A DNA stretch of 64,000 nucleotides from Mytilus trossulus. Lineage: Eukaryota. The notes beneath the pieces are model-generated. The model had not been told where the DNA came from. It made no database searches and saw only the letters and a list, made by a program, of their open reading frames with translations. Shown one piece after another: positions 1 to 64,000 of the stretch (within the stretch, counting starts at the first letter, position 1; each line of letters starts with the position of its first letter). The translations under genes were made by a program, and so were the position numbers. The stretch is taken from positions 25,916,001-25,980,000 of the forward strand of contig NC_086373.1 in NCBI RefSeq assembly GCF_036588685.1, given 5' to 3'.

Positions 1-152
1 CTGTTTCGTGTTTTGTCAGACAGATTTTGTTTCATGTACATATATGAATTGAACTATTATCCCATACGGTAAATACAATTGTTGAGTTACATTGCTAACA
101 AATACAAAAGTACATTGTGTATGAATAATAAAATAACATCTGCACACGTTTA

Positions 153-2257
153 TGCCCGTGTCACACTGTCGCGATTTTTATATGCGATGGACACCCGAAT
201 GCGAAAATTGTAAGTTCGTACGAAGTTGGTCCCGATCTCGTTGAAATACCAAAAAGTGACGGAAGCAAGTACGATGAATAACGAAGTCTATACGATGGTG
301 CCGAAATCATATACGATAGCAAAAGATAGACATACGGAGGTTAACCGAAGACGGTTATTTAAGCTTCATAACTCAACCGAAGCCTACACGATGGATCACG
401 AAGGCTACACGATGGATTACGAAGGCTACACGATTGATTACGATGATGGCGCGATGGCCATACGATGTATAAAAGACGTCGTGTACAGCTTACGATAAGT
501 ATACAAACGATCTAAAAATGCGTTCTACCTGTTTTGAACTTTTTTATGATACGAACAGAATTTCGACAACATATCGTTTCTGTACAAGTCTGCCATGCAT
601 GGTGGGAAATCGATCTTTTTGTCTTATTCTTATAAAACTTAGTTTAACATACCCTCGCCTACTACATGTAAGTTGCGTGTAGATAAAATTGTTATGGACA
701 CTCTAGAACCAAAATGTTTAAAACTTGGTATGGTATTACTCGTTAGGGTTGAAAGGTCAAGGTCACAGTGGCAGTCGTAATACAAGGCAATACCACCCTT
801 GTTGACACTCTCAAACCAATATGCTTCAAAAGATTTTAACCACATTTGGTATATACTTCCTCCGTGTAATGATCTGACATTTTTTACGTTCAAGGTCAAA
901 GGTCAAGGTCATGCAGATGGACTTGTTTTTTCTCCTTAAAATAGCAGAATACACAGGAAATTGGTTGCTCCATTTTTTACCTGCTTATTCTAAAGACAAT
1001 ATTAAAGGTATTTCCAGTTACTGACTCTTTTGTTTGATTTCTAAAAGAATAGTTTATGTATCAAAGATGCATATTCAATTTACCATTTTCTGCATGTGTC
1101 ATATAAAAATAAAGTGTTCATATTTGTCCCCAATATGTTACATACGAGGGGATGCCACCGCTCGGCATTGCCTTGTTTGAACTGTTAAATGAGTGCACTA
1201 GTCTAAATAATCACCCATAATTATGCCCATGTTTACTGATCTATCTTAAATGTAGGTAATGGGTTCGTTGATCCCTTTTATTTAAAAAGAGCTCTTTACA
1301 GGAGAATATCATAACAATATATACAAAAGGAAAGAAGTGGGGAAAGCAACAAATGCGGCAAAATATGACATATAGAAAACAAAATGGTTATGGAGTAAAC
1401 GTACGTGTGACAACAACTCAGACGATACATAAAAAATCAGAATAATGAAGAAAAAGTTGGCCTTTCCCTATATACATGAATATGCAGTGTTAGTGTATGA
1501 GGCGCGTTTATGATTTTCATTGTGTTCCTTGATGTGAAAAATTTACAAAAAATAATATTTTGATTGTAAAAGTAAATCCTGAGCCTGTAATAGCTGCTCT
1601 TCTTGTTCTATTTGAATTGATAGAAACAACGCTGTCGTCTTTCTTGTTCTGATAGAATCATAGGATATGAGCTCCATGTTTTTTAACGTCTTTTTCAACT
1701 GTCGTATCAAACTGACCAGTGCATATCGCGACTGGCACTTTAAATTATTTTAGCGCGAAAATTAACTTACATTTAGCTGAATTTATTGCCGTCGTAGTTC
1801 CATCTTGTCGCCTTCGTACTTTAATTCGATGGCAACACGACGGTATTACAAGGTCTTCACGAAGTCGTGTTTCCATCGTAAGACCTTCTGGTAGCTTCGT
1901 GATTCATTCGTGTAGACATCGTAATGTCAAAACTGCCCGATGGAAACGATGGAAACACGAATGCAATACGATGTTCAAAGATGCATTCCCGGTGACATTA
2001 CGATGGTGAGGATGGTGATACGAACTCAATACGAACCCTCAACATCGGACGCACCTTCGGCGATTTTTTAACATGTTAAAAAATTAAGAACCCTTCCCGA
2101 AGTTGTCCCCGAATTCTAGAAAAAGTGGCCGATGGTTCCACGATGGTTAAAGATTGCATTACGAATAGCCCGATCTGGATACGATCAGTCCCGATTTTGG
2201 AAATTTCCCTAATCGTGATGACATCGGCGTAAAAATCGGGACAGTGTGACGCGGGCA
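153..2257. mobile_element. Non-autonomous PIF/Harbinger-like DNA transposon (~2.1 kb)
   Basis: TIRs TGCCCGTGTCACACTGTCGCGATTTT (153-) and AAAATCGGGACAGTGTGACGCGGGCA (-2257); TTA TSD at 150-152 and 2258-2260; CpG-rich subterminal arms; no transposase ORF. Confidence 0.8.
378..445 (+). repeat. 21-bp tandem repeat (about 3 copies) in the transposon arm
   Basis: CGAAG(C/G)CTACACGATGGAT(C/T)A repeated; explains the EGYTMD(H/Y) periodicity of ORF 226..498. Confidence 0.75.
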
Positions 2258-2409
2258 TTAAGAAATACATGTATCAATATCTAGATTCGCCGTACATGAC
2301 AAGGTAAATTACGATAATTGAAGTTATATGTTTATATAGCGGATGTGGTCGAATGTCTGGAGCATTAGACATGAACCTAGTTTGTCAGCATAAAAATCTA
2401 GCTCTTATT

Positions 2410-3450
2410 ACAAAAAAGAAGATTTGATATGAGTGTTAATGAGACAAACTCTCTAAAAGAGACCAAACGGCACAGAAATTGACAACTATGGGTCATCGTA
2501 CAGCCTTACACCAATAATCAAAGTCCTTAATGTTTTGTCAGCTATTAGAGGACCCGTAATGACAAATGGAAGACAATTCAAACGAGGAAACTAACGGTCT
2601 AATTTGTGTTCACGTGCTAACGGAAAAAAATGTTACACATCAATAAACGACAACCGCTTAATTATAGGCTCTTGACGTGGGACAGGCAAATACATACAGT
2701 ATATGGCGGGGTTAAACATATTAGCGAGATATCAACCCTCCCCTAACCTGGGACAGTGGTGCAACATTACAACATAAGAACGAACTAAAAATAGTTAAAA
2801 GAGGCTGAACCCATCAGATGAATACAAATAGAAATACAACTAACAAAACCACAGAGTGGAAATGGCCGGGTAATTTTATATCCCAGCAACAAAAGGACAA
2901 TAAGTACTGATATGAGAGTACTCGCAGTTGCTGACATCCAGTTCGAAGCAACCTACAACTGATAAAAAAATCATGCATCTTTGTAAGACTACCTTATCAA
3001 TTAGTACACATTCAACATCCAATGGATTAAATGTAAAGACGTCATAAACAGTCAGTGAGAAACATGACCATGTACAATGCCAATACACGGGCATCGACAG
3101 ATTGTAGATCCATGAATGTGAATATGTATATAACAATACATGTAACATTTAGTTTGCTTTCAATTTACTGATAACAAATTCAATATTAATACCAATAAAA
3201 ACAATATTCAATTATATAATTACAGTGTTAAATTGGTAAACATTTATAATAAGTTTTTTTAAAGGATCGATAAGTTTAACAGGATTGAACTAAGTTTCGG
3301 TACGGTAAGCAACATTTCCGTAGAATTAGGATGCGCCATCCCGTTTGAAATAATCTTTTACAGGTACAACCAAACTTTTAAACCAAAGCGTTATACCTAC
3401 GGAGGAATTTAGTAGAGGTTTTAAGTAATTTGTGGTAACGAAATCCTGAT
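2410..3450 (-). mobile_element. Degraded Penelope-like retroelement 3' portion (RT C-terminus plus terminal repeat region)
   Basis: Minus strand about 3446-3300 reads GFRYHKLLKTSTKFLRRYNALV*KFGCTCKR..ISNGMAHP.FYGNVAYR with a stop and a frameshift, resembling the molluscan Penelope-like RT C-terminus. It continues into the abundant GAGACAACTCTC repeat. Confidence 0.65.
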
Positions 3451-4047
3451 GGGTTCAATTTTCTGAATTGGTATCTATAAAATCATCCTGTACGACGAAC
3501 ATATTCATTGACACTAGTAAACAAATTTGGTCATGTTGATCGTAACGTCTCTACAATGTTGATGTATTTTGATGTAAGGATTACACTCCTGTTGTAAAGT
3601 ACTATAGCGTGTACTAGCACAGATGTAACGTGTCAATACGGGTATAAAAACGCCGTTAATGCGGCATAACGTTGAATGTTAAAACTGGAGCTACGGCCAA
3701 TCTGTAAGGTTTACCATGTTAAGCAACAAAACAGCATATGCTCTGTAACAATTTCAGATAAGATAAAGCCGACAAGGACACGCATTTATTAACTAAATGA
3801 AGCATTAATTTATACAGCCTAATTGATTGAATGATCTAGGACATAGTGTAGGGAATGATACAGGGAGTAAATATAAACTAACGGATATATTAAATTTGGA
3901 CGAATTTTCAAAAAATATAGATATTATATAAATTGAAGTATTTGCCTTTTATAACCATATTAGATCCGTCGGAGAACATCATCTGTCATATAATTTTCTC
4001 GTATTTAGTAAACAGTAATGATCCTACATACAATGTCAAATACATAC

Positions 4048-7000
4048 CAAAACAGTGTAATTTTTCATCAACTGTAATTTTACATAATTGACCCGGTCGT
4101 GGAAGGGATTTCTTCTTTCCAGCGGTTTACTTAACTTGTACAAAGGAAAAATCTACAAGAAAATGTTTTTACTGATATAGTTATATGATGTTGTGTGTTT
4201 TTTTATGCACAGTAATGTGACACTCATAATAACTGTGAAGATGTCTTTTCTTTTTAGTTCATTCGTGAAATTTTATTAGTCGTTGCGTTGTATACAATTA
4301 TGTATTTATATATTATATATCGATCGTAGAGGGTCGATTCCGCTTTGATTAAAAGACTTGGGCCATGTCTTCCTCTAACCTAGAACCTATAAATTAACAC
4401 GTTAAGACATGTATCCGTATACCATTCTAGTGCAAATCAGATTAAAATTGCTTATTGCAATATTATATGTACAGCTGGACTACAAAATTACTATTTTAAA
4501 ATGTTATGCTATGTCTAAACTAAATTATGATCGGAAACCGCCATTGCCATTTAATTTACAGTAATAAATTATTATTTAAAACACTAAGGTTTCTCTTTGG
4601 TCAGTCATAAGGTGGACCAACTCAAATATCCCCACGTCCTTTGAACTCTGTTAGATAATTGTCTCATTGAAAGTCAAACCACAACTCCTAATGTTCAAAC
4701 AATTTTTTGTGAAATTTTGGTTTAAAATATTGTTTTACTTCATTCCTGAAATTTTGATTTGAGCGCCACTGGAGAGTCATATATAGGCAAAACACACATC
4801 TGACGTTTTAAGATTATAAGCTTGTCATTTTAATGAGTATTTACAACCACTTGGTCGATGGCACTAACGTCGTCACATATGATAACACCAGCCCAGATAT
4901 TGTGTTGACATGGAATATCTTTGATACTTTGATACGGTCATTGCATATTTATTTACTGTTAATGAACCCCGAAACATCATGCTTCACCCATAAATAGATA
5001 GACGAATGGAGATTTGAGAGGTTTACGGATTTTTCATTCCGTTATTTTATATCTTATAGATAATGCATTCTACGGTTTTAGTTTGTAACACGGATTTGTT
5101 TTCTCCAATTCGATTTATGATTTTTGAATAGCGGTATTCTAATAATGCCTTTATTTCCAGTAAAGTCATACAACTTATTCTTACTTGCGATTTTTCTTTC
5201 GAATTCCTCTTGTGATTCACATATGTTTCCTCTTTTAAAGCAATAACCTTCCCGTTTTGGTTCATGAAAATCACGTCAAACCATAATTTGTAAAACGAAC
5301 ATGTTTGTAGTACGGCAACACAGTTAGAGAAGTTTATACGTAAATAATCTGTATTGACAGTTATATTATTGAAACAGCGACATAAACATCCTGTAGAATA
5401 AAATGAATGAAATTATTCATCACATTAAATCAAATGCAAAATTTCAAAATGAGTTTCATTAATAAAATTTCTCTTTAACTAATGAGACAATATAATACAC
5501 ATATGTAACCAAAAACTTGGAGTGATCTCAAGTGCTCTGGAATGATAAGCTGATCCTACTCAACAAGTAGAACTCGTAAAGCTGATCTTGTTATCACAAA
5601 CCAAGTATTTAGTCAAATTCGGTAGGTCACATTCGAGTATAAACCATCAACATGAAACCAGATCTGAAGTATTTTCAAGCAACAAAAGAGGTATGATAAT
5701 CATAAATGTTGTCTCCTTTTACAATAAAGTTGATTTTTCCTATTATTTTTTTTTTGCATTGGATGGGAAAATCTTGTTGATTTTTTTTTTAACGTTTTGA
5801 AATGTAATTTGATTATCATTTGATATAGCAATATCCGCATTTCTAATAGATATAGGAAGATGTGGTGTGAGTGCCAATGAGACAACTCTCCATCCAAATA
5901 ACAATTTAAAAATTAAACCATTATAGGTTAAAGTACGGCCTTCAACACGGAGCCTTGGCTCACACCGAACAACAAGCTATAAAGGGCCCCAAAATTACTA
6001 GTGTAAAACCATTCAAACGGGAAAACCAACGGTCTAATCTATATAAACAAAACGAGAAACGAGAAACACGTATATATAACATAAACAAACGACAACTACT
6101 GTACATCAGATTCCTGACTTAGGACAGGTGCAAACATTTGCAGCGGGATTAAACGTTTTAATGGGCCCAAACCTTCTCCCTTTTTCTGAAACAATAGCAT
6201 AACATCACAACATATAAAAACATACGATAAAATATCAATTAGCAGACTTAACTCAATCAAAAAACGTATGATTACACAAAGACTAAATAAGTGTCACTGA
6301 CCCCATTAAATTTCCTCGATAACAGTTTTCGATGTTTTCCTTTATATCAAAAAGGCACTATAGAAAAATGGCAAACAGTATAAGGAAAGAAATTAAGAAG
6401 AATAATTTTGCAAATTAGAATTTCTTTACCTTTCAGATTGTATCCTGGTGTTTGACACGTCCTGTTCTCTGGAATGAAACACTGATTTTCGTTATGTCCA
6501 AAGACTAAAAATATAAAATAATGCTTATGAGACATGCATTTTCAACAAAAAAGGGTCTTTTTGTTTAGCTCTTGCTTAGTAAACATTGGGTCTACAATTT
6601 TATACATTATAAATTTTCTTCCAGAAAAAAAGTTGTGTGCTATGAACAATGAAAGCATTCTGATACTTTCAACCTACGATGAACGCTTAACGTAATAGTT
6701 TTTTCACTACAGTAAGTAACTATCTTTGAATAAAAGCTGTTCGGATGTCAGTCGTAGTTTTTTTTCTAAAATAAAGTGCTTTAAAATGAATAGATGAAAG
6801 ATTGTAAACAGCTTCTATAATTATCAAATACAATTTTCTTGGTTGGTAATTAAATATTAAGGAAATACAAACATCTGAATTTGTACATTTCGAATCTTGA
6901 ATATGAAACTAGTGGTTTCTTTAGAGATTGTATTTTGATAAGTTGAATTTGATTTTCCTTGATGTTTCCTATACAACTCATAACTTATCTACGTATTCGA

Positions 7001-7237
7001 ACCTCCCAATGGTTTAAATGTTTGGGTTTGAACGTATCTGGTAAAGGTAAATGATTTTAAATGCAGAAAAAATAGGCTCGGTTGTACAATATTTATGAAG
7101 CGTTGTTTACATTTGTTAAAAGTTTTAACAGTAAAATTATAAACATCTATTTAATTTACTTGTTAGGTTTCATTGCACCCAAAATAACGAAAATTACCTG
7201 ATATAAGAAGGCTAGAAATGATCACAATCCGCAACAT
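4048..7237 (-). CDS. Cys-rich receptor-family paralogue C (signal peptide plus ectodomain; 3' end not found in window)
   Basis: Exons 7237-7198, 6504-6430, 5390-5185, 4152-4048, all GT-AG with phases 1,1,0,0 as in the two paralogues. 142 aa: MLRIVIISSLLISVFG|HNENQCFIPENRTCQTPGYNLKGCLCRCFNN...CVAVLQTCSFYKLWFDV...IFPLYKL...KLQLMKNYTVL. Confidence 0.8.
4755..4970 (+). repeat. Decayed hammerhead-retrozyme-type repeat
   Basis: GAGCGCCACTGGAGAGTCATATATAGGCAAAACACACATCTGACG is a mutated version of the type I HHR core (CTGATGAG..GAAAC..GTC). Related copies at about 17145, 18496, 18561 and 22026. Confidence 0.5.
5845..6285 (+). repeat. Abundant interspersed SINE-like repeat (~430 bp), young copy
   Basis: Near-identical inverted copy at about 47160-47575. 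Older partial copies at about 13070-13200, 14995-15240, 30710-31060 and 48045-48170 share the AAGATGTGGT..GCCAATGAGACAACTCTCCA motif. Confidence 0.75.
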
Positions 7238-7860
7238 GACTTATATCAGAAGACACAAAAATTCTTCATAAAATCTTATTATCCTCAGACACTGAAATGT
7301 CAAATCGTTTTCCTCACATTTTGTGGCTCCATTTGCATCCGCTAAAACAAAATGTGTTCCTTAAAAGTTATAAAAAATCCATTTCAACTCATTATACATA
7401 ATAATTATAGTGCAGTTGTTTACAGAATGAGCCTATGCTAATCCTCGTTGTAGTTTTTTTATTTTTCATTCATCAAAATAAAGCTTGTTTTAAATCTCAA
7501 ACCAAAAATAACAAATGCAGATATTTTATTTAATTACTAATGGTGTGTTTTCAATCTTTCTAAATATCTGCTTCGTTTTATTGTCACAGTTATACAAACT
7601 TTCAACAAAACAATTAAACAGAGCGTTCAAAGTTTCCATTTATGAACAATTTTCTTTTGTTAAGAGACAATCATTTGTTTGTTTTTAAAAGGTGTCAGAT
7701 TATTATTGTTTTTGATTATATTCCCTTTAAACCTTTCCAATTGTGTATATAATGATCATATATTTCTGAATTACAACATTACGTAATAAAAAAGTTAATA
7801 TTATGCTTATATTATGCACTGTTGTGATATTTCTTGATATCTTTTTATTACATATATTGT

Positions 7861-8012
7861 AATATACAAATATTGCCTTTGTATGAGGTCGATTTTAGGA
7901 TATATTGACCTGAAAGAAGTATATTGACTGAGGACAAAGTCCGAGGTCGATATACTTCTTTGGGTCGATGTATCCTGTATTGACCTTATACAGAGGATTT
8001 ATTTGTTATATT
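7861..8012. repeat. Imperfect ~150-bp palindrome (foldback)
   Basis: TGTATGAGGTC / GACCTTATACA, AGGATATATTGACC / GGTCGATGTATCCT and AAAGAAGTATATTGAC / GTCGATATACTTCTTT pair around a GGAC-AAA-GTCC centre. Confidence 0.75.
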
Positions 8013-10990
8013 ATTAATTTCAGACCATTATGCATATTTGAATCAAAATCGTCATTTGATTTTGTTTGAAAGATATCATATTGTCTTCTTGACAATAACA
8101 ACATATTACTTTTTATCTATCTTTTTTTTTTTTTTTTGTAATTGAAGATTATTTTCGTCAAATAATCGATCACAGATATCATTTGTTTCAAAACGTTTAA
8201 CGATATCCTGAAATTCATTACATGACGTCACAAAGTAAATCGGATTTTAAATATTCTAAAAATAACCGTGCAATATGCTCTGTGCAATATGCTTTTTGCT
8301 ATCCGCCGTTTTCTCTCTACCTTCGAAAATGTGGTTTAACATGTGACTATCCCTAAACGAATCAAAGTTGTTAAAATATACGAATTAATCAAATAAACTT
8401 ATATTAACGTATATCTGTCGAAAATACACGATTGGTTTGTATGAGATTTGAAACTACGAAGAAAATCAGGGCTTGTCCGCCTTTTCCTGTTTCTTAGCGA
8501 CTATTTTTTTTATTATATTTGAATATTTGCGACAATTAAATTATATGTTTTCCTTTTTGAAAAGCCATCCATTGCTTTGACTCAAGTGGAGTATTCAAGT
8601 GGAGAATATGACGTAAACAGTAATTTAACTATAAAAGTTCGAACATATCAGAATTAGGATACTAATTGACAATATTTGTGTACTAAACAATTTGTGCTTA
8701 AGTAAATTTGTAAGACCTTTTTTTATATCATAATATGACAAACTCTTACTCTTACAGTAATATTTAATAAATATTATTATGATTGCAGATCTATTACGTC
8801 TGTTCAATTCATTTGAGAAAATAAAACAACGATTGAATAATGGTAGAGATTCTTGACATATCTTAAATAACATTTGGCTTTACTTTAGGTGCTTTTGGTT
8901 TGGATCACGTGTAAACTTTGTATACGGTTTTGGATTTGAACTTTCTATTGTTTTAGCTTATAGCTTCATTTATTTGACTTTGGTTGTCGATTTGCTCATC
9001 TTTTGCAAACAAATAATACTGTTCGTGTATTTACTATCACTTTTTTAAAACATTTTTAAGTGGTAAGTTAGTCCTATAGGGTATAATCAACCCCGGAGAC
9101 AACTTCTGTTATAATTATAGGTTGAAAATACGGGGGTGTCGTGTTTGAATTTGACTGTTTCAAGATTTCGAAATAATTTTTTATTAAGAAATGTATCTTC
9201 TTCATTCATTGTTCTGTTCGTTGTCCGGGTTTAGCTTACTTTCGGTCATTTATGAATTTATCAGTTCTTCAACTTTTTCATTATGTTTAGGTCTTATATA
9301 TTTTGATCTCGAGCATCAATTAACAAAATACTGACGTTATTTATTATATGTATTAAGTGTTACAGTGTTCTTTTTATTTGCCGTTGTATATTTCCATTCT
9401 TTACTATTTAGTCTATCCTTTTGGCGTGGCAAGTAATTTGTACATCCTGCCATTGTGTTATTATGCTATGGTTATTTTTGTATTGTTCTTTTCCATTTTG
9501 ACTATGTGCTTTAAGCGTGTCTGTATGACTTTTTTCTTTGTTGACCGAGTTGTTCGTTTTAATAGTGATTGAGATTGTGATTATTAATATAGCATCGACT
9601 GATGTATCTACATTTTTGACAAAGTTACCTATTATGTCTGTTTGTTTTGCTCACTCATTGTAGTTGATATAATGGAATTCTATGCGACTGTCATAAAATT
9701 TATGTGTTTAGCCAGCTACAACATAAGGTTTAATTAACCGTTTTTCTGCAAAAAGACATGCCTGTGCCAAGTCAAGAATAATGTGTTTGTTTTGGTTGCG
9801 CTTCAGTGATTTTGTTGTTTCGTTGTTTTCCTCTCAGAGTTGATGTGTTTCCCTCGGTTTTAATATGTAATCCGGATTTGTTTTCTCTCAACCGATTTAT
9901 GACTTTAGAACAGCGGTAAACTAATGTGCCTTTATTTAGGCATTTTAATTTGCCTTTTGTTCTCTGTTTGACTTTTTCTTGAAGTTTTTTTTTCTTAAAT
10001 TATTTTACCTGTAATAATTAGATTGGTTTAGAGTTTTGTGTCTTTGAAACATATTCAGTATTTCTATTCTCATAAAGGATTCAAAATATAAAATAACAAA
10101 AATACCGAACCCCGAGGATAATTTAAAACAAAAAGTCTCTAATCAAATAGGAAAATCAAAAGCTGAAACACCTGTATTGATAAATACACATATTCATGGT
10201 ATTATATCCTGTTTTATCTTGCAAAATCACAAACAGTGCATGAAAATCGTCATAAAAGGGCAATAACTCAATAACATAATAATTTTACTTATTTGTAGAT
10301 TTTAATGGTTATTTTTGTTCGAAGCTTCTCTTAAGATATTATGATTTTCAAGATAAAAGATGAAAATAAAAAAAAATCCGATATTTGCGCCATTTAAGTA
10401 AAGGAAGTCATCTGACAGCTTTGATGTCATTAATCATTAGGTACATGTGATCATTTTAAACATTTTCTTTTCGTCAGATTTTTCTATCAAAAGCGGTTTT
10501 TGAGAAAAGAAACGAAAATTGTATTTTAATCCTGAGTACTATTTTTAGTCATGTCGGCCATTTATGAAACAGACGGGGTTATCAGATGCATTTTAAACTG
10601 GATACCCCATAGATTTTGGCCAACTTGGTTAAATTTTGGTTCAATAGTTTGAGAGGTATTGATCTTTGTAAAAATTAAAGGACAATGGAATACTAAAGAT
10701 GATAGACGACGGATCAGAAAATTTAACATTGCCATTCAGCCCTATAATATAAAGCAGGTTGGCATTTTAAAAGAAAACAACTGAAAAGGATTTAATTTGA
10801 AGTCTATTATTTCGCCGTTATAGGCTTCGGGTAGAACACGTATATTACAAAACGAGGCGAAAACAAAACATGAGTAATTTCATGAAAAATAAAGAAAGCA
10901 TGCATGGGTTAATATTTGTTTTATTTTCAACAATTTCTATGATCAGCTGTTTTACAATTTTTGTATGGATACATTTTTGAATATTTGACT

Positions 10991-13900
10991 TTAGTTTCTA
11001 GAATTTACTATATGAACTTGTTGTAAGGCACTCGAATATTCTATGTTATTATCGAGTAACTGACGTGCAGACCGTCGCCATTTACAGACAATAATAAACG
11101 CATTAACAGCCATCACGAACACAGCAAGAATACCCAGTATAATCGGAACAATCGGCAAGTTTTCTGGTCCATTTCGTTTTGCATTGATAGGACTTGTGCT
11201 GGTCTCCACTGGTATTTCTAAAAGCAATAACATGAAACTAAATCATATCAAAACATATTCACATCTTGACTTGAACATTGGCTTAACAAAAAATATATAT
11301 GCAATTCTCAATAAAGAACCTTTAGCTATCTTATGATATCTCACGCCACCAATGTGAAGGTGGAAAACCTTTTGATGGCCTGATAGCTTAGGTTTTGTTT
11401 CGGTTTAATTCAAGAAAGGTTTAAATTCGGTTTCGTTTTTCTGCAGTCATATTGTGCTAAAAAATCCTTTATCGACATTGACTTACCCTAGTGACTTAAA
11501 AATCTTGAACATTTTCTGCTCAAACAGTCTATTTATTTTCGGTAACTTTGGTCTTATCTCGTATGTAGTGACATCCATTTCAATATGGATATGTAATATC
11601 TAGCGCCTTAAATTCGATTTCTTTTAAAATTCTAGTCTTTTTTTCAAAGCTATGACCTTCACCTTTTAGGAATATGTTTATATATCACTTCACACACATA
11701 GACATCAAAATCAATTGAGATCTTGCTTTCGTATCCCAATGTTAACGTTTGTTTAGTATTTGATATAAAGTATTGTTCTTACCTATAAGACCTATAGATG
11801 CACAATTGTCGTCACAAATAGTGCAACCTGGCTGAATCTAAAACGATAATGTAATGTTCAAGGTATGTATCTCTATATCCCTATATAATCAGTTAATCTA
11901 TTGTTTTTTTATTTGGTCGGGATGTTGTCTCTTTGATACATTCCCCATTTCCATTCTCAATTTTAGCTCTTATATTGGGAAGATTTGACTAACAACTATT
12001 AGATATTTATATCTTAATGCTGATTTTTGCACTTTGTCGGTTAAGTAGGATATTCTTAACTTCGGATCAAGCAATACTTTGTGCTGAAAATTAAATAGAC
12101 AATTTGTTGTGTTGTACAACTTTGTGTTGCGTGTGCGCTTATTAGAACGAATCCGACACAATTTTCTCGTTTATTTGATATTTTGGATGTATAGGTTCTG
12201 GCCATAACTGTACAAGGCTCGTCTAGAAAACAAACATTTGTTTAACAAGTAGTTTACTACAAAAGAATACATGTTTTGTCCGATAGATTTATTCAAAAGA
12301 AGCAAACTATTGTGTTTTAATGCTTGTATAAATTGATTGGATATAAGGTTTATGTTTTTCTTATATCATTTTCACTTAAAAAGTAAAATTACAAAAATAC
12401 TGAACTCCGAGGGAAATTCAAAAATGAAAGTCCCTTATCAAATGGTAAAATCAAAAGCTCAAACACATGAAACTAATGGATAACAACGGTCAAATTTTCT
12501 GATTTGGTACAGTCATTTTCTAATGGAAAAGGGATGGATTAAATCTGGTTTCAAAGCTAACTAAACCTCTCACTTGTATAACAGTCGCATAAAATAATAC
12601 CAATGTCTCTTTATATTTGTTGTATTGAATTAATCCCTGAAACCATTGTAATCTTTATCATTATGTTATTGCCTTAATTTAAAATATTTTATTGTAAACG
12701 TATCCTTACTAAGACTGAATACGGTCTGTCTAGCTTCAGTTTACTATCCAGTGATCTTTTTAATCCATTTAAAAGCAATATCTGCAACAACAAAATGAAA
12801 GGTTATCGCTACCAAGAACACATTTTATTCAAGAACGGATAACATATGTTGACAAAGTAAATAGCTCTCATAATTTTTTTTTATTAATGCAATAGTAATG
12901 CGAAAATGCAATAAACATTATAAATTCATCATAAAACTTGAAAAAAAACTATGCTTACTATTTTTGGAGTGTGCAAAATTCTTTGCCTGTTTAAGATAAA
13001 TAACGTGCCTTTGGTTATCTTTTTAAATCGGATAACTGTTTGACTGTTCAACTGTTTGATTGGTTTTAAAACTTACTATGCGGTGTTGGTTTTAGCTCAT
13101 TTTTGAAGGCCGTACGATTACCTATATATGTTTGACTTCTACGCCATTCGGTCTTAAGTGGAGAGTTGTCTCATTGGCAATCATACCACTAGTTCTTATT
13201 TTAATTTTGATAATTTCACCTTACAACCTTGCCCACTGCTAACAAACATTAAAAACTGCGAAAAATAAAATCACCTTCGACCCGTTATCGGTTCTGTAGT
13301 TTGACATTATTGTCGTTTTATTGACAATATTTCCATTCTCGTCATGTATCTCTAACTCAAACCAAAATTTGTAGATATCACATTGTTCTAGAAGCTCCAT
13401 GCATGGAAAATATGATATTGTCAAGTCTATTCTGTTTATCGTAACATTCAAGCATTCACAAAAACAAACTGAAATAAATAAAAATTAATAACTAAACTGT
13501 AATAGCTTTACTTTTATTGGGATACAAGTTTTCTTTCATATATGCCCTTATAAACTAATAAGTTAAGATGTGTAAGTGATGAATACCATAATAAACAGAA
13601 ATATTTTGGAGTATTGAGCTACTCAGTAATAACTGCGTTAATTATAAATTCGATAGTTCACAAATCAAGGCGACTGCTTAAAACACATTTAGTTAACCAA
13701 CCTATACTGTCTACATCTGGTGGCATACAGGAAACGTTTCTTGTCAACGTACATGAATGCACTCCTGCGGCTAAAATATCAACAAAACAGGAGTTTTATA
13801 CCATGTAGTAATACGTTCAAAAAACGGAGTTGAATGTAAATCATCACGAAAGAATTACTAATAATAATTATGATGCAACCTTTGAATGTCTGTTCATAAG

Positions 13901-15655
13901 ACGGTCCGTTGCGTAGTTTGTAATTGGAAATCCTTAATGCACGGCTGGTAATCTACACATGCAGAACATTTGGTTCTGCAATGAAAACCGTGAGAGGATC
14001 TTCCGGTTGTGCTTGAGTAGAGTAATTATCACCGCTTCAAAAGGTATGTACATTTCTAAATCGTAATTTTCTTATTCAACTGATCGAAATATTGAAAATC
14101 GGGAATGCTATGCTGTGGTGAATACCACTTTAACAAAGAGATGCATGTACCATTTACTGTTGTACGTGTAGTTGAACTCCTACAAAATTAGTTGCCACAC
14201 GAGAAATTGCATAAAAAAGTTTTTTTTACGGTCAATTGATATGAATGTCGTTTTTGGTGGCGTGTACGCTGTCCAGTGTTGTTAGACATCTTTATAAATC
14301 TAAAAACTACATTTTTTCATTATTTTATGCGTGAGGGGATCGGTTCTGATTGAGGACATCGTGAATGCGTGAGCGGACGTGAAATCATATCTTAAGGTCT
14401 CTTAATATAATTATTTCAAAATTTAAATGTGACTTTTTTATGCAATTTCTCGTGGAGCAACTAGTTTTGTAGGAGTTCAACTCCACGTACAACAATAAAT
14501 AATACATTATCGCTTGGTTAAAGTATTCACCACAGCTTAGCATTCTTCGATTTTCAATATTTTGATCAACTGAATAAGAAAATTACGATTTAGAAATGTA
14601 CATACCTTTTGAAGCGGTGATAATTACTCTACTCAAGCACAACCGGAAGATCCTCTCACGGTTTTCATTGTAGAACCAAATGTTCTGCGTGTGTAGATTA
14701 CCAGCCGTGTAATGGTCGCAACGGTAGAACATAGTTTACAATACTTAATTGGAAAATCTCATTTTAACCACATTTGAAATCATTGTGAAATTGAAACCAA
14801 ACTAAAAATGTATGATAATTGGATAGAATCCTTTCATTTATTTATATCCGATAGTGTCTCTTTTTATTTTTAAAAATGGAAACGTAACTAAGAATATATC
14901 GGTTTATTCATAAATGAATTATTGCACAAAAAAAACAATTGACAAGTGATATTTAGTTGAGTCCTCATTTGACAAAATTTCACTTTTCTTTTTAGGTCGT
15001 TTGTTTATGTGTTACATATTTATTTTTCGTTCATTTTTTTTTATATAAATAAGGCCGTTAGTTTTCTCGTTTGACTTGTTTTACATTGTCATATCGGGGC
15101 CTTTTATAGCTGACTATGCGGTATGAGCTTTGCTCATTGTTGAAGACCGTATGGTGACCAATAGTTGTTAATGTCTGTGTCATTTTTGGTCTCTTGTAGA
15201 CAGTTGTCTCATTGGCAATCATACTACATCTTCTTTTTTATATTTACCTTGATCCATTGTAAATTTTGATTTTGAAAAATGTCTTTCCGACAACAGTTTT
15301 CTTCAGTAGCTCAATAGTATATATTGAAAGTTTTGAAACTCATAGGTTACATTAATTGATATATCTATACTGTTTTATGTTGTGTTGTTTGCCTGTTTGA
15401 CTTTTTTTGTTTCATTTTCAACCATGGCGTTGTAAATTTAATTTCGACTCATATGTTTTTTGCGCCTCTCTTTTTATATCTATTATATGCATTATCGAAA
15501 ATATCCTTTCTTCGAACAAATTAGACTAGTATCTGGTGTTTTTTTTTAATTTAAAAGTTATAAGGTTATACCATTATATATAATATATACATACATACAA
15601 TGCTGGCAATAGCAGCTATACTACTCAGAACCATAGTAATTATATGTGTGTTCAT
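10991..15655 (-). CDS. Cys-rich single-pass receptor paralogue B, short cytoplasmic tail (225 aa; putative IL-17R-like decoy or co-receptor)
   Basis: Exons 15655-15595, 13770-13702, 13468-13275, 12781-12710, 11837-11783, 11217-10991 give 678 nt in frame. Signal MNTHIITMVLSSIAAIASIVSA; ectodomain ends IQPGCTICDDNC; TM IVPIILGILAVFVMAVNAFIIVC; tail KWRR..NNIEYSSALQQVHIVNSRN*. Internal exon lengths 69/194/72/55 nt are identical to paralogue A. Confidence 0.85.
12378..12595 (+). repeat. Interspersed repeat family (AAAATACTGAACTCCGAGG..AAAATCAAAAGCTC)
   Basis: Related copies at about 10085-10170, 21265-21435 (inverted) and 54800-54930 (inverted). Confidence 0.6.
13940..14709. mobile_element. Foldback MITE with CAC..GTG termini and 5-bp TSD (Transib/RAG-like-type signature)
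   Basis: About 280-bp inverted arms (13940-14220 and 14432-14709), termini CACGGCTGGTAATCTACAC / GTGTAGATTACCAGCCGTG, TAATG duplicated at 13935-13939 and 14710-14714. Lies in intron 1 of paralogue B. Confidence 0.8.
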
Positions 15656-17887
15656 GGTATCTTGTCATTCTTGTCATTCATCTTGTCAAGTGAATAAACG
15701 TTTATATGCCTATAAACACTAACAAAATTCAGCATGAAAATGTATTCAAAACATGGAGATTGTCCAATCGATAACGTGTTGTGACTGTGACTTTGTCTAC
15801 ATGTCCGCGATTACGCAAAACAGCGTAAAATTGTTTCCCGTGTTATTGACGTTGTGTGGTAGTGAAGTGAGAGGAGATAGATATGTTGACGAATGAACAG
15901 AAAAACTTAAATGGTTTTAACTGTCGGAGTGTATGCCGTGTGTTTTGTATTCTATGTACGAATGTATCGTCTGTATAATACTTGCAGTGTGAATTAATCG
16001 TGACTGTTATGTTCTACAAAGATGGTGTTTAGTTATAAATTATGAACGCTCGGAATTCTACGTTAACACCAACATCATTGAAAAGCATGGAAAAGTTGTG
16101 CAAGATATGGCAAAGGAAATCTATGCCATTGACAGCAAAGATACAATGATTTCAATTTTAATTAGAATATCATTCACAGAATAAAACAGCTATAATGTTA
16201 TTTCCTGTCACCACAAAACACAATGATTACTGCGACGGTCTAAATGTATCACCAATATCGATCCTGTACTTGTAAACCCTTATATTCAAGAATAAGAGCC
16301 TTATAATATTGTACACAAGACGAGCGTGACCTATTTGAATTGCATGTTAAAATGAAAATGTTTCGCGATGTTTTTTTTCATTACATGTCTAAATAAATCT
16401 GAATTTCAATAAAAATGTTGATATAAAATAAGTATATGAGCAACATACGCTAAAATGCTTTTACCTGTTAGAATGACTCCATTCAAATATTTAAAACAAA
16501 ATGCTAATTACAGTATTATCCAATTTACATGTCGTTTAAAATTTCATTAGCTCTGTAGGTATTATCTATATGATAAATCAGTTTAAATATAGATAGATAA
16601 TATATTCGCAACTCTTTTTGTAATTAAATACACAATGTATCCTTTTATATCTTTTTAAATCTTGAATCTTAATTTTCAACTGTCTTTCTATTCATAAATA
16701 TATTACTGCAAAATGTTTATTTAGTGAACAATATCTGATTATTCTTTACATGCAAATGCATGTGTATGATACATCTTAAATGTTGTCCTTAAGATTATGT
16801 TTTGCTTATACATAAACGGAATTTTATTCTTAAATAAAATGTTTTTGTATATTCATATAAGTTACTTTAGGTTTTCAAGTATTATTCAATTATGTTCCGT
16901 GCTTTTTCCAACAGAAACACATTTTGAACTGTTATTCGTGTTGAATGTTCAAAATGAAAACCTCTCATATTTCTGAGAACTGCAATGATACTAGATGCGT
17001 TGTAGGAAATACCATCAATACCTTGTTTGTCTTTTTTTTTTTAGAACTGATGTTTAAAAAAGATTAAAAAACAACTTTCGGGAATTTTTGCTTGCAATGC
17101 TACTCAACTTCTTGTAGAATTTGGCCTTTTAATTGTCTTTATTTGAGCAGCACTAGTGAGTCATATGAAGATGTAACGCTCGTTTGGCGTAACATATTAT
17201 CGGTCTGGAATGTTTCTTGAGCTTTTATTAAACCTTTGTTTTTGCTAATGAACTGGTTTTTTTATACAAAAGTTGATAGTACTTCTACATGTGTTCGGTA
17301 TATATTAAATGTTGAAAGGATTGGATAGTCTTCATTGATTCATATATATGTTTGTACTGATAGCAATAGTTAAATTGTGTAATTCGCAAGCACGATACCA
17401 TGAATTCCAAAAAATACTCTTTTTGTGTTTTATCACTTTGCCAATCTATTGTAAAAGCAAACAAAACACTTTCATTAGTTGATCCGATATGTTTGGTCAA
17501 GTACATATTTCAACGGAACAATGTACGGGGATATTTTACAAAGATACTAGTATGTACGCGCTCACAAGTTCGGATAGTGACTGATATTTTCTCCTTGACA
17601 TGACTATACAAAGTCATAAATATGACAGTTGTTTTTAACTCGATCCGTTGATTGATGAAGTTTGGTTTAGTTAGTTTTCTCCTTTCTGAATTTATCTTAG
17701 AATTCGGTATTTTTGTTTTACTTTTTTTTCTACATCCGTATATAAACTATTTTGATCTTGCTACTAGTAACCTAAAACCTTCTGTAAAACTTTAAAGTCT
17801 TTTGTATTTTTTCTGCTGTTTTATTGATCTAAAGCTCATATACGGTATAATTACAATTCTATCTTAAACAGTACAACATGATTATCG

Positions 17888-18274
17888 AATAGACAACTTT
17901 CGAGTTCGATGCATTTCCGTCAAAAACTCTGGTTTTAGTGAACGCCATTTGTGCGTTTAGGGGTGTCGTCACTTCCATTCCAATGTTGAGCAAGTTGTTG
18001 GAAAACTATAATTCTATATTGTACGAATTATTCTGCTAATTGAGTTCTCAAAATTGACAATCAGCATTGCTGTCATTAGGGAATTGTCTTTAAGTACCTA
18101 CAGAACAACCATTATTTCTAGTTTATCCTGCACAATGACGATCACTATGACGCTTGATGAACGTAAATAGTGCAGGGATACAGGCGACCCCCTCTATCTG
18201 GTAAATGACGTCATAAAGGCGCGTATAATTGACGAGTTTTTTCCGGTGATGGATGAACTCGAAAGTGGACTATT
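17888..18274. mobile_element. MITE family with AATAGAC..TTCGAGTTC TIRs, copy 1
   Basis: AATAGACAACTTTCGAGTTC / GAACTCGAAAGTGGACTATT; homologous to 41076-41461 and 42238-42552 in the opposite orientation. Confidence 0.8.
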
Positions 18275-18464
18275 TATATGAGCTACAACTTGAGTATATA
18301 AAAAAACAGGAAATGCAAATAAACACCTGTGTTAAATTTTGCATTAAAACAAACGAAAGACTCGACAACGTGCAGTAAATAACCGACGAAAAGTATACTG
18401 CTCTGTGCTAAAGATCTATAATTAAGTTTTTCTTAGGTATCATATCTCAATTCATACTCACGAA

Positions 18465-18800
18465 ATAAAAGATACCAGAACTATAATTTTGCAATCCAGA
18501 CATGCGTTTCGTCTACCAAATTAACTCATCATATATACCAGGATTGAAATTTTGTATTTACGCCAGATGAGCGTTTGGTCAGTAAAAGACTCATTAGTTA
18601 CAAAGACCGTCTTCTACCAAGAGGCTTATTAGTAAATCAAACAAGATAATAAGGGTAAATGAAGTAAGAAGTTGACGAGCATTGTAGACAAAAAATTCGG
18701 CAACATTTTGCCAATACAGTTAAAGTATATATTCGAGGGGAAAGAAATCATCGTTAATCTTTTAAACAATTCAAAGTTTTGGTAAACAATTTATAATTAT
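18465..18800 (-). repeat. Degenerate tandem hammerhead-ribozyme retrozyme remnant
   Basis: Minus strand 18531-18496 = TGATGAGTTAATTTGGTAGACGAAACGCATGTCTGG (HHR core lacking C3 and stem I); second copy 18598-18561 = CTAATGAGTCTTTTACTGACCAAACGCTCATCTGGCG. Confidence 0.6.
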
Positions 18801-19624
18801 GACGATGATAATTGATAGGATATTAAGCTTTGTCACATACAATGAGATACAAAGTGTACATTGAAGGATAAATAACTTCTAGACACTATTGTAATATCAG
18901 AAATATTAGAAACAGAAAGAAAACAAATGAGCTTTGAATACAACAACACAAACTGCTGCTTTCAATAATTTATTATTTATTCTTAATGTATTTAATGGCA
19001 TTTAAACAAATAACAACAGAAACTAATAACTTTTAATGATTAATCGGGAGTGTTTATTTGTATTGGTGTATATGATTGTCGCCACAATTTGAAATTATTA
19101 TTGGATGCAAGTACAGTTTGTTAGCGACGAAGAGTAAACATTTATTACAAAATAACTATATAAATTTTCACACTCAGTTTCCTCGTTCCATACACTTGTA
19201 TCTGAACGATATTCCATTTTCATGGTTTGTTTAATTTTGGTAAGTTTCATTTTGGGTTCAAAGTACAGACGATGGGACTTTAATGTGGCATATCACTCAA
19301 GTGAAACTCTAAATTAATGACGTATCAAATGTGAATCTGACGACATAAATTAGCCGTTGAAAAACGGATTTAAAAAAATGCAAAGTAGTCTTTTATCTAT
19401 TTAATGTTTTAGATGTCAGTCTGATTATAGCATTACACATTAATGAAAGAAGGCATTAGAGCATATTTTTTGTTTTTATTGGTTACAATGATAATACAGT
19501 AAGATAAAATAATAAACTGAGCATAAAGGGTTGACTTTAAGATAAATTAGATTTAAGAAAGATCTTAAATGCTGATATTAAAATTCATAAAATGCCATTG
19601 TATCTGCTGTCTTTAACAATTCTG

Positions 19625-22600
19625 TTAAATGCCGACTAATTCATTGCTTTCTATTCGATTTAAAAAATTATTAAATTTATTAACCCTTTCTTTGCATGTA
19701 CCAGAAAGATCATCAAATTTCTGTAAAATGCTCTTGAAAACATTAAAAGTGTCAAAATTAAGAATTAGTAGTTCTAAATCCGGTTCAAACGACATAAAAT
19801 ATGTAGAAGGATAAAGATCTTCATCTGTCATTACCTTCTTTATTAAGATTAAACATTTAGATATAGGTCCATTATTATTGCAACTCCAAAACATATCTTT
19901 TACTACAATGTTATTAAGAATGACTATGTTTGTTCTATTTTCCAAAATTTTGTCGTGAAATGAGTATCCGGTTTGATTTTCAACGACAAAGGCTGCAGGA
20001 TCTAATACTTCAATCTTGAAAACAGTGGTGGGTATGAATGATAGTAACTCGTGAATTAATATCTTGTCAGAATTCAATGATATAATATTTATGGTCTTTT
20101 TAGATTTGTTTAGTTTGGTTTCTTGTTCTCCTTGCCCTGATATTATCTGAATTTGCCTTGAAAATGGAATATCGATGCGGTCCATTGAGTGCATTGTTGG
20201 TTTATTTTCGACGTCTTTTCCCACACTTGAATATTGTGTGTGTATGTTGTTCAGTGGTGAATCTTGATCAGTCTTCTTGTATCTACAGACCAAAATCAAA
20301 GTAACAACTGCGGCCATTATTGCAACAAAAACGCTCATAACAACTGCCAGATACAACCATTTTCTTGAATCCTCATGTTCGATACTGGCAGGACTTGTTA
20401 CCACAGCCGGTGGTATTTCTAAAAATTAAAACAAATTAATATTTTCCTTTGCTTTCATATAACTTAGGGAATGTACTACTATTTCATTGTAAAATGTTGA
20501 ACAATGCATATCAATTTTACACTGAGTACGATAGATTTGTACAATCCATCATCAGTGCACCTTTAGAATTAAGGACTCCCCACTTCAATTTTTTTTTACT
20601 ACTTGCTCTAGTTGGGAGGGCATTATTTTTATTCCCAAGTCACGTTTGTGGTAAAGGATGGCTTCTTAGTTTATGGTGGGGAATGCATAACAACAAGAGA
20701 CGATATTCTTGTCGACGAATCCGTCCATGTTGTCAAAACATTTAGAGTATAACTATATTAATCAGACTCAAAATTCTATAAACTGAATATTACTGCATTT
20801 GATATTTCGAGCACAGATTGTATACCCCTGAAACTGCGTATAGTTTTATGACCAAAGTCCCCGGGTTTTTTTTTAATCAGTACTTGGGTTACAAAATTTG
20901 TGTTCAAGACAACAATATCTGTATTTTTGTTTGATGATTTTTTATTCTGCTTAAGAAAAATTTATAACTGCAAGGCCTGGTCTCGAACCTTCTCCAATTC
21001 CATCGGTCGTTGTTTGTTACCAAAATTAGTTTCTTCTTCATTGAGGTGTGATATTTGAACATCGTTAAATTATTGTTGCCTTAATTTAATGTCTAAACAG
21101 CTTGAGAAACATCTTACCCATATCCGGCATGAATTCACAAAAATCATCACAACTGGTACATCTTGGTTGAATCTAAAGAGGGGAAAACATTAATTGATAA
21201 GACCTAAGTTTATCTTATCCTATAGTTAGTAATTGTCATTAATTTTATATTATAATCTATTGTACGTTTAATCCACCATTTTCTATATTTGAAAATGCCT
21301 GTACCAAGTCAGGAATATGACAGTTCTTGTCCATTCGTTTTTGTTACGTTTTGTTGTTTGATTTTGCCATGTGATTTTGGACTTTCCGATTTGATTTTCC
21401 TCTAAGTTCAGTATTTTTGTTATTTTACTTTTTGTATTGATTTTGTGATTAATTGTTTAAACAAAAACAGTATATTTATTACCCAATTGGCTAATACGAT
21501 AAATGTCATGGAAAGTTAACATCACTACTCAAAGATAGCAGCATTTCAATGAAAATATAACGATTCAAAACAGTAATAACCATTGATAACAAATACAGAA
21601 TATCATACTATGATAACTGAATCATGAGGGTAGTTATTTGCGTCACATACATATAGTTTCCGAAAAAAATATGTTGACAATTAAGAAATTTTGTATAAAT
21701 CTTACCGATACTGTGTACCGTTTGTTCAATTTCAATTTTTGATGAAGCGAATCTGTTAACTCGTACAAAGGAAATATCTGAAATGGAGGGGAAATATTGT
21801 TGTTAAACAAATCAAGTAATAGCCTAATATTACCAGACCAATAAAAAGCACTTCTGAGTTGACATGTTTATCATTGAAATTGTCAACGTTTGCAAAACTT
21901 TGAATTGTTCGAAATTGTAAAGGATTATCTACCCTAGAAAAAGATTATCGTAGCTGTGGTCTTTTAAACTTTAAGTTTTCGGCATTTTAAGTCTTCAATG
22001 CTCACTAATTCGTACTTTTTTATTCCAGCGTCACTTATGGGTCTGTTGTTATTGAAATGTGCGTCTGGCGTATAAAAGTTTTGTTTATTGGAAAAGTAAG
22101 TGATCAGATTCAACATGCAAGAGAACGTATATAGCAATTTTACCTGACCATATCGGAAAATAGGTATTTAGTCGGATCGTAACACGTATTTGAGATTTGT
22201 TTAAACCGGTTTTCGATAAAAAAAAAAATATATACGAAGAAATGTCAAAATGTTTAGGACTTAATTAAATCCGTATTTCGGTAATATTGTGCAAGCATAC
22301 GATTTTTATTGCGTCTTTCACTTTGAGAAGCGAATAATCTGTAACTACTTTATTCAAATATTCTGTAAAAACGTTAATTTTGAGCTATGAAAGTCAAGTG
22401 GCTCGAGAATTTTTCTGAGGAAATTTTAAAAAAGTGCAAAAAAATATTTTTACAGTGGGTTAGCTTTCATTAGTCTTCACTATCAGAATCATCATTGAAG
22501 GTGGAGCACGATTGCGCAGTTATTTAATTATATGGATGTGCCATTTGTATGATGAGTGACATTCCGTGGTATTATGTGCCAATTCGAAAAAGTTATCCGA

Positions 22601-25350
22601 GAATTGTCTCCCCTTAACAGGTTTATTTTTTTTATAATTATGTTTAGGTTTCTGATATAATTTTGAATAATTACAAAATGAATCAATGTAATATATTTCA
22701 GTTTTTGTTATTGATGTATCAAAACAATTGATGTACGAATATAATTTCATAAATTTGAAACGTTAAAAATTTTTACATACCAATATAAAGAACTTTTTAT
22801 CATTTTTGAAATAGACTATGAATGAAAATTGCATGAAATTGCTTCCCTTCATGATAGATTGATAGGGAAATGAGTATAATGACAAAAAAAAAGATAGGGA
22901 AATGAGCCAGAGTTATCTATTAGTGATGACAGAGAGGGACTAGCAAGCAAATTTTAATTGTAGCTAGTTCATTGTTAAAACAATGTTCCAATATAAACGA
23001 ATGTTATTTTATACAAATATAAGGACTTAGTTAGCTAAATCTACAAATTTTATTTGAAAATATGAATTTTTATTGCAATAGATTAATATGCTATATAATA
23101 ATACTGTACATCACATATATACTTCAACATTGTCATAACGCGGAAGGTATGTCACGCATTTAAACCAGGTTCAACCCAGCATATTATAAAATGTTCTGTA
23201 CCAAGTCAAGAATATGGCAGTTGTTATCAAATAGTTCGTCACTATGTTTGTTAGCGTTTGTGTTTGGTGTACTTTGGTGTTCCTGTTTCTCTCGGTTTTT
23301 GGTTAGTAACCCGGATTTATTTTCTTTCGTCGATTTGTGAATTCTAAATACCGATATACAACTGTTGCATTTATTTAACTTTGCACAGTTACTTTTGGGA
23401 AAGAGAATCAAGAGTTTTGATCACTCAATGCTATCCTTCAGTTACATTTTTCTTTTATTTAGATTTTCCCGGTTGGCAATCTGAGTCATGAAAATTACCT
23501 CCGATTTATTTTCACTTTTATGATTAATGTAGACCTCTGTAGTGCCGACGATTTGTTCCTCTTCATCTTGAAACCAAACCTCCAACCATAATTTATAGAA
23601 ATTGCATTTTTGCAAAAGTTTTTCACAAGGTGAGAATATAACTTCCAAATATTCTCTGTTGATTTTAGCATCCAAACATCTGCAGAAACACACTACAATA
23701 AAAGTATAAATCAATAGAGATAAAAAGTAAATCAACAAAAATATATAGCTACAAAGAAGATTCTAAACAGAAAATCCAATAACAAATGGCAAAATCTAAA
23801 TCTCAAAAACATCAAATAAATGAAAAGCAACTGTCATATCTTAATATGCTGTAATACAGCAGCTGTATCGAGTTATATTCGATTTATTTGAATATTTTAG
23901 TTTTTTGCATCGTAAACATACCTCTTGCATTTAAGCTGGGATGCGTACAGTCAATTTTGGTTATTGCAGAACATAAGTGAGCTCCGACAGCTGAAAACAG
24001 ATGAAATCAGTGGAAGTGGAATAAAATTCATTTGAAAAGTAAGGTCCCATTAAATCATTTTTTTTTTTAAATTTGGATGAATATTGATATGCATATGTCA
24101 TACAAATAAAAAAAGCTTTACCAGTATATGTACAAGAATTGAAAAATAATAATGATGTTTGCCCGTTGCTTTAATAAATCACTTGTGTTTCTATTATGAT
24201 GATAACCCCAAATCAGGCATAGAATGATAGGGCTTAAAAAAAAAACCCGCAAGCACCTTTTTGAATTACATGGTTTTTAAGAACGTATAGTTAGTTTGCT
24301 CTGTTACCAGTCAGTAGTCCTGTCTTTAATTAACCAGAATTTTTTTTTCAAACGTCTTTATCATATTTAAGATTTAAGAAGTGAAGACACGTTTATCCAC
24401 CATACAGGCATGTTGTTTCTCATTGGGCATATGAACAATATGCTATAAAGACTATTTATTATAAATTTGATCGATCAGTCAAATCAGTGAATATGACAAT
24501 TCTGGTGATTCATGTTTCTTTATTTCTTTCTGTTATATCTCATTTCTTTATAATAAGTAATAATTCTTATATGATTTGCATATTAGGGAATACGTTGATA
24601 TGATTGGTTATGAAAACTTCCTGTAGCTGATCTTGAAGTTGGTTATGTGGGAGTGTGGAAAAATAGATTCCCTTTCTCCAATTTTAAAGAATTATAAAGA
24701 TCAAACGTCTTTTCAAAGGAATTTATTGGTGTTTAAAAGAGGAACGAAAGATACCAGAGGGACAGTCAAACACATATATCGAAAATAAACTGACAACGCC
24801 ATGGCTAAAAATGAAAAAAACAAACAGACAAACAATAGTACACATGACACAACATAGAAAACTGAAAATAAGCAACACGAACCCCACAAAACAACTAGGG
24901 GTGCTCTCAGGTGCCTCGGAAGGGTAAAAAATCCGGCTCCACATGTGGTACCCGTCGTGTTGCTTATGTGATAACAAATTCAGTAGATAGTCTATAAATT
25001 CGGTACGTAACATTCATGAAAGGGAAGGTAAACTGAACCAAGTCGCTCACAAACATATCATAAAAGTCCTTTAGACTTTTAATTGTTTGTGAGTGAATTG
25101 GTCGAGTTTATACACCAATAAATTCCAAAAGGCGATTAATCCTATGCTAAATTTATTTCAGCTTGCCACTTATGTGCATGCCAGTTGTTACACTATAATA
25201 TGAAACATAAAGGATATATACATTTACTTTATTAACAAAATTTCTGTTTCAATTTCCACAAATATCTATCTTTGACTTACCTCCAGAATAAGCAATTATG
25301 AATACAGCAACAACAAAATACATGTTGATTTTGCCTTCCATCTGTGTCAT
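19625..25350 (-). CDS. Cys-rich single-pass receptor paralogue A with long cytoplasmic domain (417 aa; putative divergent IL-17-receptor-like / SEFIR-like)
   Basis: Exons 25350-25281, 23990-23922, 23692-23499, 21777-21706, 21172-21118, 20418-19625 give 1254 nt in frame. Signal ..MYFVVAVFIIAYSGAVG; ectodomain ends IQPRCTSCDDFC; TM WLYLAVVMSVFVAIMAAVVTLILVC; about 220-aa cytoplasmic region. Gene structure is high confidence; family assignment is tentative. Confidence 0.85.
24735..25030 (+). repeat. Interspersed repeat (GATACCAGAGGGACAGTCAAA..AACGCCATGGCTAAAA family)
   Basis: Second copy at about 28805-29005 adjoins a Penelope RT fragment, suggesting a retroelement-end origin. Confidence 0.65.
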
Positions 25351-25987
25351 TCATCTGCATTGAACCAAGCTAACAATAATTTGTAAGAACTTTTAATCAT
25401 GTATAATTAGACCTGGGACCAATAGATAATGCATTAATCCCGGATTAGACATTTATCAAATAGGGGTATTCTTTTCGCATTGATTAAATATAAATGGAAA
25501 ATAGAAATTTTTAATAATATTTCCGCAATGTCACTGTTTCCACGCGGAAAGAGGTCGGCTTTTAATCACAGTTAATAAGAATTAACAAAGAAGATTTTTT
25601 TTATGATCATTGAAATTAAACATTTGTTAGAGTTACACACATGACATACACGACAACTTTCAGAATTAAAATGATGTTGTTCATTAACAAAATATATAAT
25701 TCTTATCGGTTTTTATAAGATCTGTTCACGAAGATTAATTATCTACAAATTAGACAAGAAATAAATATGTTTTAGGGGGTTCAAACATTTTTTAGGCTGG
25801 TTAATATTTCGCTTTAGGCAGTGAGTTAAATTCAATTTTGTCAAAATAGGGTTACAAACAACGCAAATGTATTATTAGCTTACAAGTCAATAATTAAACC
25901 ACGTCTGCATCCATGCAAAATTTAATTCGAAATTTAGTGGAGAAGGGTTGCGCATAAGATCAGTGTGTGGTCAGCATGTTATATTAT

Positions 25988-27315
25988 CAGGGATTGGGTA
26001 ATTGAAAATGTAATGGTAATTGAGTGTAATGCATTACAATTTTCCATGTAATAGAATGTAATTTTTAATTGAGCATTTTTAGTTTTTAATTACATGTAAT
26101 GGTAATTTAATTAATTGCATTGAAAAAAGCAAGCAATGCTCAATTACTTTCGAATTGCATTTCAATTAAATGTACTTTTATGGTGTTAAAGTTGAAACCA
26201 TTTTACGAGTTTTGAACAGCGGTGTACTACTGTTGCCTTTATTCAAGGATATGTGTTCAATAATATGATTGTACAATTATATTCATTTTTCAAATATTGA
26301 TATCACATACTTTTTTGAAATATGAAGTCTATAATCTATTTCTGAAGTTTTTATATTATTTATTTAACCTACATTAAAAAAAAATTATAGTCTTATAATT
26401 TTTCTTTAAAATGTGAGAATCATATATTTTTGTTGTTCAGTTTTAAAGAAAACAAAAACAAAAAAAGTGTCACAGTGAAAAATCTTTCTTAGACAGTTCA
26501 TTTAGAATTTAAAATCACTGCACACAACAATTTTGTCAAATTTTACTAATAGACACAAAATGATCATAGAAATAGAAATTAACAGCTGTAAAAACAAACA
26601 GCAATTAATCAGATTAAATTGTCATGGGGCAATGCAAAATAAATCATGTATTGTATCTAATTAGCAAAATATTGCTAATATTTAGACATTATACACATTG
26701 TTTGTACTAAAAAATATTTTTGATATTATGACAAGCACACTTTTTAATATTTTTAAAGTAAAAATAAAAACTTAATTTATTTATAATTTCTTTATTTACA
26801 TTATGTTTAAATTCAATGACTTCATTTCTGAAATGTCAAAATACCCCTTGGTGTATTGGCAAGTTAATCATTGTTAATAGGAACAAATTATGATGATCTT
26901 CTGATCATTGAACTGCCATGTTAGCTCCTGTCGAAAGACTATTTAAAATTGCTGTCAAAATGTTCAGACCTGAGAGATTAAGACTTAAATAACTTATAAT
27001 TATCAAATGCACTGCTTAAACTATGCTTACATGAATATTTTACAAATGCATTATTATAAAAAGTATACATCAATAAAATTGTTAAAAAAAATTATGATGA
27101 AATGTAATAAGTGATTTAATTAAGTACTTTAGTAAAGTAATTGTAATTTAATTAATTACATTTCAAAAACTGTGTAATGTGTAATTAGTGTAATTGATCA
27201 TTTTAGCAATGTAATGTGTAATTGATCATTTTAGCAATGTAATGTGTAATTGATCATTTTAGCAATGTAATGTGTAATTGATCATTTTAGCAATGTAATG
27301 TGTAATTAGTGTAAT
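25988..27315. mobile_element. Non-autonomous DNA-transposon-like element with GTAAT-rich ends and 28-bp tandem repeat
   Basis: Starts CAGGGATTGGGTAATTG. GTAATTGATCATTTTAGCAATGTAATGT occurs about 4 times at 27190-27302, and one more unit at 28552-28579 resumes after the LTR insertion. Confidence 0.5.
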
Positions 27316-27376
27316 TGTTGAGAAACCCACGAACATTGGCGTGACGTCCTGCGGACGTCGGTAAGGAATTTTCATT

Positions 27377-27487
27377 GTAACGTCACAGGAGCGCTCTCAA
27401 AAGGCTTTTTTCATAGTAACGTCACAGGAGCGCTCTCAAAAGGCTTTTTTCATAGTAACGTCACAGGAGCGCTCTCAAAAGGCTTTT
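27377..27487 (+). repeat. 39-bp tandem repeat x3 at the LTR/gag deletion junction
   Basis: GTAACGTCACAGGAGCGCTCTCAAAAGGCTTTT(TTCATA) three times. Confidence 0.85.
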
Positions 27488-28340
27488 GCGGAGATTTGAC
27501 GATGTGAAATCTAACGAAGAATTTGACAGAGATGAACTTTCAACCATTTTGGATTTGATCATTGATAAGCAAAGATTTTTGTCAGACTTAAACAATCAAA
27601 TTATTAGTGGACTATCGGAAGAGGAACTCGAAGCGGAAATTTCTGATTCAGATGAGTATTCTATAACTTTAGAGACAAAAATACGCAAAATGCGTAAATT
27701 CCTAGAACCAACCGCCCGTACATATTCACTCCCAGTAACAGATAGTTCACTTAACCCCTTAGCTCAGAGTTTTGATGTCAATGGACACCAAACAGCATCG
27801 TTTAATTCGCAACTCATGTATGCTCATCATATGTCAAACACCAACAACCAATTTCACAAATTACCAAAGTTAGAACTTTCTAAATTCGACGGCAACATTC
27901 TTAATTGGCAAGCATTCTGGGAATCTTACGACACAGCAATTTATAGTAATCCCTCATTAACAGACGCCCAGAAATTCAACTATTTGAAAACGCTACTTCA
28001 AAACGAAGCTTTGACTACAGTTTCGGGTTTTACGCTTACAAATTTAAACTACAGTAAAGCAATAGATTTATTACACCAGCGATTTGGACAGACTAAAAAA
28101 AAACCGCACACGTACATGCAGACTTTGTGACTCTATCCGCACTCGATAGTACAGTACAATCATGCCGCAGATTTTATGACAAATCAGAAACGCTCATAAG
28201 AGGACTAGAATCACTAGGTCAAAGTCAGGAATCATATGGTGCATTACTTATACCTATTATGCTCAACAAATTACCAAGTAGAATTAAGGAAAATATTACC
28301 CGTGAACATGGTTTAAAGCAGTGGTCGCTTAATGAACTCA
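27486..28340 (+). pseudogene. BEL/Pao gag (DUF1759-type), frameshifted
   Basis: KLPKLELSKFDGNILNWQAFWESYDTAIYSNPSLTDAQKFNYLKTLL..NYSKAIDLLHQRFG, a frameshift near the A-run at about 28100, then IRGLESLG..YGALLIPIMLNKLP. Confidence 0.85.
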
Positions 28341-28649
28341 GACAATATTTATTAATTTATTCAGTATATTTGAGCCACTTTCTGCGGCCCCGGAAAATGT
28401 TGAGAAACCATCGATCTTTAGCGTGACGTCCTGCGGACGTCGGAATGGAACTTTCATTGTTACGTCATTCTTTTGTTGTTGTTAATTTATACCTGAATGT
28501 GGCTAATGCAATACAAATATACACCTTACAACTTTTGTTTCCTTCACAATAGTAATTGATCATTTTAGCAATGTAATGTTTCTGGCGTATGAAATCACCT
28601 TTGTTTTGTCTGTTAAAAACATGTCGTTCAAACGATACAAATATCTTTC

Positions 28650-28800
28650 AAGAAATGTTTTTGGGACTTTATCTGTTGGGACAATAACATATTTGTCATG
28701 GAGATAGGACAACTTCTTTTTGAAAAGATGGATGTAGCATGGGTATAAAATAGACCCATGCAATTTCTCAATATTGTTTTGTATCAACGACCTCACAGTC
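28650..28800 (-). mobile_element. Penelope-like RT fragment
   Basis: KKLSYLHDKYVIVPTDKVPK resembles the LHDKYVVVPADK motif upstream of Penelope-like RT domains. Confidence 0.6.
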
Positions 28801-29366
28801 TTAAAGGAAAAGCAAACTATACCAGAAGGACAGTCTATAATCATAGATCTTGAATAAACTTCAACGCCATGGCTAAAAATTAAAAGACAAACAGACAAAT
28901 AAGACACAACATAATAATTAAAGACTTAGCAACACGAACCCCACAAAAAACTGGGGGTGATCTCAGGTGCTCCAGAAGGGTAAAATGATCATTTGGCACC
29001 GTCGTGTTAATATATTCGAATATAAAGTATATCCTCTTTCTCGCGTTTATCCGAAATGCTTACATCATCCTCGGCTGAATCAATCAGTATTTTGAAGTGG
29101 TGTCTCCAAAATGGACGAGGCACTTTTAAAACTACAGACAGTAAGACAGGTATATTGGGTTTTTTTTCTCTCAAAAGAACAGTATTGAAGAAAAAATAGA
29201 GTATTGAAATTATAGATAACCGTATCGTGTATATCAAAAACGCTGCATCTTAGTTTTGTCAAACACAACTAAGTTAATCAAAAGAGTACAATTTAAAAAA
29301 TAAATAAACGCTACAACGCTAAATTACATTGTATTTTTGTACAATTAAAGATTATTGTGTGTACTT

Positions 29367-29758
29367 TTAAGTGCCAGTCTGCTTAAGAATCAGGCAGTGG
29401 TGAAAACATGACAAAAAAAAACCACCCAATTTGACATTGATTTCAGTTCATAATATGTAGTTATGCACTAAAATAACATTCATTTCCATTTTCTGTTCTG
29501 GTAATAGAAGATACAATTTGGTTGAAATGCACTAGAAATTAACGAATAAGGGGAGATAACTCTGTAATTTGCTTTCATTCTAACCAATTTTCTAACCAAG
29601 TTATTTGATATTACCAGACACACACAAACGAAATACTAATACTTTTGAACTCAGGATGAAAGTTAGTATTAAATAGCATGATTAGCTAGGTGGGGTTTTT
29701 CTTATCATGTTTGAATTTTTACCTAAATTGCCTGATTCTTACAAAGACTGGCACTTAA
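29367..29758. mobile_element. MITE (~390 bp)
   Basis: TTAAGTGCCAGTCT..AAGAATCAGGCA / TGCCTGATTCTT..AGACTGGCACTTAA, flanked by GTACTT on both sides. The TSD could be TTAA, 6 bp or 8 bp, so the superfamily is unresolved. Confidence 0.75.
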
Positions 29759-32700
29759 GTACTTTTCCGATACTATGTTATAGTCTATCAGTCTGGTAAA
29801 CCAAGTAATGACACAAGTTTGATGTAAAATAAATAGACAAAATATAAATGTAATAATATTCACCTGCAAAAGTATTCATAGTATCCGTCGTCCATTTTGT
29901 CATTGTGAAATACGTTAATTGCATTACTCTATGTTTATGTACGTCTTGAACATTTCATTTATTCGTAAAATAATTGCAATCCAATACATTAATTCGTTTA
30001 AAAATTCAGAAATGGAAATGGAAAAACCCCTAAAGAGGTTAAAATCTTATATGTTTGTAAACATCATAATTATGGCACGAAAGGCCAATGTCATTTACGA
30101 GTAGCCAAGTAGTAATCCTTTGTAATTGTTTAAATTTTTAAAGTAATTATAAAAAAGTTCGCTTGGCTTTTAAATGGAAAAAGTAAAATAGATGAATTAT
30201 TGCTTATTATATTACGATTATAGATTTGAATACAGGAATTAATTTAAATTTAAAGGCCTAAGTTGAAAGGGCAAACTGAGTGACTCCAAAACTTAATATC
30301 CGTGCTTGCGGGTTAAATGCAATTGAAACTGTTGTTTGTTATTTACTCTTGTATCACTTCAAAAATGTTGCAGAATAGTCAAACAGTCAGACAGGTGCCT
30401 ACTACAGGAAGAAGCTAATTACTTTGATTTTTTCTATCACTACTGGCGGTGGAATGCAAGCCACTAAATGACTAGATATTCATATTCTAAATAAAATAGA
30501 CACTGATTTATTAGTGAAATCATTTATAGATATTTCAAACTTGTTTTAATGTGTTGCCCACCTTAATGAATATTTGTACATTTCCTTCTCAAAACTTATC
30601 AATCTGGCTAAATTCAGCTTGTCTGGTGAATACTTGTCTAATTGGCAGACAATTCTTCGTAGATTTCCTCTTGTGTTCCTTTTGATAATTTGCCTAACTG
30701 TAAGCGTGCATTTGTTTGCACCTGTCCTATGTCAGGCATCTGATGTTCAGTATTTATCGTTTGTTGGTGTGGTTGATAAGTGTTTCTCGTTTTTAAATAG
30801 ATTAAACCATTTGTTTTCCCGTTTGAATGGTTTTACACTTGTTATTTTTGGGCCCTATGTAGCTTGCTCTTCGTTGTGAGCCAAGACTCTGTGCTGTAGA
30901 CCGTACTTTTACCTATAATAGACATAGGAAGATGTGATATGAGACAACTCTCCATCCAAGTCACAATTTATAAAAGTAACCCATTCCAGGTCAAAGTCTT
31001 CACCACCGAGCTTATGCTCACATTAAACTATTATGTGGCAATCATACCACATCTTCTTATACCTAATCAAATCATTTAAGGCCAATTAGTCCGAGGATTT
31101 TTTTTTAATTATATATAGAAAGCAGGGAGATGTTGTCATTCTTAACATGTATGTCCTATTTGTTTATTTAAGATCTAAGATGTTTTAATGCTTCGGTTCT
31201 ACTTTAGTCATGTTGGTGGATTTGAATTGTGTTTTAGACAGACACATACTAACAATTAGACAAACAGATGGACGAAGTTTCTCTATCACTGTTATAGCTT
31301 CATTATGAAGGGATATTTGAGAAAAAAGTAATGACATACCCCAAGAACAAAGTCATAGGTAAGTAAATATAAGTAAACATTTTTTTTTATATCAGAATAA
31401 CATTATTTTTCAACAAGAAACAGAAATATTGAAGATACAAAACCACATCCCTTTTACAAATAAAACATCCACCACCTAAGTTCGTTTTTGCTTCTATGTA
31501 TGAAGTTTTGAACAATTATACCACTGTGTTTTTGTTTACTTCCTTTGACATCTCCGGTTTTCTAATGTTGAAGAAAATCAGTTTCTGTGTGTGTTACATT
31601 TTAGTGTTGTGTCGTTGTTCTCCTCTTATATTTAATGCGTTTCCCTCGGTTTTAGTTTGTTACCCCGATTTTATTTTTGTCCATGGATTTATGAGTTCTG
31701 AACAGCGGTATACTACTGTTGCCTTTATTTGATAATAAATGAATGTTTACCAAACTCCTAATAAAATGTATGAAACCCAAGTGATAAAAACAGGCTGTCC
31801 TTCACAAAAATGAACAATTTCTAAACAAAAACTTGTAAACTGTACACATTACAACAACAACAAAAATAAGAACTAAATATTTTATTAAAATTTTGACATT
31901 TTATACAGTCTATTTCAATGTTTCAATTGTACCAAAGCATCTTTTGATTACAATATTCCTGTGACTCGTACAAGTCTGCTTTTGTTAATTCAGAAAGTAT
32001 ACATATACATATCAGCCTAACCATCTACGAAATGGTATTTGTGACTTAGAATATATATTTCTAATATTGTTAATAGGGTTGAATGTTTAAGGAGAAGAAC
32101 AGTTTCATCAAGGCTACATAAAATGATTTAAAAATATTTAACAGATGATAGGACTGCAATATGTTAACATGTTAACCTTGAACAAGTTAATATCCAGCAA
32201 ATATGAGCACAGTATAATTTTTGACATGGTAATGCATTGGATATAATATTTAAATGTATAAATAATTGCCTTTTCTCCAGGAATTTTCCTGAAATCAGTA
32301 GGTAAGTAGTTTTAACTGAAAATAATGTGCCCAAAAAAACAAGTGATAATAATACACACTCACTTTAATACAACTGCATAAAATTTGCCTTCATACAAAA
32401 ATCAATCAGGACAAGGAAATGTTTTTAAAATATAAATATTAAACTTTTTTAACACTTGAATTGAGGACTAATTGCATAATCCCAGTAAAATAATAAGCAA
32501 AAATAAATGCCTTCTTGTTGAGCAGACAAGTAACAAAATAATCTATTGAAAAATATCATAATTGTAATGCAATGATAAAGTTTTGTAATAAAACGTTTCA
32601 ATGTTTCACTCCTTTTTGCTTCAAAAAATGCATTAAAATGAACTTGATAGAAGAAAAACCAAGTGATATCAAAATATACATAATACTTCAGAAGCTACAT

Positions 32701-35700
32701 TATTATTAAACTTTACTGTTATTTTTAAGGGATACACTTTAAGAAATCATACTTCCAAAAAAAAATACATAAAACCCTTATTGCTATGACAGTAAACAAC
32801 TTCTTTGCTAAAAATGTTTGGTATTATATTCCAATCTTTTACACTGTTAAAGTCTCTTCAATCTTTATATAATTTTTTCAAATTTAGCAACAATTTGCAC
32901 TTGATTTTAGAAAGTGGCATAGCTAAAATTTGAAAAAGATGTATAAATTATAAAAAACAAATTAAAACTTTTTTCAACACTTTAAATGATCAAAAAGTAA
33001 ATGAAATTTTAAGCAGAGATTTTTTTATAGAATATAATTGTATTTGGCACTCAAAAAATACATTTTATAAGAGAAAAAAAATCATTTTGCAATGAAAAGA
33101 CTGCATGAATGAAAGTTTTACATGGTTCAAAATAAATATGTACTGGTACACTATTTTTTATTTCCTTTGTAAGTTTATTTCTTAATGTTATGTGATAAAA
33201 TGCTTCATTTCATTTTGAGCTACAAAATACCTCAATTTTTCAGCAGATTTTTTAAAAATTATATTGAAATTAAAAAACAATTAAGGAGATACAAAAAAGA
33301 ATGTGTATGCATTGAAAACAATAAAGCTTTTACCTATGCTAGACCAATGCTAAAGCAAAAGTAATCTATTAAGTGGAATATTTCAAAGGCCACAAACAGT
33401 TATAAGTTCTTATATCAATTTGATTGCAATCATATATTTCATATGACAAAGCATTGAATTTGAATTAAATTTGTAAATTTCATATAGCTGAAGTACAATT
33501 TTCCTCTTAAAGAACTAAAGTAAAATTAACAACAGGGATATTATTTTAGCAAATTATTGTACAAAAGCTTCAGATATAAAACCACTTATTCGTAGCCCTT
33601 TACTTTCTATGTTAAATTATAAATTTTCAAGTACATTTGTATTTTTAGCTATTTTGACTTAAGTTCACACAAAGTTGCATTTATTTAATAGCAAAACAAT
33701 ACCTTATTCTGACTTATTCTTAATAATTCAATATATCTTAAATTGCATCTCAGAGTGCATTTGTTTGGGGAAGATGAATAGTATAAATACAGGTACTTCT
33801 GATCAAATATTCTTCCCATTGTAATTTCATATATATGTATCTTATTATTTTAAACAAACTTTCATCTATGATCCTAAGACCTTGCTTTTTAATAAAGTGG
33901 AGGCTCTTCGTAAGGACAGTTTTGTAAAAAATATGTACTACTTTGTATGTTCTTTATGACTTTGCCCAAATGAGTGGTTTTATACCGTCTTCTAAAAAGA
34001 AAAATAGGATATTCTGTAGGAAAAAAACACTTTTAGAATATAACAGACTTTTACTGTATACACTTGGTATATTTATACTTATGGTATATTCATACAATTT
34101 GTATATTTATACAATTGGTATATTTATAAAATTGGTATATTTATACATTCAATTATATTTTTGTATATAAATATAAATGAGACAACATATCCCTTTATGT
34201 CATATTTGCCTGAAGTTTATTATGATAAAAATGATTTATAAGATTTGATTGTCAATTACAATGAAATACATTTCGTATATTTAATAAAAATGTGTTCATA
34301 ATCTATGCATGGATATAAGATGTGGTGTTCATTTTTCAATTATCCACCGAAAAATACAAATTTCCATAGTACATAATAATTGTTGCCCATGAAATAAATG
34401 AACCAGCAGTACCCCAAAAGTACTCGAACACATTAATGTATACATTTTCTACAATTTTTCAAATAATATATTTGTTAACCTTATGGATATCTAAATATAA
34501 TTAAAAAGAGGATAAATCCACTCTCTAAGCTATGCACCTGCCATATTTAAGCTACTGATTTAAAATTTGACCAACCATATCAAATGATCTACCAACCTCT
34601 CAATATCCCTTCCTCTGTCCAACTAAGAGCATTATATTCATGTGTAGGGCACACAAATCTCCCCAACCACTTTTCCCAAAGTTACTAATATAACTATAAA
34701 AATCCATTAATTGTACATATATTTTATCTAGTCCACTGTTTCAAACTGAATGTCACCATGGTTATACAAAAGGGAATTAAGGAAATCTACTGAAACTGTT
34801 TGGTCATGATAAAGATTCTAAAGCAAAATTTACACTTCTCAATCTTTTCAATGTCTATTAAAATGAAATGTAGAAAATATTGAACTGCCCCTTCAGATGC
34901 CAAAAGTGTAAACATAACCTATGTTTTTCTTTTTCATTTGCATATGGAATTGATATTTAAATAGTTGTCTGTTATAATATTTATTGATTTAGAGGAAATT
35001 CTACAACTTACAATATGAAAAATGAAAATGCATTTTAAAAACAAACAAAAAATTTACTAAAATATCATAAAAAGACAACACACTTTGTTCACATACATTA
35101 AATACAAGACAAATAATAATAATAATAATGGCACAAACTATGACTCAAATCAAAACACCAAAAATTAGCAAATATAATGTCAGATGAAGCACAAAGTTGA
35201 CAAAATCAAATCATTAACAAATCCAAAAATCACCCTGTTCTTTAAAAATAATATCATTAAATAAATTTAAATTTCTATAAATGTTTTTTTCCTTTTCAAA
35301 AATAATCATTAGTCATGAAGAATTCTGAAACTGTTTGTTGCTCTACAAAATCTCTTTCTTAGATTAGAAAATACAATTAACAAATTAACTAACCTCTTTC
35401 TTTACAATTGAGCATATGGGTTCAGTTTTCACTATGACTCAAACACACAAAAACAACTTAAACGAGTCAGTAAAAGATCTGACAAAAAACTCATAAAAAT
35501 ACATGACTGTGTTCATAAATAATAAGTGTTAATAATATCATCATTTAAACTTGAGGATACAAGAGTTTACAATTTATAATATCTAGCCTGCTGAACTTTG
35601 GTAAAATGCACATGTATCTCTTAAAATGTATAGCATTATTGTTAACCTGTTACATGTATATATAATTTCTTAGATACTGACTAAACCAATAACCTGATCA

Positions 35701-35721
35701 TAATGACTAGAGCATGAAAAT

Positions 35722-35832
35722 ATGGTTCAGGTGTTCCCTGATGTGAGTTGGCTGTTACATGGTTCAGGTGTTCCCTGATGTGAGTTGGCTGTTACATGGT
35801 TCAGGTGTTCCCAGATGTGAGTTGGCTGTTAC
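35722..35832 (+). repeat. 37-bp minisatellite x3
   Basis: ATGGTTCAGGTGTTCCCTGATGTGAGTTGGCTGTTAC three times, with one mismatch in the third unit. Confidence 0.9.
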
Positions 35833-37925
35833 AACAAATTCACAAACCATCTATTCATAAACTGTCAGGTACAGTTACTTGTGAAAAGATATAATCTTAA
35901 ACTAATTAAACAGATTACATAATAATGAAAATGGGATTAAGGTGTCAGATGGTCATATACTGACTATTTCTATTCTCAATTTTATATACTGGATATAAAT
36001 ATCCCCATGTTTGAAATTACTGACCTTTGATCCCATGAGAAATAAGAAAGGAACTTCAATATAACGATATACATAACCTTTGGGGAGTACAAATGATACC
36101 AAGGGTGTCAAAGACAGGACGGCAAGGTCTGAACATTAACTACATCAATATGAATTTTGTAAAATGTAGGTGAAGTTGGGATAAAATTATACATACATGC
36201 AACCTATCTAACCAAAAAGGATCTAAAATGTTAACAACTCAAATTTTCTAAAAAAAAATGCCAAACACTTTATCCCTAAAGGACTATGTAAAATTTACCA
36301 TAGGCTTTCAACTCAGTCTCAAAAATATGACAATATCTAAAATATGCCCCAAATTGTTAACATTTTTCTTTATGAATGTATTTGCAAGTTCTTAGTTATG
36401 ACAATGGCAATGACATAATTTCAATAAAGTTACCCTTTTTAAAAACAATAATTTACAAATATCAATGTAACAATTTCAAATTTCAAAATTACATTAGCTG
36501 ATTTACATAAGTGAATGTACATAATGCAGGATAAAAACAAAAATCAACTATTAATTGAAAAAGTTTTAAATAAAACTTTAAAAAAAAAAAAATGTCAAAC
36601 TGGGACTGCAACTGAATTCAGATCAAGTCAATTGTAAATATTTCCCTGAGCATATAAAATCTGATGGGACAAAATTTCACCACAGATTTGAACTAACAAA
36701 TTCGTGGCAAGACGTTAATAATCGTTGTTTATTTTAAATTGAGGCTCTCCAAATTTTACAAATATTCCTTGCTTTTTATTAATATAAATGATTGTTTGTG
36801 TTATTTGAAATAACACATGACTATTTTAGAAGTTACCCTGGAAATTATGTAAGCAACATTCGTTCTCATAATTTTTTTCTCCATTCACAAGTAAAATTTA
36901 TTTTTAAGATAGAATAATCATTCTTTATTCCTGAACCACTAAACCAAAGCCAATTCTCTAATGCCTAGTTTACACTATTTAAAGGTGCCCGTTATATAGC
37001 AGAAAATTATTGTATACTGCTATGCTATGAAGAAGCCTCTGTTTCGGTTTAAACTACATTTCTAAATAGCAACTAAGTATAGTAATATGATATTAACATC
37101 TAGCCATACTGTACCAAAATAATAGTGATAATACATTTTTAATGGTAGATGTACAATTGATTAAATTCTGTGATAGAATTTTGTATTTATACATTGATGG
37201 TGATTAATAGTGGATATTTAAATTGATAAATTACTTCAACTGAAGAAAAATATTGTAATGATATTTTCACTTACTTTCCCTTTTGCAATCATATTTATTC
37301 TGCAAAGTGGAAAGGGATTAATATAAGTTGCAAAACTTGTTTCCCAATCCGCTCTAAATAAATATGTTTAAACTAATCATATTTTTTTTTTTAATTCCAT
37401 TGGATTTATACTTCTGTGGTACATTCACCATTAAAAATTATGATTTAAAAACCTTTGGCAATAATAGGAAAATATTTACACAAGTATTTTAATATAAATC
37501 AATAATACTATTTTAAAAAGCACATCATAAAACAACAAACACCAACATGACCAATCAACATGCAAAGACAACAAGTGTAACACAAAAAAACAAATATTAA
37601 GTAGAACTTTCAGTGCAAGGCTTTCAAACTATGTACACAAATAAAACATTCCTACATAATACATTACAAGCAAATACCACTTTAATTTAAAAAGACAATA
37701 AAGCCTATCTTGATTGAAATCACAAATCATGTAAACTGTGTCAAACAGTTCTCTCTTTCATTTCCATTACTAAGATTCTCCAACAATTATTGCACAAAAA
37801 AATCACTCATCTGGACAATTGACTGGATTTAGCACCCAAAACTAAAACTCATTATCACAAACAAAACAGTATCACATGGCAAGCATCATGTCTGAGTTAT
37901 CTCCCTCTATCAACTTCCTCTAACA

Positions 37926-40900
37926 TCAAGATAGCAAATGGTCAGTTGAAGAAGACCTATGTCTAATGTCTATTTCTTCATCTGTGGAGGCTAGCAAATC
38001 CGATTCTTCTGACCTTTCTATCTTATTATAAGAGTGAGCTTTTTCTTGACGTCTATGATAAGTAACTGAAGGATCGTGTTCAGTGACGTAAATGGTTTTT
38101 GTCCCTTTTATTTTTCGCTTCAAGAAATTATCTACTACCCAAAATATAAAAGCCTACAATATAAAAAGATGAGATATATTACTGGCATGTTTTAAAAAAT
38201 TGAATAAAACTAAATACTTGCACTCCAAGAAAATATTGTCTTCAAATGAAAATGTTGCCTCTAGTTAAATAAATCAACTTTTTATAAACATGTAGATGGT
38301 TTAAATGTTACTTCATTTGTATCTTGCATTCAGGGTAAAAGATAATTGCTAGTGATTGTTGTTGGTGTTTTATTTACTTTTAGTAAGCTTGGTTATATCA
38401 TGGCACCTTTTTATTGGTGAATGACAACTAAGCAATGAAAACTAATAATCCTTGTTAATTAGATCAGATTCAAACACATGTTCAGGGTTCAAATTCATAA
38501 CATCAAAGAAGACTGGCTATTGATCAATGAAAATAAACATTATAGACCACTAGGCCACCAAGGTGATAAGATCATCCCTTTGAGACATTTATACCTCAAT
38601 TACTTTTTGTGTAATGTACTTATAGATTATCGTTGATTATCTCAATGAAAAAGGCAATCGAGTTGAGATGACCAATGATAATCTGTTTATTGCTATTTTA
38701 CCTATAACGACGTTGTCAATTTCATGTCAATTTTGTTAGCAAAGCCACGCCACATGCCTGCTTAAGTTTCTAGCAATAATTTTCCATCTCAAGCGAGTAG
38801 CATGATATGAAAAATTATAACAAAAAAGATCAAAGGAAAAAATGCACAAAATAGTACATGTAGTGTAATAACATATATTGTATACTTACATTAACTACTA
38901 ACGGAATAATAAACATAACTATGACTAATTCTACATGAGGATCTTTGACAGGTGACATTATAAACTTTCTAACCTAAAATAAACAACAAATTTATTCTTT
39001 GTTAGTTTATGGATTATATCCCTGAAACAATTTCATATTGCATTGACTCACAGTAACATCCTTATGTTTAATAAATAATCATAATATTTAGTATTTGATA
39101 TTAATTTTGTATAATTCAATGAACGTGTTAGCAAAAGACAAAAATTATGTTGTTCTGGCTTAAATCAATCCAAATTATCTTTGAAAAGCTTATTTTAATT
39201 TTGTTTAAATCTCAGCTACTTTGAACAAGTTTTGTCTTGTTACAACAATTGCCAGAATAAACTCACAAGTACATTATTAAAATAGGGGTCACCATTCATT
39301 TACGCTCACAATCTGCCTTCGAAAGAAACATACATTTTTGTTAATGTCCTTTTTACTGTTGAACTATAGGAGAAATAGCAGTAATATCGAAATAAAAAAA
39401 GAACTGAATTACAGAAATTGCTTGAATTTTACAATTTATTAGTTTATGTACAGCTTATATGAAAATAATAATAAACAAGAATGTGTCCATAGTACACGGA
39501 TGCCCCACTCGCACTATCATTTTCTATGTTCAGTAGACCATGAAATTGAAGTCAAAACTTTAATTTTGAATTAAAATTAGAAAGATCATATCATAGGAAA
39601 CATGTGTACTAAGTTTCAAGTTGATTGGACTTTAACTTCATCAAAAACTACCTTGACCAAAAACTTTAACCTGAACTTCACACTATCATTTTCTATGTAC
39701 AGTGGACCATAAAATTGGGGTCAAAACTATAATTTGGCATTAAAATTAGAAAGATCATATAATGGGGAACATGTGTACTAAGTTTCAAGTTGATTGGACT
39801 TCAACTTCTTTAAAAACTACCTTGAACAAAAACTTTAACCTGAAGCGAACGGACGCACGAACGCACAGACGGACGAACGGAGGCACAGACCAGAAAAAAT
39901 AATGCCCCTCTACTATCGTAGGTGGGGCAAAAAAAATATAGGTCACCGATGAGTTAAAAAAGATATTTCAATTTTAATGCCAAAAAATTGCATTTCTGCA
40001 CCAAAGGGAGATAATTTAGAGTTTATTCAATGATATCTACATGTTACAGGTCACCTAGGGCCAACACGAATTGATTTTTGGGAATGATTTTTGTACCATA
40101 TAATAAAGTAACAACTACTAAAGGTATTAAATAAAATTTGTAATGAAAAATTAATGTTTATTTTTTTTCTCAAAATCTTGTACCCGCCAGCCTCCTTAAG
40201 AGACAAAAGAAAGATAATCAATACTTACATCTTTCCAGAAGTTAAATGAAATCAGCAGTGTCATTAATATCTTTTCTACTATCATAACCAGAATATACAG
40301 TCCACATTGACCAATAAATGCATTGCATTTTGGAGGACTTCCTGCAATTAAATTCTTTCAAATTAAAAATAATATTACATACAAGTAATAACCCATTTAT
40401 TCAGTACTGGAATCTTTATCTGTTGATTTTATAGGTCACGTCAGTGTGAAATCACTATACATGTATCACTAAATGACAATGTTAAACATTTACAAAATCC
40501 AAAAATTCATTGGAACTGTGTGATGAGTGAGTGCACTTCATATATATGTATAGAAATTTGCATTCTGTTTATTTAGTAGTAGCATATTTGTGCAGCAGGC
40601 ATGTATTTAAGAAGCATATTTATTCTACCGTTGTCACAATTTTTTAGGTTCTTTTACTATGCATTTTTTTCCATTTAGCAAATATAGCTAAAATTGTAAC
40701 TTCAGCAGTACTTGATCCTTACCATACTCTCCAAACTTCAGTGATTCACATTTATATCTATCAACAATAAATTGCGTGATCTTGAGACCAATATATATGA
40801 CAACCAATCCAATGGTAGAATCCAACAGGAAACTGACAACATACCTGAAAATAATATTATCATTCTATCAATAATATTTGTACCATACAATCATCTTAGA

Positions 40901-43900
40901 ACATATATTTTTTAGACTCAACACGGATCTCCACTTTTATCTATGAGCCATATGCATTGAGCCTTAAATAAAAATGACCTTGCCAAAACTTTTAATAGAA
41001 TTATGAAAATTTATTTTGACTAAGAATCAATAATTAAATTAGCATAACTTTTCATATCACTAACATTTGAAAAGGAATAGACCCCTTTCGAGTTTGTTCG
41101 TCACCAGAAAAAGTTCGTCAATTATGCATGTCTTTAGGATGTCATTTACCAGATAGAGGGGATCACCTGTATCCCTACACTATTAACGTTCACCAAGAGT
41201 CTTAGTGATTGTCAATGTGCAGGATAAACTAGAAATTATATTTGTTCTGTAGGTACTTAATCACAATTCCCTAATGACAACAGTGCTGATTGCCAATTAT
41301 GAGATTTTAATTTGCTGAATAATTCGTGCAATAAAGCATCATAGTTTTCCAACCACTTGCTCAACATTAGAACGGTGTGACAACACCCCTAAACGTACAA
41401 TTCACGTTCACTTACACCACACTGTTTTGACAAAATGCATCGAACTCGAAAGATGTCTATTGAATTATTTCATAAATGCAGTTCAAAAGTTTGCATGGTA
41501 CGTATACACACAAAACAGTGGCGGATCCAGACCTTTTTCTAAGGGGGGGCCTGCTGACTGACGTAAGGATCTGCCTATGCAAAATATTTCAGTGTCTTCT
41601 TTATACCTGACATTTAATGAATAATGTTACAATTCAATTTGTACAACATTGTCATATCAATACATGTAGCTGTGATTGAAACCCCCTTCCACCTCCTGAT
41701 GAAGTTAGTGATTTTTCAAAGCTAACCCAGGAATAGTTGTCGAGAAATTTTGAACTTAATCCCAATTTTTGTTATTTAACTTACCAAGTACAGGGATCAC
41801 CACCTTTTGAAATATCTGCTAGAAAAACATTAGCAAAGTGGATCAAAAATGCTCCAAAAGCTTGTTTGGATGTATCAAAAAACCTAAAATAAAAAACAGA
41901 ATTGTTTTACTCCTCTAAACATCAAACATACATAAATATTTTATCATACTTCAAGTTAAAATATCAGCTTTTGATAGGCTATTATGAGGGAGACATTTTA
42001 CTCAATCCCATGGCTCCCAGCAAGAGATAATTTTTGAATGACACCCTTTTGTGCAGACCATTCAAAAATTGATAATTTAAAGGACAATGAATAAAATTTA
42101 CAACCATAATTGATAATTTTTAAGTCAATGCTCTAATTCAACATTTTGGCCTTAGAATTTTTTTCATAGACTTGACAAAAAAATATATATTTAATATTTT
42201 CTTGCTTTGCCATGTTCACTTTTATTGTTTTTCTGATAATAGACCACTTTCGAGTTCATCCGTCACCGGGAAAAACTTCAATTTTGAGCGCCTCTGTGAC
42301 GTCATTGTGCAGGATAAACTAGAAATAATATTTGTTTTATAGGTACTTAATTACAATTTCCCAACGATAGCAGTGCTGATTGTCATTTATGAAAATCTAG
42401 TTTGACGAATAATACGTGCAATATAGCATTACAGTGTTCCAACCACTCGCTCAATATTGGAATGGAAGTGAAGATGCACCTAAACACACGAATGATGTTC
42501 ACTTAAACCAGAGTTTTTGATGCAAATGCATGGAACTTGAAAGTTGTCTATTGTAGCATAAATGTACATGACTTCATTTTTCAGTACTTTCAATTTAAAG
42601 TTTAAACATCAATAATGATAGAACTTTAGTACAATGAATTGAATAACACATAACTGATAGGGTTAAAGAGCAGATTGGTACCCCTCAAATCAATTCCTGA
42701 TTTTTGTATTCATCTGAGATTAGATGATCATGATGGTGTAATCTTTCACAAAACTTTATAAAACTTAAATGAGAAATGTTGGTACAAGAGTGCTAACATT
42801 TATCAATTTCTGCATTTCTTAGGTTCAAACATGAAGCCAAAAAATACTAAACAGCCCTTATTTTCAAACTTGTAAAAGACATTAAAAAATGAAGACTTAG
42901 GTTAATTAATACATAGATCTGTAATATTTTAATTGATCATTTTTAACATATTTACCAAATCCTCCACGGCCTCCTTTCATATCTTGGTTCACAATACCTC
43001 TTTGCTGTAAAAATAATAGAACATAAATTATACAAAATACATATATTTCTTAATTTTAGTATCATGAATTGTGTCCAACTTCTAAAAATGTCTTTTGAGA
43101 AAAGCAATGCATTGTACAACATGTACATATACTGGTAACTTTTGTTTTAATTCAGTTTTCATAATCTTTCTTCATTATACAATATACATTATTAAGCTTC
43201 TTGTAAACTTTTCAAACCAGATTTTTATTCTTATCAATCAAATATGTACATCTATTTATGTAATTTATACAGACTCTGAAAATGTCTACTGCAAAAAGTC
43301 CTACTCTCTATTAATATATTATGCATGTTATGTATGATAAAAGACTGAAAAATGATAAAAATACATTTTGAAAATTTTTGCTACAGATTTTACACTGTAA
43401 CAAAATATATCTCTTACAAAAAAAAGCTTCTCTTAAATACATAAATTTTATATGAAGGTTTGACAAAGTAACTTATGGTAACAAACTTCAACACCAACCT
43501 ATACCTTAATGTGAACTGCAATAAAAACTAAGTTTCATCAATATAATACAAAAAAAAATACAAAATAATTTCATTGTTTTTCTCTGGATACTGTATTTAT
43601 CATGTTCATGGTCTTTGATACAAAAAAAAAGAAGCTTTGGTCCGATTTAAGTAAAATTTAACGAAGGTTTAATGTGGAAAGTAATTGATGACTGAAAATA
43701 TATAACTGAACTGTAGTTTGAAGCATACATGTTTATCCAAATTATGGCTGTAAAAAATGTCAATGTACATGTACTGTATCATCAAAATACTGTGAATTCA
43801 TTTATTTTCATGTGTACCAATTTTCGTAGATTAAGGAACACTTGCATGTTCGTGGATATTTAATTTCGTGGTTTTGCAGAAGTCTGCATACAAGCCTGTA

Positions 43901-45783
43901 GAAAATCTTGTATTCGGTGAGCATTTAATTTCGTGGTTCACCTGTGCCCAAGAAAACCACGAAAATTGGTACCCAACGAATATTAGTGAATCAACAGTAC
44001 AGAAAAAAAGAAAATAAATATTTTCAAATATTTTCTCTTTTCTTTTGATCATAAAAAAAAGCTATTCCAAAATTCATTAAATTCCATGATGATTTGACAA
44101 GGTAATTGTTGTCCAACAAAAAATATTAACGAATGAATGGACCCTTATAAATCCCATGATGGTTTAATTTGGAAACTAATTGATTTCTAAATATATAACT
44201 TTACTGTAGTTTGAAGAATACTTGTTTATCCAAATTATGGCTGTAAAAAATGTCAATGTATCATCAAAATACAGAAAAAAAGAAAATAAACATTTTCTCT
44301 CATTTTCTCTGCTCTTTTGATCATAAAAAAGCTATTCCAAGCTTCATTAAATTCCATGATGATTTAACATAGTTATTGTTGTCCAACAAAAAAAATTAAC
44401 AAAAGAATGGACCCTTATAATGATTTCACTGACGACAGAATGGCTGAATGTTACGGATCACATTTGCTTTTGTGATATGCAATTTTGAAATGTTGCAGGT
44501 TCAACAAAAAATATGAATTAAAAATAAAAATTGATGTAAGAAATAGCACAATTTAATGACAATGATGTGAACTGGTTTTGGTACAAAATGCCAACATTTA
44601 TAGCTGTAATATGTCCTAATGTTAATAATTATGTTATACTTATACCAAGTCAGTTATTAATTTCAGTAATACATCTAGGGAGTGTCTGCGCTTACCCCCA
44701 TGCGGGTACGAATAGTGAAATTTCCGCTCTAGGCTGCGCGTACCCACATCCGGTTTTATAATAAAAGCTGTCGGATCAGGAATTAAACGTGAAATATATA
44801 GGGAATTTGCTGCAATTAATGAATAAATTGATTAAAACTACTCAGAATTTTTATAAATTTGTACAGAACTATCAGGCGTTAAATTTCATACAATTGTATG
44901 AAAGAAATTCGGACCGAGTCTATAGCAGCCGTTGGCATGTGATTGCTGTTTAGACTGGCAACATTTGAAATGTGCAGAGTTGAAATCTGTGCCAAAACAA
45001 TCATATTGGATGTAAAATTTGTTCCAAATCTTAATTAGTAACATGAATCTTTTATAATTGGTTTAAATTGATATTATTACTTGCTTCTTTAATTCTTATA
45101 AACTCAAGCTTTAATTTTAGTAGTTTTATATATTCTAAAATTTCACTCTGTTTTACATTTTACTAAAATATTAATTTTTTTTTTAAATATCTTATGGGTA
45201 TATTTTTAAATTATTAAAATTTTATTCTTTAAATTTTCATTTAAATTATATATTAGTATTATTTTCTATCATGTTTTTCTTTTACTGGGACTGTACATTT
45301 TCATTTTCCATCATGGTGCATTTAATTTTGCAATGTTTATTATGTATCATTATTTAATAAATACAATTTGAAAATATTATTTTTCATACTCTTCATTCTT
45401 CTATACCATGAACACGAAATTCCCATTTATTATCGATAATTTCCGTATATATTTCACTTTTCATTCCCGATCCGAAGGCATTTAAATAGAAAACCGGATG
45501 TGGGTATGCGCAGCCTAGAATGGCAATTTGACTATTCGTACGCGCAGACACTGCCATACATCTATTTTCCAACAAACTTTCTCATCTACAATACAATGCA
45601 TTATGTACCTATTAATGATGAAAAGGCAAGAAAAGCCAACAGTCCTTGTACCAGTAGTCCTAGTGGACCCATTAAATCTCCAGTGGAACAATGATAGTGG
45701 AACCCATTGCCAGGATTCACTGGTTCTTCTACAGATAGAACGGTGTGGTTTGGGTTTATACTCATATTGGTATTATTTATCAT
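37926..45783 (-). CDS. STIMATE: Store-operated calcium entry regulator STIMATE / TMEM110 orthologue (about 289 aa, 7 coding exons)
   Basis: Exons 45783-45609, 43004-42956, 41883-41785, 40844-40723, 40341-40229, 38973-38890, 38153-37926 give 870 nt in frame. Family motifs LMGPLGLLVQGLLAFLAFSSLI-KRYCEP-RRPWRIWFFDTSKQ-HFANV-DPCTWY-FLLDSTIG-LKFGEYG-PP-GQC-EK-ELVIVMFIIP-FWVVDNFL. Start Met (45783 or 45765) is uncertain. Confidence 0.92.
39474..39930 (+). mobile_element. Helentron/HINE-like non-autonomous element with ~169-bp internal repeats
   Basis: AACAAGAATGTGTCC start, two ~169-bp units (39512, 39681), GGAC/GAAC microsatellite, terminal hairpin ATGCCCCTCTAC..GTAGGTGGGGCA. Same family as 59322-60062. 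Confidence 0.7.
41076..41461. mobile_element. AATAGAC-TIR MITE, copy 2
   Basis: AATAGACCCCTTTCGAGTT / GAACTCGAAAGATGTCTATT; body homologous to 17888-18274. Confidence 0.8.
42238..42552. mobile_element. AATAGAC-TIR MITE, copy 3 (internal deletion)
   Basis: AATAGACCACTTTCGAGTTC / GAACTTGAAAGTTGTCTATT; lacks about 70 bp present in the other copies. Confidence 0.8.
43790..43997. mobile_element. Tc1/mariner-type MITE (TA TSD)
   Basis: TA|CTGTGAATTCA..TGAATCAACAG|TA; the empty site is visible in the adjacent tandem duplicate (about 44260-44290). Confidence 0.8.
44678..45555. mobile_element. Mutator/MULE-like MITE (878 bp)
   Basis: About 110-bp TIRs GGGAGTGTCTGCGC.. / ..GCGCAGACACTGCC; 9-bp TSD ATACATCTA at 44669-77 and 45556-64. 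Confidence 0.8.
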
Positions 45784-46115
45784 TAATAACCAGATGAAAG
45801 TGTCTTCTAATGGCAATTGTTTATGCTGTTAAACTTTTAGTTTTCTAGAGTTTCTTGGGTTAAGATTCACTTTGTAAAGTGTATATATATATATGCAACC
45901 AAATATTTTGGGTATCTGTTCATCTGGGCCTCAGTCTGGCTGCAAAAAATGCGGTGAATATCTTTGCAATCAATCAGATGAGAATTTCATCATTGAGGAA
46001 GATCGCGGATATTTCTCTAGATTATGAATATAGTAGGTTATGCTATAGAATGGTCATTATTTCATGGTGATTTGTTTCTTTGGTATTTTCTGTGTTTCTG
46101 TCATCTGTCATTTTC

Positions 46116-46123
46116 CCGGAAGT
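46116..46123. promoter_or_regulatory. ETS-type motif CCGGAAGT in the probable STIMATE promoter
   Basis: Exact ETS/GABP consensus about 330 bp upstream of the first coding exon; motif only. Confidence 0.35.
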
Positions 46124-47159
46124 TGACATGAAAAATAATAAGCACAGAACAAACCGGTGAGACAACGTAATATTTCCGTACATATACCAAAAAAAACCTT
46201 GTAACATAAAAAAAACCCTGTGAAATCTCAAATTTCATTTAGAAATCAACTGTTAAGTCAAATTTTTCTCCAAAAAAGAAATCAACCCTAAGTCAAATTT
46301 CTTTCACAATTTATTATATAACAGTATAACCATAATAAAAACTGTTGTTGCAAGATAACATTAACTTGACTGAATTCATGTTCGAAGATTTCAAGGCATT
46401 GATATTTGTCCATATTCATTGATCATTTTTCAACAAAAAAGAAGTTTATATATGTTTATATGAAGAAAAACATATATCCAGTATTTGTTAAGAAAAAAGT
46501 GTGTATCATTGTTGTGAAAACATGGTATAACATTTTAACGCGGAGAAACATTATGTTATATAATAATTACTCTTTTACATGTTTTATATGATTATAGACT
46601 AATCATGATGTAAGTTTTACATGTATTTACATACATGTAGTCTCTTTAATAACTCTTTAACGAATGGCACATGCATTATGTCACTTGTTTTAAACAATAT
46701 ATACTAGCTTTTTGTAGATGCAACATGTTTTTTTCAGTAATGGTTGTTGTTTCTTTGATGAGACTTAAAAGTTTCATAAAACACTGAATCTGCATTGCAT
46801 CCTCGTAGTCACTTCAAAGACATGAATATTATAATTATAGTAACAACAACTCGTCTAAACATCAACCCAACAATGTTAGATCTGTAAATTTGCTTTCGCA
46901 AACAACAATCGAAAAGGCAAGCACCAGTCTACAGGACACTTAATATCGAAAAACTTAAGATATTGATAAGAAGAATACGGACAGAAACTGCATGGGAAAG
47001 TGCTCCAAAGTTGATATACACATTACTAAAAATAATTTGTTCAAATATTTCTCAGGCCTGGGTTTTGTAGATTTATGCAAACAAAAATCATTTTCTCTTG
47101 TAGATATATTTATATTGATAACTGCATTTCAATGTAATCACATTTAGCAAAGCATGCTT

Positions 47160-47575
47160 TTTTTATTGAGTTAAGTCTGCCAATTAATATTTTATCGTAT
47201 GTTTTTCTATGTTATGATGTTATGCTATTGTTTCAGGAAAAAGGGAGAAGGTTTGGATCCATTAAAACGTTTAATCCCGCTGCAAATGTTTGCACCTGTC
47301 CTAAGTCAGAAATCTGATGTACAGTAGTTGTCGTTTGTTTATGTAATATATACGTGTTTCTCGTTTCTCGTTTTGTTTATATAGATTAGACCGTTGGTTT
47401 TCCCGTTTGAATGGTTTTACACTAGTAATTTTGTGGCCCTTTATAGCTTGTTGTTCGGTGTGAGCCAAGGCTCCGTGTTGAAGACCGTACTTTAACCTAT
47501 AATGGTTTACTTTTTAAATTGTTATTTGGATGGAGTTGTCTCATTGGCACTCACACCACATCTTCCTATATCTAT
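47160..47575 (-). repeat. SINE-like repeat, inverted near-identical copy of 5845-6285
   Basis: Direct reverse-complement comparison. Confidence 0.75.
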
Positions 47576-50254
47576 TTGTAGAGATCTGATGAGTTTAGCC
47601 CTTTTCAATTGAGTTTTATAGTTTGTTCTGAAGCTGTACCGTGTTACACCACTGTCGCAGGTTAGTGAGAGGTTCTACACCTGCAAACATATCGACACAT
47701 TGTGTATATGCACGAACCCAGTCGTTAATTCAGTTGTTGTGCTGTATATCAAAATTGTTTTTCTCTTATTGTTTTTCTTAATGTTGTTGTACCGTATAAT
47801 TCGCTTAAAATGTTTTACTTTTGTCATCATTTGTTATAAAGACTTACTTTGTGGCCATTTGTTATAAAGACTTACTTTGTGGCAGTGGCGGGTCTATAGG
47901 GGTGGGGTCTTAAACCCTCTTTTTCTGCCGACGATCAATACCTTTGAATGGAAGCATATGGTTGGAACCCACCTTTATCATAGGTTGTAACCCTCTTTTA
48001 AAAATGACTGGATCCAACACCTGCGCATGATATATATATAATCGGGGTATTGCTCATTGTTGAAATCCGTACGGTGACCTAAATACTAGGATCGAGTTGT
48101 TAACTCATGCGTCTTGAGGTTTCTTGTGGAGAGTTGTCTCGTTGGCACTCATGCAACTTCTTCTCGTTTTTATATATTCAATATATCTTTCTTTATAATG
48201 AAATAAAATTATATAGTAGGGCTCATTTTCTATTAATTTATTGACTGCTCAGAGCCTTTGATCAAATTATAGACACCTGTATATGGTTAAACATTTCAAT
48301 TTTAGCGAATTCAGAGTAATTTTAAGGACGTTCTAAATATACCCTACCCCCCCCCCCCCCCCCCCCCCTCCCCCCTTAAATATATTAAATTTAGAATGAG
48401 GACTTATTCGCAATCTTGTTAATTTCTGATCATCCCCATTTTTCCAAGTTGAAATCTCAATGCAATTCAAATCATTTTTCTTATCAGAATACCAAAAACT
48501 GAAGAATTGTTAAATGTTTTAAACTTGTATGAATAAAATGAAATCATGAAACATATGAAATGCTATATATTTTATCATATTTGCAATGTTTGTTATAAAG
48601 TATGAAAAGTATCATTTCATTATCATTAATTCCTAACCTTTGCCCCTCTATATATACTTATCAAGTAAATCATTATAAATAATAGATATTGGTATATAGA
48701 TCCAGTATTATCAAGATTCTTACTGTTAAGTGTGTAACTATAGTTTTTTAGTAATATCCTGGATCCGGGATTCCGTTAGCGGATATATATTTTTGTAATG
48801 ATTGTATTTTATTTTATTTTTTTAGTATAAGGACGTACTACTAGAAAGTACACTGCACACTGCTAGTAAGCATCCAAAACGGGTTGCCAACGCTAACAAT
48901 TTGAAACATATAAACATATAAACAAATAAAACACACTGACTTAAATTGCACTGTTGTATTGCAAATCCCCCCACACCACCCACAAAAAAGAAGATCTGAT
49001 GGACGAGCTCTGTGAATCAAGCATGGCCAAGTTTCTTTAGTCAGGTTTTTTTTTAGAATTCCAATTTGTATGAGGATTATTCTGGATACTACTGCATTCC
49101 AATTTGTACTGTAAAATGTAAACCTCTGTATTTGAATGAAGAAACGACTCGCAAAAAGAAGTATTAGCAAATCAAGATCTGAGAAAACTACAACATATTA
49201 CACTCAGTAACCGACATATCACGATATTTGATCAGCTGATGTAATATTTTAAATTAGATAATTTGTGACTCAGTTTATAACAGAGAAACGGCATACCGTC
49301 TTAAAAAGTCTTTCAAACGACTTAGCAATACCTTGCTTAATATCTCTTGATTATACAAAATAAACTGGAAATTTCTGAGATTGATTGATTGATGCCCCCG
49401 GATTGCTTAACTTTACGTTCAGTGGCAAATATTTCATGCATGTCTAAGTACAAAACGACTTGGAATTTATATCATAAAGTTAAATAATATTGTCACTGTC
49501 GTTGCATGTAATCATTGAATACATATTATAAAATAGTGCTTCCGAAATTAACATTTCTCGAGCACATGCTAAAAATGTAAAATATAATTTTGTGTACTAG
49601 CTCGATATCATAAAATTGCCTTCGGGCACTCAAAGTTATAAAAATAATTTATAAATATTTTATCTTTCCCTCGAAATATGGCTCTATATGGATTTTTCAT
49701 AAACATCATACCAACTATAGTCCAACAATTCATGATCATGATCACCATTCAATCATGTAGTTGTACAATCTAAGCCAGGTACACATATGTACCAGTACTA
49801 TCACAAACTATGTGATAAAATGCCCCTCTCTCAGTGACGTCCGCGATTCCGTGGTAAAAATATACTAAAATCTCACATTTGTTGCATTGAGTAGACTAGT
49901 TATATTAATATGGACATAAAATATTGTCAGTATACTGTTCCAATAGTAGATTAAATTTTCTCCATACATTCGAGACACAGTTTAAAACATTATACATGTA
50001 CATAACTGTTTTTATTGCACAAGGCGAAGGGGAAGTATAAACTCATTTTTTGTTAATGAATTAATCATATTTGTTAAGTATTGATTATCTACTATTTCAT
50101 ACATTTGATAAAATTGTGTATTTATCATTTACACGTGTTTATCGACCAAGTTCCGCCACGTACAAATATTTAAATTTAAAAATATGATATAAAATATTGG
50201 GGCATGTTAGCGGCATCTTGTAACAAGGACATGCGCACAATGTACTTTTGGCGA

Positions 50255-50377
50255 TTAGTTGCCATCTTGAACGTGGAAGTATGATTACAAACAGAAGGAC
50301 AGAAAATTGTAAATTTGTAGTGTTGAAGATTCGATACTGCATTTTTCTTTTAATTGGCATATCGATTAATTTATAAG
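50255..50377 (+). promoter_or_regulatory. Candidate non-coding first exon / TSS region of the SFMBT-like gene
   Basis: YY1-type GCCATCTTG at about 50260, locally higher CpG, donor AAG|GTAACT at 50377/8; the coding exon has an acceptor at 57797 upstream of the ATG. Confidence 0.35.
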
Positions 50378-51353
50378 GTAACTGCATAAATCTTTTTCCC
50401 AAATATTTTTCATTATTTATAGGAAATTTAACCGATTGTTTTGGTCGGTCAAATATCAAATATATATATGCATATTCATGACTTGTTTATTTCAGCAAGA
50501 ATAATTTGGAAGAATATCAATATCATTTCATTAGTACCATATTTAAAACAGTTGGAGTGATTGATAACAGCAAAATGGAAAATATTGTATAATGCAAATG
50601 AGGCAATACTAATTATAAATATAGTATCGTTATTGCAAATACTTTTTATTTGGTTATTATACGCGGAAAATTTATCATTCATTTTTACTCTAGTCTAAAA
50701 ATAGAACCTCGAAAGTATTATTTCATAATTTATCTATAGACCTTTTAAATATGGAACCAGTATTATAGGTAAAGGTACAGTAAGTATTTGCTAGTGAGTT
50801 CTGTAACTTTATGGCTTAATTTTTTTTTACAGATAAAAAAACTTTCAACAATCACTGAAATACGTAACAAAAAGGGGGAGGGTAAATATGAGTAGGCGAA
50901 TCGTGAGGCGAATCAACTAAGTCATACAAAAATTTTCAAACTTATCTTCAGAAATGCAGAAACTTCTATTGAAACTTAATTTATGTATACATTAAAATAA
51001 ATGGATGGTTCTGATATATTTTGGCTACTTTAATTGGGGTCAAAATAACAAAATTATTCTGTTTACATGTGTATATTTGTCCCATACCTTGTTATGCTTA
51101 AATACAAAGCCTTTTACGTTTATTGGCAAACATAAAATAAAGACAAAGTTACACATCTTCCAGTATACATATTGTATTAGAAACTTTAAAAAATCACTGA
51201 AATATAGCTGACAAAAAAGGGGGAGGGTAAATATGAAAAAGAGTATGGATCAGTATGGAGTAAGTTAGGCCAAAAAGGTCAAACTTTTATAATTGAAATG
51301 TATAGAACTTATATTGAAATAAAACGTGTGCATGCATTAAGGTGTATATTTAT

Positions 51354-54300
51354 GGGGTCGCCCCGATATTCCGACACCCCGTTAGTCCGACACCCCATTA
51401 GTCCGACACCTCACTATTCCGACACCCCATTGGTCCGACACCCCAATAGTCCGACACACCAGTAGTCCGACAAAGGTAAATAACCGCCGAAATATAAAGG
51501 TTAGAGAATAATTGCAAACAGTATAAAGTATAGAGAAAATTGCATGTCAATTAAAGAATATCTATATGAACGACCCCTCCCCAAATCCCTACACTCCTTC
51601 GTAGAATTTTGATATTTGAACTACTCTTGCTTATGTGTATATCACAGAAACAGATAATATCATGTCACCTGTTTGATATTACTATTGAAGAAGTACCATG
51701 ACTACGTCCATATAAGAAAAACCAAGGTCCTTGCAAGTTCTGGTTAACTAATTTAAGATATGTTCTATATGGGAACACATTCTACTAAAAAATAAATGTT
51801 ATCAGCAGTCTCTCATCATAATGAATCGTGTACACGTGATAAGGTCTCGGAGACAGTCAAAACTGGAAAAACTGTCATTTTACCATAAAGAAGGACTAAT
51901 GATTCCAACCATTACTATTTCGATTCATATATATACAGTACACGAACTTAATTATCGAACACTGAGAGCCATCGAGAGTGTTTTAAGTTTATAACATCTT
52001 TCTATACAAAGAAGACTTGATTAAGGTTGAAACTTCGATATAAATGGATGCAATGTGCTGTCAGAATGAACATGAACTGAATAGTCATGAAAGATTTGCC
52101 ACTGGACATTAGACAAACATTAACTACCAATCATGTATTCAAACCGTCATGTCCATGAATGATGACATACATGTATGCAACAATATTTGTAATTGCATAT
52201 TCATAAAGCAACAAAATTTCTGTAATTATATTTAAGTTATTTTCATTTGTGTTCTTTGTTGCATCTTTAAAAACACAACTTATCGGTTGTTTTTTAAACA
52301 AACCAGGCAAACATGTGACATGAAAATAAATCTAGCAACAAACTCCACTTCTCTTCACATTGACACTGTTACAGGAATGTACTTGTTTTCATTATTTCTT
52401 TTTACCAGTACATTTTTGGCTGATTCTTAACGGAGAACGCACCAAACTTTACAAAGTTCTGTTTGGTTCACCCCTATTTTAAGTGTTTAACGTATTTGCT
52501 TTAAATAATTCACTCTTCAATAAGTACAAACAGTGTTGCATAAAGACAAACTAAACTTAAATATTCTTCTCAAACAAATTCTGTACACCACACCGAATCA
52601 ACTTCGCATCTTACATACAAACTTTTATTCAGTAAAGCCTAATTGGAGCCTTAACTTTCTTATTTCCCTCCTTTGGGAGAAACACAAAGTAGAGTATCGC
52701 CATGTTAGTCATTCGACAAAACTTCAAAAAGTACATTTAGTTTTACAAAATGTTCGCTACTCGGCATCTGAATCAGGTTTTCTGTATTCGGTTTGAGTAA
52801 ATATATGCCATTATTTTCACTAATACCAACCAACCTTGATATTCCTAAGTTGCCTTTCCTGTTCTCAGTCATTCGATGGACAAGGTCAATGAGTTTTGAT
52901 ATCCATTTAAAATTAAAGTGGGAATAGAATTATGGTCACTTTTGCCTTTTTCCAACTATCAGTAAACCCTGGGTGCATGGGACGTCCGTTTGATTGGTCG
53001 AGGTATATTATTTTCCACAAATGTCAAAGTGGTGATGTTTTATCCGATGCCTCGTGTAGAGAGAGTACCACGCTCTCTGCAGGTTAAGAAACATTGCAAC
53101 AAATCTAGGGATCATCGGTAGCCTTTTGTCTGTGCCTGTTGCAAGGCAAATGTTTGTCCCTATTCAATATACGTTTATCATTCAGCAGCACTCCAAGTTT
53201 CATTGACCTTTTTTCACCCCGGATGGTATCTATTACAGTACCTACCTATTGTATTTATTGTTAAATTGTTTTCGCATGTAATATTTGTCACTGGACATTA
53301 AGCAAAATTATAATATTGTAAGTATGTACTTCATGAATTATGTTATTGTAATTATGAGGACTCTCAGGAGGATTAGTTTTAACTAATGATATTATTCTCT
53401 TGAAATGAAGATAATGTATTTCCTCGTTCATTTTTCCTAATGTGCTTTGTCTATTATATGCATTTTAAGCTCATCTGGCCCATCATTTGGCGTCCGTCGA
53501 CCGGCGTCGCTCGTCAACTTTTACAAAAACCTTCTCCTCTGAACCAACTGGGCCAATTTTCAAATTCAACCAAATTTGGCCACAATCATCATTTAGGTAT
53601 CAGCTAGTTAACAACATGTGTCCGATTAACCGGCCAATTAACCAAGGCGGTGGCTGGCATGGTTAAAAATAGAAAATAGGGGTAAAATGTAGATTCTGGA
53701 ATATATCTCTAAATCCAAAATCCAAAGGATTTAGAGCAAATCTGAAATGGGTTTTAATTGTTTACTAGATCAAGATCTATCTGCCCTGAAATTTTCAGAC
53801 AAATCGTACAATCCGTTGTCGGGTTGCTGCAACTGAAATTTGTAAATTTTAAGGAAATTTTGCAGTTTTAGGTTATGATTTTAAATATTATGATAGATAG
53901 AGCTACACTGTACGATCTACAAATTCAAACATGACCAAAATGGTCAATTGGCCCCTGGATTTTTCTTCTCCTCTGAAACTACTGAGGAAATTTTAACCAA
54001 ACTTGGCCACAATCAGCATTATGATTATGGTATCTAGTTTTAGAAATGTGTTTGGTGACCCTGCCATCCAACCAACATGGCAGACATGGCTAAAAATATA
54101 ACAAAGGGGGCAATTGCAGTTTTTTACTTATATTTCTGAAACTAAAGCAAAAGAATAACGGTTGCATTATTTCATGCATCAATTATAAATAAAAATATCA
54201 GGATATTTTAGACGGTTTCCGTGTAAAACGAAGGTGGCCGCATTCGTGCTCATCCTTAATATTGAAATGTATGTTGTACTTGATGATAATACATAACATA

Positions 54301-55074
54301 TATAAAGGTTGAGGATGAACACGGATGCGGCCACTTTCATTTTTGACAAAAACCATCTGAAAAGTGACATATTTCGGCATATTTGATCTTAAATCGGATC
54401 GTTTTTCATGACTAAATCAGTTAAAATCTTTCACATAAATTAATTGAATCAAATGAAATAGACACTTAAGTGTTTAAAAAGTGGGCAAAATCTTTCGTCA
54501 GATGAACCTGAAATTTGAGGCCAAATCGGTCCTTACCGGACCTACTCCTTTACTGGCTTGCTGTCTATATGTAACGTACAAGTTCAAAGGAAATTTTCGT
54601 GAAATAATTATGAAATACTTTAACTAATTTCACCAATTGTCCTTTATAATATACTATGTATTTATGTTTCGTCTGTCCTGTCTCGCTATGTATTATCTCA
54701 TGTCTGTATATATTGTCCTCTTGTACACCTGTATGAGTCTGAGGTTATGAATAAAATCTTGAAAATCTTGAATCTTGAAACTGTATCTATGAAACCAGAT
54801 TTAAACTACCGTTTATAAGGAATATGGCAGTTGTTATCCATTCATTTGATAAGTGGGCTTTTGATTTATCCATTTGACTAAAGACTTTCCGTTTTCTTCG
54901 GAGTTTGGTATTTTCATATTTTACTTTTTATTATAATATTGTTCAATTATATCCGTGTCGGACTAATGGGGTGTCGGACTATTGGGGTGTCGGACCAATG
55001 GGGTGTCGGAATAATGGGGTGTCGGACCAATGGGGTGTCGGACTAATGGGGTGTCGGAATAACGGGGCTGCCCC
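51354..55074. mobile_element. 3.7-kb non-autonomous TIR element with 17-bp subterminal repeats and 8-bp TSD, carrying nested repeats
   Basis: GGGGTCGCCCCG.. / ..CGGGGCTGCCCC; (TCCGACACCCCATTAG)-type repeats at both ends; ATATTTAT at 51346-53 and 55075-82. GG ends with an 8-bp TSD are compatible with Merlin, hAT or Zisupton; unresolved. Confidence 0.8.
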
Positions 55075-55321
55075 ATATTTATCCAGTCCTATTTTAAGCA
55101 AAGAATTAGCCTAACGTTATGTTTTCATTGGCACATGGGGAAAATGAACAGAATTACAGGTCTTCCCATAAACCAGGAACATATATATTAATATATTATA
55201 GATATACTGTTCCCAGCATAAACACATGGTAAAATAAATTGAGGAGCAAACATTTCTGTCTTTAAATGAATCGAAGCTTAAAGCATAATCATTAGCTGTG
55301 AATATCAATAAACACACACAC

Positions 55322-55463
55322 CAGTGGCAGATTCATAAATTTGTATAAGTGGGGGCCCACTGACTGCCTAAGATGGGACCTACTCCAGTCATGCTTTAGT
55401 GATTCGCTATTATTCCTAGAAAAGGGGGGCCTGGGACCTCTGGCCCCTCTAAATCTGCCTCTG
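55322..55463. mobile_element. Short CAGTGGC..GCCTCTG MITE
   Basis: CAGTGGCAGATT / AATCTGCCTCTG; relatives at about 41516-41578 and 47883-48023. Confidence 0.6.
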
Positions 55464-57818
55464 CACGCACATGTTTAATTGATATTCACAGCTAATGATT
55501 ATGCTTCAAACTTCAATCATTTTAAAGGCAAAAATTTATATATGTGGCATAAAAATATTGACACTTTATGTTTGTGACATAACATCGTGGCCACAAGTAA
55601 AAAAAATTCTGTTTAGTATTATATTTATATTGAGATCCATTTTGTTGCAACTTGTGATTAATTTTATTTGCAATCACCAATGGCAGTCAGCAGGGTTAAA
55701 TAACGTCAGTTGTTCAACCTGTTAGTCAAATGCGTTTTGTTTAAATATACTTTTTCACTTTTTTGGTCTTTTGGAAAATGTTGTTTGTGCTGTTTTTAGA
55801 CCCTTCTACAACGAATTTGTTTTACATGCACACGTATAAAAATTGCGATTTTTATCCAACACAATCATAGGTTTGAACATAGTTTTCAATTTAGACTCGT
55901 ATATATATACATTGTATATATAAAGTGACAATCTTTCATCACAAAATTTTACCAGGTGAACAGACACATGATGACAGACATAACCAATCAGAACAAAAAC
56001 CCAACAATGATTGTTGTTTGTGAATGACTGTCAAGTTATTATTCAACAAGACTGTCATACTAGCAAATAGATACAAATGTAATCATGGTAATAGGTCTTC
56101 AATAATTACAAATAAAAAAAAACTCCCCCCCCCCCCCCCTAAAAAAAAATAATATGAAAATAAGATGAATAAAAATGGAAAATATGGTAAAGTATACATA
56201 ATTTGGTGGTATTTCAGATTATGACATTGTTTTGTAACCATTTAGAACTATTGAAACAAATCAAAATATATACAGTGAATATTGAGGACTTGAAAATGTG
56301 TGAAGAATCTACATGCATAAATGTATTATAGAAAGTATATATAAAGCTGAGAAAAATTATAGTGTTAATTTACTTTAAATTGCTACATGTATCTAGAAAA
56401 CCTGTACACAGAATTTTGTTTAAAAATGATAACAACCCAAATAATAAAAAAATATTTTGTGTTTACAAATTTATTATATGTCATGTACATGTACATGTAT
56501 GTAGAGTAAAAAAAGTGAACATCCAGATGGTTTTATAAAGAATCATTATTTTTCATGTTTGTACATGCATTCTTCAATCTTTAAAGATTAAGACAGCAAA
56601 AGTGAATCCAGTTATACCCTAATATTTTTTTATACATGGTTAAAACGCTAAGGAAAAGGTATTTACCAACCAATCAATGAACAGAAACTAATACCTTTTG
56701 ACAGTCAAGATTTAAAAAGCTTTAAAATATTTTCATTCAAACAATATTTTTTATAAATATTTTTTTTTAAAGATTATTGAACATTTGTTTTAAGTGGTCT
56801 GAAAAAAAATATGAGTTTTCACTAACTGACTGACCATAATTTGTTCATAATAAAAGAAATATAACATGGATTATTATAGTTAGACCAGTAGACTGAATGC
56901 CATCATCGAAACAATTAAAATTATTTACCTTTCTATGGACCCTTATTTTTCTCAGCATTTTAAAAGACACTCAGGTACATGTTGTTGTTTTTTTACCTTA
57001 CAGACTAATACATAGCATTAAGAGAAGGTCATTATTTAGCATTTTTTAAGTAATATTTTTCCTTTTTACCTTGAAACAAATTGTCAGATAATTATTTATA
57101 AGTAAAACATGTTAAAAAATTAAATGTAAAAATGGCATTTTGATTTTTTTCCCTATATTATAAGGTTAAGCTTACAGGTGACAACACTCAAAACAACCCA
57201 TAGAAATAAAAGTGTTGTGTCTGGTTTCAAAAAAGACCCTATAATAATTTCCTTTTTTAATATTAAAATTTAAACTATCAATCTATTGATTAAACATCAT
57301 AAAATCTTATACACAAAAGCATGATCTAAGTATATATAAATGTTTGCCATATTGTGTTACCTTCAAGACAAGAGGGTGCTGATGGATGCATATACATTGT
57401 ATATTGCTCTAGTCTACATTGTCCATGGAGCTCTTTGTACACATGTATAGAGTACAAAAGTGGTCAACTGTGTGGGGTATAGCAGTCAATTGGACAAAAA
57501 ATCTACATTTTGTTGTTTTTTTGACAGATTTTTGGCATTGATATAAATAAGCTTGGACTTAAGAGTTAGTGTCTTTTACAGAATATTCAGACCTTTGTAC
57601 AGTGTGGGCAGTACAGGGGATTGTAATTGTTACCCATCCCTCTAAAATTGTTGTGCTTATACAATTGATTAGCATTTATCATGTTTATGGAAAACAATGT
57701 TGTTACATAGTAGTACTAGTGTTCTTATCAGAGCTTTAATGGAGTTAATAAAAACATTTAAAATTTAAAAGACAGATAATGTATATATATTTTTCAGTAA
57801 ATAAATTAAAAAGTTAAA

Positions 57819-60661
57819 ATGGAGGATAATGGTGAAATTGAATCTACAGAATTACCACTTACAGTCACCTCAAGTGGAGATAACTCTAAAAATCAAAAAG
57901 AAGCTGTAAATGTTTCAAGTATTCCTCAAACATTCGAGCAGATTCCTGTTGAAAATGTTTCATTACCAAGCCATTTACCTGCATACACAGATATTACTGC
58001 CACTGCCATACAAAATGTGAATAATGTTCCTTCTTCAGAAGACATTAGTTTACCACTACTTCAACTTCAACCTTCTAATATGTTGCCAGGTGCCATAACA
58101 ACCATTGGACTTCCTATTGATCCACATTTGGTGCAATTAACGCCAAGCACCAGGATTACAAATACTATGGTTTTACCACATGAGCAGTCTGAACTAGTAG
58201 AAAAATTATCATCGGTGCCAATTATGTCTGCAAGTTCTACAGATTTGCCAAGTATAGCAAATTGCATTTCAGTTGGAATGATTGGGCAGCCATTAATGTC
58301 TGTAGCATCAGCATCTTCTGATACTTCCCTAACTTCTCAAAATTTGCCCAATAGCTCCAAAGAACAGAATTTAGATCTCACTGAAAATGTTTGCCATACT
58401 GCCATGGATCAAGACTGTACAAATATTGATACACTGCAAACTGGAAGTGTTTCGCAAAACGGTAGAGATAGTGAAAAGGTATGTGATGTTACAAACCAAG
58501 AGTCTGCTGTTGATTCAATGAAGACTGATAAAACACAAACTGTTGGTTCAGATGAGGTTGATAATAAGTGTATAGACAGTTCAACACAGCATCAAAATGA
58601 CCCTGATATTATTGAAAAAATTGGTTTCAGTGTCCCAAATGAAAAACTTGATACTGAATTTTCTCCAAAAGATATTACGAAGGCAGATGACATGGAAGTT
58701 GAGAATATAATGGAACAGAAGATTAAAAAAGACAATGAAAATAAAGAACAAGCTATATATGATGTTACAGATTCTGCAGGTGTTGACAAAGTAAAACAAA
58801 GTCAGTTTCTTACAACATGTGAATTGAAAGAAACAATCGAAGAGGAAGAAAGTAGCAGAGATTCTTTAGTTGAAACAAAGGATGTTACAAAAAGTGATGA
58901 AAAGAAAACAAATAAAGGTATACATACTTAGAGTAAGAAATGCTTATTTCTTTATAGCTTCATTGATATTAAAACTGCTAAAAAAGAACCCTTTCTACCT
59001 TAAAATCCTGAATCTTCCCTTTTCATTCTTCTTTAATATTAAATCATTATGCATATGGTTCTAAAGGGACAGAGTCAGTAAGATGAGGGTGACTTGTTAA
59101 CCAAAAAAGGTTGGGATTTTTTTTTCTGACAATGTTCAAGCATTCTCAAATTATATGTTAATTTGTTTCCATATACATGCCAGGATTGCATCTTCAAATC
59201 TGTTTATAACCTTCTTTTTCAAAATGTACTATATTTACTAAAGCTATATGTGTTTGAAATTGCTTCAAAAGTTTAATTCTATACTGTACATTTATTCTCC
59301 TTTTCTCTATATTACATTTAAAACAAGAATGTGTCCAATGTACACAGATGCCACACTCACACTATCATTTTCCATGTTCAATGGACCGTGAAATTGGGTA
59401 AAAAATCTAATTTGGCATTAAAATTAGAAAGATTGTACCATAGGGAACATGGTTTTAAGTTGACCATGTTGATTGGACTCAACTTCATCAAAAACTACCT
59501 TGACCAAAAACTTTAACCTGAAACTCCCACTTTCATTTTCTTTGTTCAGTGGACCATCTAATTTGGCATTAAAATTAGAAAGATTGTACCATAGGGAACA
59601 TGGTTTTAAGTTGACCATGTTGATTGGACTCAACTTCATCAAAAACTACCTTGACCAAAAACTTTAACCTGAAACTCCCACTTTCATTTTCTTTGTTCAG
59701 TGGACCATCTAATTTGGCATTAAAATTAGAAAGATTGTACCATAGGGAACATGGTTTTAAGTTGACCATGTTGATTGGACTCAACTTCATCAAAAACTAC
59801 CTTGACCAAAAACTTTAACCTGAAACTCCCACTTTCATTTTCTTTGTTCAGTGGACCATGAAATTGGGGTCAAAAGTCTTATTTGGTTTTAAAATTCGAA
59901 AGATCATATCATAAGCAACTAGTGTACTAAGTTTCAAGTTGATTGAACTTTAGCTTCATCAAAAACTACCCTTGACCAAAAAATTTAACCTGAAGCGGGA
60001 CGATGGATGGACGCACAGACCAGAAAACATAATGTCCCTCTACTGTCATAGGTGGGGCATAATTAATGATATTAAATGTGACTTGTTTATTGATTACATG
60101 TATCTAAACATGCGAAAGACACATCCTGCTTTTACCACATGAAATTTTAGAAGTATTTAGAACTTCATCACACCAAAAGTATAAGAGGCAGTAGTGACAG
60201 CTTAAATATATATATGTATTTCTTGAAAACAATTTTCTATTCATGCAATTGGTTTATAACAAATTCAATATCAAGAGAGAAAATTTGTCACTTAAAAAAA
60301 AGTATTGTTTTTAATTTCTAAGGTTCTTGTCATAAGATAATTAAGATGTGAAAATTTGTCACTGATATTAGTATTGTTTCACATAACTGTGACTGTGTCA
60401 TATGACTGCAATAAAGATTTTAAACAGGAAAAACCTCATTCTAAATTAAGAGGGATTAATTTGTTTTCTATATACAACTACTAAAAAATAGAATGTTATC
60501 TTTTTATTGCAATCAAATTTTATTTTGTTTCTTATTTTCAGTCAAATTTCTTGTCATTTTCAGGTGCAGACACTGTTGATAATGAAGAAGCAGAATTTAT
60601 ATGGGAGAAACATTTGGAGGAGACAAATTCAGTTTCAATTCCTCCAACAGCATTTAAACAC
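57819..60661 (+). CDS. SFMBT-like (Scm-like with four MBT domains) gene, 5' part; continues beyond the window
   Basis: Exon 57819-58917 (low-complexity acidic/Ser-rich, donor AAAG|GTATAC, phase 1) joins exon 60564-60661: GADTVDNEEAEFIWEKHLEETNSVSIPPTAFKH|GTAAGC. This matches the start of the first MBT repeat of SFMBT1/2 (F.W..YLEET....P...FKH). Confidence 0.7.
59322..60062 (+). mobile_element. Helentron/HINE-like element with a 151-bp x3 satellite array
   Basis: Same ends as 39474-39930; near-identical 151-bp units start at 59406, 59557 and 59708 (also seen as duplicated ORFs 151 bp apart). Confidence 0.75.
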
Positions 60662-60868
60662 GTAAGCAGAAATGAGTGTCTTGTTACTAATGTCAAATTG
60701 ATGGCAAAAATAGATTGATAAATAAAGTTTTTCCCTTTCAAAATACTATCTACAGAAAGATTATTTTCTACACTAAACAATACGAGTTTTGAATTTGTTA
60801 CGGTGTACCTGTCTTAATACAAATTAGCTGTGCGAGTTTCAAAGACTGATTGATTGATGGATGAATCA

Positions 60869-63800
60869 TACTTACTTACTTAGTCCTTGCTATGCCTAGT
60901 GGCACATAGGGCAAGGACAAGTTTCCTCCACTCTTCTCTGTTGTTTGCTGTTCTTTCCACTGTGCCCCAGGTATATCCTCTTTCCTTTAATTCATTTTCT
61001 ACAGTGCGTCTCCATGTTGTTTTAGGTCGGCCTCTCTTTCTCTTCCCCTCTGGTGTCCATCTAAGGGCTACCTTGGTCATGTCATCAGATGGTTTGCGTA
61101 TAACATGACCAAGCCACCTCCATCTTTTCTGTATGAGCAAAGTCTCCATGTCTTTGGTATTCGTCATCTCATGTAGGTCTTTGTTGGAGATTTTGTTTGG
61201 CCAGAATATTTTCATTATCTTTCGCAGACATGTGTTATGGAAGCTTGAGAGTCTGTTGATGTCTTTGTCAGTCATTCTCCAGCACTCTGAGCCATATAGG
61301 AGTACAGAGAGTACACAGCTGTTATAGAGTCTGAGCTTTGTTTTCTTTGAAAAGGCTGTTGTTTTCCAGATGTTGCCTAATCTAATGAATGCAGATCTAG
61401 CTTTTCCTATTCTGATCTTAATGTCTCTCTCAGCACCACCTTCTGTTGTTATACAACTGCCTAGGTAATTAAATGACTCTACTGTTTCAAGCTGTTTCCC
61501 TTCTACAAATATGACAGGATGTTTCTCTGTATTGAGGTACATTAGCTTTGTCTTTTTGGCATTGATCTTAAGTCCAATCATTTTAGCTGTTTCTTCTAGC
61601 TTTTTGGTCTTCTCCTGCATATGGTCTTCGGTATGGGATAAAAGAGCTAAATCATCAGCATAGTCTGTGTCCTCAAGCATAGTACAAAGTGTCCATCTCA
61701 GTCCGGTGTTTCTTTCTGCTAGGGTTGTTCTCATTACCCAATCAATAGCAATTATAAACAGCACAGATGACATAACACATCCCTGTCTTACTCCAGATTT
61801 TACGAGGAAAGAAGTGTCAGCTTCAGAGTTGATGGTACATGAGAAATTTGTATAGAACTGCTTGATGAGTTGCACTATCTTACTTGGTATACCATAGTTT
61901 CTCAGAATTTCCCAAAGACTTTCCCGGTGTAAGCTGTCAAACGCTTTCTCGAAGTCTACAAAATTTAGCAGTAGTTTCCTCTGCCACTCATGACACTGTT
62001 CTAAGATGTTGCGTAGGACAAATATGTGGTCGATGCAGCCTCTACCTTTTCTGAAACCAGCTTGTTCTTGTCGTAGTTTCTTATCCACAGCCTCTGTTAT
62101 TCTTGAAATTAAAATTATGCAGAAGACCTTACTTGGAATGGATAGTAAGGTGATTCCTCTCCAATTGTTGCAGTTAGTCTCCTGATTTTGGTATTGTAAT
62201 GATGTTGCCTTCAGACCAATTGTTAGGGATAATAGCTTGTTCCCATATTTTCTGGAATACTGGATGTAAAGTATCCGCTGCTAGAACTGGGTCTATCTTA
62301 AAAAGTTCTGCGTTCAGTTGGTCCATGCCAGGTGCCTTTTTGTTTTTCAAGCTTTTAATGGCTTTCTGTATTTCTTGTTTTGAAGGTGGATCTGTATCTA
62401 TTTCAAGGTCTAAGGGTGCCTCAGGAATAATTGCTATATTATCTGGATCTTTTCGATTAAGAACCTCTTGAAAATGTTCCTTCCATCTCAGATATTGGTC
62501 TCGTTCTGTTGTTATCATATTGTTGTTTTTGTCTTTAATAGGCATATTTATCTTAGCATTTTTACCACTTAGTTGTTTAGTTACTTGGTAAATCTGTCTC
62601 ATTCTCTGATTTGAAGCTGCACTTTCTGCTTCTTTTGCTAGGTCTTCCATAAAATCTCTCTTGTTCTTTCTTGTTGCTGTTTTTACCTTCTTGTTGCATT
62701 CTGTATACTTTGATCTTAGCTTTTCCTTAATTCTCTCAGAACGTGTTTGGCAAATTTTGTTGTTCACTTCTTTCCTTTCATCTATCAAATTCCAAGTTTC
62801 AGGTGTTATCCATTCTTTGTGTACTTGTCTTTTGAATCCTAGTACCTGTTTACTGGCTTGAGTGTAGATTTCATGTATGTGCTGCCATTCATCATTGACT
62901 GATATTGTGGTTGTGTTGTCAGTTGTGAGGTTGTCTAATAGCTGAAACCTGTTCTTTATTTCCAGTTTAAACTCTTGCTGGATTTTTGGATCTTGTAATT
63001 TACCAACATCAAATTTCCTTGACACGTTTACATAAGTAGACAACTTTTTAAGTTTCAGTTTGATGTTTGCAATTACTAGATGGTGGTCACTAGCAACATC
63101 TGCACCCCTCATAACGCGTACATCTTGCAGAGATCTTTTCCACTTTCCATTGATGATAATATGGTCTATTTGGTTTTTGTCTCTACCATTTGGAGAAGTC
63201 CATGTCAGCTTATGTATATCTCTATGAGGGAAGATAGTACCCCCTATTACAAAGTTATTAGCACTACATAAGTCCACTAAACGTTCTCCATTGTCGTTGA
63301 TCTTGCCACACCCATATTTTCCCATTTCTCTTTCATTCCCGGTGTTATCATTTCCTACTTTGGCGTTCAAATCACCCATCACTATTGTAACATCATGTTT
63401 TGGTACTTTTTCTATCTCAGATTGTAGAGCTAGATAGAAATCAGTTTTCACATCATCCTCTGCTTCATTTGTTGGAGCATAGCATTGAATGATGGTTAGT
63501 TTTCCCTGCCTTGCTTGGAAGCGAGCTCTGATTATTCTTTCGTTTACAGGGGCATACTCTTATCATGGCCTTTGTAACGTTTCTGCTCATTATAATTGCT
63601 ACTCCTGCTTGATGTTTTTCGTCTTTTCTACCAGAATACAAAATTGTTTTACCTGTACTTGTAGATTTTTTACCACATCCAGTCCATCGACATTCACTAA
63701 TACCTAGCAGGTGGAGTTTGTATGCTCTCATTTCTCTGATGACTTGCGCTTGTTTTCCTGTTTCATACATTGTTCTTACATTCCAACATCCAAGTTTTAG

Positions 63801-64000
63801 TTTTGTTCTCGTGCTCAAAATACTTTTCATGTTGTCAGCTTCCGTTAGGCTTTCACTGACATCATTCATGCTTGCAGATGTCTGCTGGTACTCTGATCTT
63901 AATACGAGATGAGTTAAATTTTTTCTTGTCCTTGTTTCCGTAACTGCATTTTTTTTATGAGACGAGATAGTTGGTCTTGTGCTCAACCCCCAACCTGGAG
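60869..64000 (-). mobile_element. RTE-clade non-LTR retrotransposon, near full length (APE endonuclease + RT), 2 frameshifts
   Basis: GCWNVRT..LGISECRW; MGDLNAKVG..DHIII..SDHHLV; EQAGFR..FVDFEKAFDSL..GVRQGC..YADDLALL; RWRWLGHV..GKRKRGRPKTTW; (TAAG)n 3' tail at 60869-82; frameshifts near 63560 and 62177. Intronic and antisense to the SFMBT-like gene. Confidence 0.95.

What the first reader, a model, noticed from the sequence alone, without database searches (positions are those of the whole stretch)
4048..25350. Tandem array of three divergent Cys-rich receptor paralogues invisible to the ORF track: candidate unrecognised immune receptor family
Seen: three head-to-tail minus-strand genes share exon phases (1,1,0,0, then 1 in A and B). 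A and B share exact internal exon lengths (69/194/72/55 nt). All three keep C-x7-C-x9-CxCxC-x16/17-C-x6-C and YK(L/F)W; A and B add IQP-x-C-x2-C-x3-C. Residues between the cysteines diverge strongly and the signal exons are unrelated, yet all frames remain open. Known: vertebrate IL-17RA has a membrane-proximal IQP..C...C motif at the end of its FnIII-like ectodomain, and bivalves have expanded IL-17 ligands and immune receptor arrays. Inference: a rapidly diversifying, one-domain IL-17R-like or novel receptor family.
Basis: partly seen in the sequence, partly recalled or inferred. Interest (0 to 1): 0.85.

Follow-up and report, generated by a model that had tools for sequence, protein, structure and literature searches.

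The report
Mussel-only mini IL-17-receptor-like gene cluster
A cluster of four small receptor genes found only in Mytilus mussels pairs a cysteine-rich fibronectin-like outer domain with a very divergent TIR/SEFIR-like signalling domain, alternating with tail-less copies; it looks like a stripped-down relative of interleukin-17 receptors, but its function is untested.

Summary
Genes A, B and C on the minus strand of this Mytilus trossulus window have the stated exons, phases and cysteine motif. A and B match RefSeq proteins exon for exon, and spliced contigs from four runs confirm three junctions of A.

Corrections:
- The array has four genes. A short-tail gene D lies 8-13 kb beyond the window start.
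- Gene C continues outside the window, also carries the IxP-C-x2-C-x3-C exon, and has a long tail.
- The genes are annotated, as "uncharacterized".

Layout: long (A), short (B), long (C), short (D).

No Pfam family, PDB sequence or profile comparison recognises any domain. Only Mytilus proteins match among 1.8 billion representatives.

Predicted structures show one FnIII-like ectodomain. The cytoplasmic domain is flavodoxin-like. Its best fold matches are TIR domains (Z 10.6) and a chain of the IL-17RA/RB/ACT1 complex (Z 9.5), barely above CheY receivers.

Language-model neighbours are all SEFIR/IL-17R clusters (0.93). UniRef names the M. coruscus C orthologue "SEFIR domain-containing".

Best reading (about 0.6): a Mytilus-restricted, degenerate, single-FN3 IL-17R-like family with tail-less decoys or co-receptors. 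Membership is not proven: the double FN3 is absent and no SEFIR model matches. An immune role and the rate of evolution remain untested.

The parts
25281..25350 (-). Gene A (LOC134707261) exon 1: start codon and signal peptide, ends in phase 1
   Evidence: Translation is an exact substring of RefSeq P0001 and the donor is GT. The sequence was read.
23922..23990 (-). Gene A exon 2, 69 nt, phase 1 to 1, with the first two conserved cysteines (C-x7-C). It is a cassette exon, skipped in RefSeq isoform X2.
   Evidence: AG/GT boundaries and an open frame. It is present in the orthologues P0002-P0004 and P0029. No contig from four runs covers it.
23499..23692 (-). Gene A exon 3, 194 nt: CxCxC, C-x6-C and YKLW; the core of the FnIII-like ectodomain
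   Evidence: The junction 21777|23499 is seen in spliced contigs of 4 runs.
21706..21777 (-). Gene A exon 4, 72 nt, phase 0 to 0
   Evidence: The junctions 21172|21706 and 21777|23499 are confirmed.
21118..21172 (-). Gene A exon 5, 55 nt: membrane-proximal IQP-x-C-x2-C-x3-C
   Evidence: The junctions 20418|21118 and 21172|21706 are confirmed.
19625..20418 (-). Gene A exon 6: stalk, transmembrane helix, about 55-residue disordered linker and about 160-residue STIR-like (TIR/SEFIR-like) alpha/beta domain, then the stop codon
   Evidence: Exact match to P0001. AF2 models were made. Fold matches are TIR at Z 10.6 and the IL-17RA/RB/ACT1 chain at Z 9.5.
15595..15655 (-). Gene B (LOC134707256) exon 1: start codon and signal peptide
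   Evidence: Exact match to RefSeq P0007.
13702..13770 (-). Gene B exon 2, 69 nt
13275..13468 (-). Gene B exon 3, 194 nt (CxCxC ... YKFW)
12710..12781 (-). Gene B exon 4, 72 nt
11783..11837 (-). Gene B exon 5, 55 nt (IQPGCTICDDNC)
10991..11217 (-). Gene B exon 6: stalk, transmembrane helix and a tail of only about 30 residues, then the stop codon. There is no signalling domain.
   Evidence: Exact match to P0007. The same stop occurs in the related P0010. The juxtamembrane part aligns with A.
7198..7237 (-). Gene C exon 1: start codon and signal peptide
   Evidence: The orthologues P0015 and P0038 start the same way.
6430..6504 (-). Gene C exon 2, 75 nt (C-x7-C)
5185..5390 (-). Gene C exon 3, 206 nt (CLCRC ... 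YKLW)
4048..4152 (-). Gene C exon 4, 105 nt. The gene continues beyond the window start. Exon 5 (IKPHCTACDNSC) begins at G000:C1:25915847. Exon 6 (TM plus STIR-like domain) lies at about 25913857-25914563.

Best explanation
The window holds three genes of a four-gene, head-to-tail cluster on Mytilus trossulus chromosome contig C1. The order is A long, B short, C long, D short, and D and the 3' end of C lie just outside the window.

The cluster encodes a Mytilus-restricted family of small type I membrane receptors. Each protein has a signal peptide, one cysteine-rich FnIII-like beta-sandwich ectodomain of about 125 residues (10 invariant Cys), a short Cys-containing stalk and one transmembrane helix. 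These parts are shown by sequence and predicted structure.

The long forms A and C add a disordered linker and a cytoplasmic domain of about 160 residues. That domain has a flavodoxin-like fold that most resembles STIR (TIR/SEFIR) domains. The fold is shown; homology is inferred.

I infer three things:
- The long forms are highly degenerate, single-FN3 descendants of IL-17-receptor-type receptors.
- They signal by homotypic STIR contacts with an adaptor such as the mussel CIKS/Act1 homologue or a TIR adaptor.
- The conserved tail-less forms B and D act as membrane decoys or ligand-binding co-receptors for their long neighbours.

The ligand is unknown. The expanded mussel IL-17 family is one candidate.
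For: Gene models:
- Exon boundaries, phases and exact matches to RefSeq proteins were checked.
- Spliced contigs from 4 runs confirm three junctions of A.

Family size and range:
- A profile search of the whole genome finds only the exons of A, B, C and D.
- Only 10 hits appear among 1.84 billion representatives, and every hit that carries a source name is from Mytilus.

Ectodomain:
- The AF2 model has pLDDT 70-85 in the domain.
- Foldseek matches FnIII domains of cytokine receptors and fibronectin at E 5e-5 to 6e-4.
- VIA matches reach Z 7-8.4, including IL-17RB D2 at Z 7.2.

Cytoplasmic domain:
- Two independent models give TIR domains first: Z 10.6 (138 aligned), 10.3 and 10.0.
- The IL-17RA/RB/ACT1 chain 9ot1_E gives Z 9.5 (139 aligned).
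- By my count, 11 of the top 20 are TIR or SEFIR.

Other support:
- ESM Atlas: the ten best clusters are all SEFIR/IL-17R, score 0.93, 203 of 256 features shared. The cytoplasmic part alone gives SEFIR 0.78, TIR 0.76 and CIKS-like 0.75.
- UniRef names the M. coruscus C orthologue (P0009) 'SEFIR domain-containing protein'.
- The literature reports that about half of invertebrate IL-17Rs have FN3 domains too degenerate for domain models, and often SEFIR domains too (PMC11087794).
- Short forms keep their stop and structure across species: B in P0010, D in M. galloprovincialis P0014.
Against: No sequence model supports it:
- Pfam SEFIR, TIR and IL17R_fnIII give no hit even at E 10.
- A six-frame PF08357 scan of the genome finds about 10 canonical SEFIR loci but not these genes.
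- hhalign against seven mussel SEFIR domains gives E 0.47-0.71, although the weak alignment is in structural register.
- Profile searches of PDB sequences give only transmembrane hits.

The structural evidence is limited:
- Fold Z scores for TIR/SEFIR (8-10.6) are only about 1 above CheY receivers and GTPases (8-9.8).
- The models rest on shallow alignments (10-14 sequences; mean pLDDT 64-69).
- The model shows a beta hairpin where SEFIR has helix alphaB. It shows no long CC' insertion, which is SEFIR-specific according to PMC4014126.

The ectodomain is one FN3-like domain, not the defining pair.

No expression, ligand or signalling data bear on an immune role.
Confidence: 0.6

Rival explanations
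1. This is a new FnIII-ectodomain receptor class whose cytoplasmic domain descends from TIR, not SEFIR. On that view it is a TLR/IL-1R-pathway-type receptor, or an equidistant new STIR branch, and not an IL-17R derivative.
For: TIR domains outrank the SEFIR chain in every fold search: Z 10.6, 10.3 and 10.0 against 9.5, and 10.3 and 10.1 against 8.4. SEFIR-specific elements (helix alphaB', long CC' insertion; PMC4014126) are not evident in the model. The cytoplasmic part alone scores almost the same for SEFIR (0.78) and TIR (0.76) in the Atlas.
Against: Pfam TIR models do not hit either. The full-length Atlas neighbours are all SEFIR/IL-17R, none TLR or IL-1R. UniRef's automatic name for the C orthologue is SEFIR. 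An FnIII-type ectodomain goes with IL-17R, not with TIR receptors, which use LRR or Ig (PMC11087794).
Confidence: 0.2
2. This is a lineage-specific orphan membrane protein family, for example for adhesion or chaperoning. Its cytoplasmic domain would be a generic flavodoxin-like fold unrelated to STIR, and the receptor resemblance would be only architectural.
For: There is no significant sequence similarity to any known domain. CheY-like receivers and GTPases score within 1 Z unit of TIR/SEFIR. The tool notes say a best Z of 7-8 is common for unmatched models. Atlas hits of 0.9 or more arise for 4-10% of shuffled proteins.
Against: TIR/SEFIR matches align more residues (132-140) than receivers (113-127) and dominate the top ranks, although by my reading of the lists receivers outnumber them further down. 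203 of 256 shared features is typical of same-family hits. The UniRef name is independent of these analyses. A flavodoxin-like domain directly behind the membrane of a type I receptor is, to my knowledge, otherwise STIR.
Confidence: 0.15
3. The copies are decaying duplicates or annotation artefacts without function.
For: Identity to the nearest proteins of sibling species is low, at 65-89%. Of the 10 differences in exon 6 of A listed, 7 are nonsynonymous and 3 synonymous. B and D lack the tail.
Against: All frames are open with canonical splice sites. A is spliced and present in RNA-like contigs of four runs. Ten cysteines and other residues are invariant across paralogues and species. Both short forms keep the same architecture in other species.
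Confidence: 0.03

Closest known systems
IL-17 receptor family (IL-17RA-E; invertebrate 'degenerated' IL-17Rs; mussel IL17R-A to -F of Saco et al. 2021, PMC8353272)
   Same: Both are type I topology with an FnIII-type ectodomain, a single TM helix and a cytoplasmic alpha/beta domain of the STIR fold. The nearest language-model clusters are all SEFIR/IL-17R. One orthologue is auto-named SEFIR domain-containing. Degenerate FN3 and SEFIR domains are known to be common in invertebrate IL-17Rs.
   Different: This family has one FN3-like domain, not two, and is only 210-420 aa long against 566-874 aa for the six described mussel IL-17Rs, all of which have HMMER-detectable SEFIR. No Pfam SEFIR or IL17R_fnIII match was found. 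The SEFIR-specific CC' insertion and alphaB' helix are not seen in the model. The 10-Cys signature is its own. Tail-less paralogues are interleaved with the long forms.
TIR-domain receptors (IL-1R/SIGIRR, TLR) and plant/bacterial TIR domains
   Same: These give the best structural matches for the cytoplasmic domain: RPS4 TIR Z 10.6, SIGIRR TIR 8.8, IL-18Rbeta TIR 8.3. SIGIRR is likewise a single-ectodomain receptor.
   Different: There is no TIR sequence signature. The ectodomain is FnIII-like with its own cysteine pattern, not LRR or I-set Ig.
Class I/II cytokine receptors (IL-7Ralpha, common gamma chain, EpoR, gp130/OSMR FnIII domains)
   Same: These give the best Foldseek and VIA matches for the ectodomain: E 5e-5, and Z 8.4 for an OSMR FnIII domain.
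   Different: Only one domain is present, not the two-domain cytokine-binding module. No WSxWS motif occurs in any family member. The cytoplasmic part is a folded STIR-like domain, not what class I/II cytokine receptors carry (by my own knowledge they use Box1/Box2 JAK-docking motifs; not checked here).
Decoy or tail-less receptor paralogues (e.g. IL-1R2, soluble or truncated IL-17R isoforms)
   Same: B and D keep the ectodomain, stalk and TM helix but end 20-30 residues after the membrane. Each sits next to a long form.
   Different: They are encoded by separate, conserved genes and do not arise by splicing. Decoy activity is inferred only.

Membership tests
IL-17 receptor family | Type I membrane protein: signal peptide, extracellular N-terminus, single TM helix | tested here: met
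   There is a hydrophobic N-terminal exon. A predicted helix spans residues 163-194 of P0003, between the ectodomain and the cytoplasmic domain.
IL-17 receptor family | Ectodomain made of a pair of FN3 domains (double-FN3), as defined in PMC11087794 | tested here: not met
   The ectodomain is about 125 residues and forms one beta sandwich. One FnIII-sized match is found per hit. There is no room for a second domain.
IL-17 receptor family | FnIII-like fold of the ligand-binding domain | tested here: met
   Foldseek gives E 5e-5 to 6e-4 to FnIII domains. VIA gives Z up to 8.4, and IL-17RB D2 gives Z 7.2, no better than other FnIII domains.
IL-17 receptor family | Sequence match to IL-17R ectodomain models (Pfam IL17R_fnIII_D1/D2, IL17R_D_N, Ig_ILCR1) | tested here: not met
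   hmmscan of 10 family proteins at E up to 10 gives no such family.
IL-17 receptor family | Cytoplasmic SEFIR domain recognisable by sequence | tested here: inconclusive
   Pfam PF08357 gives no hit. hhalign against 7 mussel SEFIRs gives E 0.47-0.71. Against that, UniRef names P0009 'SEFIR domain-containing protein', and the Atlas neighbours are SEFIR clusters at 0.93.
IL-17 receptor family | SEFIR-type structure: five-stranded parallel sheet with helices alphaA, alphaB', alphaB, alphaC, alphaE and a long CC' insertion (PMC4014126) | tested here: inconclusive
   A parallel alpha/beta core is present and aligns to 9ot1_E at Z 9.5 over 139 residues. However, the model has a hairpin in place of alphaB and no long CC' insertion. 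Model confidence is moderate.
IL-17 receptor family | Binds IL-17-type cystine-knot ligands and recruits CIKS/Act1 | not testable with these tools
   This needs binding and signalling assays.
TIR-domain receptors (TLR/IL-1R) | TIR domain recognisable by sequence (Pfam TIR, TIR_2) | tested here: not met
   No hit at E up to 10.
TIR-domain receptors (TLR/IL-1R) | TIR fold | tested here: met
   TIR domains give the top matches at Z 10.6, 10.3 and 10.0, though only about 1 Z above CheY receivers.
Class I cytokine receptors | Two-domain cytokine-binding module with a WSxWS motif | tested here: not met

The most novel reading that the evidence does not exclude
This is a previously undescribed, genus-restricted class of STIR receptors. 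It has one cysteine-rich FN3-like domain and a STIR branch that neither TIR nor SEFIR sequence models recognise. The genes are organised as alternating signalling and tail-less pairs. They diverge unusually fast between sibling Mytilus species, or are kept as deep allelic or presence-absence lineages. That pattern would suit co-evolution with the expanded mussel IL-17 ligands or with pathogens.
Probability: 0.3. Interest if true: 0.65.

Novelty: new variant of a known kind. Interest (0 to 1): 0.5.

Why it matters
Mussels have one of the largest IL-17 ligand repertoires known (23 isoforms), but only six recognised receptor types, all found through their SEFIR signature (PMC8353272). A family that escapes every domain model yet has receptor architecture and a STIR-like fold would add candidate receptors and decoys to that system. 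It would also illustrate how far IL-17R-type receptors can be reduced, to a single FN3. The four genes are small, clustered and easy to express, so they are a tractable test of signalling/decoy pairing in an invertebrate. If the low between-species identity reflects selection, the locus is also a candidate for host-pathogen or ligand-receptor co-evolution in a genus known for gene presence/absence variation.

Tried and rejected
- **Pfam.** Scans of single exons and of ten full-length family proteins gave only transmembrane or chance hits.
- **PDB sequences.** Profile searches gave only TM segments.
- **Profile-profile comparison.** hhalign of the cytoplasmic alignment against seven canonical mussel SEFIR domains cut from the same genome was not significant.
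- **Pfam SEFIR over the whole genome in six frames.** It finds the canonical loci but not this cluster.
- **TNFR-like reading.** Rejected, because only the TM helix matched.
- **Class I cytokine receptor.** Rejected: one domain and no WSxWS.
- **Large expanded family.** Rejected: protein and profile searches of the genome find four genes only.
- **dN/dS on orthologue DNA.** The paralogues are too diverged (30-45% identity) for a meaningful estimate.
Not tested, since no tool gave me that sequence and I did not type it from memory.
- **Joined spliced model.** The window's exons were not assembled into a joined model or searched that way. Exons were used by reference, and full-length work used database proteins (P0001, P0003, P0007, P0015 and others).
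- **Transcript evidence for B, C and D.** Not obtained.

Full report
**Origin and anatomy**

The window is G000:C1:25916001-25980000 of Mytilus trossulus. It is AT-rich eukaryotic DNA without N.

On the minus strand, three paralogous six-exon genes lie head to tail. Every coding-exon boundary I placed has AG/GT splice sites, and the phases are 1,1,0,0,1.

- **Gene A (LOC134707261).** Exons are 25350-25281, 23990-23922, 23692-23499, 21777-21706, 21172-21118 and 20418-19625.
- **Gene B (LOC134707256).** Exons are 15655-15595, 13770-13702, 13468-13275, 12781-12710, 11837-11783 and 11217-10991. The internal exon lengths 69/194/72/55 nt are identical in A and B.
- **Gene C.** Exons are 7237-7198, 6504-6430 (75 nt), 5390-5185 (206 nt) and 4152-4048 (105 nt). 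The gene then leaves the window.

The translation of each exon of B is an exact substring of RefSeq XP_063422939 (P0007). The same holds for A against P0001, except for exon 2, which RefSeq isoform X2 skips.

Exons were used by reference, and full-length analyses used proteins returned by the databases.

**Transcription**

Contigs from four public runs (three studies; recorded as probable RNA) were laid on 19600-25400. They skip exactly 20418|21118, 21172|21706 and 21777|23499, each with GT..AG on the minus strand. A 1428-nt contig spans exon 3 through exon 6.

No contig covered exon 2 in any run. This agrees with the exon-2-less isoform X2. Exon 2 is in phase (1 to 1) and carries the first two conserved cysteines, so it behaves as a cassette exon. 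It is present in the orthologous proteins P0002-P0004 and P0029.

Contigs cannot give expression levels or tissues. I had no second read-laying run for B, C or D.

**Corrections to the observation**

- **Gene C is complete but runs off the window.** Its exon 5 (IKPHCTACDNSC, so the IxP-x-C-x2-C-x3-C motif is present in C too) starts at genome 25915847, which is 153 nt before window base 1. Its last exon, a 243-codon open frame, lies at about 25913857-25914563.
- **There is a fourth paralogue, D.** It has the same six-exon layout at G000:C1:25902582-25908102 (window -13418 to -7898). It is closest to M. galloprovincialis LOC143079332 (P0014, 210 aa).
- **The family is small.** Searches of the whole 1.3-Gb genome with proteins and with a family profile return only the exons of A-D.

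The order along the minus strand is A (long tail, about 408 aa with exon 2), B (225 aa, tail of about 30 residues), C (about 392 aa by its M. edulis orthologue P0038) and D (short). An earlier first-stage note on the A/B stretch (s1-823733) proposed the long-tail/short-tail pairing, and I confirm that anatomy.

**Range**

A profile of the family scored against 1.84 billion representative proteins found 10 proteins. A word-indexed search of 5.8 billion proteins found 9.

All hits that carry a name are from M. trossulus, edulis, galloprovincialis, coruscus or californianus, and are called 'uncharacterized' or 'unnamed'. The one exception is the M. coruscus C orthologue P0009, which UniRef calls 'SEFIR domain-containing protein'.

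One further long-tail relative (P0021, 393 aa) comes from unnamed assemblies. It is only 29-45% identical to any M. trossulus copy and 32% identical to the M. edulis C orthologue P0038. It is a fifth lineage, or comes from another mytilid.

**What the domains are**

Sequence methods recognise nothing:
- Pfam gives no hit at E up to 10 on exons and on ten full-length proteins.
- PDB sequence profiles give only TM hits.
- Pfam SEFIR scanned over the genome finds about ten canonical loci but none here.
- hhalign against seven of those mussel SEFIR domains gives E 0.47-0.71. The weak alignment does pair the first strand, first helix, second strand and third strand in register.

Structure prediction is more informative:
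- The full-length M. californianus A orthologue (14-row alignment, mean pLDDT 64, domains 70-85) gives one beta sandwich, a TM helix, a disordered linker of about 55 residues and an alpha/beta domain.
- The sandwich matches FnIII domains of cytokine receptors and fibronectin (Foldseek E 5e-5 to 6e-4). VIA Z reaches 8.4, and IL-17RB domain 2 scores Z 7.2, not better than other FnIII domains.
- The cytoplasmic domain was modelled twice. It matches TIR domains best: RPS4 TIR Z 10.6 over 138 residues, Cat1 TIR 10.3, AtTIR 10.0.
- Chain 9ot1_E of the IL-17RA/RB/ACT1 helical assembly scores Z 9.5 over 139 residues. SIGIRR, TIRAP, MyD88 and IL-18Rbeta TIR score 8.3-8.8, and a prokaryotic SEFIR scores 8.1.
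- CheY-like receivers and small GTPases follow within one Z unit and align fewer residues (113-127).

The fold is therefore flavodoxin-like with a STIR preference, not a decisive STIR hit. The model lacks the long CC' insertion and has a hairpin where SEFIR has helix alphaB. PMC4014126 describes these elements as typical of SEFIR.

The ESM Atlas feature search places the full-length protein among SEFIR/IL-17R clusters only: the ten best all fall there, at score 0.93 with 203 of 256 features shared. The cytoplasmic part alone gives weak SEFIR, TIR and CIKS-like neighbours at 0.75-0.78.

**Interpretation**

The anatomy is that of a type I receptor with an FnIII-type ligand-binding domain and a STIR-type signalling domain. 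This is the IL-17R plan (double FN3 plus SEFIR; PMC11087794) reduced to a single FN3-like domain.

That paper also reports that about half of invertebrate IL-17Rs have FN3 domains too degenerate for domain models, and that SEFIR degeneration is frequent. A family missed by HMMs is therefore plausible.

Saco et al. 2021 (PMC8353272) catalogued six mussel IL-17R isoforms of 566-874 aa. All have HMMER-detectable SEFIR, and this family is not among them.

I therefore read A and C as degenerate, single-FN3, IL-17R-like STIR receptors, and B and D as tail-less decoys or co-receptors. My confidence is about 0.6 for the STIR/IL-17R-like part and above 0.9 for the gene models.

Formal membership in the IL-17R family is not shown. 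The double-FN3 criterion is not met, sequence recognition of SEFIR is inconclusive, and ligand and adaptor binding cannot be tested here.

The rival readings are a TIR-derived or equidistant STIR branch (0.2), a generic flavodoxin-like orphan (0.15), and decaying copies (0.03).

**Evolution**

Ten ectodomain cysteines, and P, R, L, Y and S positions, are invariant across A-D and the fifth lineage.

An ectodomain tree groups B with A (support 84/91). It groups D only weakly with C (54/39). The branches of the two short forms are very long, 1.8 and 2.5 changes per site. This fits each short form arising beside a long one and then evolving faster, but the order of events is unresolved.

The nearest named proteins in sibling species are unexpectedly distant:
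- A is 65-74% identical to M. edulis and M. galloprovincialis proteins.
- C is 71-83% identical to M. edulis.
- D is 65-89% identical to M. galloprovincialis.

Yet contigs in the laid runs match A at about 98-99%. Of the ten differences listed in exon 6 of A, seven are nonsynonymous.

This could mean fast evolution, deep haplotypes or presence/absence variation (known in Mytilus: PMC7653742 title and abstract), or non-orthology.

**Verdict**

This is a real, expressed, Mytilus-restricted four-gene receptor cluster. It is best described as a new, minimal variant of the IL-17R/STIR receptor kind. Its immune role and ligand are untested.

Noticed in passing
G000:C1:25902582-25908102 (window -13418 to -7898), minus strand: This is a fourth family member, D. 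It is short-tailed, has the same six exons, and is 65-89% identical per exon to M. galloprovincialis LOC143079332. It completes an alternating long/short/long/short array.
   Followed up: partly
window 23922-23990: Exon 2 of gene A is absent from all contigs of four runs and from RefSeq isoform X2, yet orthologous proteins of other species include it. Skipping it removes the first two of the ten conserved cysteines.
   Followed up: partly
window 13940-14710: An inverted repeat of about 770 bp sits in intron 1 of gene B. Its arms, about 13941-14063 and 14586-14708, are about 95% alike in translation. It looks like a foldback or MITE-type element.
   Followed up: no
window 21152-21539 and 24644-25031: These intronic stretches of gene A have depths in the thousands to tens of thousands in contigs of all four runs. 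Many loose ends and odd joints are seen there. They are highly repeated elements, probably transcribed.
   Followed up: no
window 5845-6263 and 47159-47577: A repeat in intron 2 of gene C recurs on the opposite strand about 41 kb away, with 65-100% identity in translation; a weaker copy lies near 30784-30974.
   Followed up: no
window 60880-63986, minus strand: Three long open frames of 402, 425 and 173 aa lie here. By eye they have reverse-transcriptase-like and endonuclease-like sequence, which suggests a LINE-type retrotransposon. This was not checked with any tool.
   Followed up: no
window 27486-28130 (+) and 57819-58931 (+): The first is a 214-aa open frame that looks gag-like by eye. 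The second is a 370-aa Ser/Thr/Asp-rich open frame of unknown nature.
   Followed up: no
genes A, C, D versus proteins of sibling Mytilus species: Identity to the nearest M. edulis or M. galloprovincialis proteins is only 65-89%. That is much lower than I would expect for orthologues within the M. edulis complex. The cause is unexplained.
   Followed up: partly

What the first reader, a model, noticed from the sequence alone, without database searches (positions are those of the whole stretch)
10991..20418. Paired long-tail and short-tail receptors: signalling receptor next to a putative decoy
Seen: A and B stay homologous past the TM (CRYKK..LNNIHTQYSSV vs CKWRR..DNNIEYSSAL). B then stops after about 30 cytoplasmic residues, with AATAAA about 70 nt downstream, while A continues about 190 aa more. 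B is otherwise intact, which argues for function rather than decay. Inference: an activating/decoy pair analogous to IL-1R1/IL-1R2.
Basis: partly seen in the sequence, partly recalled or inferred. Interest (0 to 1): 0.7.

Follow-up and report, generated by a model that had tools for sequence, protein, structure and literature searches.

The report
Mussel cluster of IL-17-receptor-like short-tail receptors
A mussel gene for an intact cell-surface receptor stops just inside the membrane, as seen in spliced RNA and in a sister species, and sits in a cluster of eight related gene copies (two long-tailed, six short-tailed) that likely descend from IL-17 receptors, where the short ones would likely damp signalling as decoys.

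Summary
A (414 aa) and B (225 aa) are intact six-exon paralogs with equal exon sizes and ten ectodomain cysteines at the same positions. B stops 31 residues after the membrane; A runs 220. One spliced RNA contig crosses B's stop unchanged, M. edulis orthologs stop at the same place, and no tail exon lies downstream. It is not a pair, though: a 120-kb Mytilus cluster holds two long-tailed genes (A, C) and six short-tailed copies (B, D, E x3, F). The IL-1R analogy is the wrong family. The ectodomain is predicted as one FN3 domain, with the same intron phases as the membrane-proximal domain of mussel IL-17 receptors. The long tail is predicted as a TIR/SEFIR-type fold, but it fails every SEFIR sequence test and lacks the C-terminal extension that anchors ACT1 in human IL-17RA. 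So A is not shown to be activating and looks more like a co-receptor or modulator. B as decoy is the best guess (about 40%); the ligand is untested, and B keeps a conserved tyrosine motif. Verdict: a real, apparently undescribed, divergent IL-17R-like cluster; a new variant of a known kind.

The parts
15595..15655 (-). Gene B exon 1, hydrophobic N-terminus (likely signal peptide)
   Evidence: equals the start of P0008
13702..13770 (-). Gene B exon 2, 23-aa two-cysteine module (phase 1-1)
13275..13468 (-). Gene B exon 3, first part of the predicted FN3 domain (phase 1-0)
   Evidence: covered by run X1 record 3
12710..12781 (-). Gene B exon 4 (phase 0-0), ends inside the predicted FN3 strand F
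   Evidence: 24-nt loose end of the X1 contig matches it
11783..11837 (-). Gene B exon 5 (phase 0-1), end of the FN3 domain with three cysteines
   Evidence: spliced joint 11783-11217
10991..11217 (-). Gene B exon 6: stalk, TM (about 11158-11087), 31-aa tail, TAA stop at 10993-10991
11024..11044 (-). B tail tyrosine motif IEYSSAL, homologous to A's TQYSSV
   Evidence: present in 4 of 4 B-type tails examined
10920..10925 (-). AATAAA candidate polyadenylation signal of B
   Evidence: use not shown
25281..25341 (-). Gene A exon 1 (likely signal peptide; an upstream in-frame ATG at 25350 is used in the RefSeq model P0001)
23922..23990 (-). Gene A exon 2, two-cysteine module (skipped in RefSeq isoform X2, P0001)
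23499..23692 (-). Gene A exon 3, first part of the predicted FN3 domain
   Evidence: X1 record 6, bases 180-373
21706..21777 (-). Gene A exon 4
21118..21172 (-). Gene A exon 5
19625..20418 (-). Gene A exon 6: stalk, TM (about 20359-20288), ITIM/ITSM-consensus TQYSSV (about 20239-20222), linker, tail domain, stop
19637..20101 (-). A tail domain, predicted TIR/SEFIR-type five-stranded alpha/beta fold with no C-terminal extension
   Evidence: model built on the A-type homolog P0002
7198..7237 (-). Gene C (second long-tailed paralog, 394 aa) exon 1
   Evidence: X1 record 1 covers 7198-7452
6430..6504 (-). Gene C exon 2
5185..5390 (-). Gene C exon 3
4048..4152 (-). Gene C exon 4; exons 5 and 6 lie left of the window start (about 153-204 and 1437-2143 bases before it)

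Best explanation
B is an intact, spliced, single-pass membrane receptor gene that ends 31 residues inside the cell, one of six short-tailed copies beside two long-tailed genes in a Mytilus cluster likely derived from an IL-17 receptor, and it likely works as a decoy or dominant-negative chain that would bind a cytokine or a partner chain without adding a SEFIR-type domain. Shown: the gene models, the stop in spliced RNA and in M. edulis, the cluster make-up, and the shared intron phases with canonical mussel IL-17 receptors. Predicted: one FN3 ectodomain, and a TIR/SEFIR-type fold in the tails of A and C. Inferred: an ancestral IL-17R-like gene kept only its membrane-proximal FN3 domain, was duplicated in tandem, and lost the tail probably more than once. 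In human IL-17 signalling, receptor SEFIR domains must gather as a hetero-tetramer to seed ACT1 filaments (PMC12828022). A tail-less chain taking a place on the ligand would therefore dilute that assembly. A and C, having no extension after the domain, would act like the co-receptors RB/RC or as modulators, not as the main signalling chain.
For: Stop is real: X1 contig joins 11783 to 11217 over a GT-AG intron and runs 42 nt past the stop with two substitutions, neither at the stop. Three M. edulis models and three unnamed fragments end at the same residue (P0009, P0010, P0024; P0018, P0025, P0026). All 7 GT sites after the TM score at most 3.3, against 5.9-13.0 for the 19 modelled donors on which the matrix was trained. 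The tail profile finds nothing in 3.6 kb below the stop, and only A and C in 254 kb. B versus M. edulis B: TM 24 of 24, tail 27 of 31, FN3 79 of 100. IL-17R link: Atlas feature search with A gives SEFIR/IL-17R clusters, best 0.93 with 202 shared features, 10 of 10 family hits agreeing. The wide structural search ranks TIR domains at Z 10.6 (rmsd 3.4, 137 aligned) and 10.4, and chain E of the IL-17RA/RB/ACT1 filament at Z 10.3 (rmsd 4.3, 144 aligned). Foldseek gives FN3 cytokine-receptor domains at E about 6e-4. 4 of 4 reconstructed canonical mussel IL-17R genes share the 1/0/0/1 intron phases, including the intron inside the Y-x-V-x|V-x-P strand. Ectodomain profile score was 19.6; 0 of 100 column shuffles reached it. 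UniRef names the M. coruscus C ortholog 'SEFIR domain-containing protein'. A, B and C all have contigs in run X1.
Against: No ligand data at all. [quoted passage not shown] No Pfam SEFIR, TIR or IL17R match in 21 proteins; the SEFIR scan of the genome found 11 matches, none here. Tail versus mussel SEFIR: hhalign E 0.28-0.35; own-profile scores were reached by 65-332 of 500 shuffles. Receiver domains (Z 9.7) tie with the TIR/SEFIR hits, and the second-look search ranks one first. The ectodomain profile match covers only 15 columns at probability 3.9%. The Atlas search with B gave only leads under 0.9 and no IL-17R row. B keeps a conserved tyrosine motif, so it may not be inert. The RNA evidence is one contig at depth about 5 in 1 of 7 runs laid. 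Named B orthologs were found only in M. trossulus and M. edulis.
Confidence: 0.4

Rival explanations
1. B is a positive accessory chain: it captures or presents ligand to a long-tailed chain (A, C or a canonical IL-17R), as short-tailed alpha chains of class I cytokine receptors do (recalled), and so increases signalling.
For: Four short-tailed types are kept across species: D in M. galloprovincialis, E in M. edulis and M. galloprovincialis, F in M. californianus. This could reflect a ligand-specificity set matched to the 36 IL-17 matches in this genome. A one-domain ectodomain may need a partner to complete a binding site. B's Atlas leads are IL-13Ra1-like and fn3 receptors at 0.84-0.85 (leads only).
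Against: In the human IL-17 complex the co-receptor's SEFIR is needed to prime IL-17RA (PMC12828022), so a tail-less chain has no known positive role there.
Confidence: 0.2
2. B signals or traffics through its own tyrosine motif: it is a scavenging or inhibitory receptor, and A, which carries a full ITIM/ITSM consensus at the homologous place, is inhibitory rather than activating.
For: The hexamer [TIV]QYS[SN]V fits the ITIM/ITSM pattern in 7 of 7 A-type sequences, and IEYSSAL is unchanged in 4 of 4 B-type tails. B's last exon is better conserved than its ectodomain.
Against: B has Ala at Y+3 and fails the consensus (0 of 4). C, D, E and F lack the motif. Six-letter motifs are weak evidence, the consensus is recalled, and no shuffle control was run for it.
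Confidence: 0.17
3. The family has left the IL-17 pathway. It is a fast-evolving, Mytilus-restricted set of single-FN3 surface receptors for another ligand (microbial, self-recognition or hormone), and the tail fold is a TIR-type adaptor dock or a relic.
For: The profile search of 1.84 billion representatives found only 14 proteins; all named ones that were checked are Mytilus, and the weakest (P0023) matches only in the TM region. Paralogs are 18-35% identical to B. The first FN3 domain is missing and the SEFIR sequence tests fail. E is recently triplicated.
Against: Intron phases, Atlas features and fold all point to IL-17R ancestry, which makes IL-17-type ligands or partners the default.
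Confidence: 0.17
4. B is a recently truncated duplicate of an A-like gene, drifting towards loss, or the stop is a private allele or an assembly error.
For: B is known by name only from two sister species. An A-like M. galloprovincialis model (P0007) also ends early inside the tail, so truncations do arise in this family.
Against: All six exons, splice sites and ten cysteines are intact despite 54% divergence from A in the FN3 region. The stop is shared with M. edulis and seen in RNA. No relic of the tail survives below the stop: DNA alignment score 34 against a shuffle mean of 41, which argues for an old loss.
Confidence: 0.06

Closest known systems
Canonical mussel IL-17 receptors IL17R-A to F (PMC8353272; passages and section 12 read)
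   Same: Single-pass; membrane-proximal FN3-type domain encoded by exons of phase 1/0/0/1 with the same intron inside strand F; flavodoxin-like tail fold; gene F keeps the phase-1 intron after the TM.
   Different: They are 566-874 aa with Pfam SEFIR E-values of 1e-12 or better and long tails after the SEFIR. A and C are 414 and 394 aa, have one FN3 domain, carry TM and tail in one exon, miss the SEFIR profile and have no extension. B, D, E and F have no tail domain.
Human co-receptors IL-17RB/RC (PMC12828022; abstract, passages, Discussion read)
   Same: SEFIR-type domain followed by fewer than 30 residues, as in A and C.
   Different: The co-receptor tryptophan (W368 in RB) has no visible counterpart in A or C in a weak alignment; ectodomains have two or more FnIII domains.
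IL-17REL (bioRxiv 10.64898/2026.04.13.718218; passages read, citing a report that it may act as an IL-17 decoy)
   Same: An IL-17R-family relative proposed to compete for ligand.
   Different: A single vertebrate gene; secreted and without a TM (recalled). Here several membrane-anchored short-tailed types sit in tandem with long-tailed paralogs.
IL-1R1 / IL-1R2
   Same: Tandem paralogs, one with a TIR-class tail and one with a tail of about 30 residues.
   Different: IL-1 receptors have three Ig domains (recalled); here one predicted FN3 domain. The likeness is one of design, not of family.
Database label RSE/TYRO3 on the M. edulis B orthologs
   Same: FN3-containing single-pass protein.
   Different: No kinase domain in 205-229 aa and no Pfam kinase match; the label is a mis-annotation.

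Membership tests
IL-17 receptor family | Cytoplasmic SEFIR domain recognised by sequence profile (Pfam PF08357) | tested here: not met
   0 of 21 proteins; genome scan has 11 matches, none in the cluster; own mussel SEFIR profile is no better than shuffles. A UniRef automatic name says SEFIR for one C ortholog.
IL-17 receptor family | TIR/SEFIR superfamily fold in the long tail | tested here: inconclusive
   Model with pLDDT about 70-85 in the tail; top three rows are TIR/SEFIR (Z 10.3-10.6), but receiver domains at Z 9.7 tie; Atlas 0.93 SEFIR.
IL-17 receptor family | Two FnIII domains (D1 and D2), both contacting the cytokine | tested here: not met
   One FN3 domain plus a 23-aa two-cysteine exon; feature taken from PMC9637376.
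IL-17 receptor family | Exon architecture of the membrane-proximal domain as in mussel IL-17Rs | tested here: met
   Phases 1/0/0/1 in 4 of 4 canonical genes rebuilt (a fifth could not be completed) and in A, B, C, D.
IL-17 receptor family | C-terminal extension (SEFEX) of the ACT1-recruiting chain | tested here: not met
   A and C end within about 10 residues of the last helix; feature from PMC12828022. Co-receptors also lack it.
IL-17 receptor family | Binds IL-17 and recruits ACT1/CIKS | not testable with these tools
   Needs binding assays.
IL-1 receptor family (IL-1R1/IL-1R2) | Three extracellular Ig domains (recalled) | tested here: not met
   Ectodomain of about 130 aa with one predicted FN3 sandwich; Foldseek rows are FN3 cytokine-receptor domains.
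IL-1 receptor family (IL-1R1/IL-1R2) | TIR domain in the signalling member | tested here: inconclusive
   No Pfam TIR match; fold is compatible, with SIGIRR, IL-18Rb and IL-1RAcP TIRs at Z 8.1-8.6.
Decoy receptor (functional class) | Intact ectodomain and TM without a signalling domain | tested here: met
Decoy receptor (functional class) | Binds the same ligand as the signalling receptor and lowers its output | not testable with these tools
   No ligand is known.
Paired activating/inhibitory receptors (ITIM/ITAM type, recalled) | Long-tailed member with an ITIM consensus | tested here: met
   Pattern present in 7 of 7 A-type and 0 of 2 C-type tails; motif level only, no chance control.
Paired activating/inhibitory receptors (ITIM/ITAM type, recalled) | Short-tailed member with a charged TM residue for an ITAM adaptor | tested here: not met
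   TM segments of B, D, E and F carry no charged residue.

The most novel reading that the evidence does not exclude
Mussels have built, from half of an IL-17 receptor, a tandem battery of single-FN3 receptors: four membrane-anchored decoy or specificity chains and two degenerate-SEFIR modulators. They buffer and sort the 30-odd IL-17 cytokines of the genome. This would be an invertebrate negative-regulation layer for IL-17 that SEFIR-based surveys cannot see.
Probability: 0.25. Interest if true: 0.7.

Novelty: new variant of a known kind. Interest (0 to 1): 0.45.

Why it matters
IL-17 is greatly expanded in mussels (29-42 genes per genome) while only six receptor types were catalogued, by their SEFIR domain (PMC8353272). 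This cluster adds six gene types that such a screen misses. If they bind IL-17s, they offer a testable answer to how few receptors handle many cytokines, and give an invertebrate parallel to IL-1R2 and IL-17REL decoys. If not, they remain an uncharacterised, fast-evolving surface-receptor family of a farmed bivalve, with database names (TYRO3/RSE) that need correcting.

Tried and rejected
Pfam scans of exons and 21 full proteins: no curated-threshold match. PDB sequence search with the 31-sequence profile: nothing below E 0.31. First AlphaFold model on 7 sequences: pLDDT 42, used only as a weak hint of FN3. Profile comparison of the tail with mussel SEFIRs: not significant locally (E 0.28-0.35) or globally (83 of 100 shuffles as good), nor by hmmsearch. 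Relic of the tail below the stops of B, D and E: none; the shuffle control returned no scores for the observed or shuffled sequence and is uninformative, so only the hmmsearch table and the DNA alignment control count. Run search: no RNA holder listed on record, all seven runs are guessed RNA. X4, X6 and X7 had no contig on B exons 5-6, which is no proof of absence; pieces of X2, X3 and X5 there were not shown in the cut table. Complex prediction of the B ectodomain with an IL-17 dimer was not available; no verdict. Tree: two changes of tail state, with B beside A/C/G (83/91, not starred), but one origin of the short tails is not rejected (p-AU 0.129), and long branches meet. A third long-tailed type (P0012/P0014, unnamed sources) has no own gene in this genome by two searches. 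No cluster member was found outside this locus in five own-genome protein searches, which score only the best candidates. Literature searches found no description of the cluster; the library lacks most subscription journals, and the supplements of PMC8353272 (receptor sequence files) were not read. No earlier findings of this scan matched.
Full report
Observation. The window is AT-rich animal DNA. Protein searches name the two genes as uncharacterized Mytilus trossulus LOC134707261 (A) and LOC134707256 (B). I rebuilt both from the DNA. Each has six coding exons on the minus strand with GT-AG introns, exons 2-5 are 69, 194, 72 and 55 nt in both, and the ten ectodomain cysteines and the juxtamembrane cysteine fall at identical residue numbers. 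A is 414 aa with a 220-aa cytoplasmic part; B is 225 aa with 31. The FN3 regions are 46 of 100 identical and the tails 10 of 31. AATAAA lies 65 nt after B's stop.

Is B's stop real? Four lines say yes. (1) In run X1 (coded, guessed RNA) one 348-nt contig at depth about 5 joins exon 5 to exon 6 across the predicted intron, carries 24 nt of exon 4, and runs 42 nt past the stop. It has two substitutions, one silent and one Cys to Tyr, neither at the stop. This is 1 of 7 runs laid, and the contig ends before the AATAAA. The same run holds a 1428-nt contig for A whose gap between exon 3 and exon 6 is exactly 72+55 nt, and a 1526-nt contig that starts in C's first exon. (2) Three M. edulis models and three unnamed fragments end at the same residue. 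Consecutive accessions on one M. edulis contig put B next to C there too. (3) No GT after the TM scores like a donor (at most 3.3 against 5.9-13.0; the matrix was trained on those 19 donors). (4) A profile of the tail domain finds no exon or relic in the 3.6 kb below the stop, and post-stop DNA aligns to A and C no better than shuffles. Limit: named B orthologs come only from the two sister species (5 hits among 7995 candidates scored).

It is a cluster, not a pair. Gene C (394 aa, long tail) begins at 7237 and ends about 2.1 kb left of the window. Further left lie D (tail about 20 aa), three near-identical copies of E (tail about 17 aa; duplicated blocks 99.9% over 8.2 kb and 98.5% over 6.6 kb, so possibly recent or an assembly effect), and F on the plus strand about 90 kb out (tail about 21 aa over two exons). 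A profile scan of 254 kb finds eight exon-3 copies and two tail domains. The short tails of D, E and F recur in M. galloprovincialis, M. edulis and M. californianus models. A profile search of 1.84 billion representatives returned 14 proteins; the named ones checked are all Mytilus. In an ectodomain tree B sits with A, C and a third long type (83/91, unstarred), suggesting a separate loss of its tail, but one origin is not rejected (p-AU 0.129).

What the domains are. Pfam and PDB sequence searches are blank. The Atlas feature search with A returned SEFIR/IL-17R clusters (best 0.93; 10 of 10 family hits agree; shuffled proteins reach 0.9 in 4-10 of 100 cases). An AlphaFold model of the A-type homolog P0002 on 31 sequences (mean pLDDT 70) shows a seven-stranded ectodomain and a five-stranded alpha/beta tail. 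Foldseek matches the ectodomain to FN3 domains of cytokine receptors (IL-7Ra, IL-6R, IL-21R; E about 6e-4 to 1e-3). The wide structural search ranks RPS4/RRS1 TIR (Z 10.6), Cat1 TIR (10.4) and chain E of the IL-17RA/RB/ACT1 filament (10.3, 144 aligned; the residue range fits ACT1's SEFIR in PMC12828022) first, with receiver domains tied at 9.7. Independent support for IL-17R ancestry comes from gene structure. Four canonical IL-17R genes of this genome, found by PF08357 and PF23608, encode their membrane-proximal domain in exons of phase 1-0 (191-203 nt), 0-0 (48 nt) and 0-1 (64-115 nt), with an intron between Y-x-V-x and V-x-P, as in A, B, C and D. The profile match covers just that strand (score 19.6; 0 of 100 shuffles; 15 columns). 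Against membership: the tail fails all SEFIR sequence tests, and the first FnIII domain, which also contacts ligand in human IL-17RA (PMC9637376, passages), is absent. I file the family as IL-17R-like, not as IL-17 receptors. B stops just after the strand that aligns with the first strand of the tail domain.

How it likely works. In the human system ligand concentrates receptor SEFIR domains into a hetero-tetramer that seeds ACT1 filaments. IL-17RA's extension anchors ACT1, while co-receptors with short extensions only prime IL-17RA (PMC12828022; abstract, passages, Discussion). A and C end right after the domain, so they resemble co-receptors or modulators; 'activating receptor' is not shown. 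A also carries an ITIM/ITSM-consensus hexamer in 7 of 7 A-type sequences. B, with an intact ectodomain and no tail domain, would take up ligand or a partner slot without adding a SEFIR: a decoy or dominant-negative chain (0.40). Rivals are a positive accessory chain (0.20), a receptor working through its conserved tyrosine (0.17), a family that has moved to another ligand (0.17), and decay or artefact (0.06). No binding could be tested.

Known systems and novelty. Tail-less decoys are a known design: IL-1R2 (listing of PMC8795442; otherwise recalled) and IL-17REL (passages of bioRxiv 10.64898/2026.04.13.718218). The mussel survey lists six IL-17R types of 566-874 aa, all with SEFIR hits (PMC8353272, section 12; supplements not read), which do not fit these genes. 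Seven literature searches found no description of the cluster, within the limits of the library. Interest 0.45.

Noticed in passing
window 13940-14220 and 14432-14709: Inverted repeat of 282 bases at 92% identity inside B intron 1, flanking a 210-base spacer; looks like a foldback or MITE-type insertion.
   Followed up: no
window 27101-28467: Broken Pao/BEL-like gag remnant (DUF1759, E 1e-21) with tandem 28- and 41-base repeats at its edge, 2 kb upstream of gene A.
   Followed up: partly
window 60880-63559, minus strand: LINE element with endonuclease and reverse transcriptase in two overlapping frames.
   Followed up: partly
window 57810-58931 plus strand, and L016: 373-aa low-complexity exon without a Pfam match, followed beyond the window end by MBT-repeat exons; probably one MBT-domain chromatin gene.
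   Followed up: partly
L018-L020 (about 85-112 kb in window coordinates): Tandem array of about 16 near-identical 1.7-kb units, each with an intronless Ser/Thr kinase frame; 13 are full 270-aa frames and 3 are broken. The array runs to the end of the stretch fetched.
   Followed up: partly
G000:C1:104953945-104959100 (L036, L078, L079): Inside a canonical IL-17R cluster, a third set of Ig_ILCR1 and TM exons has no SEFIR exon before the next gene's ectodomain exons: a second, unrelated tail-less IL-17R candidate, or alternative 5' exons sharing the downstream SEFIR.
   Followed up: partly
P0007 (M. galloprovincialis model): A-like protein of 285 aa that ends after the first helix of the tail domain; a frameshifted allele or model error.
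   Followed up: no
P0012, P0014 (unnamed sources): A third long-tailed type of the family with no own gene found in this genome; another species or presence/absence variation.
   Followed up: partly
L014 (about 81.6-83.1 kb left of the window): Single-exon B-box/NHL (TRIM-like) frame of 505 aa between E3 and F.
   Followed up: no
window 39473-39932 and 59321-60062: Two arrays of the same roughly 170-base satellite unit.
   Followed up: no
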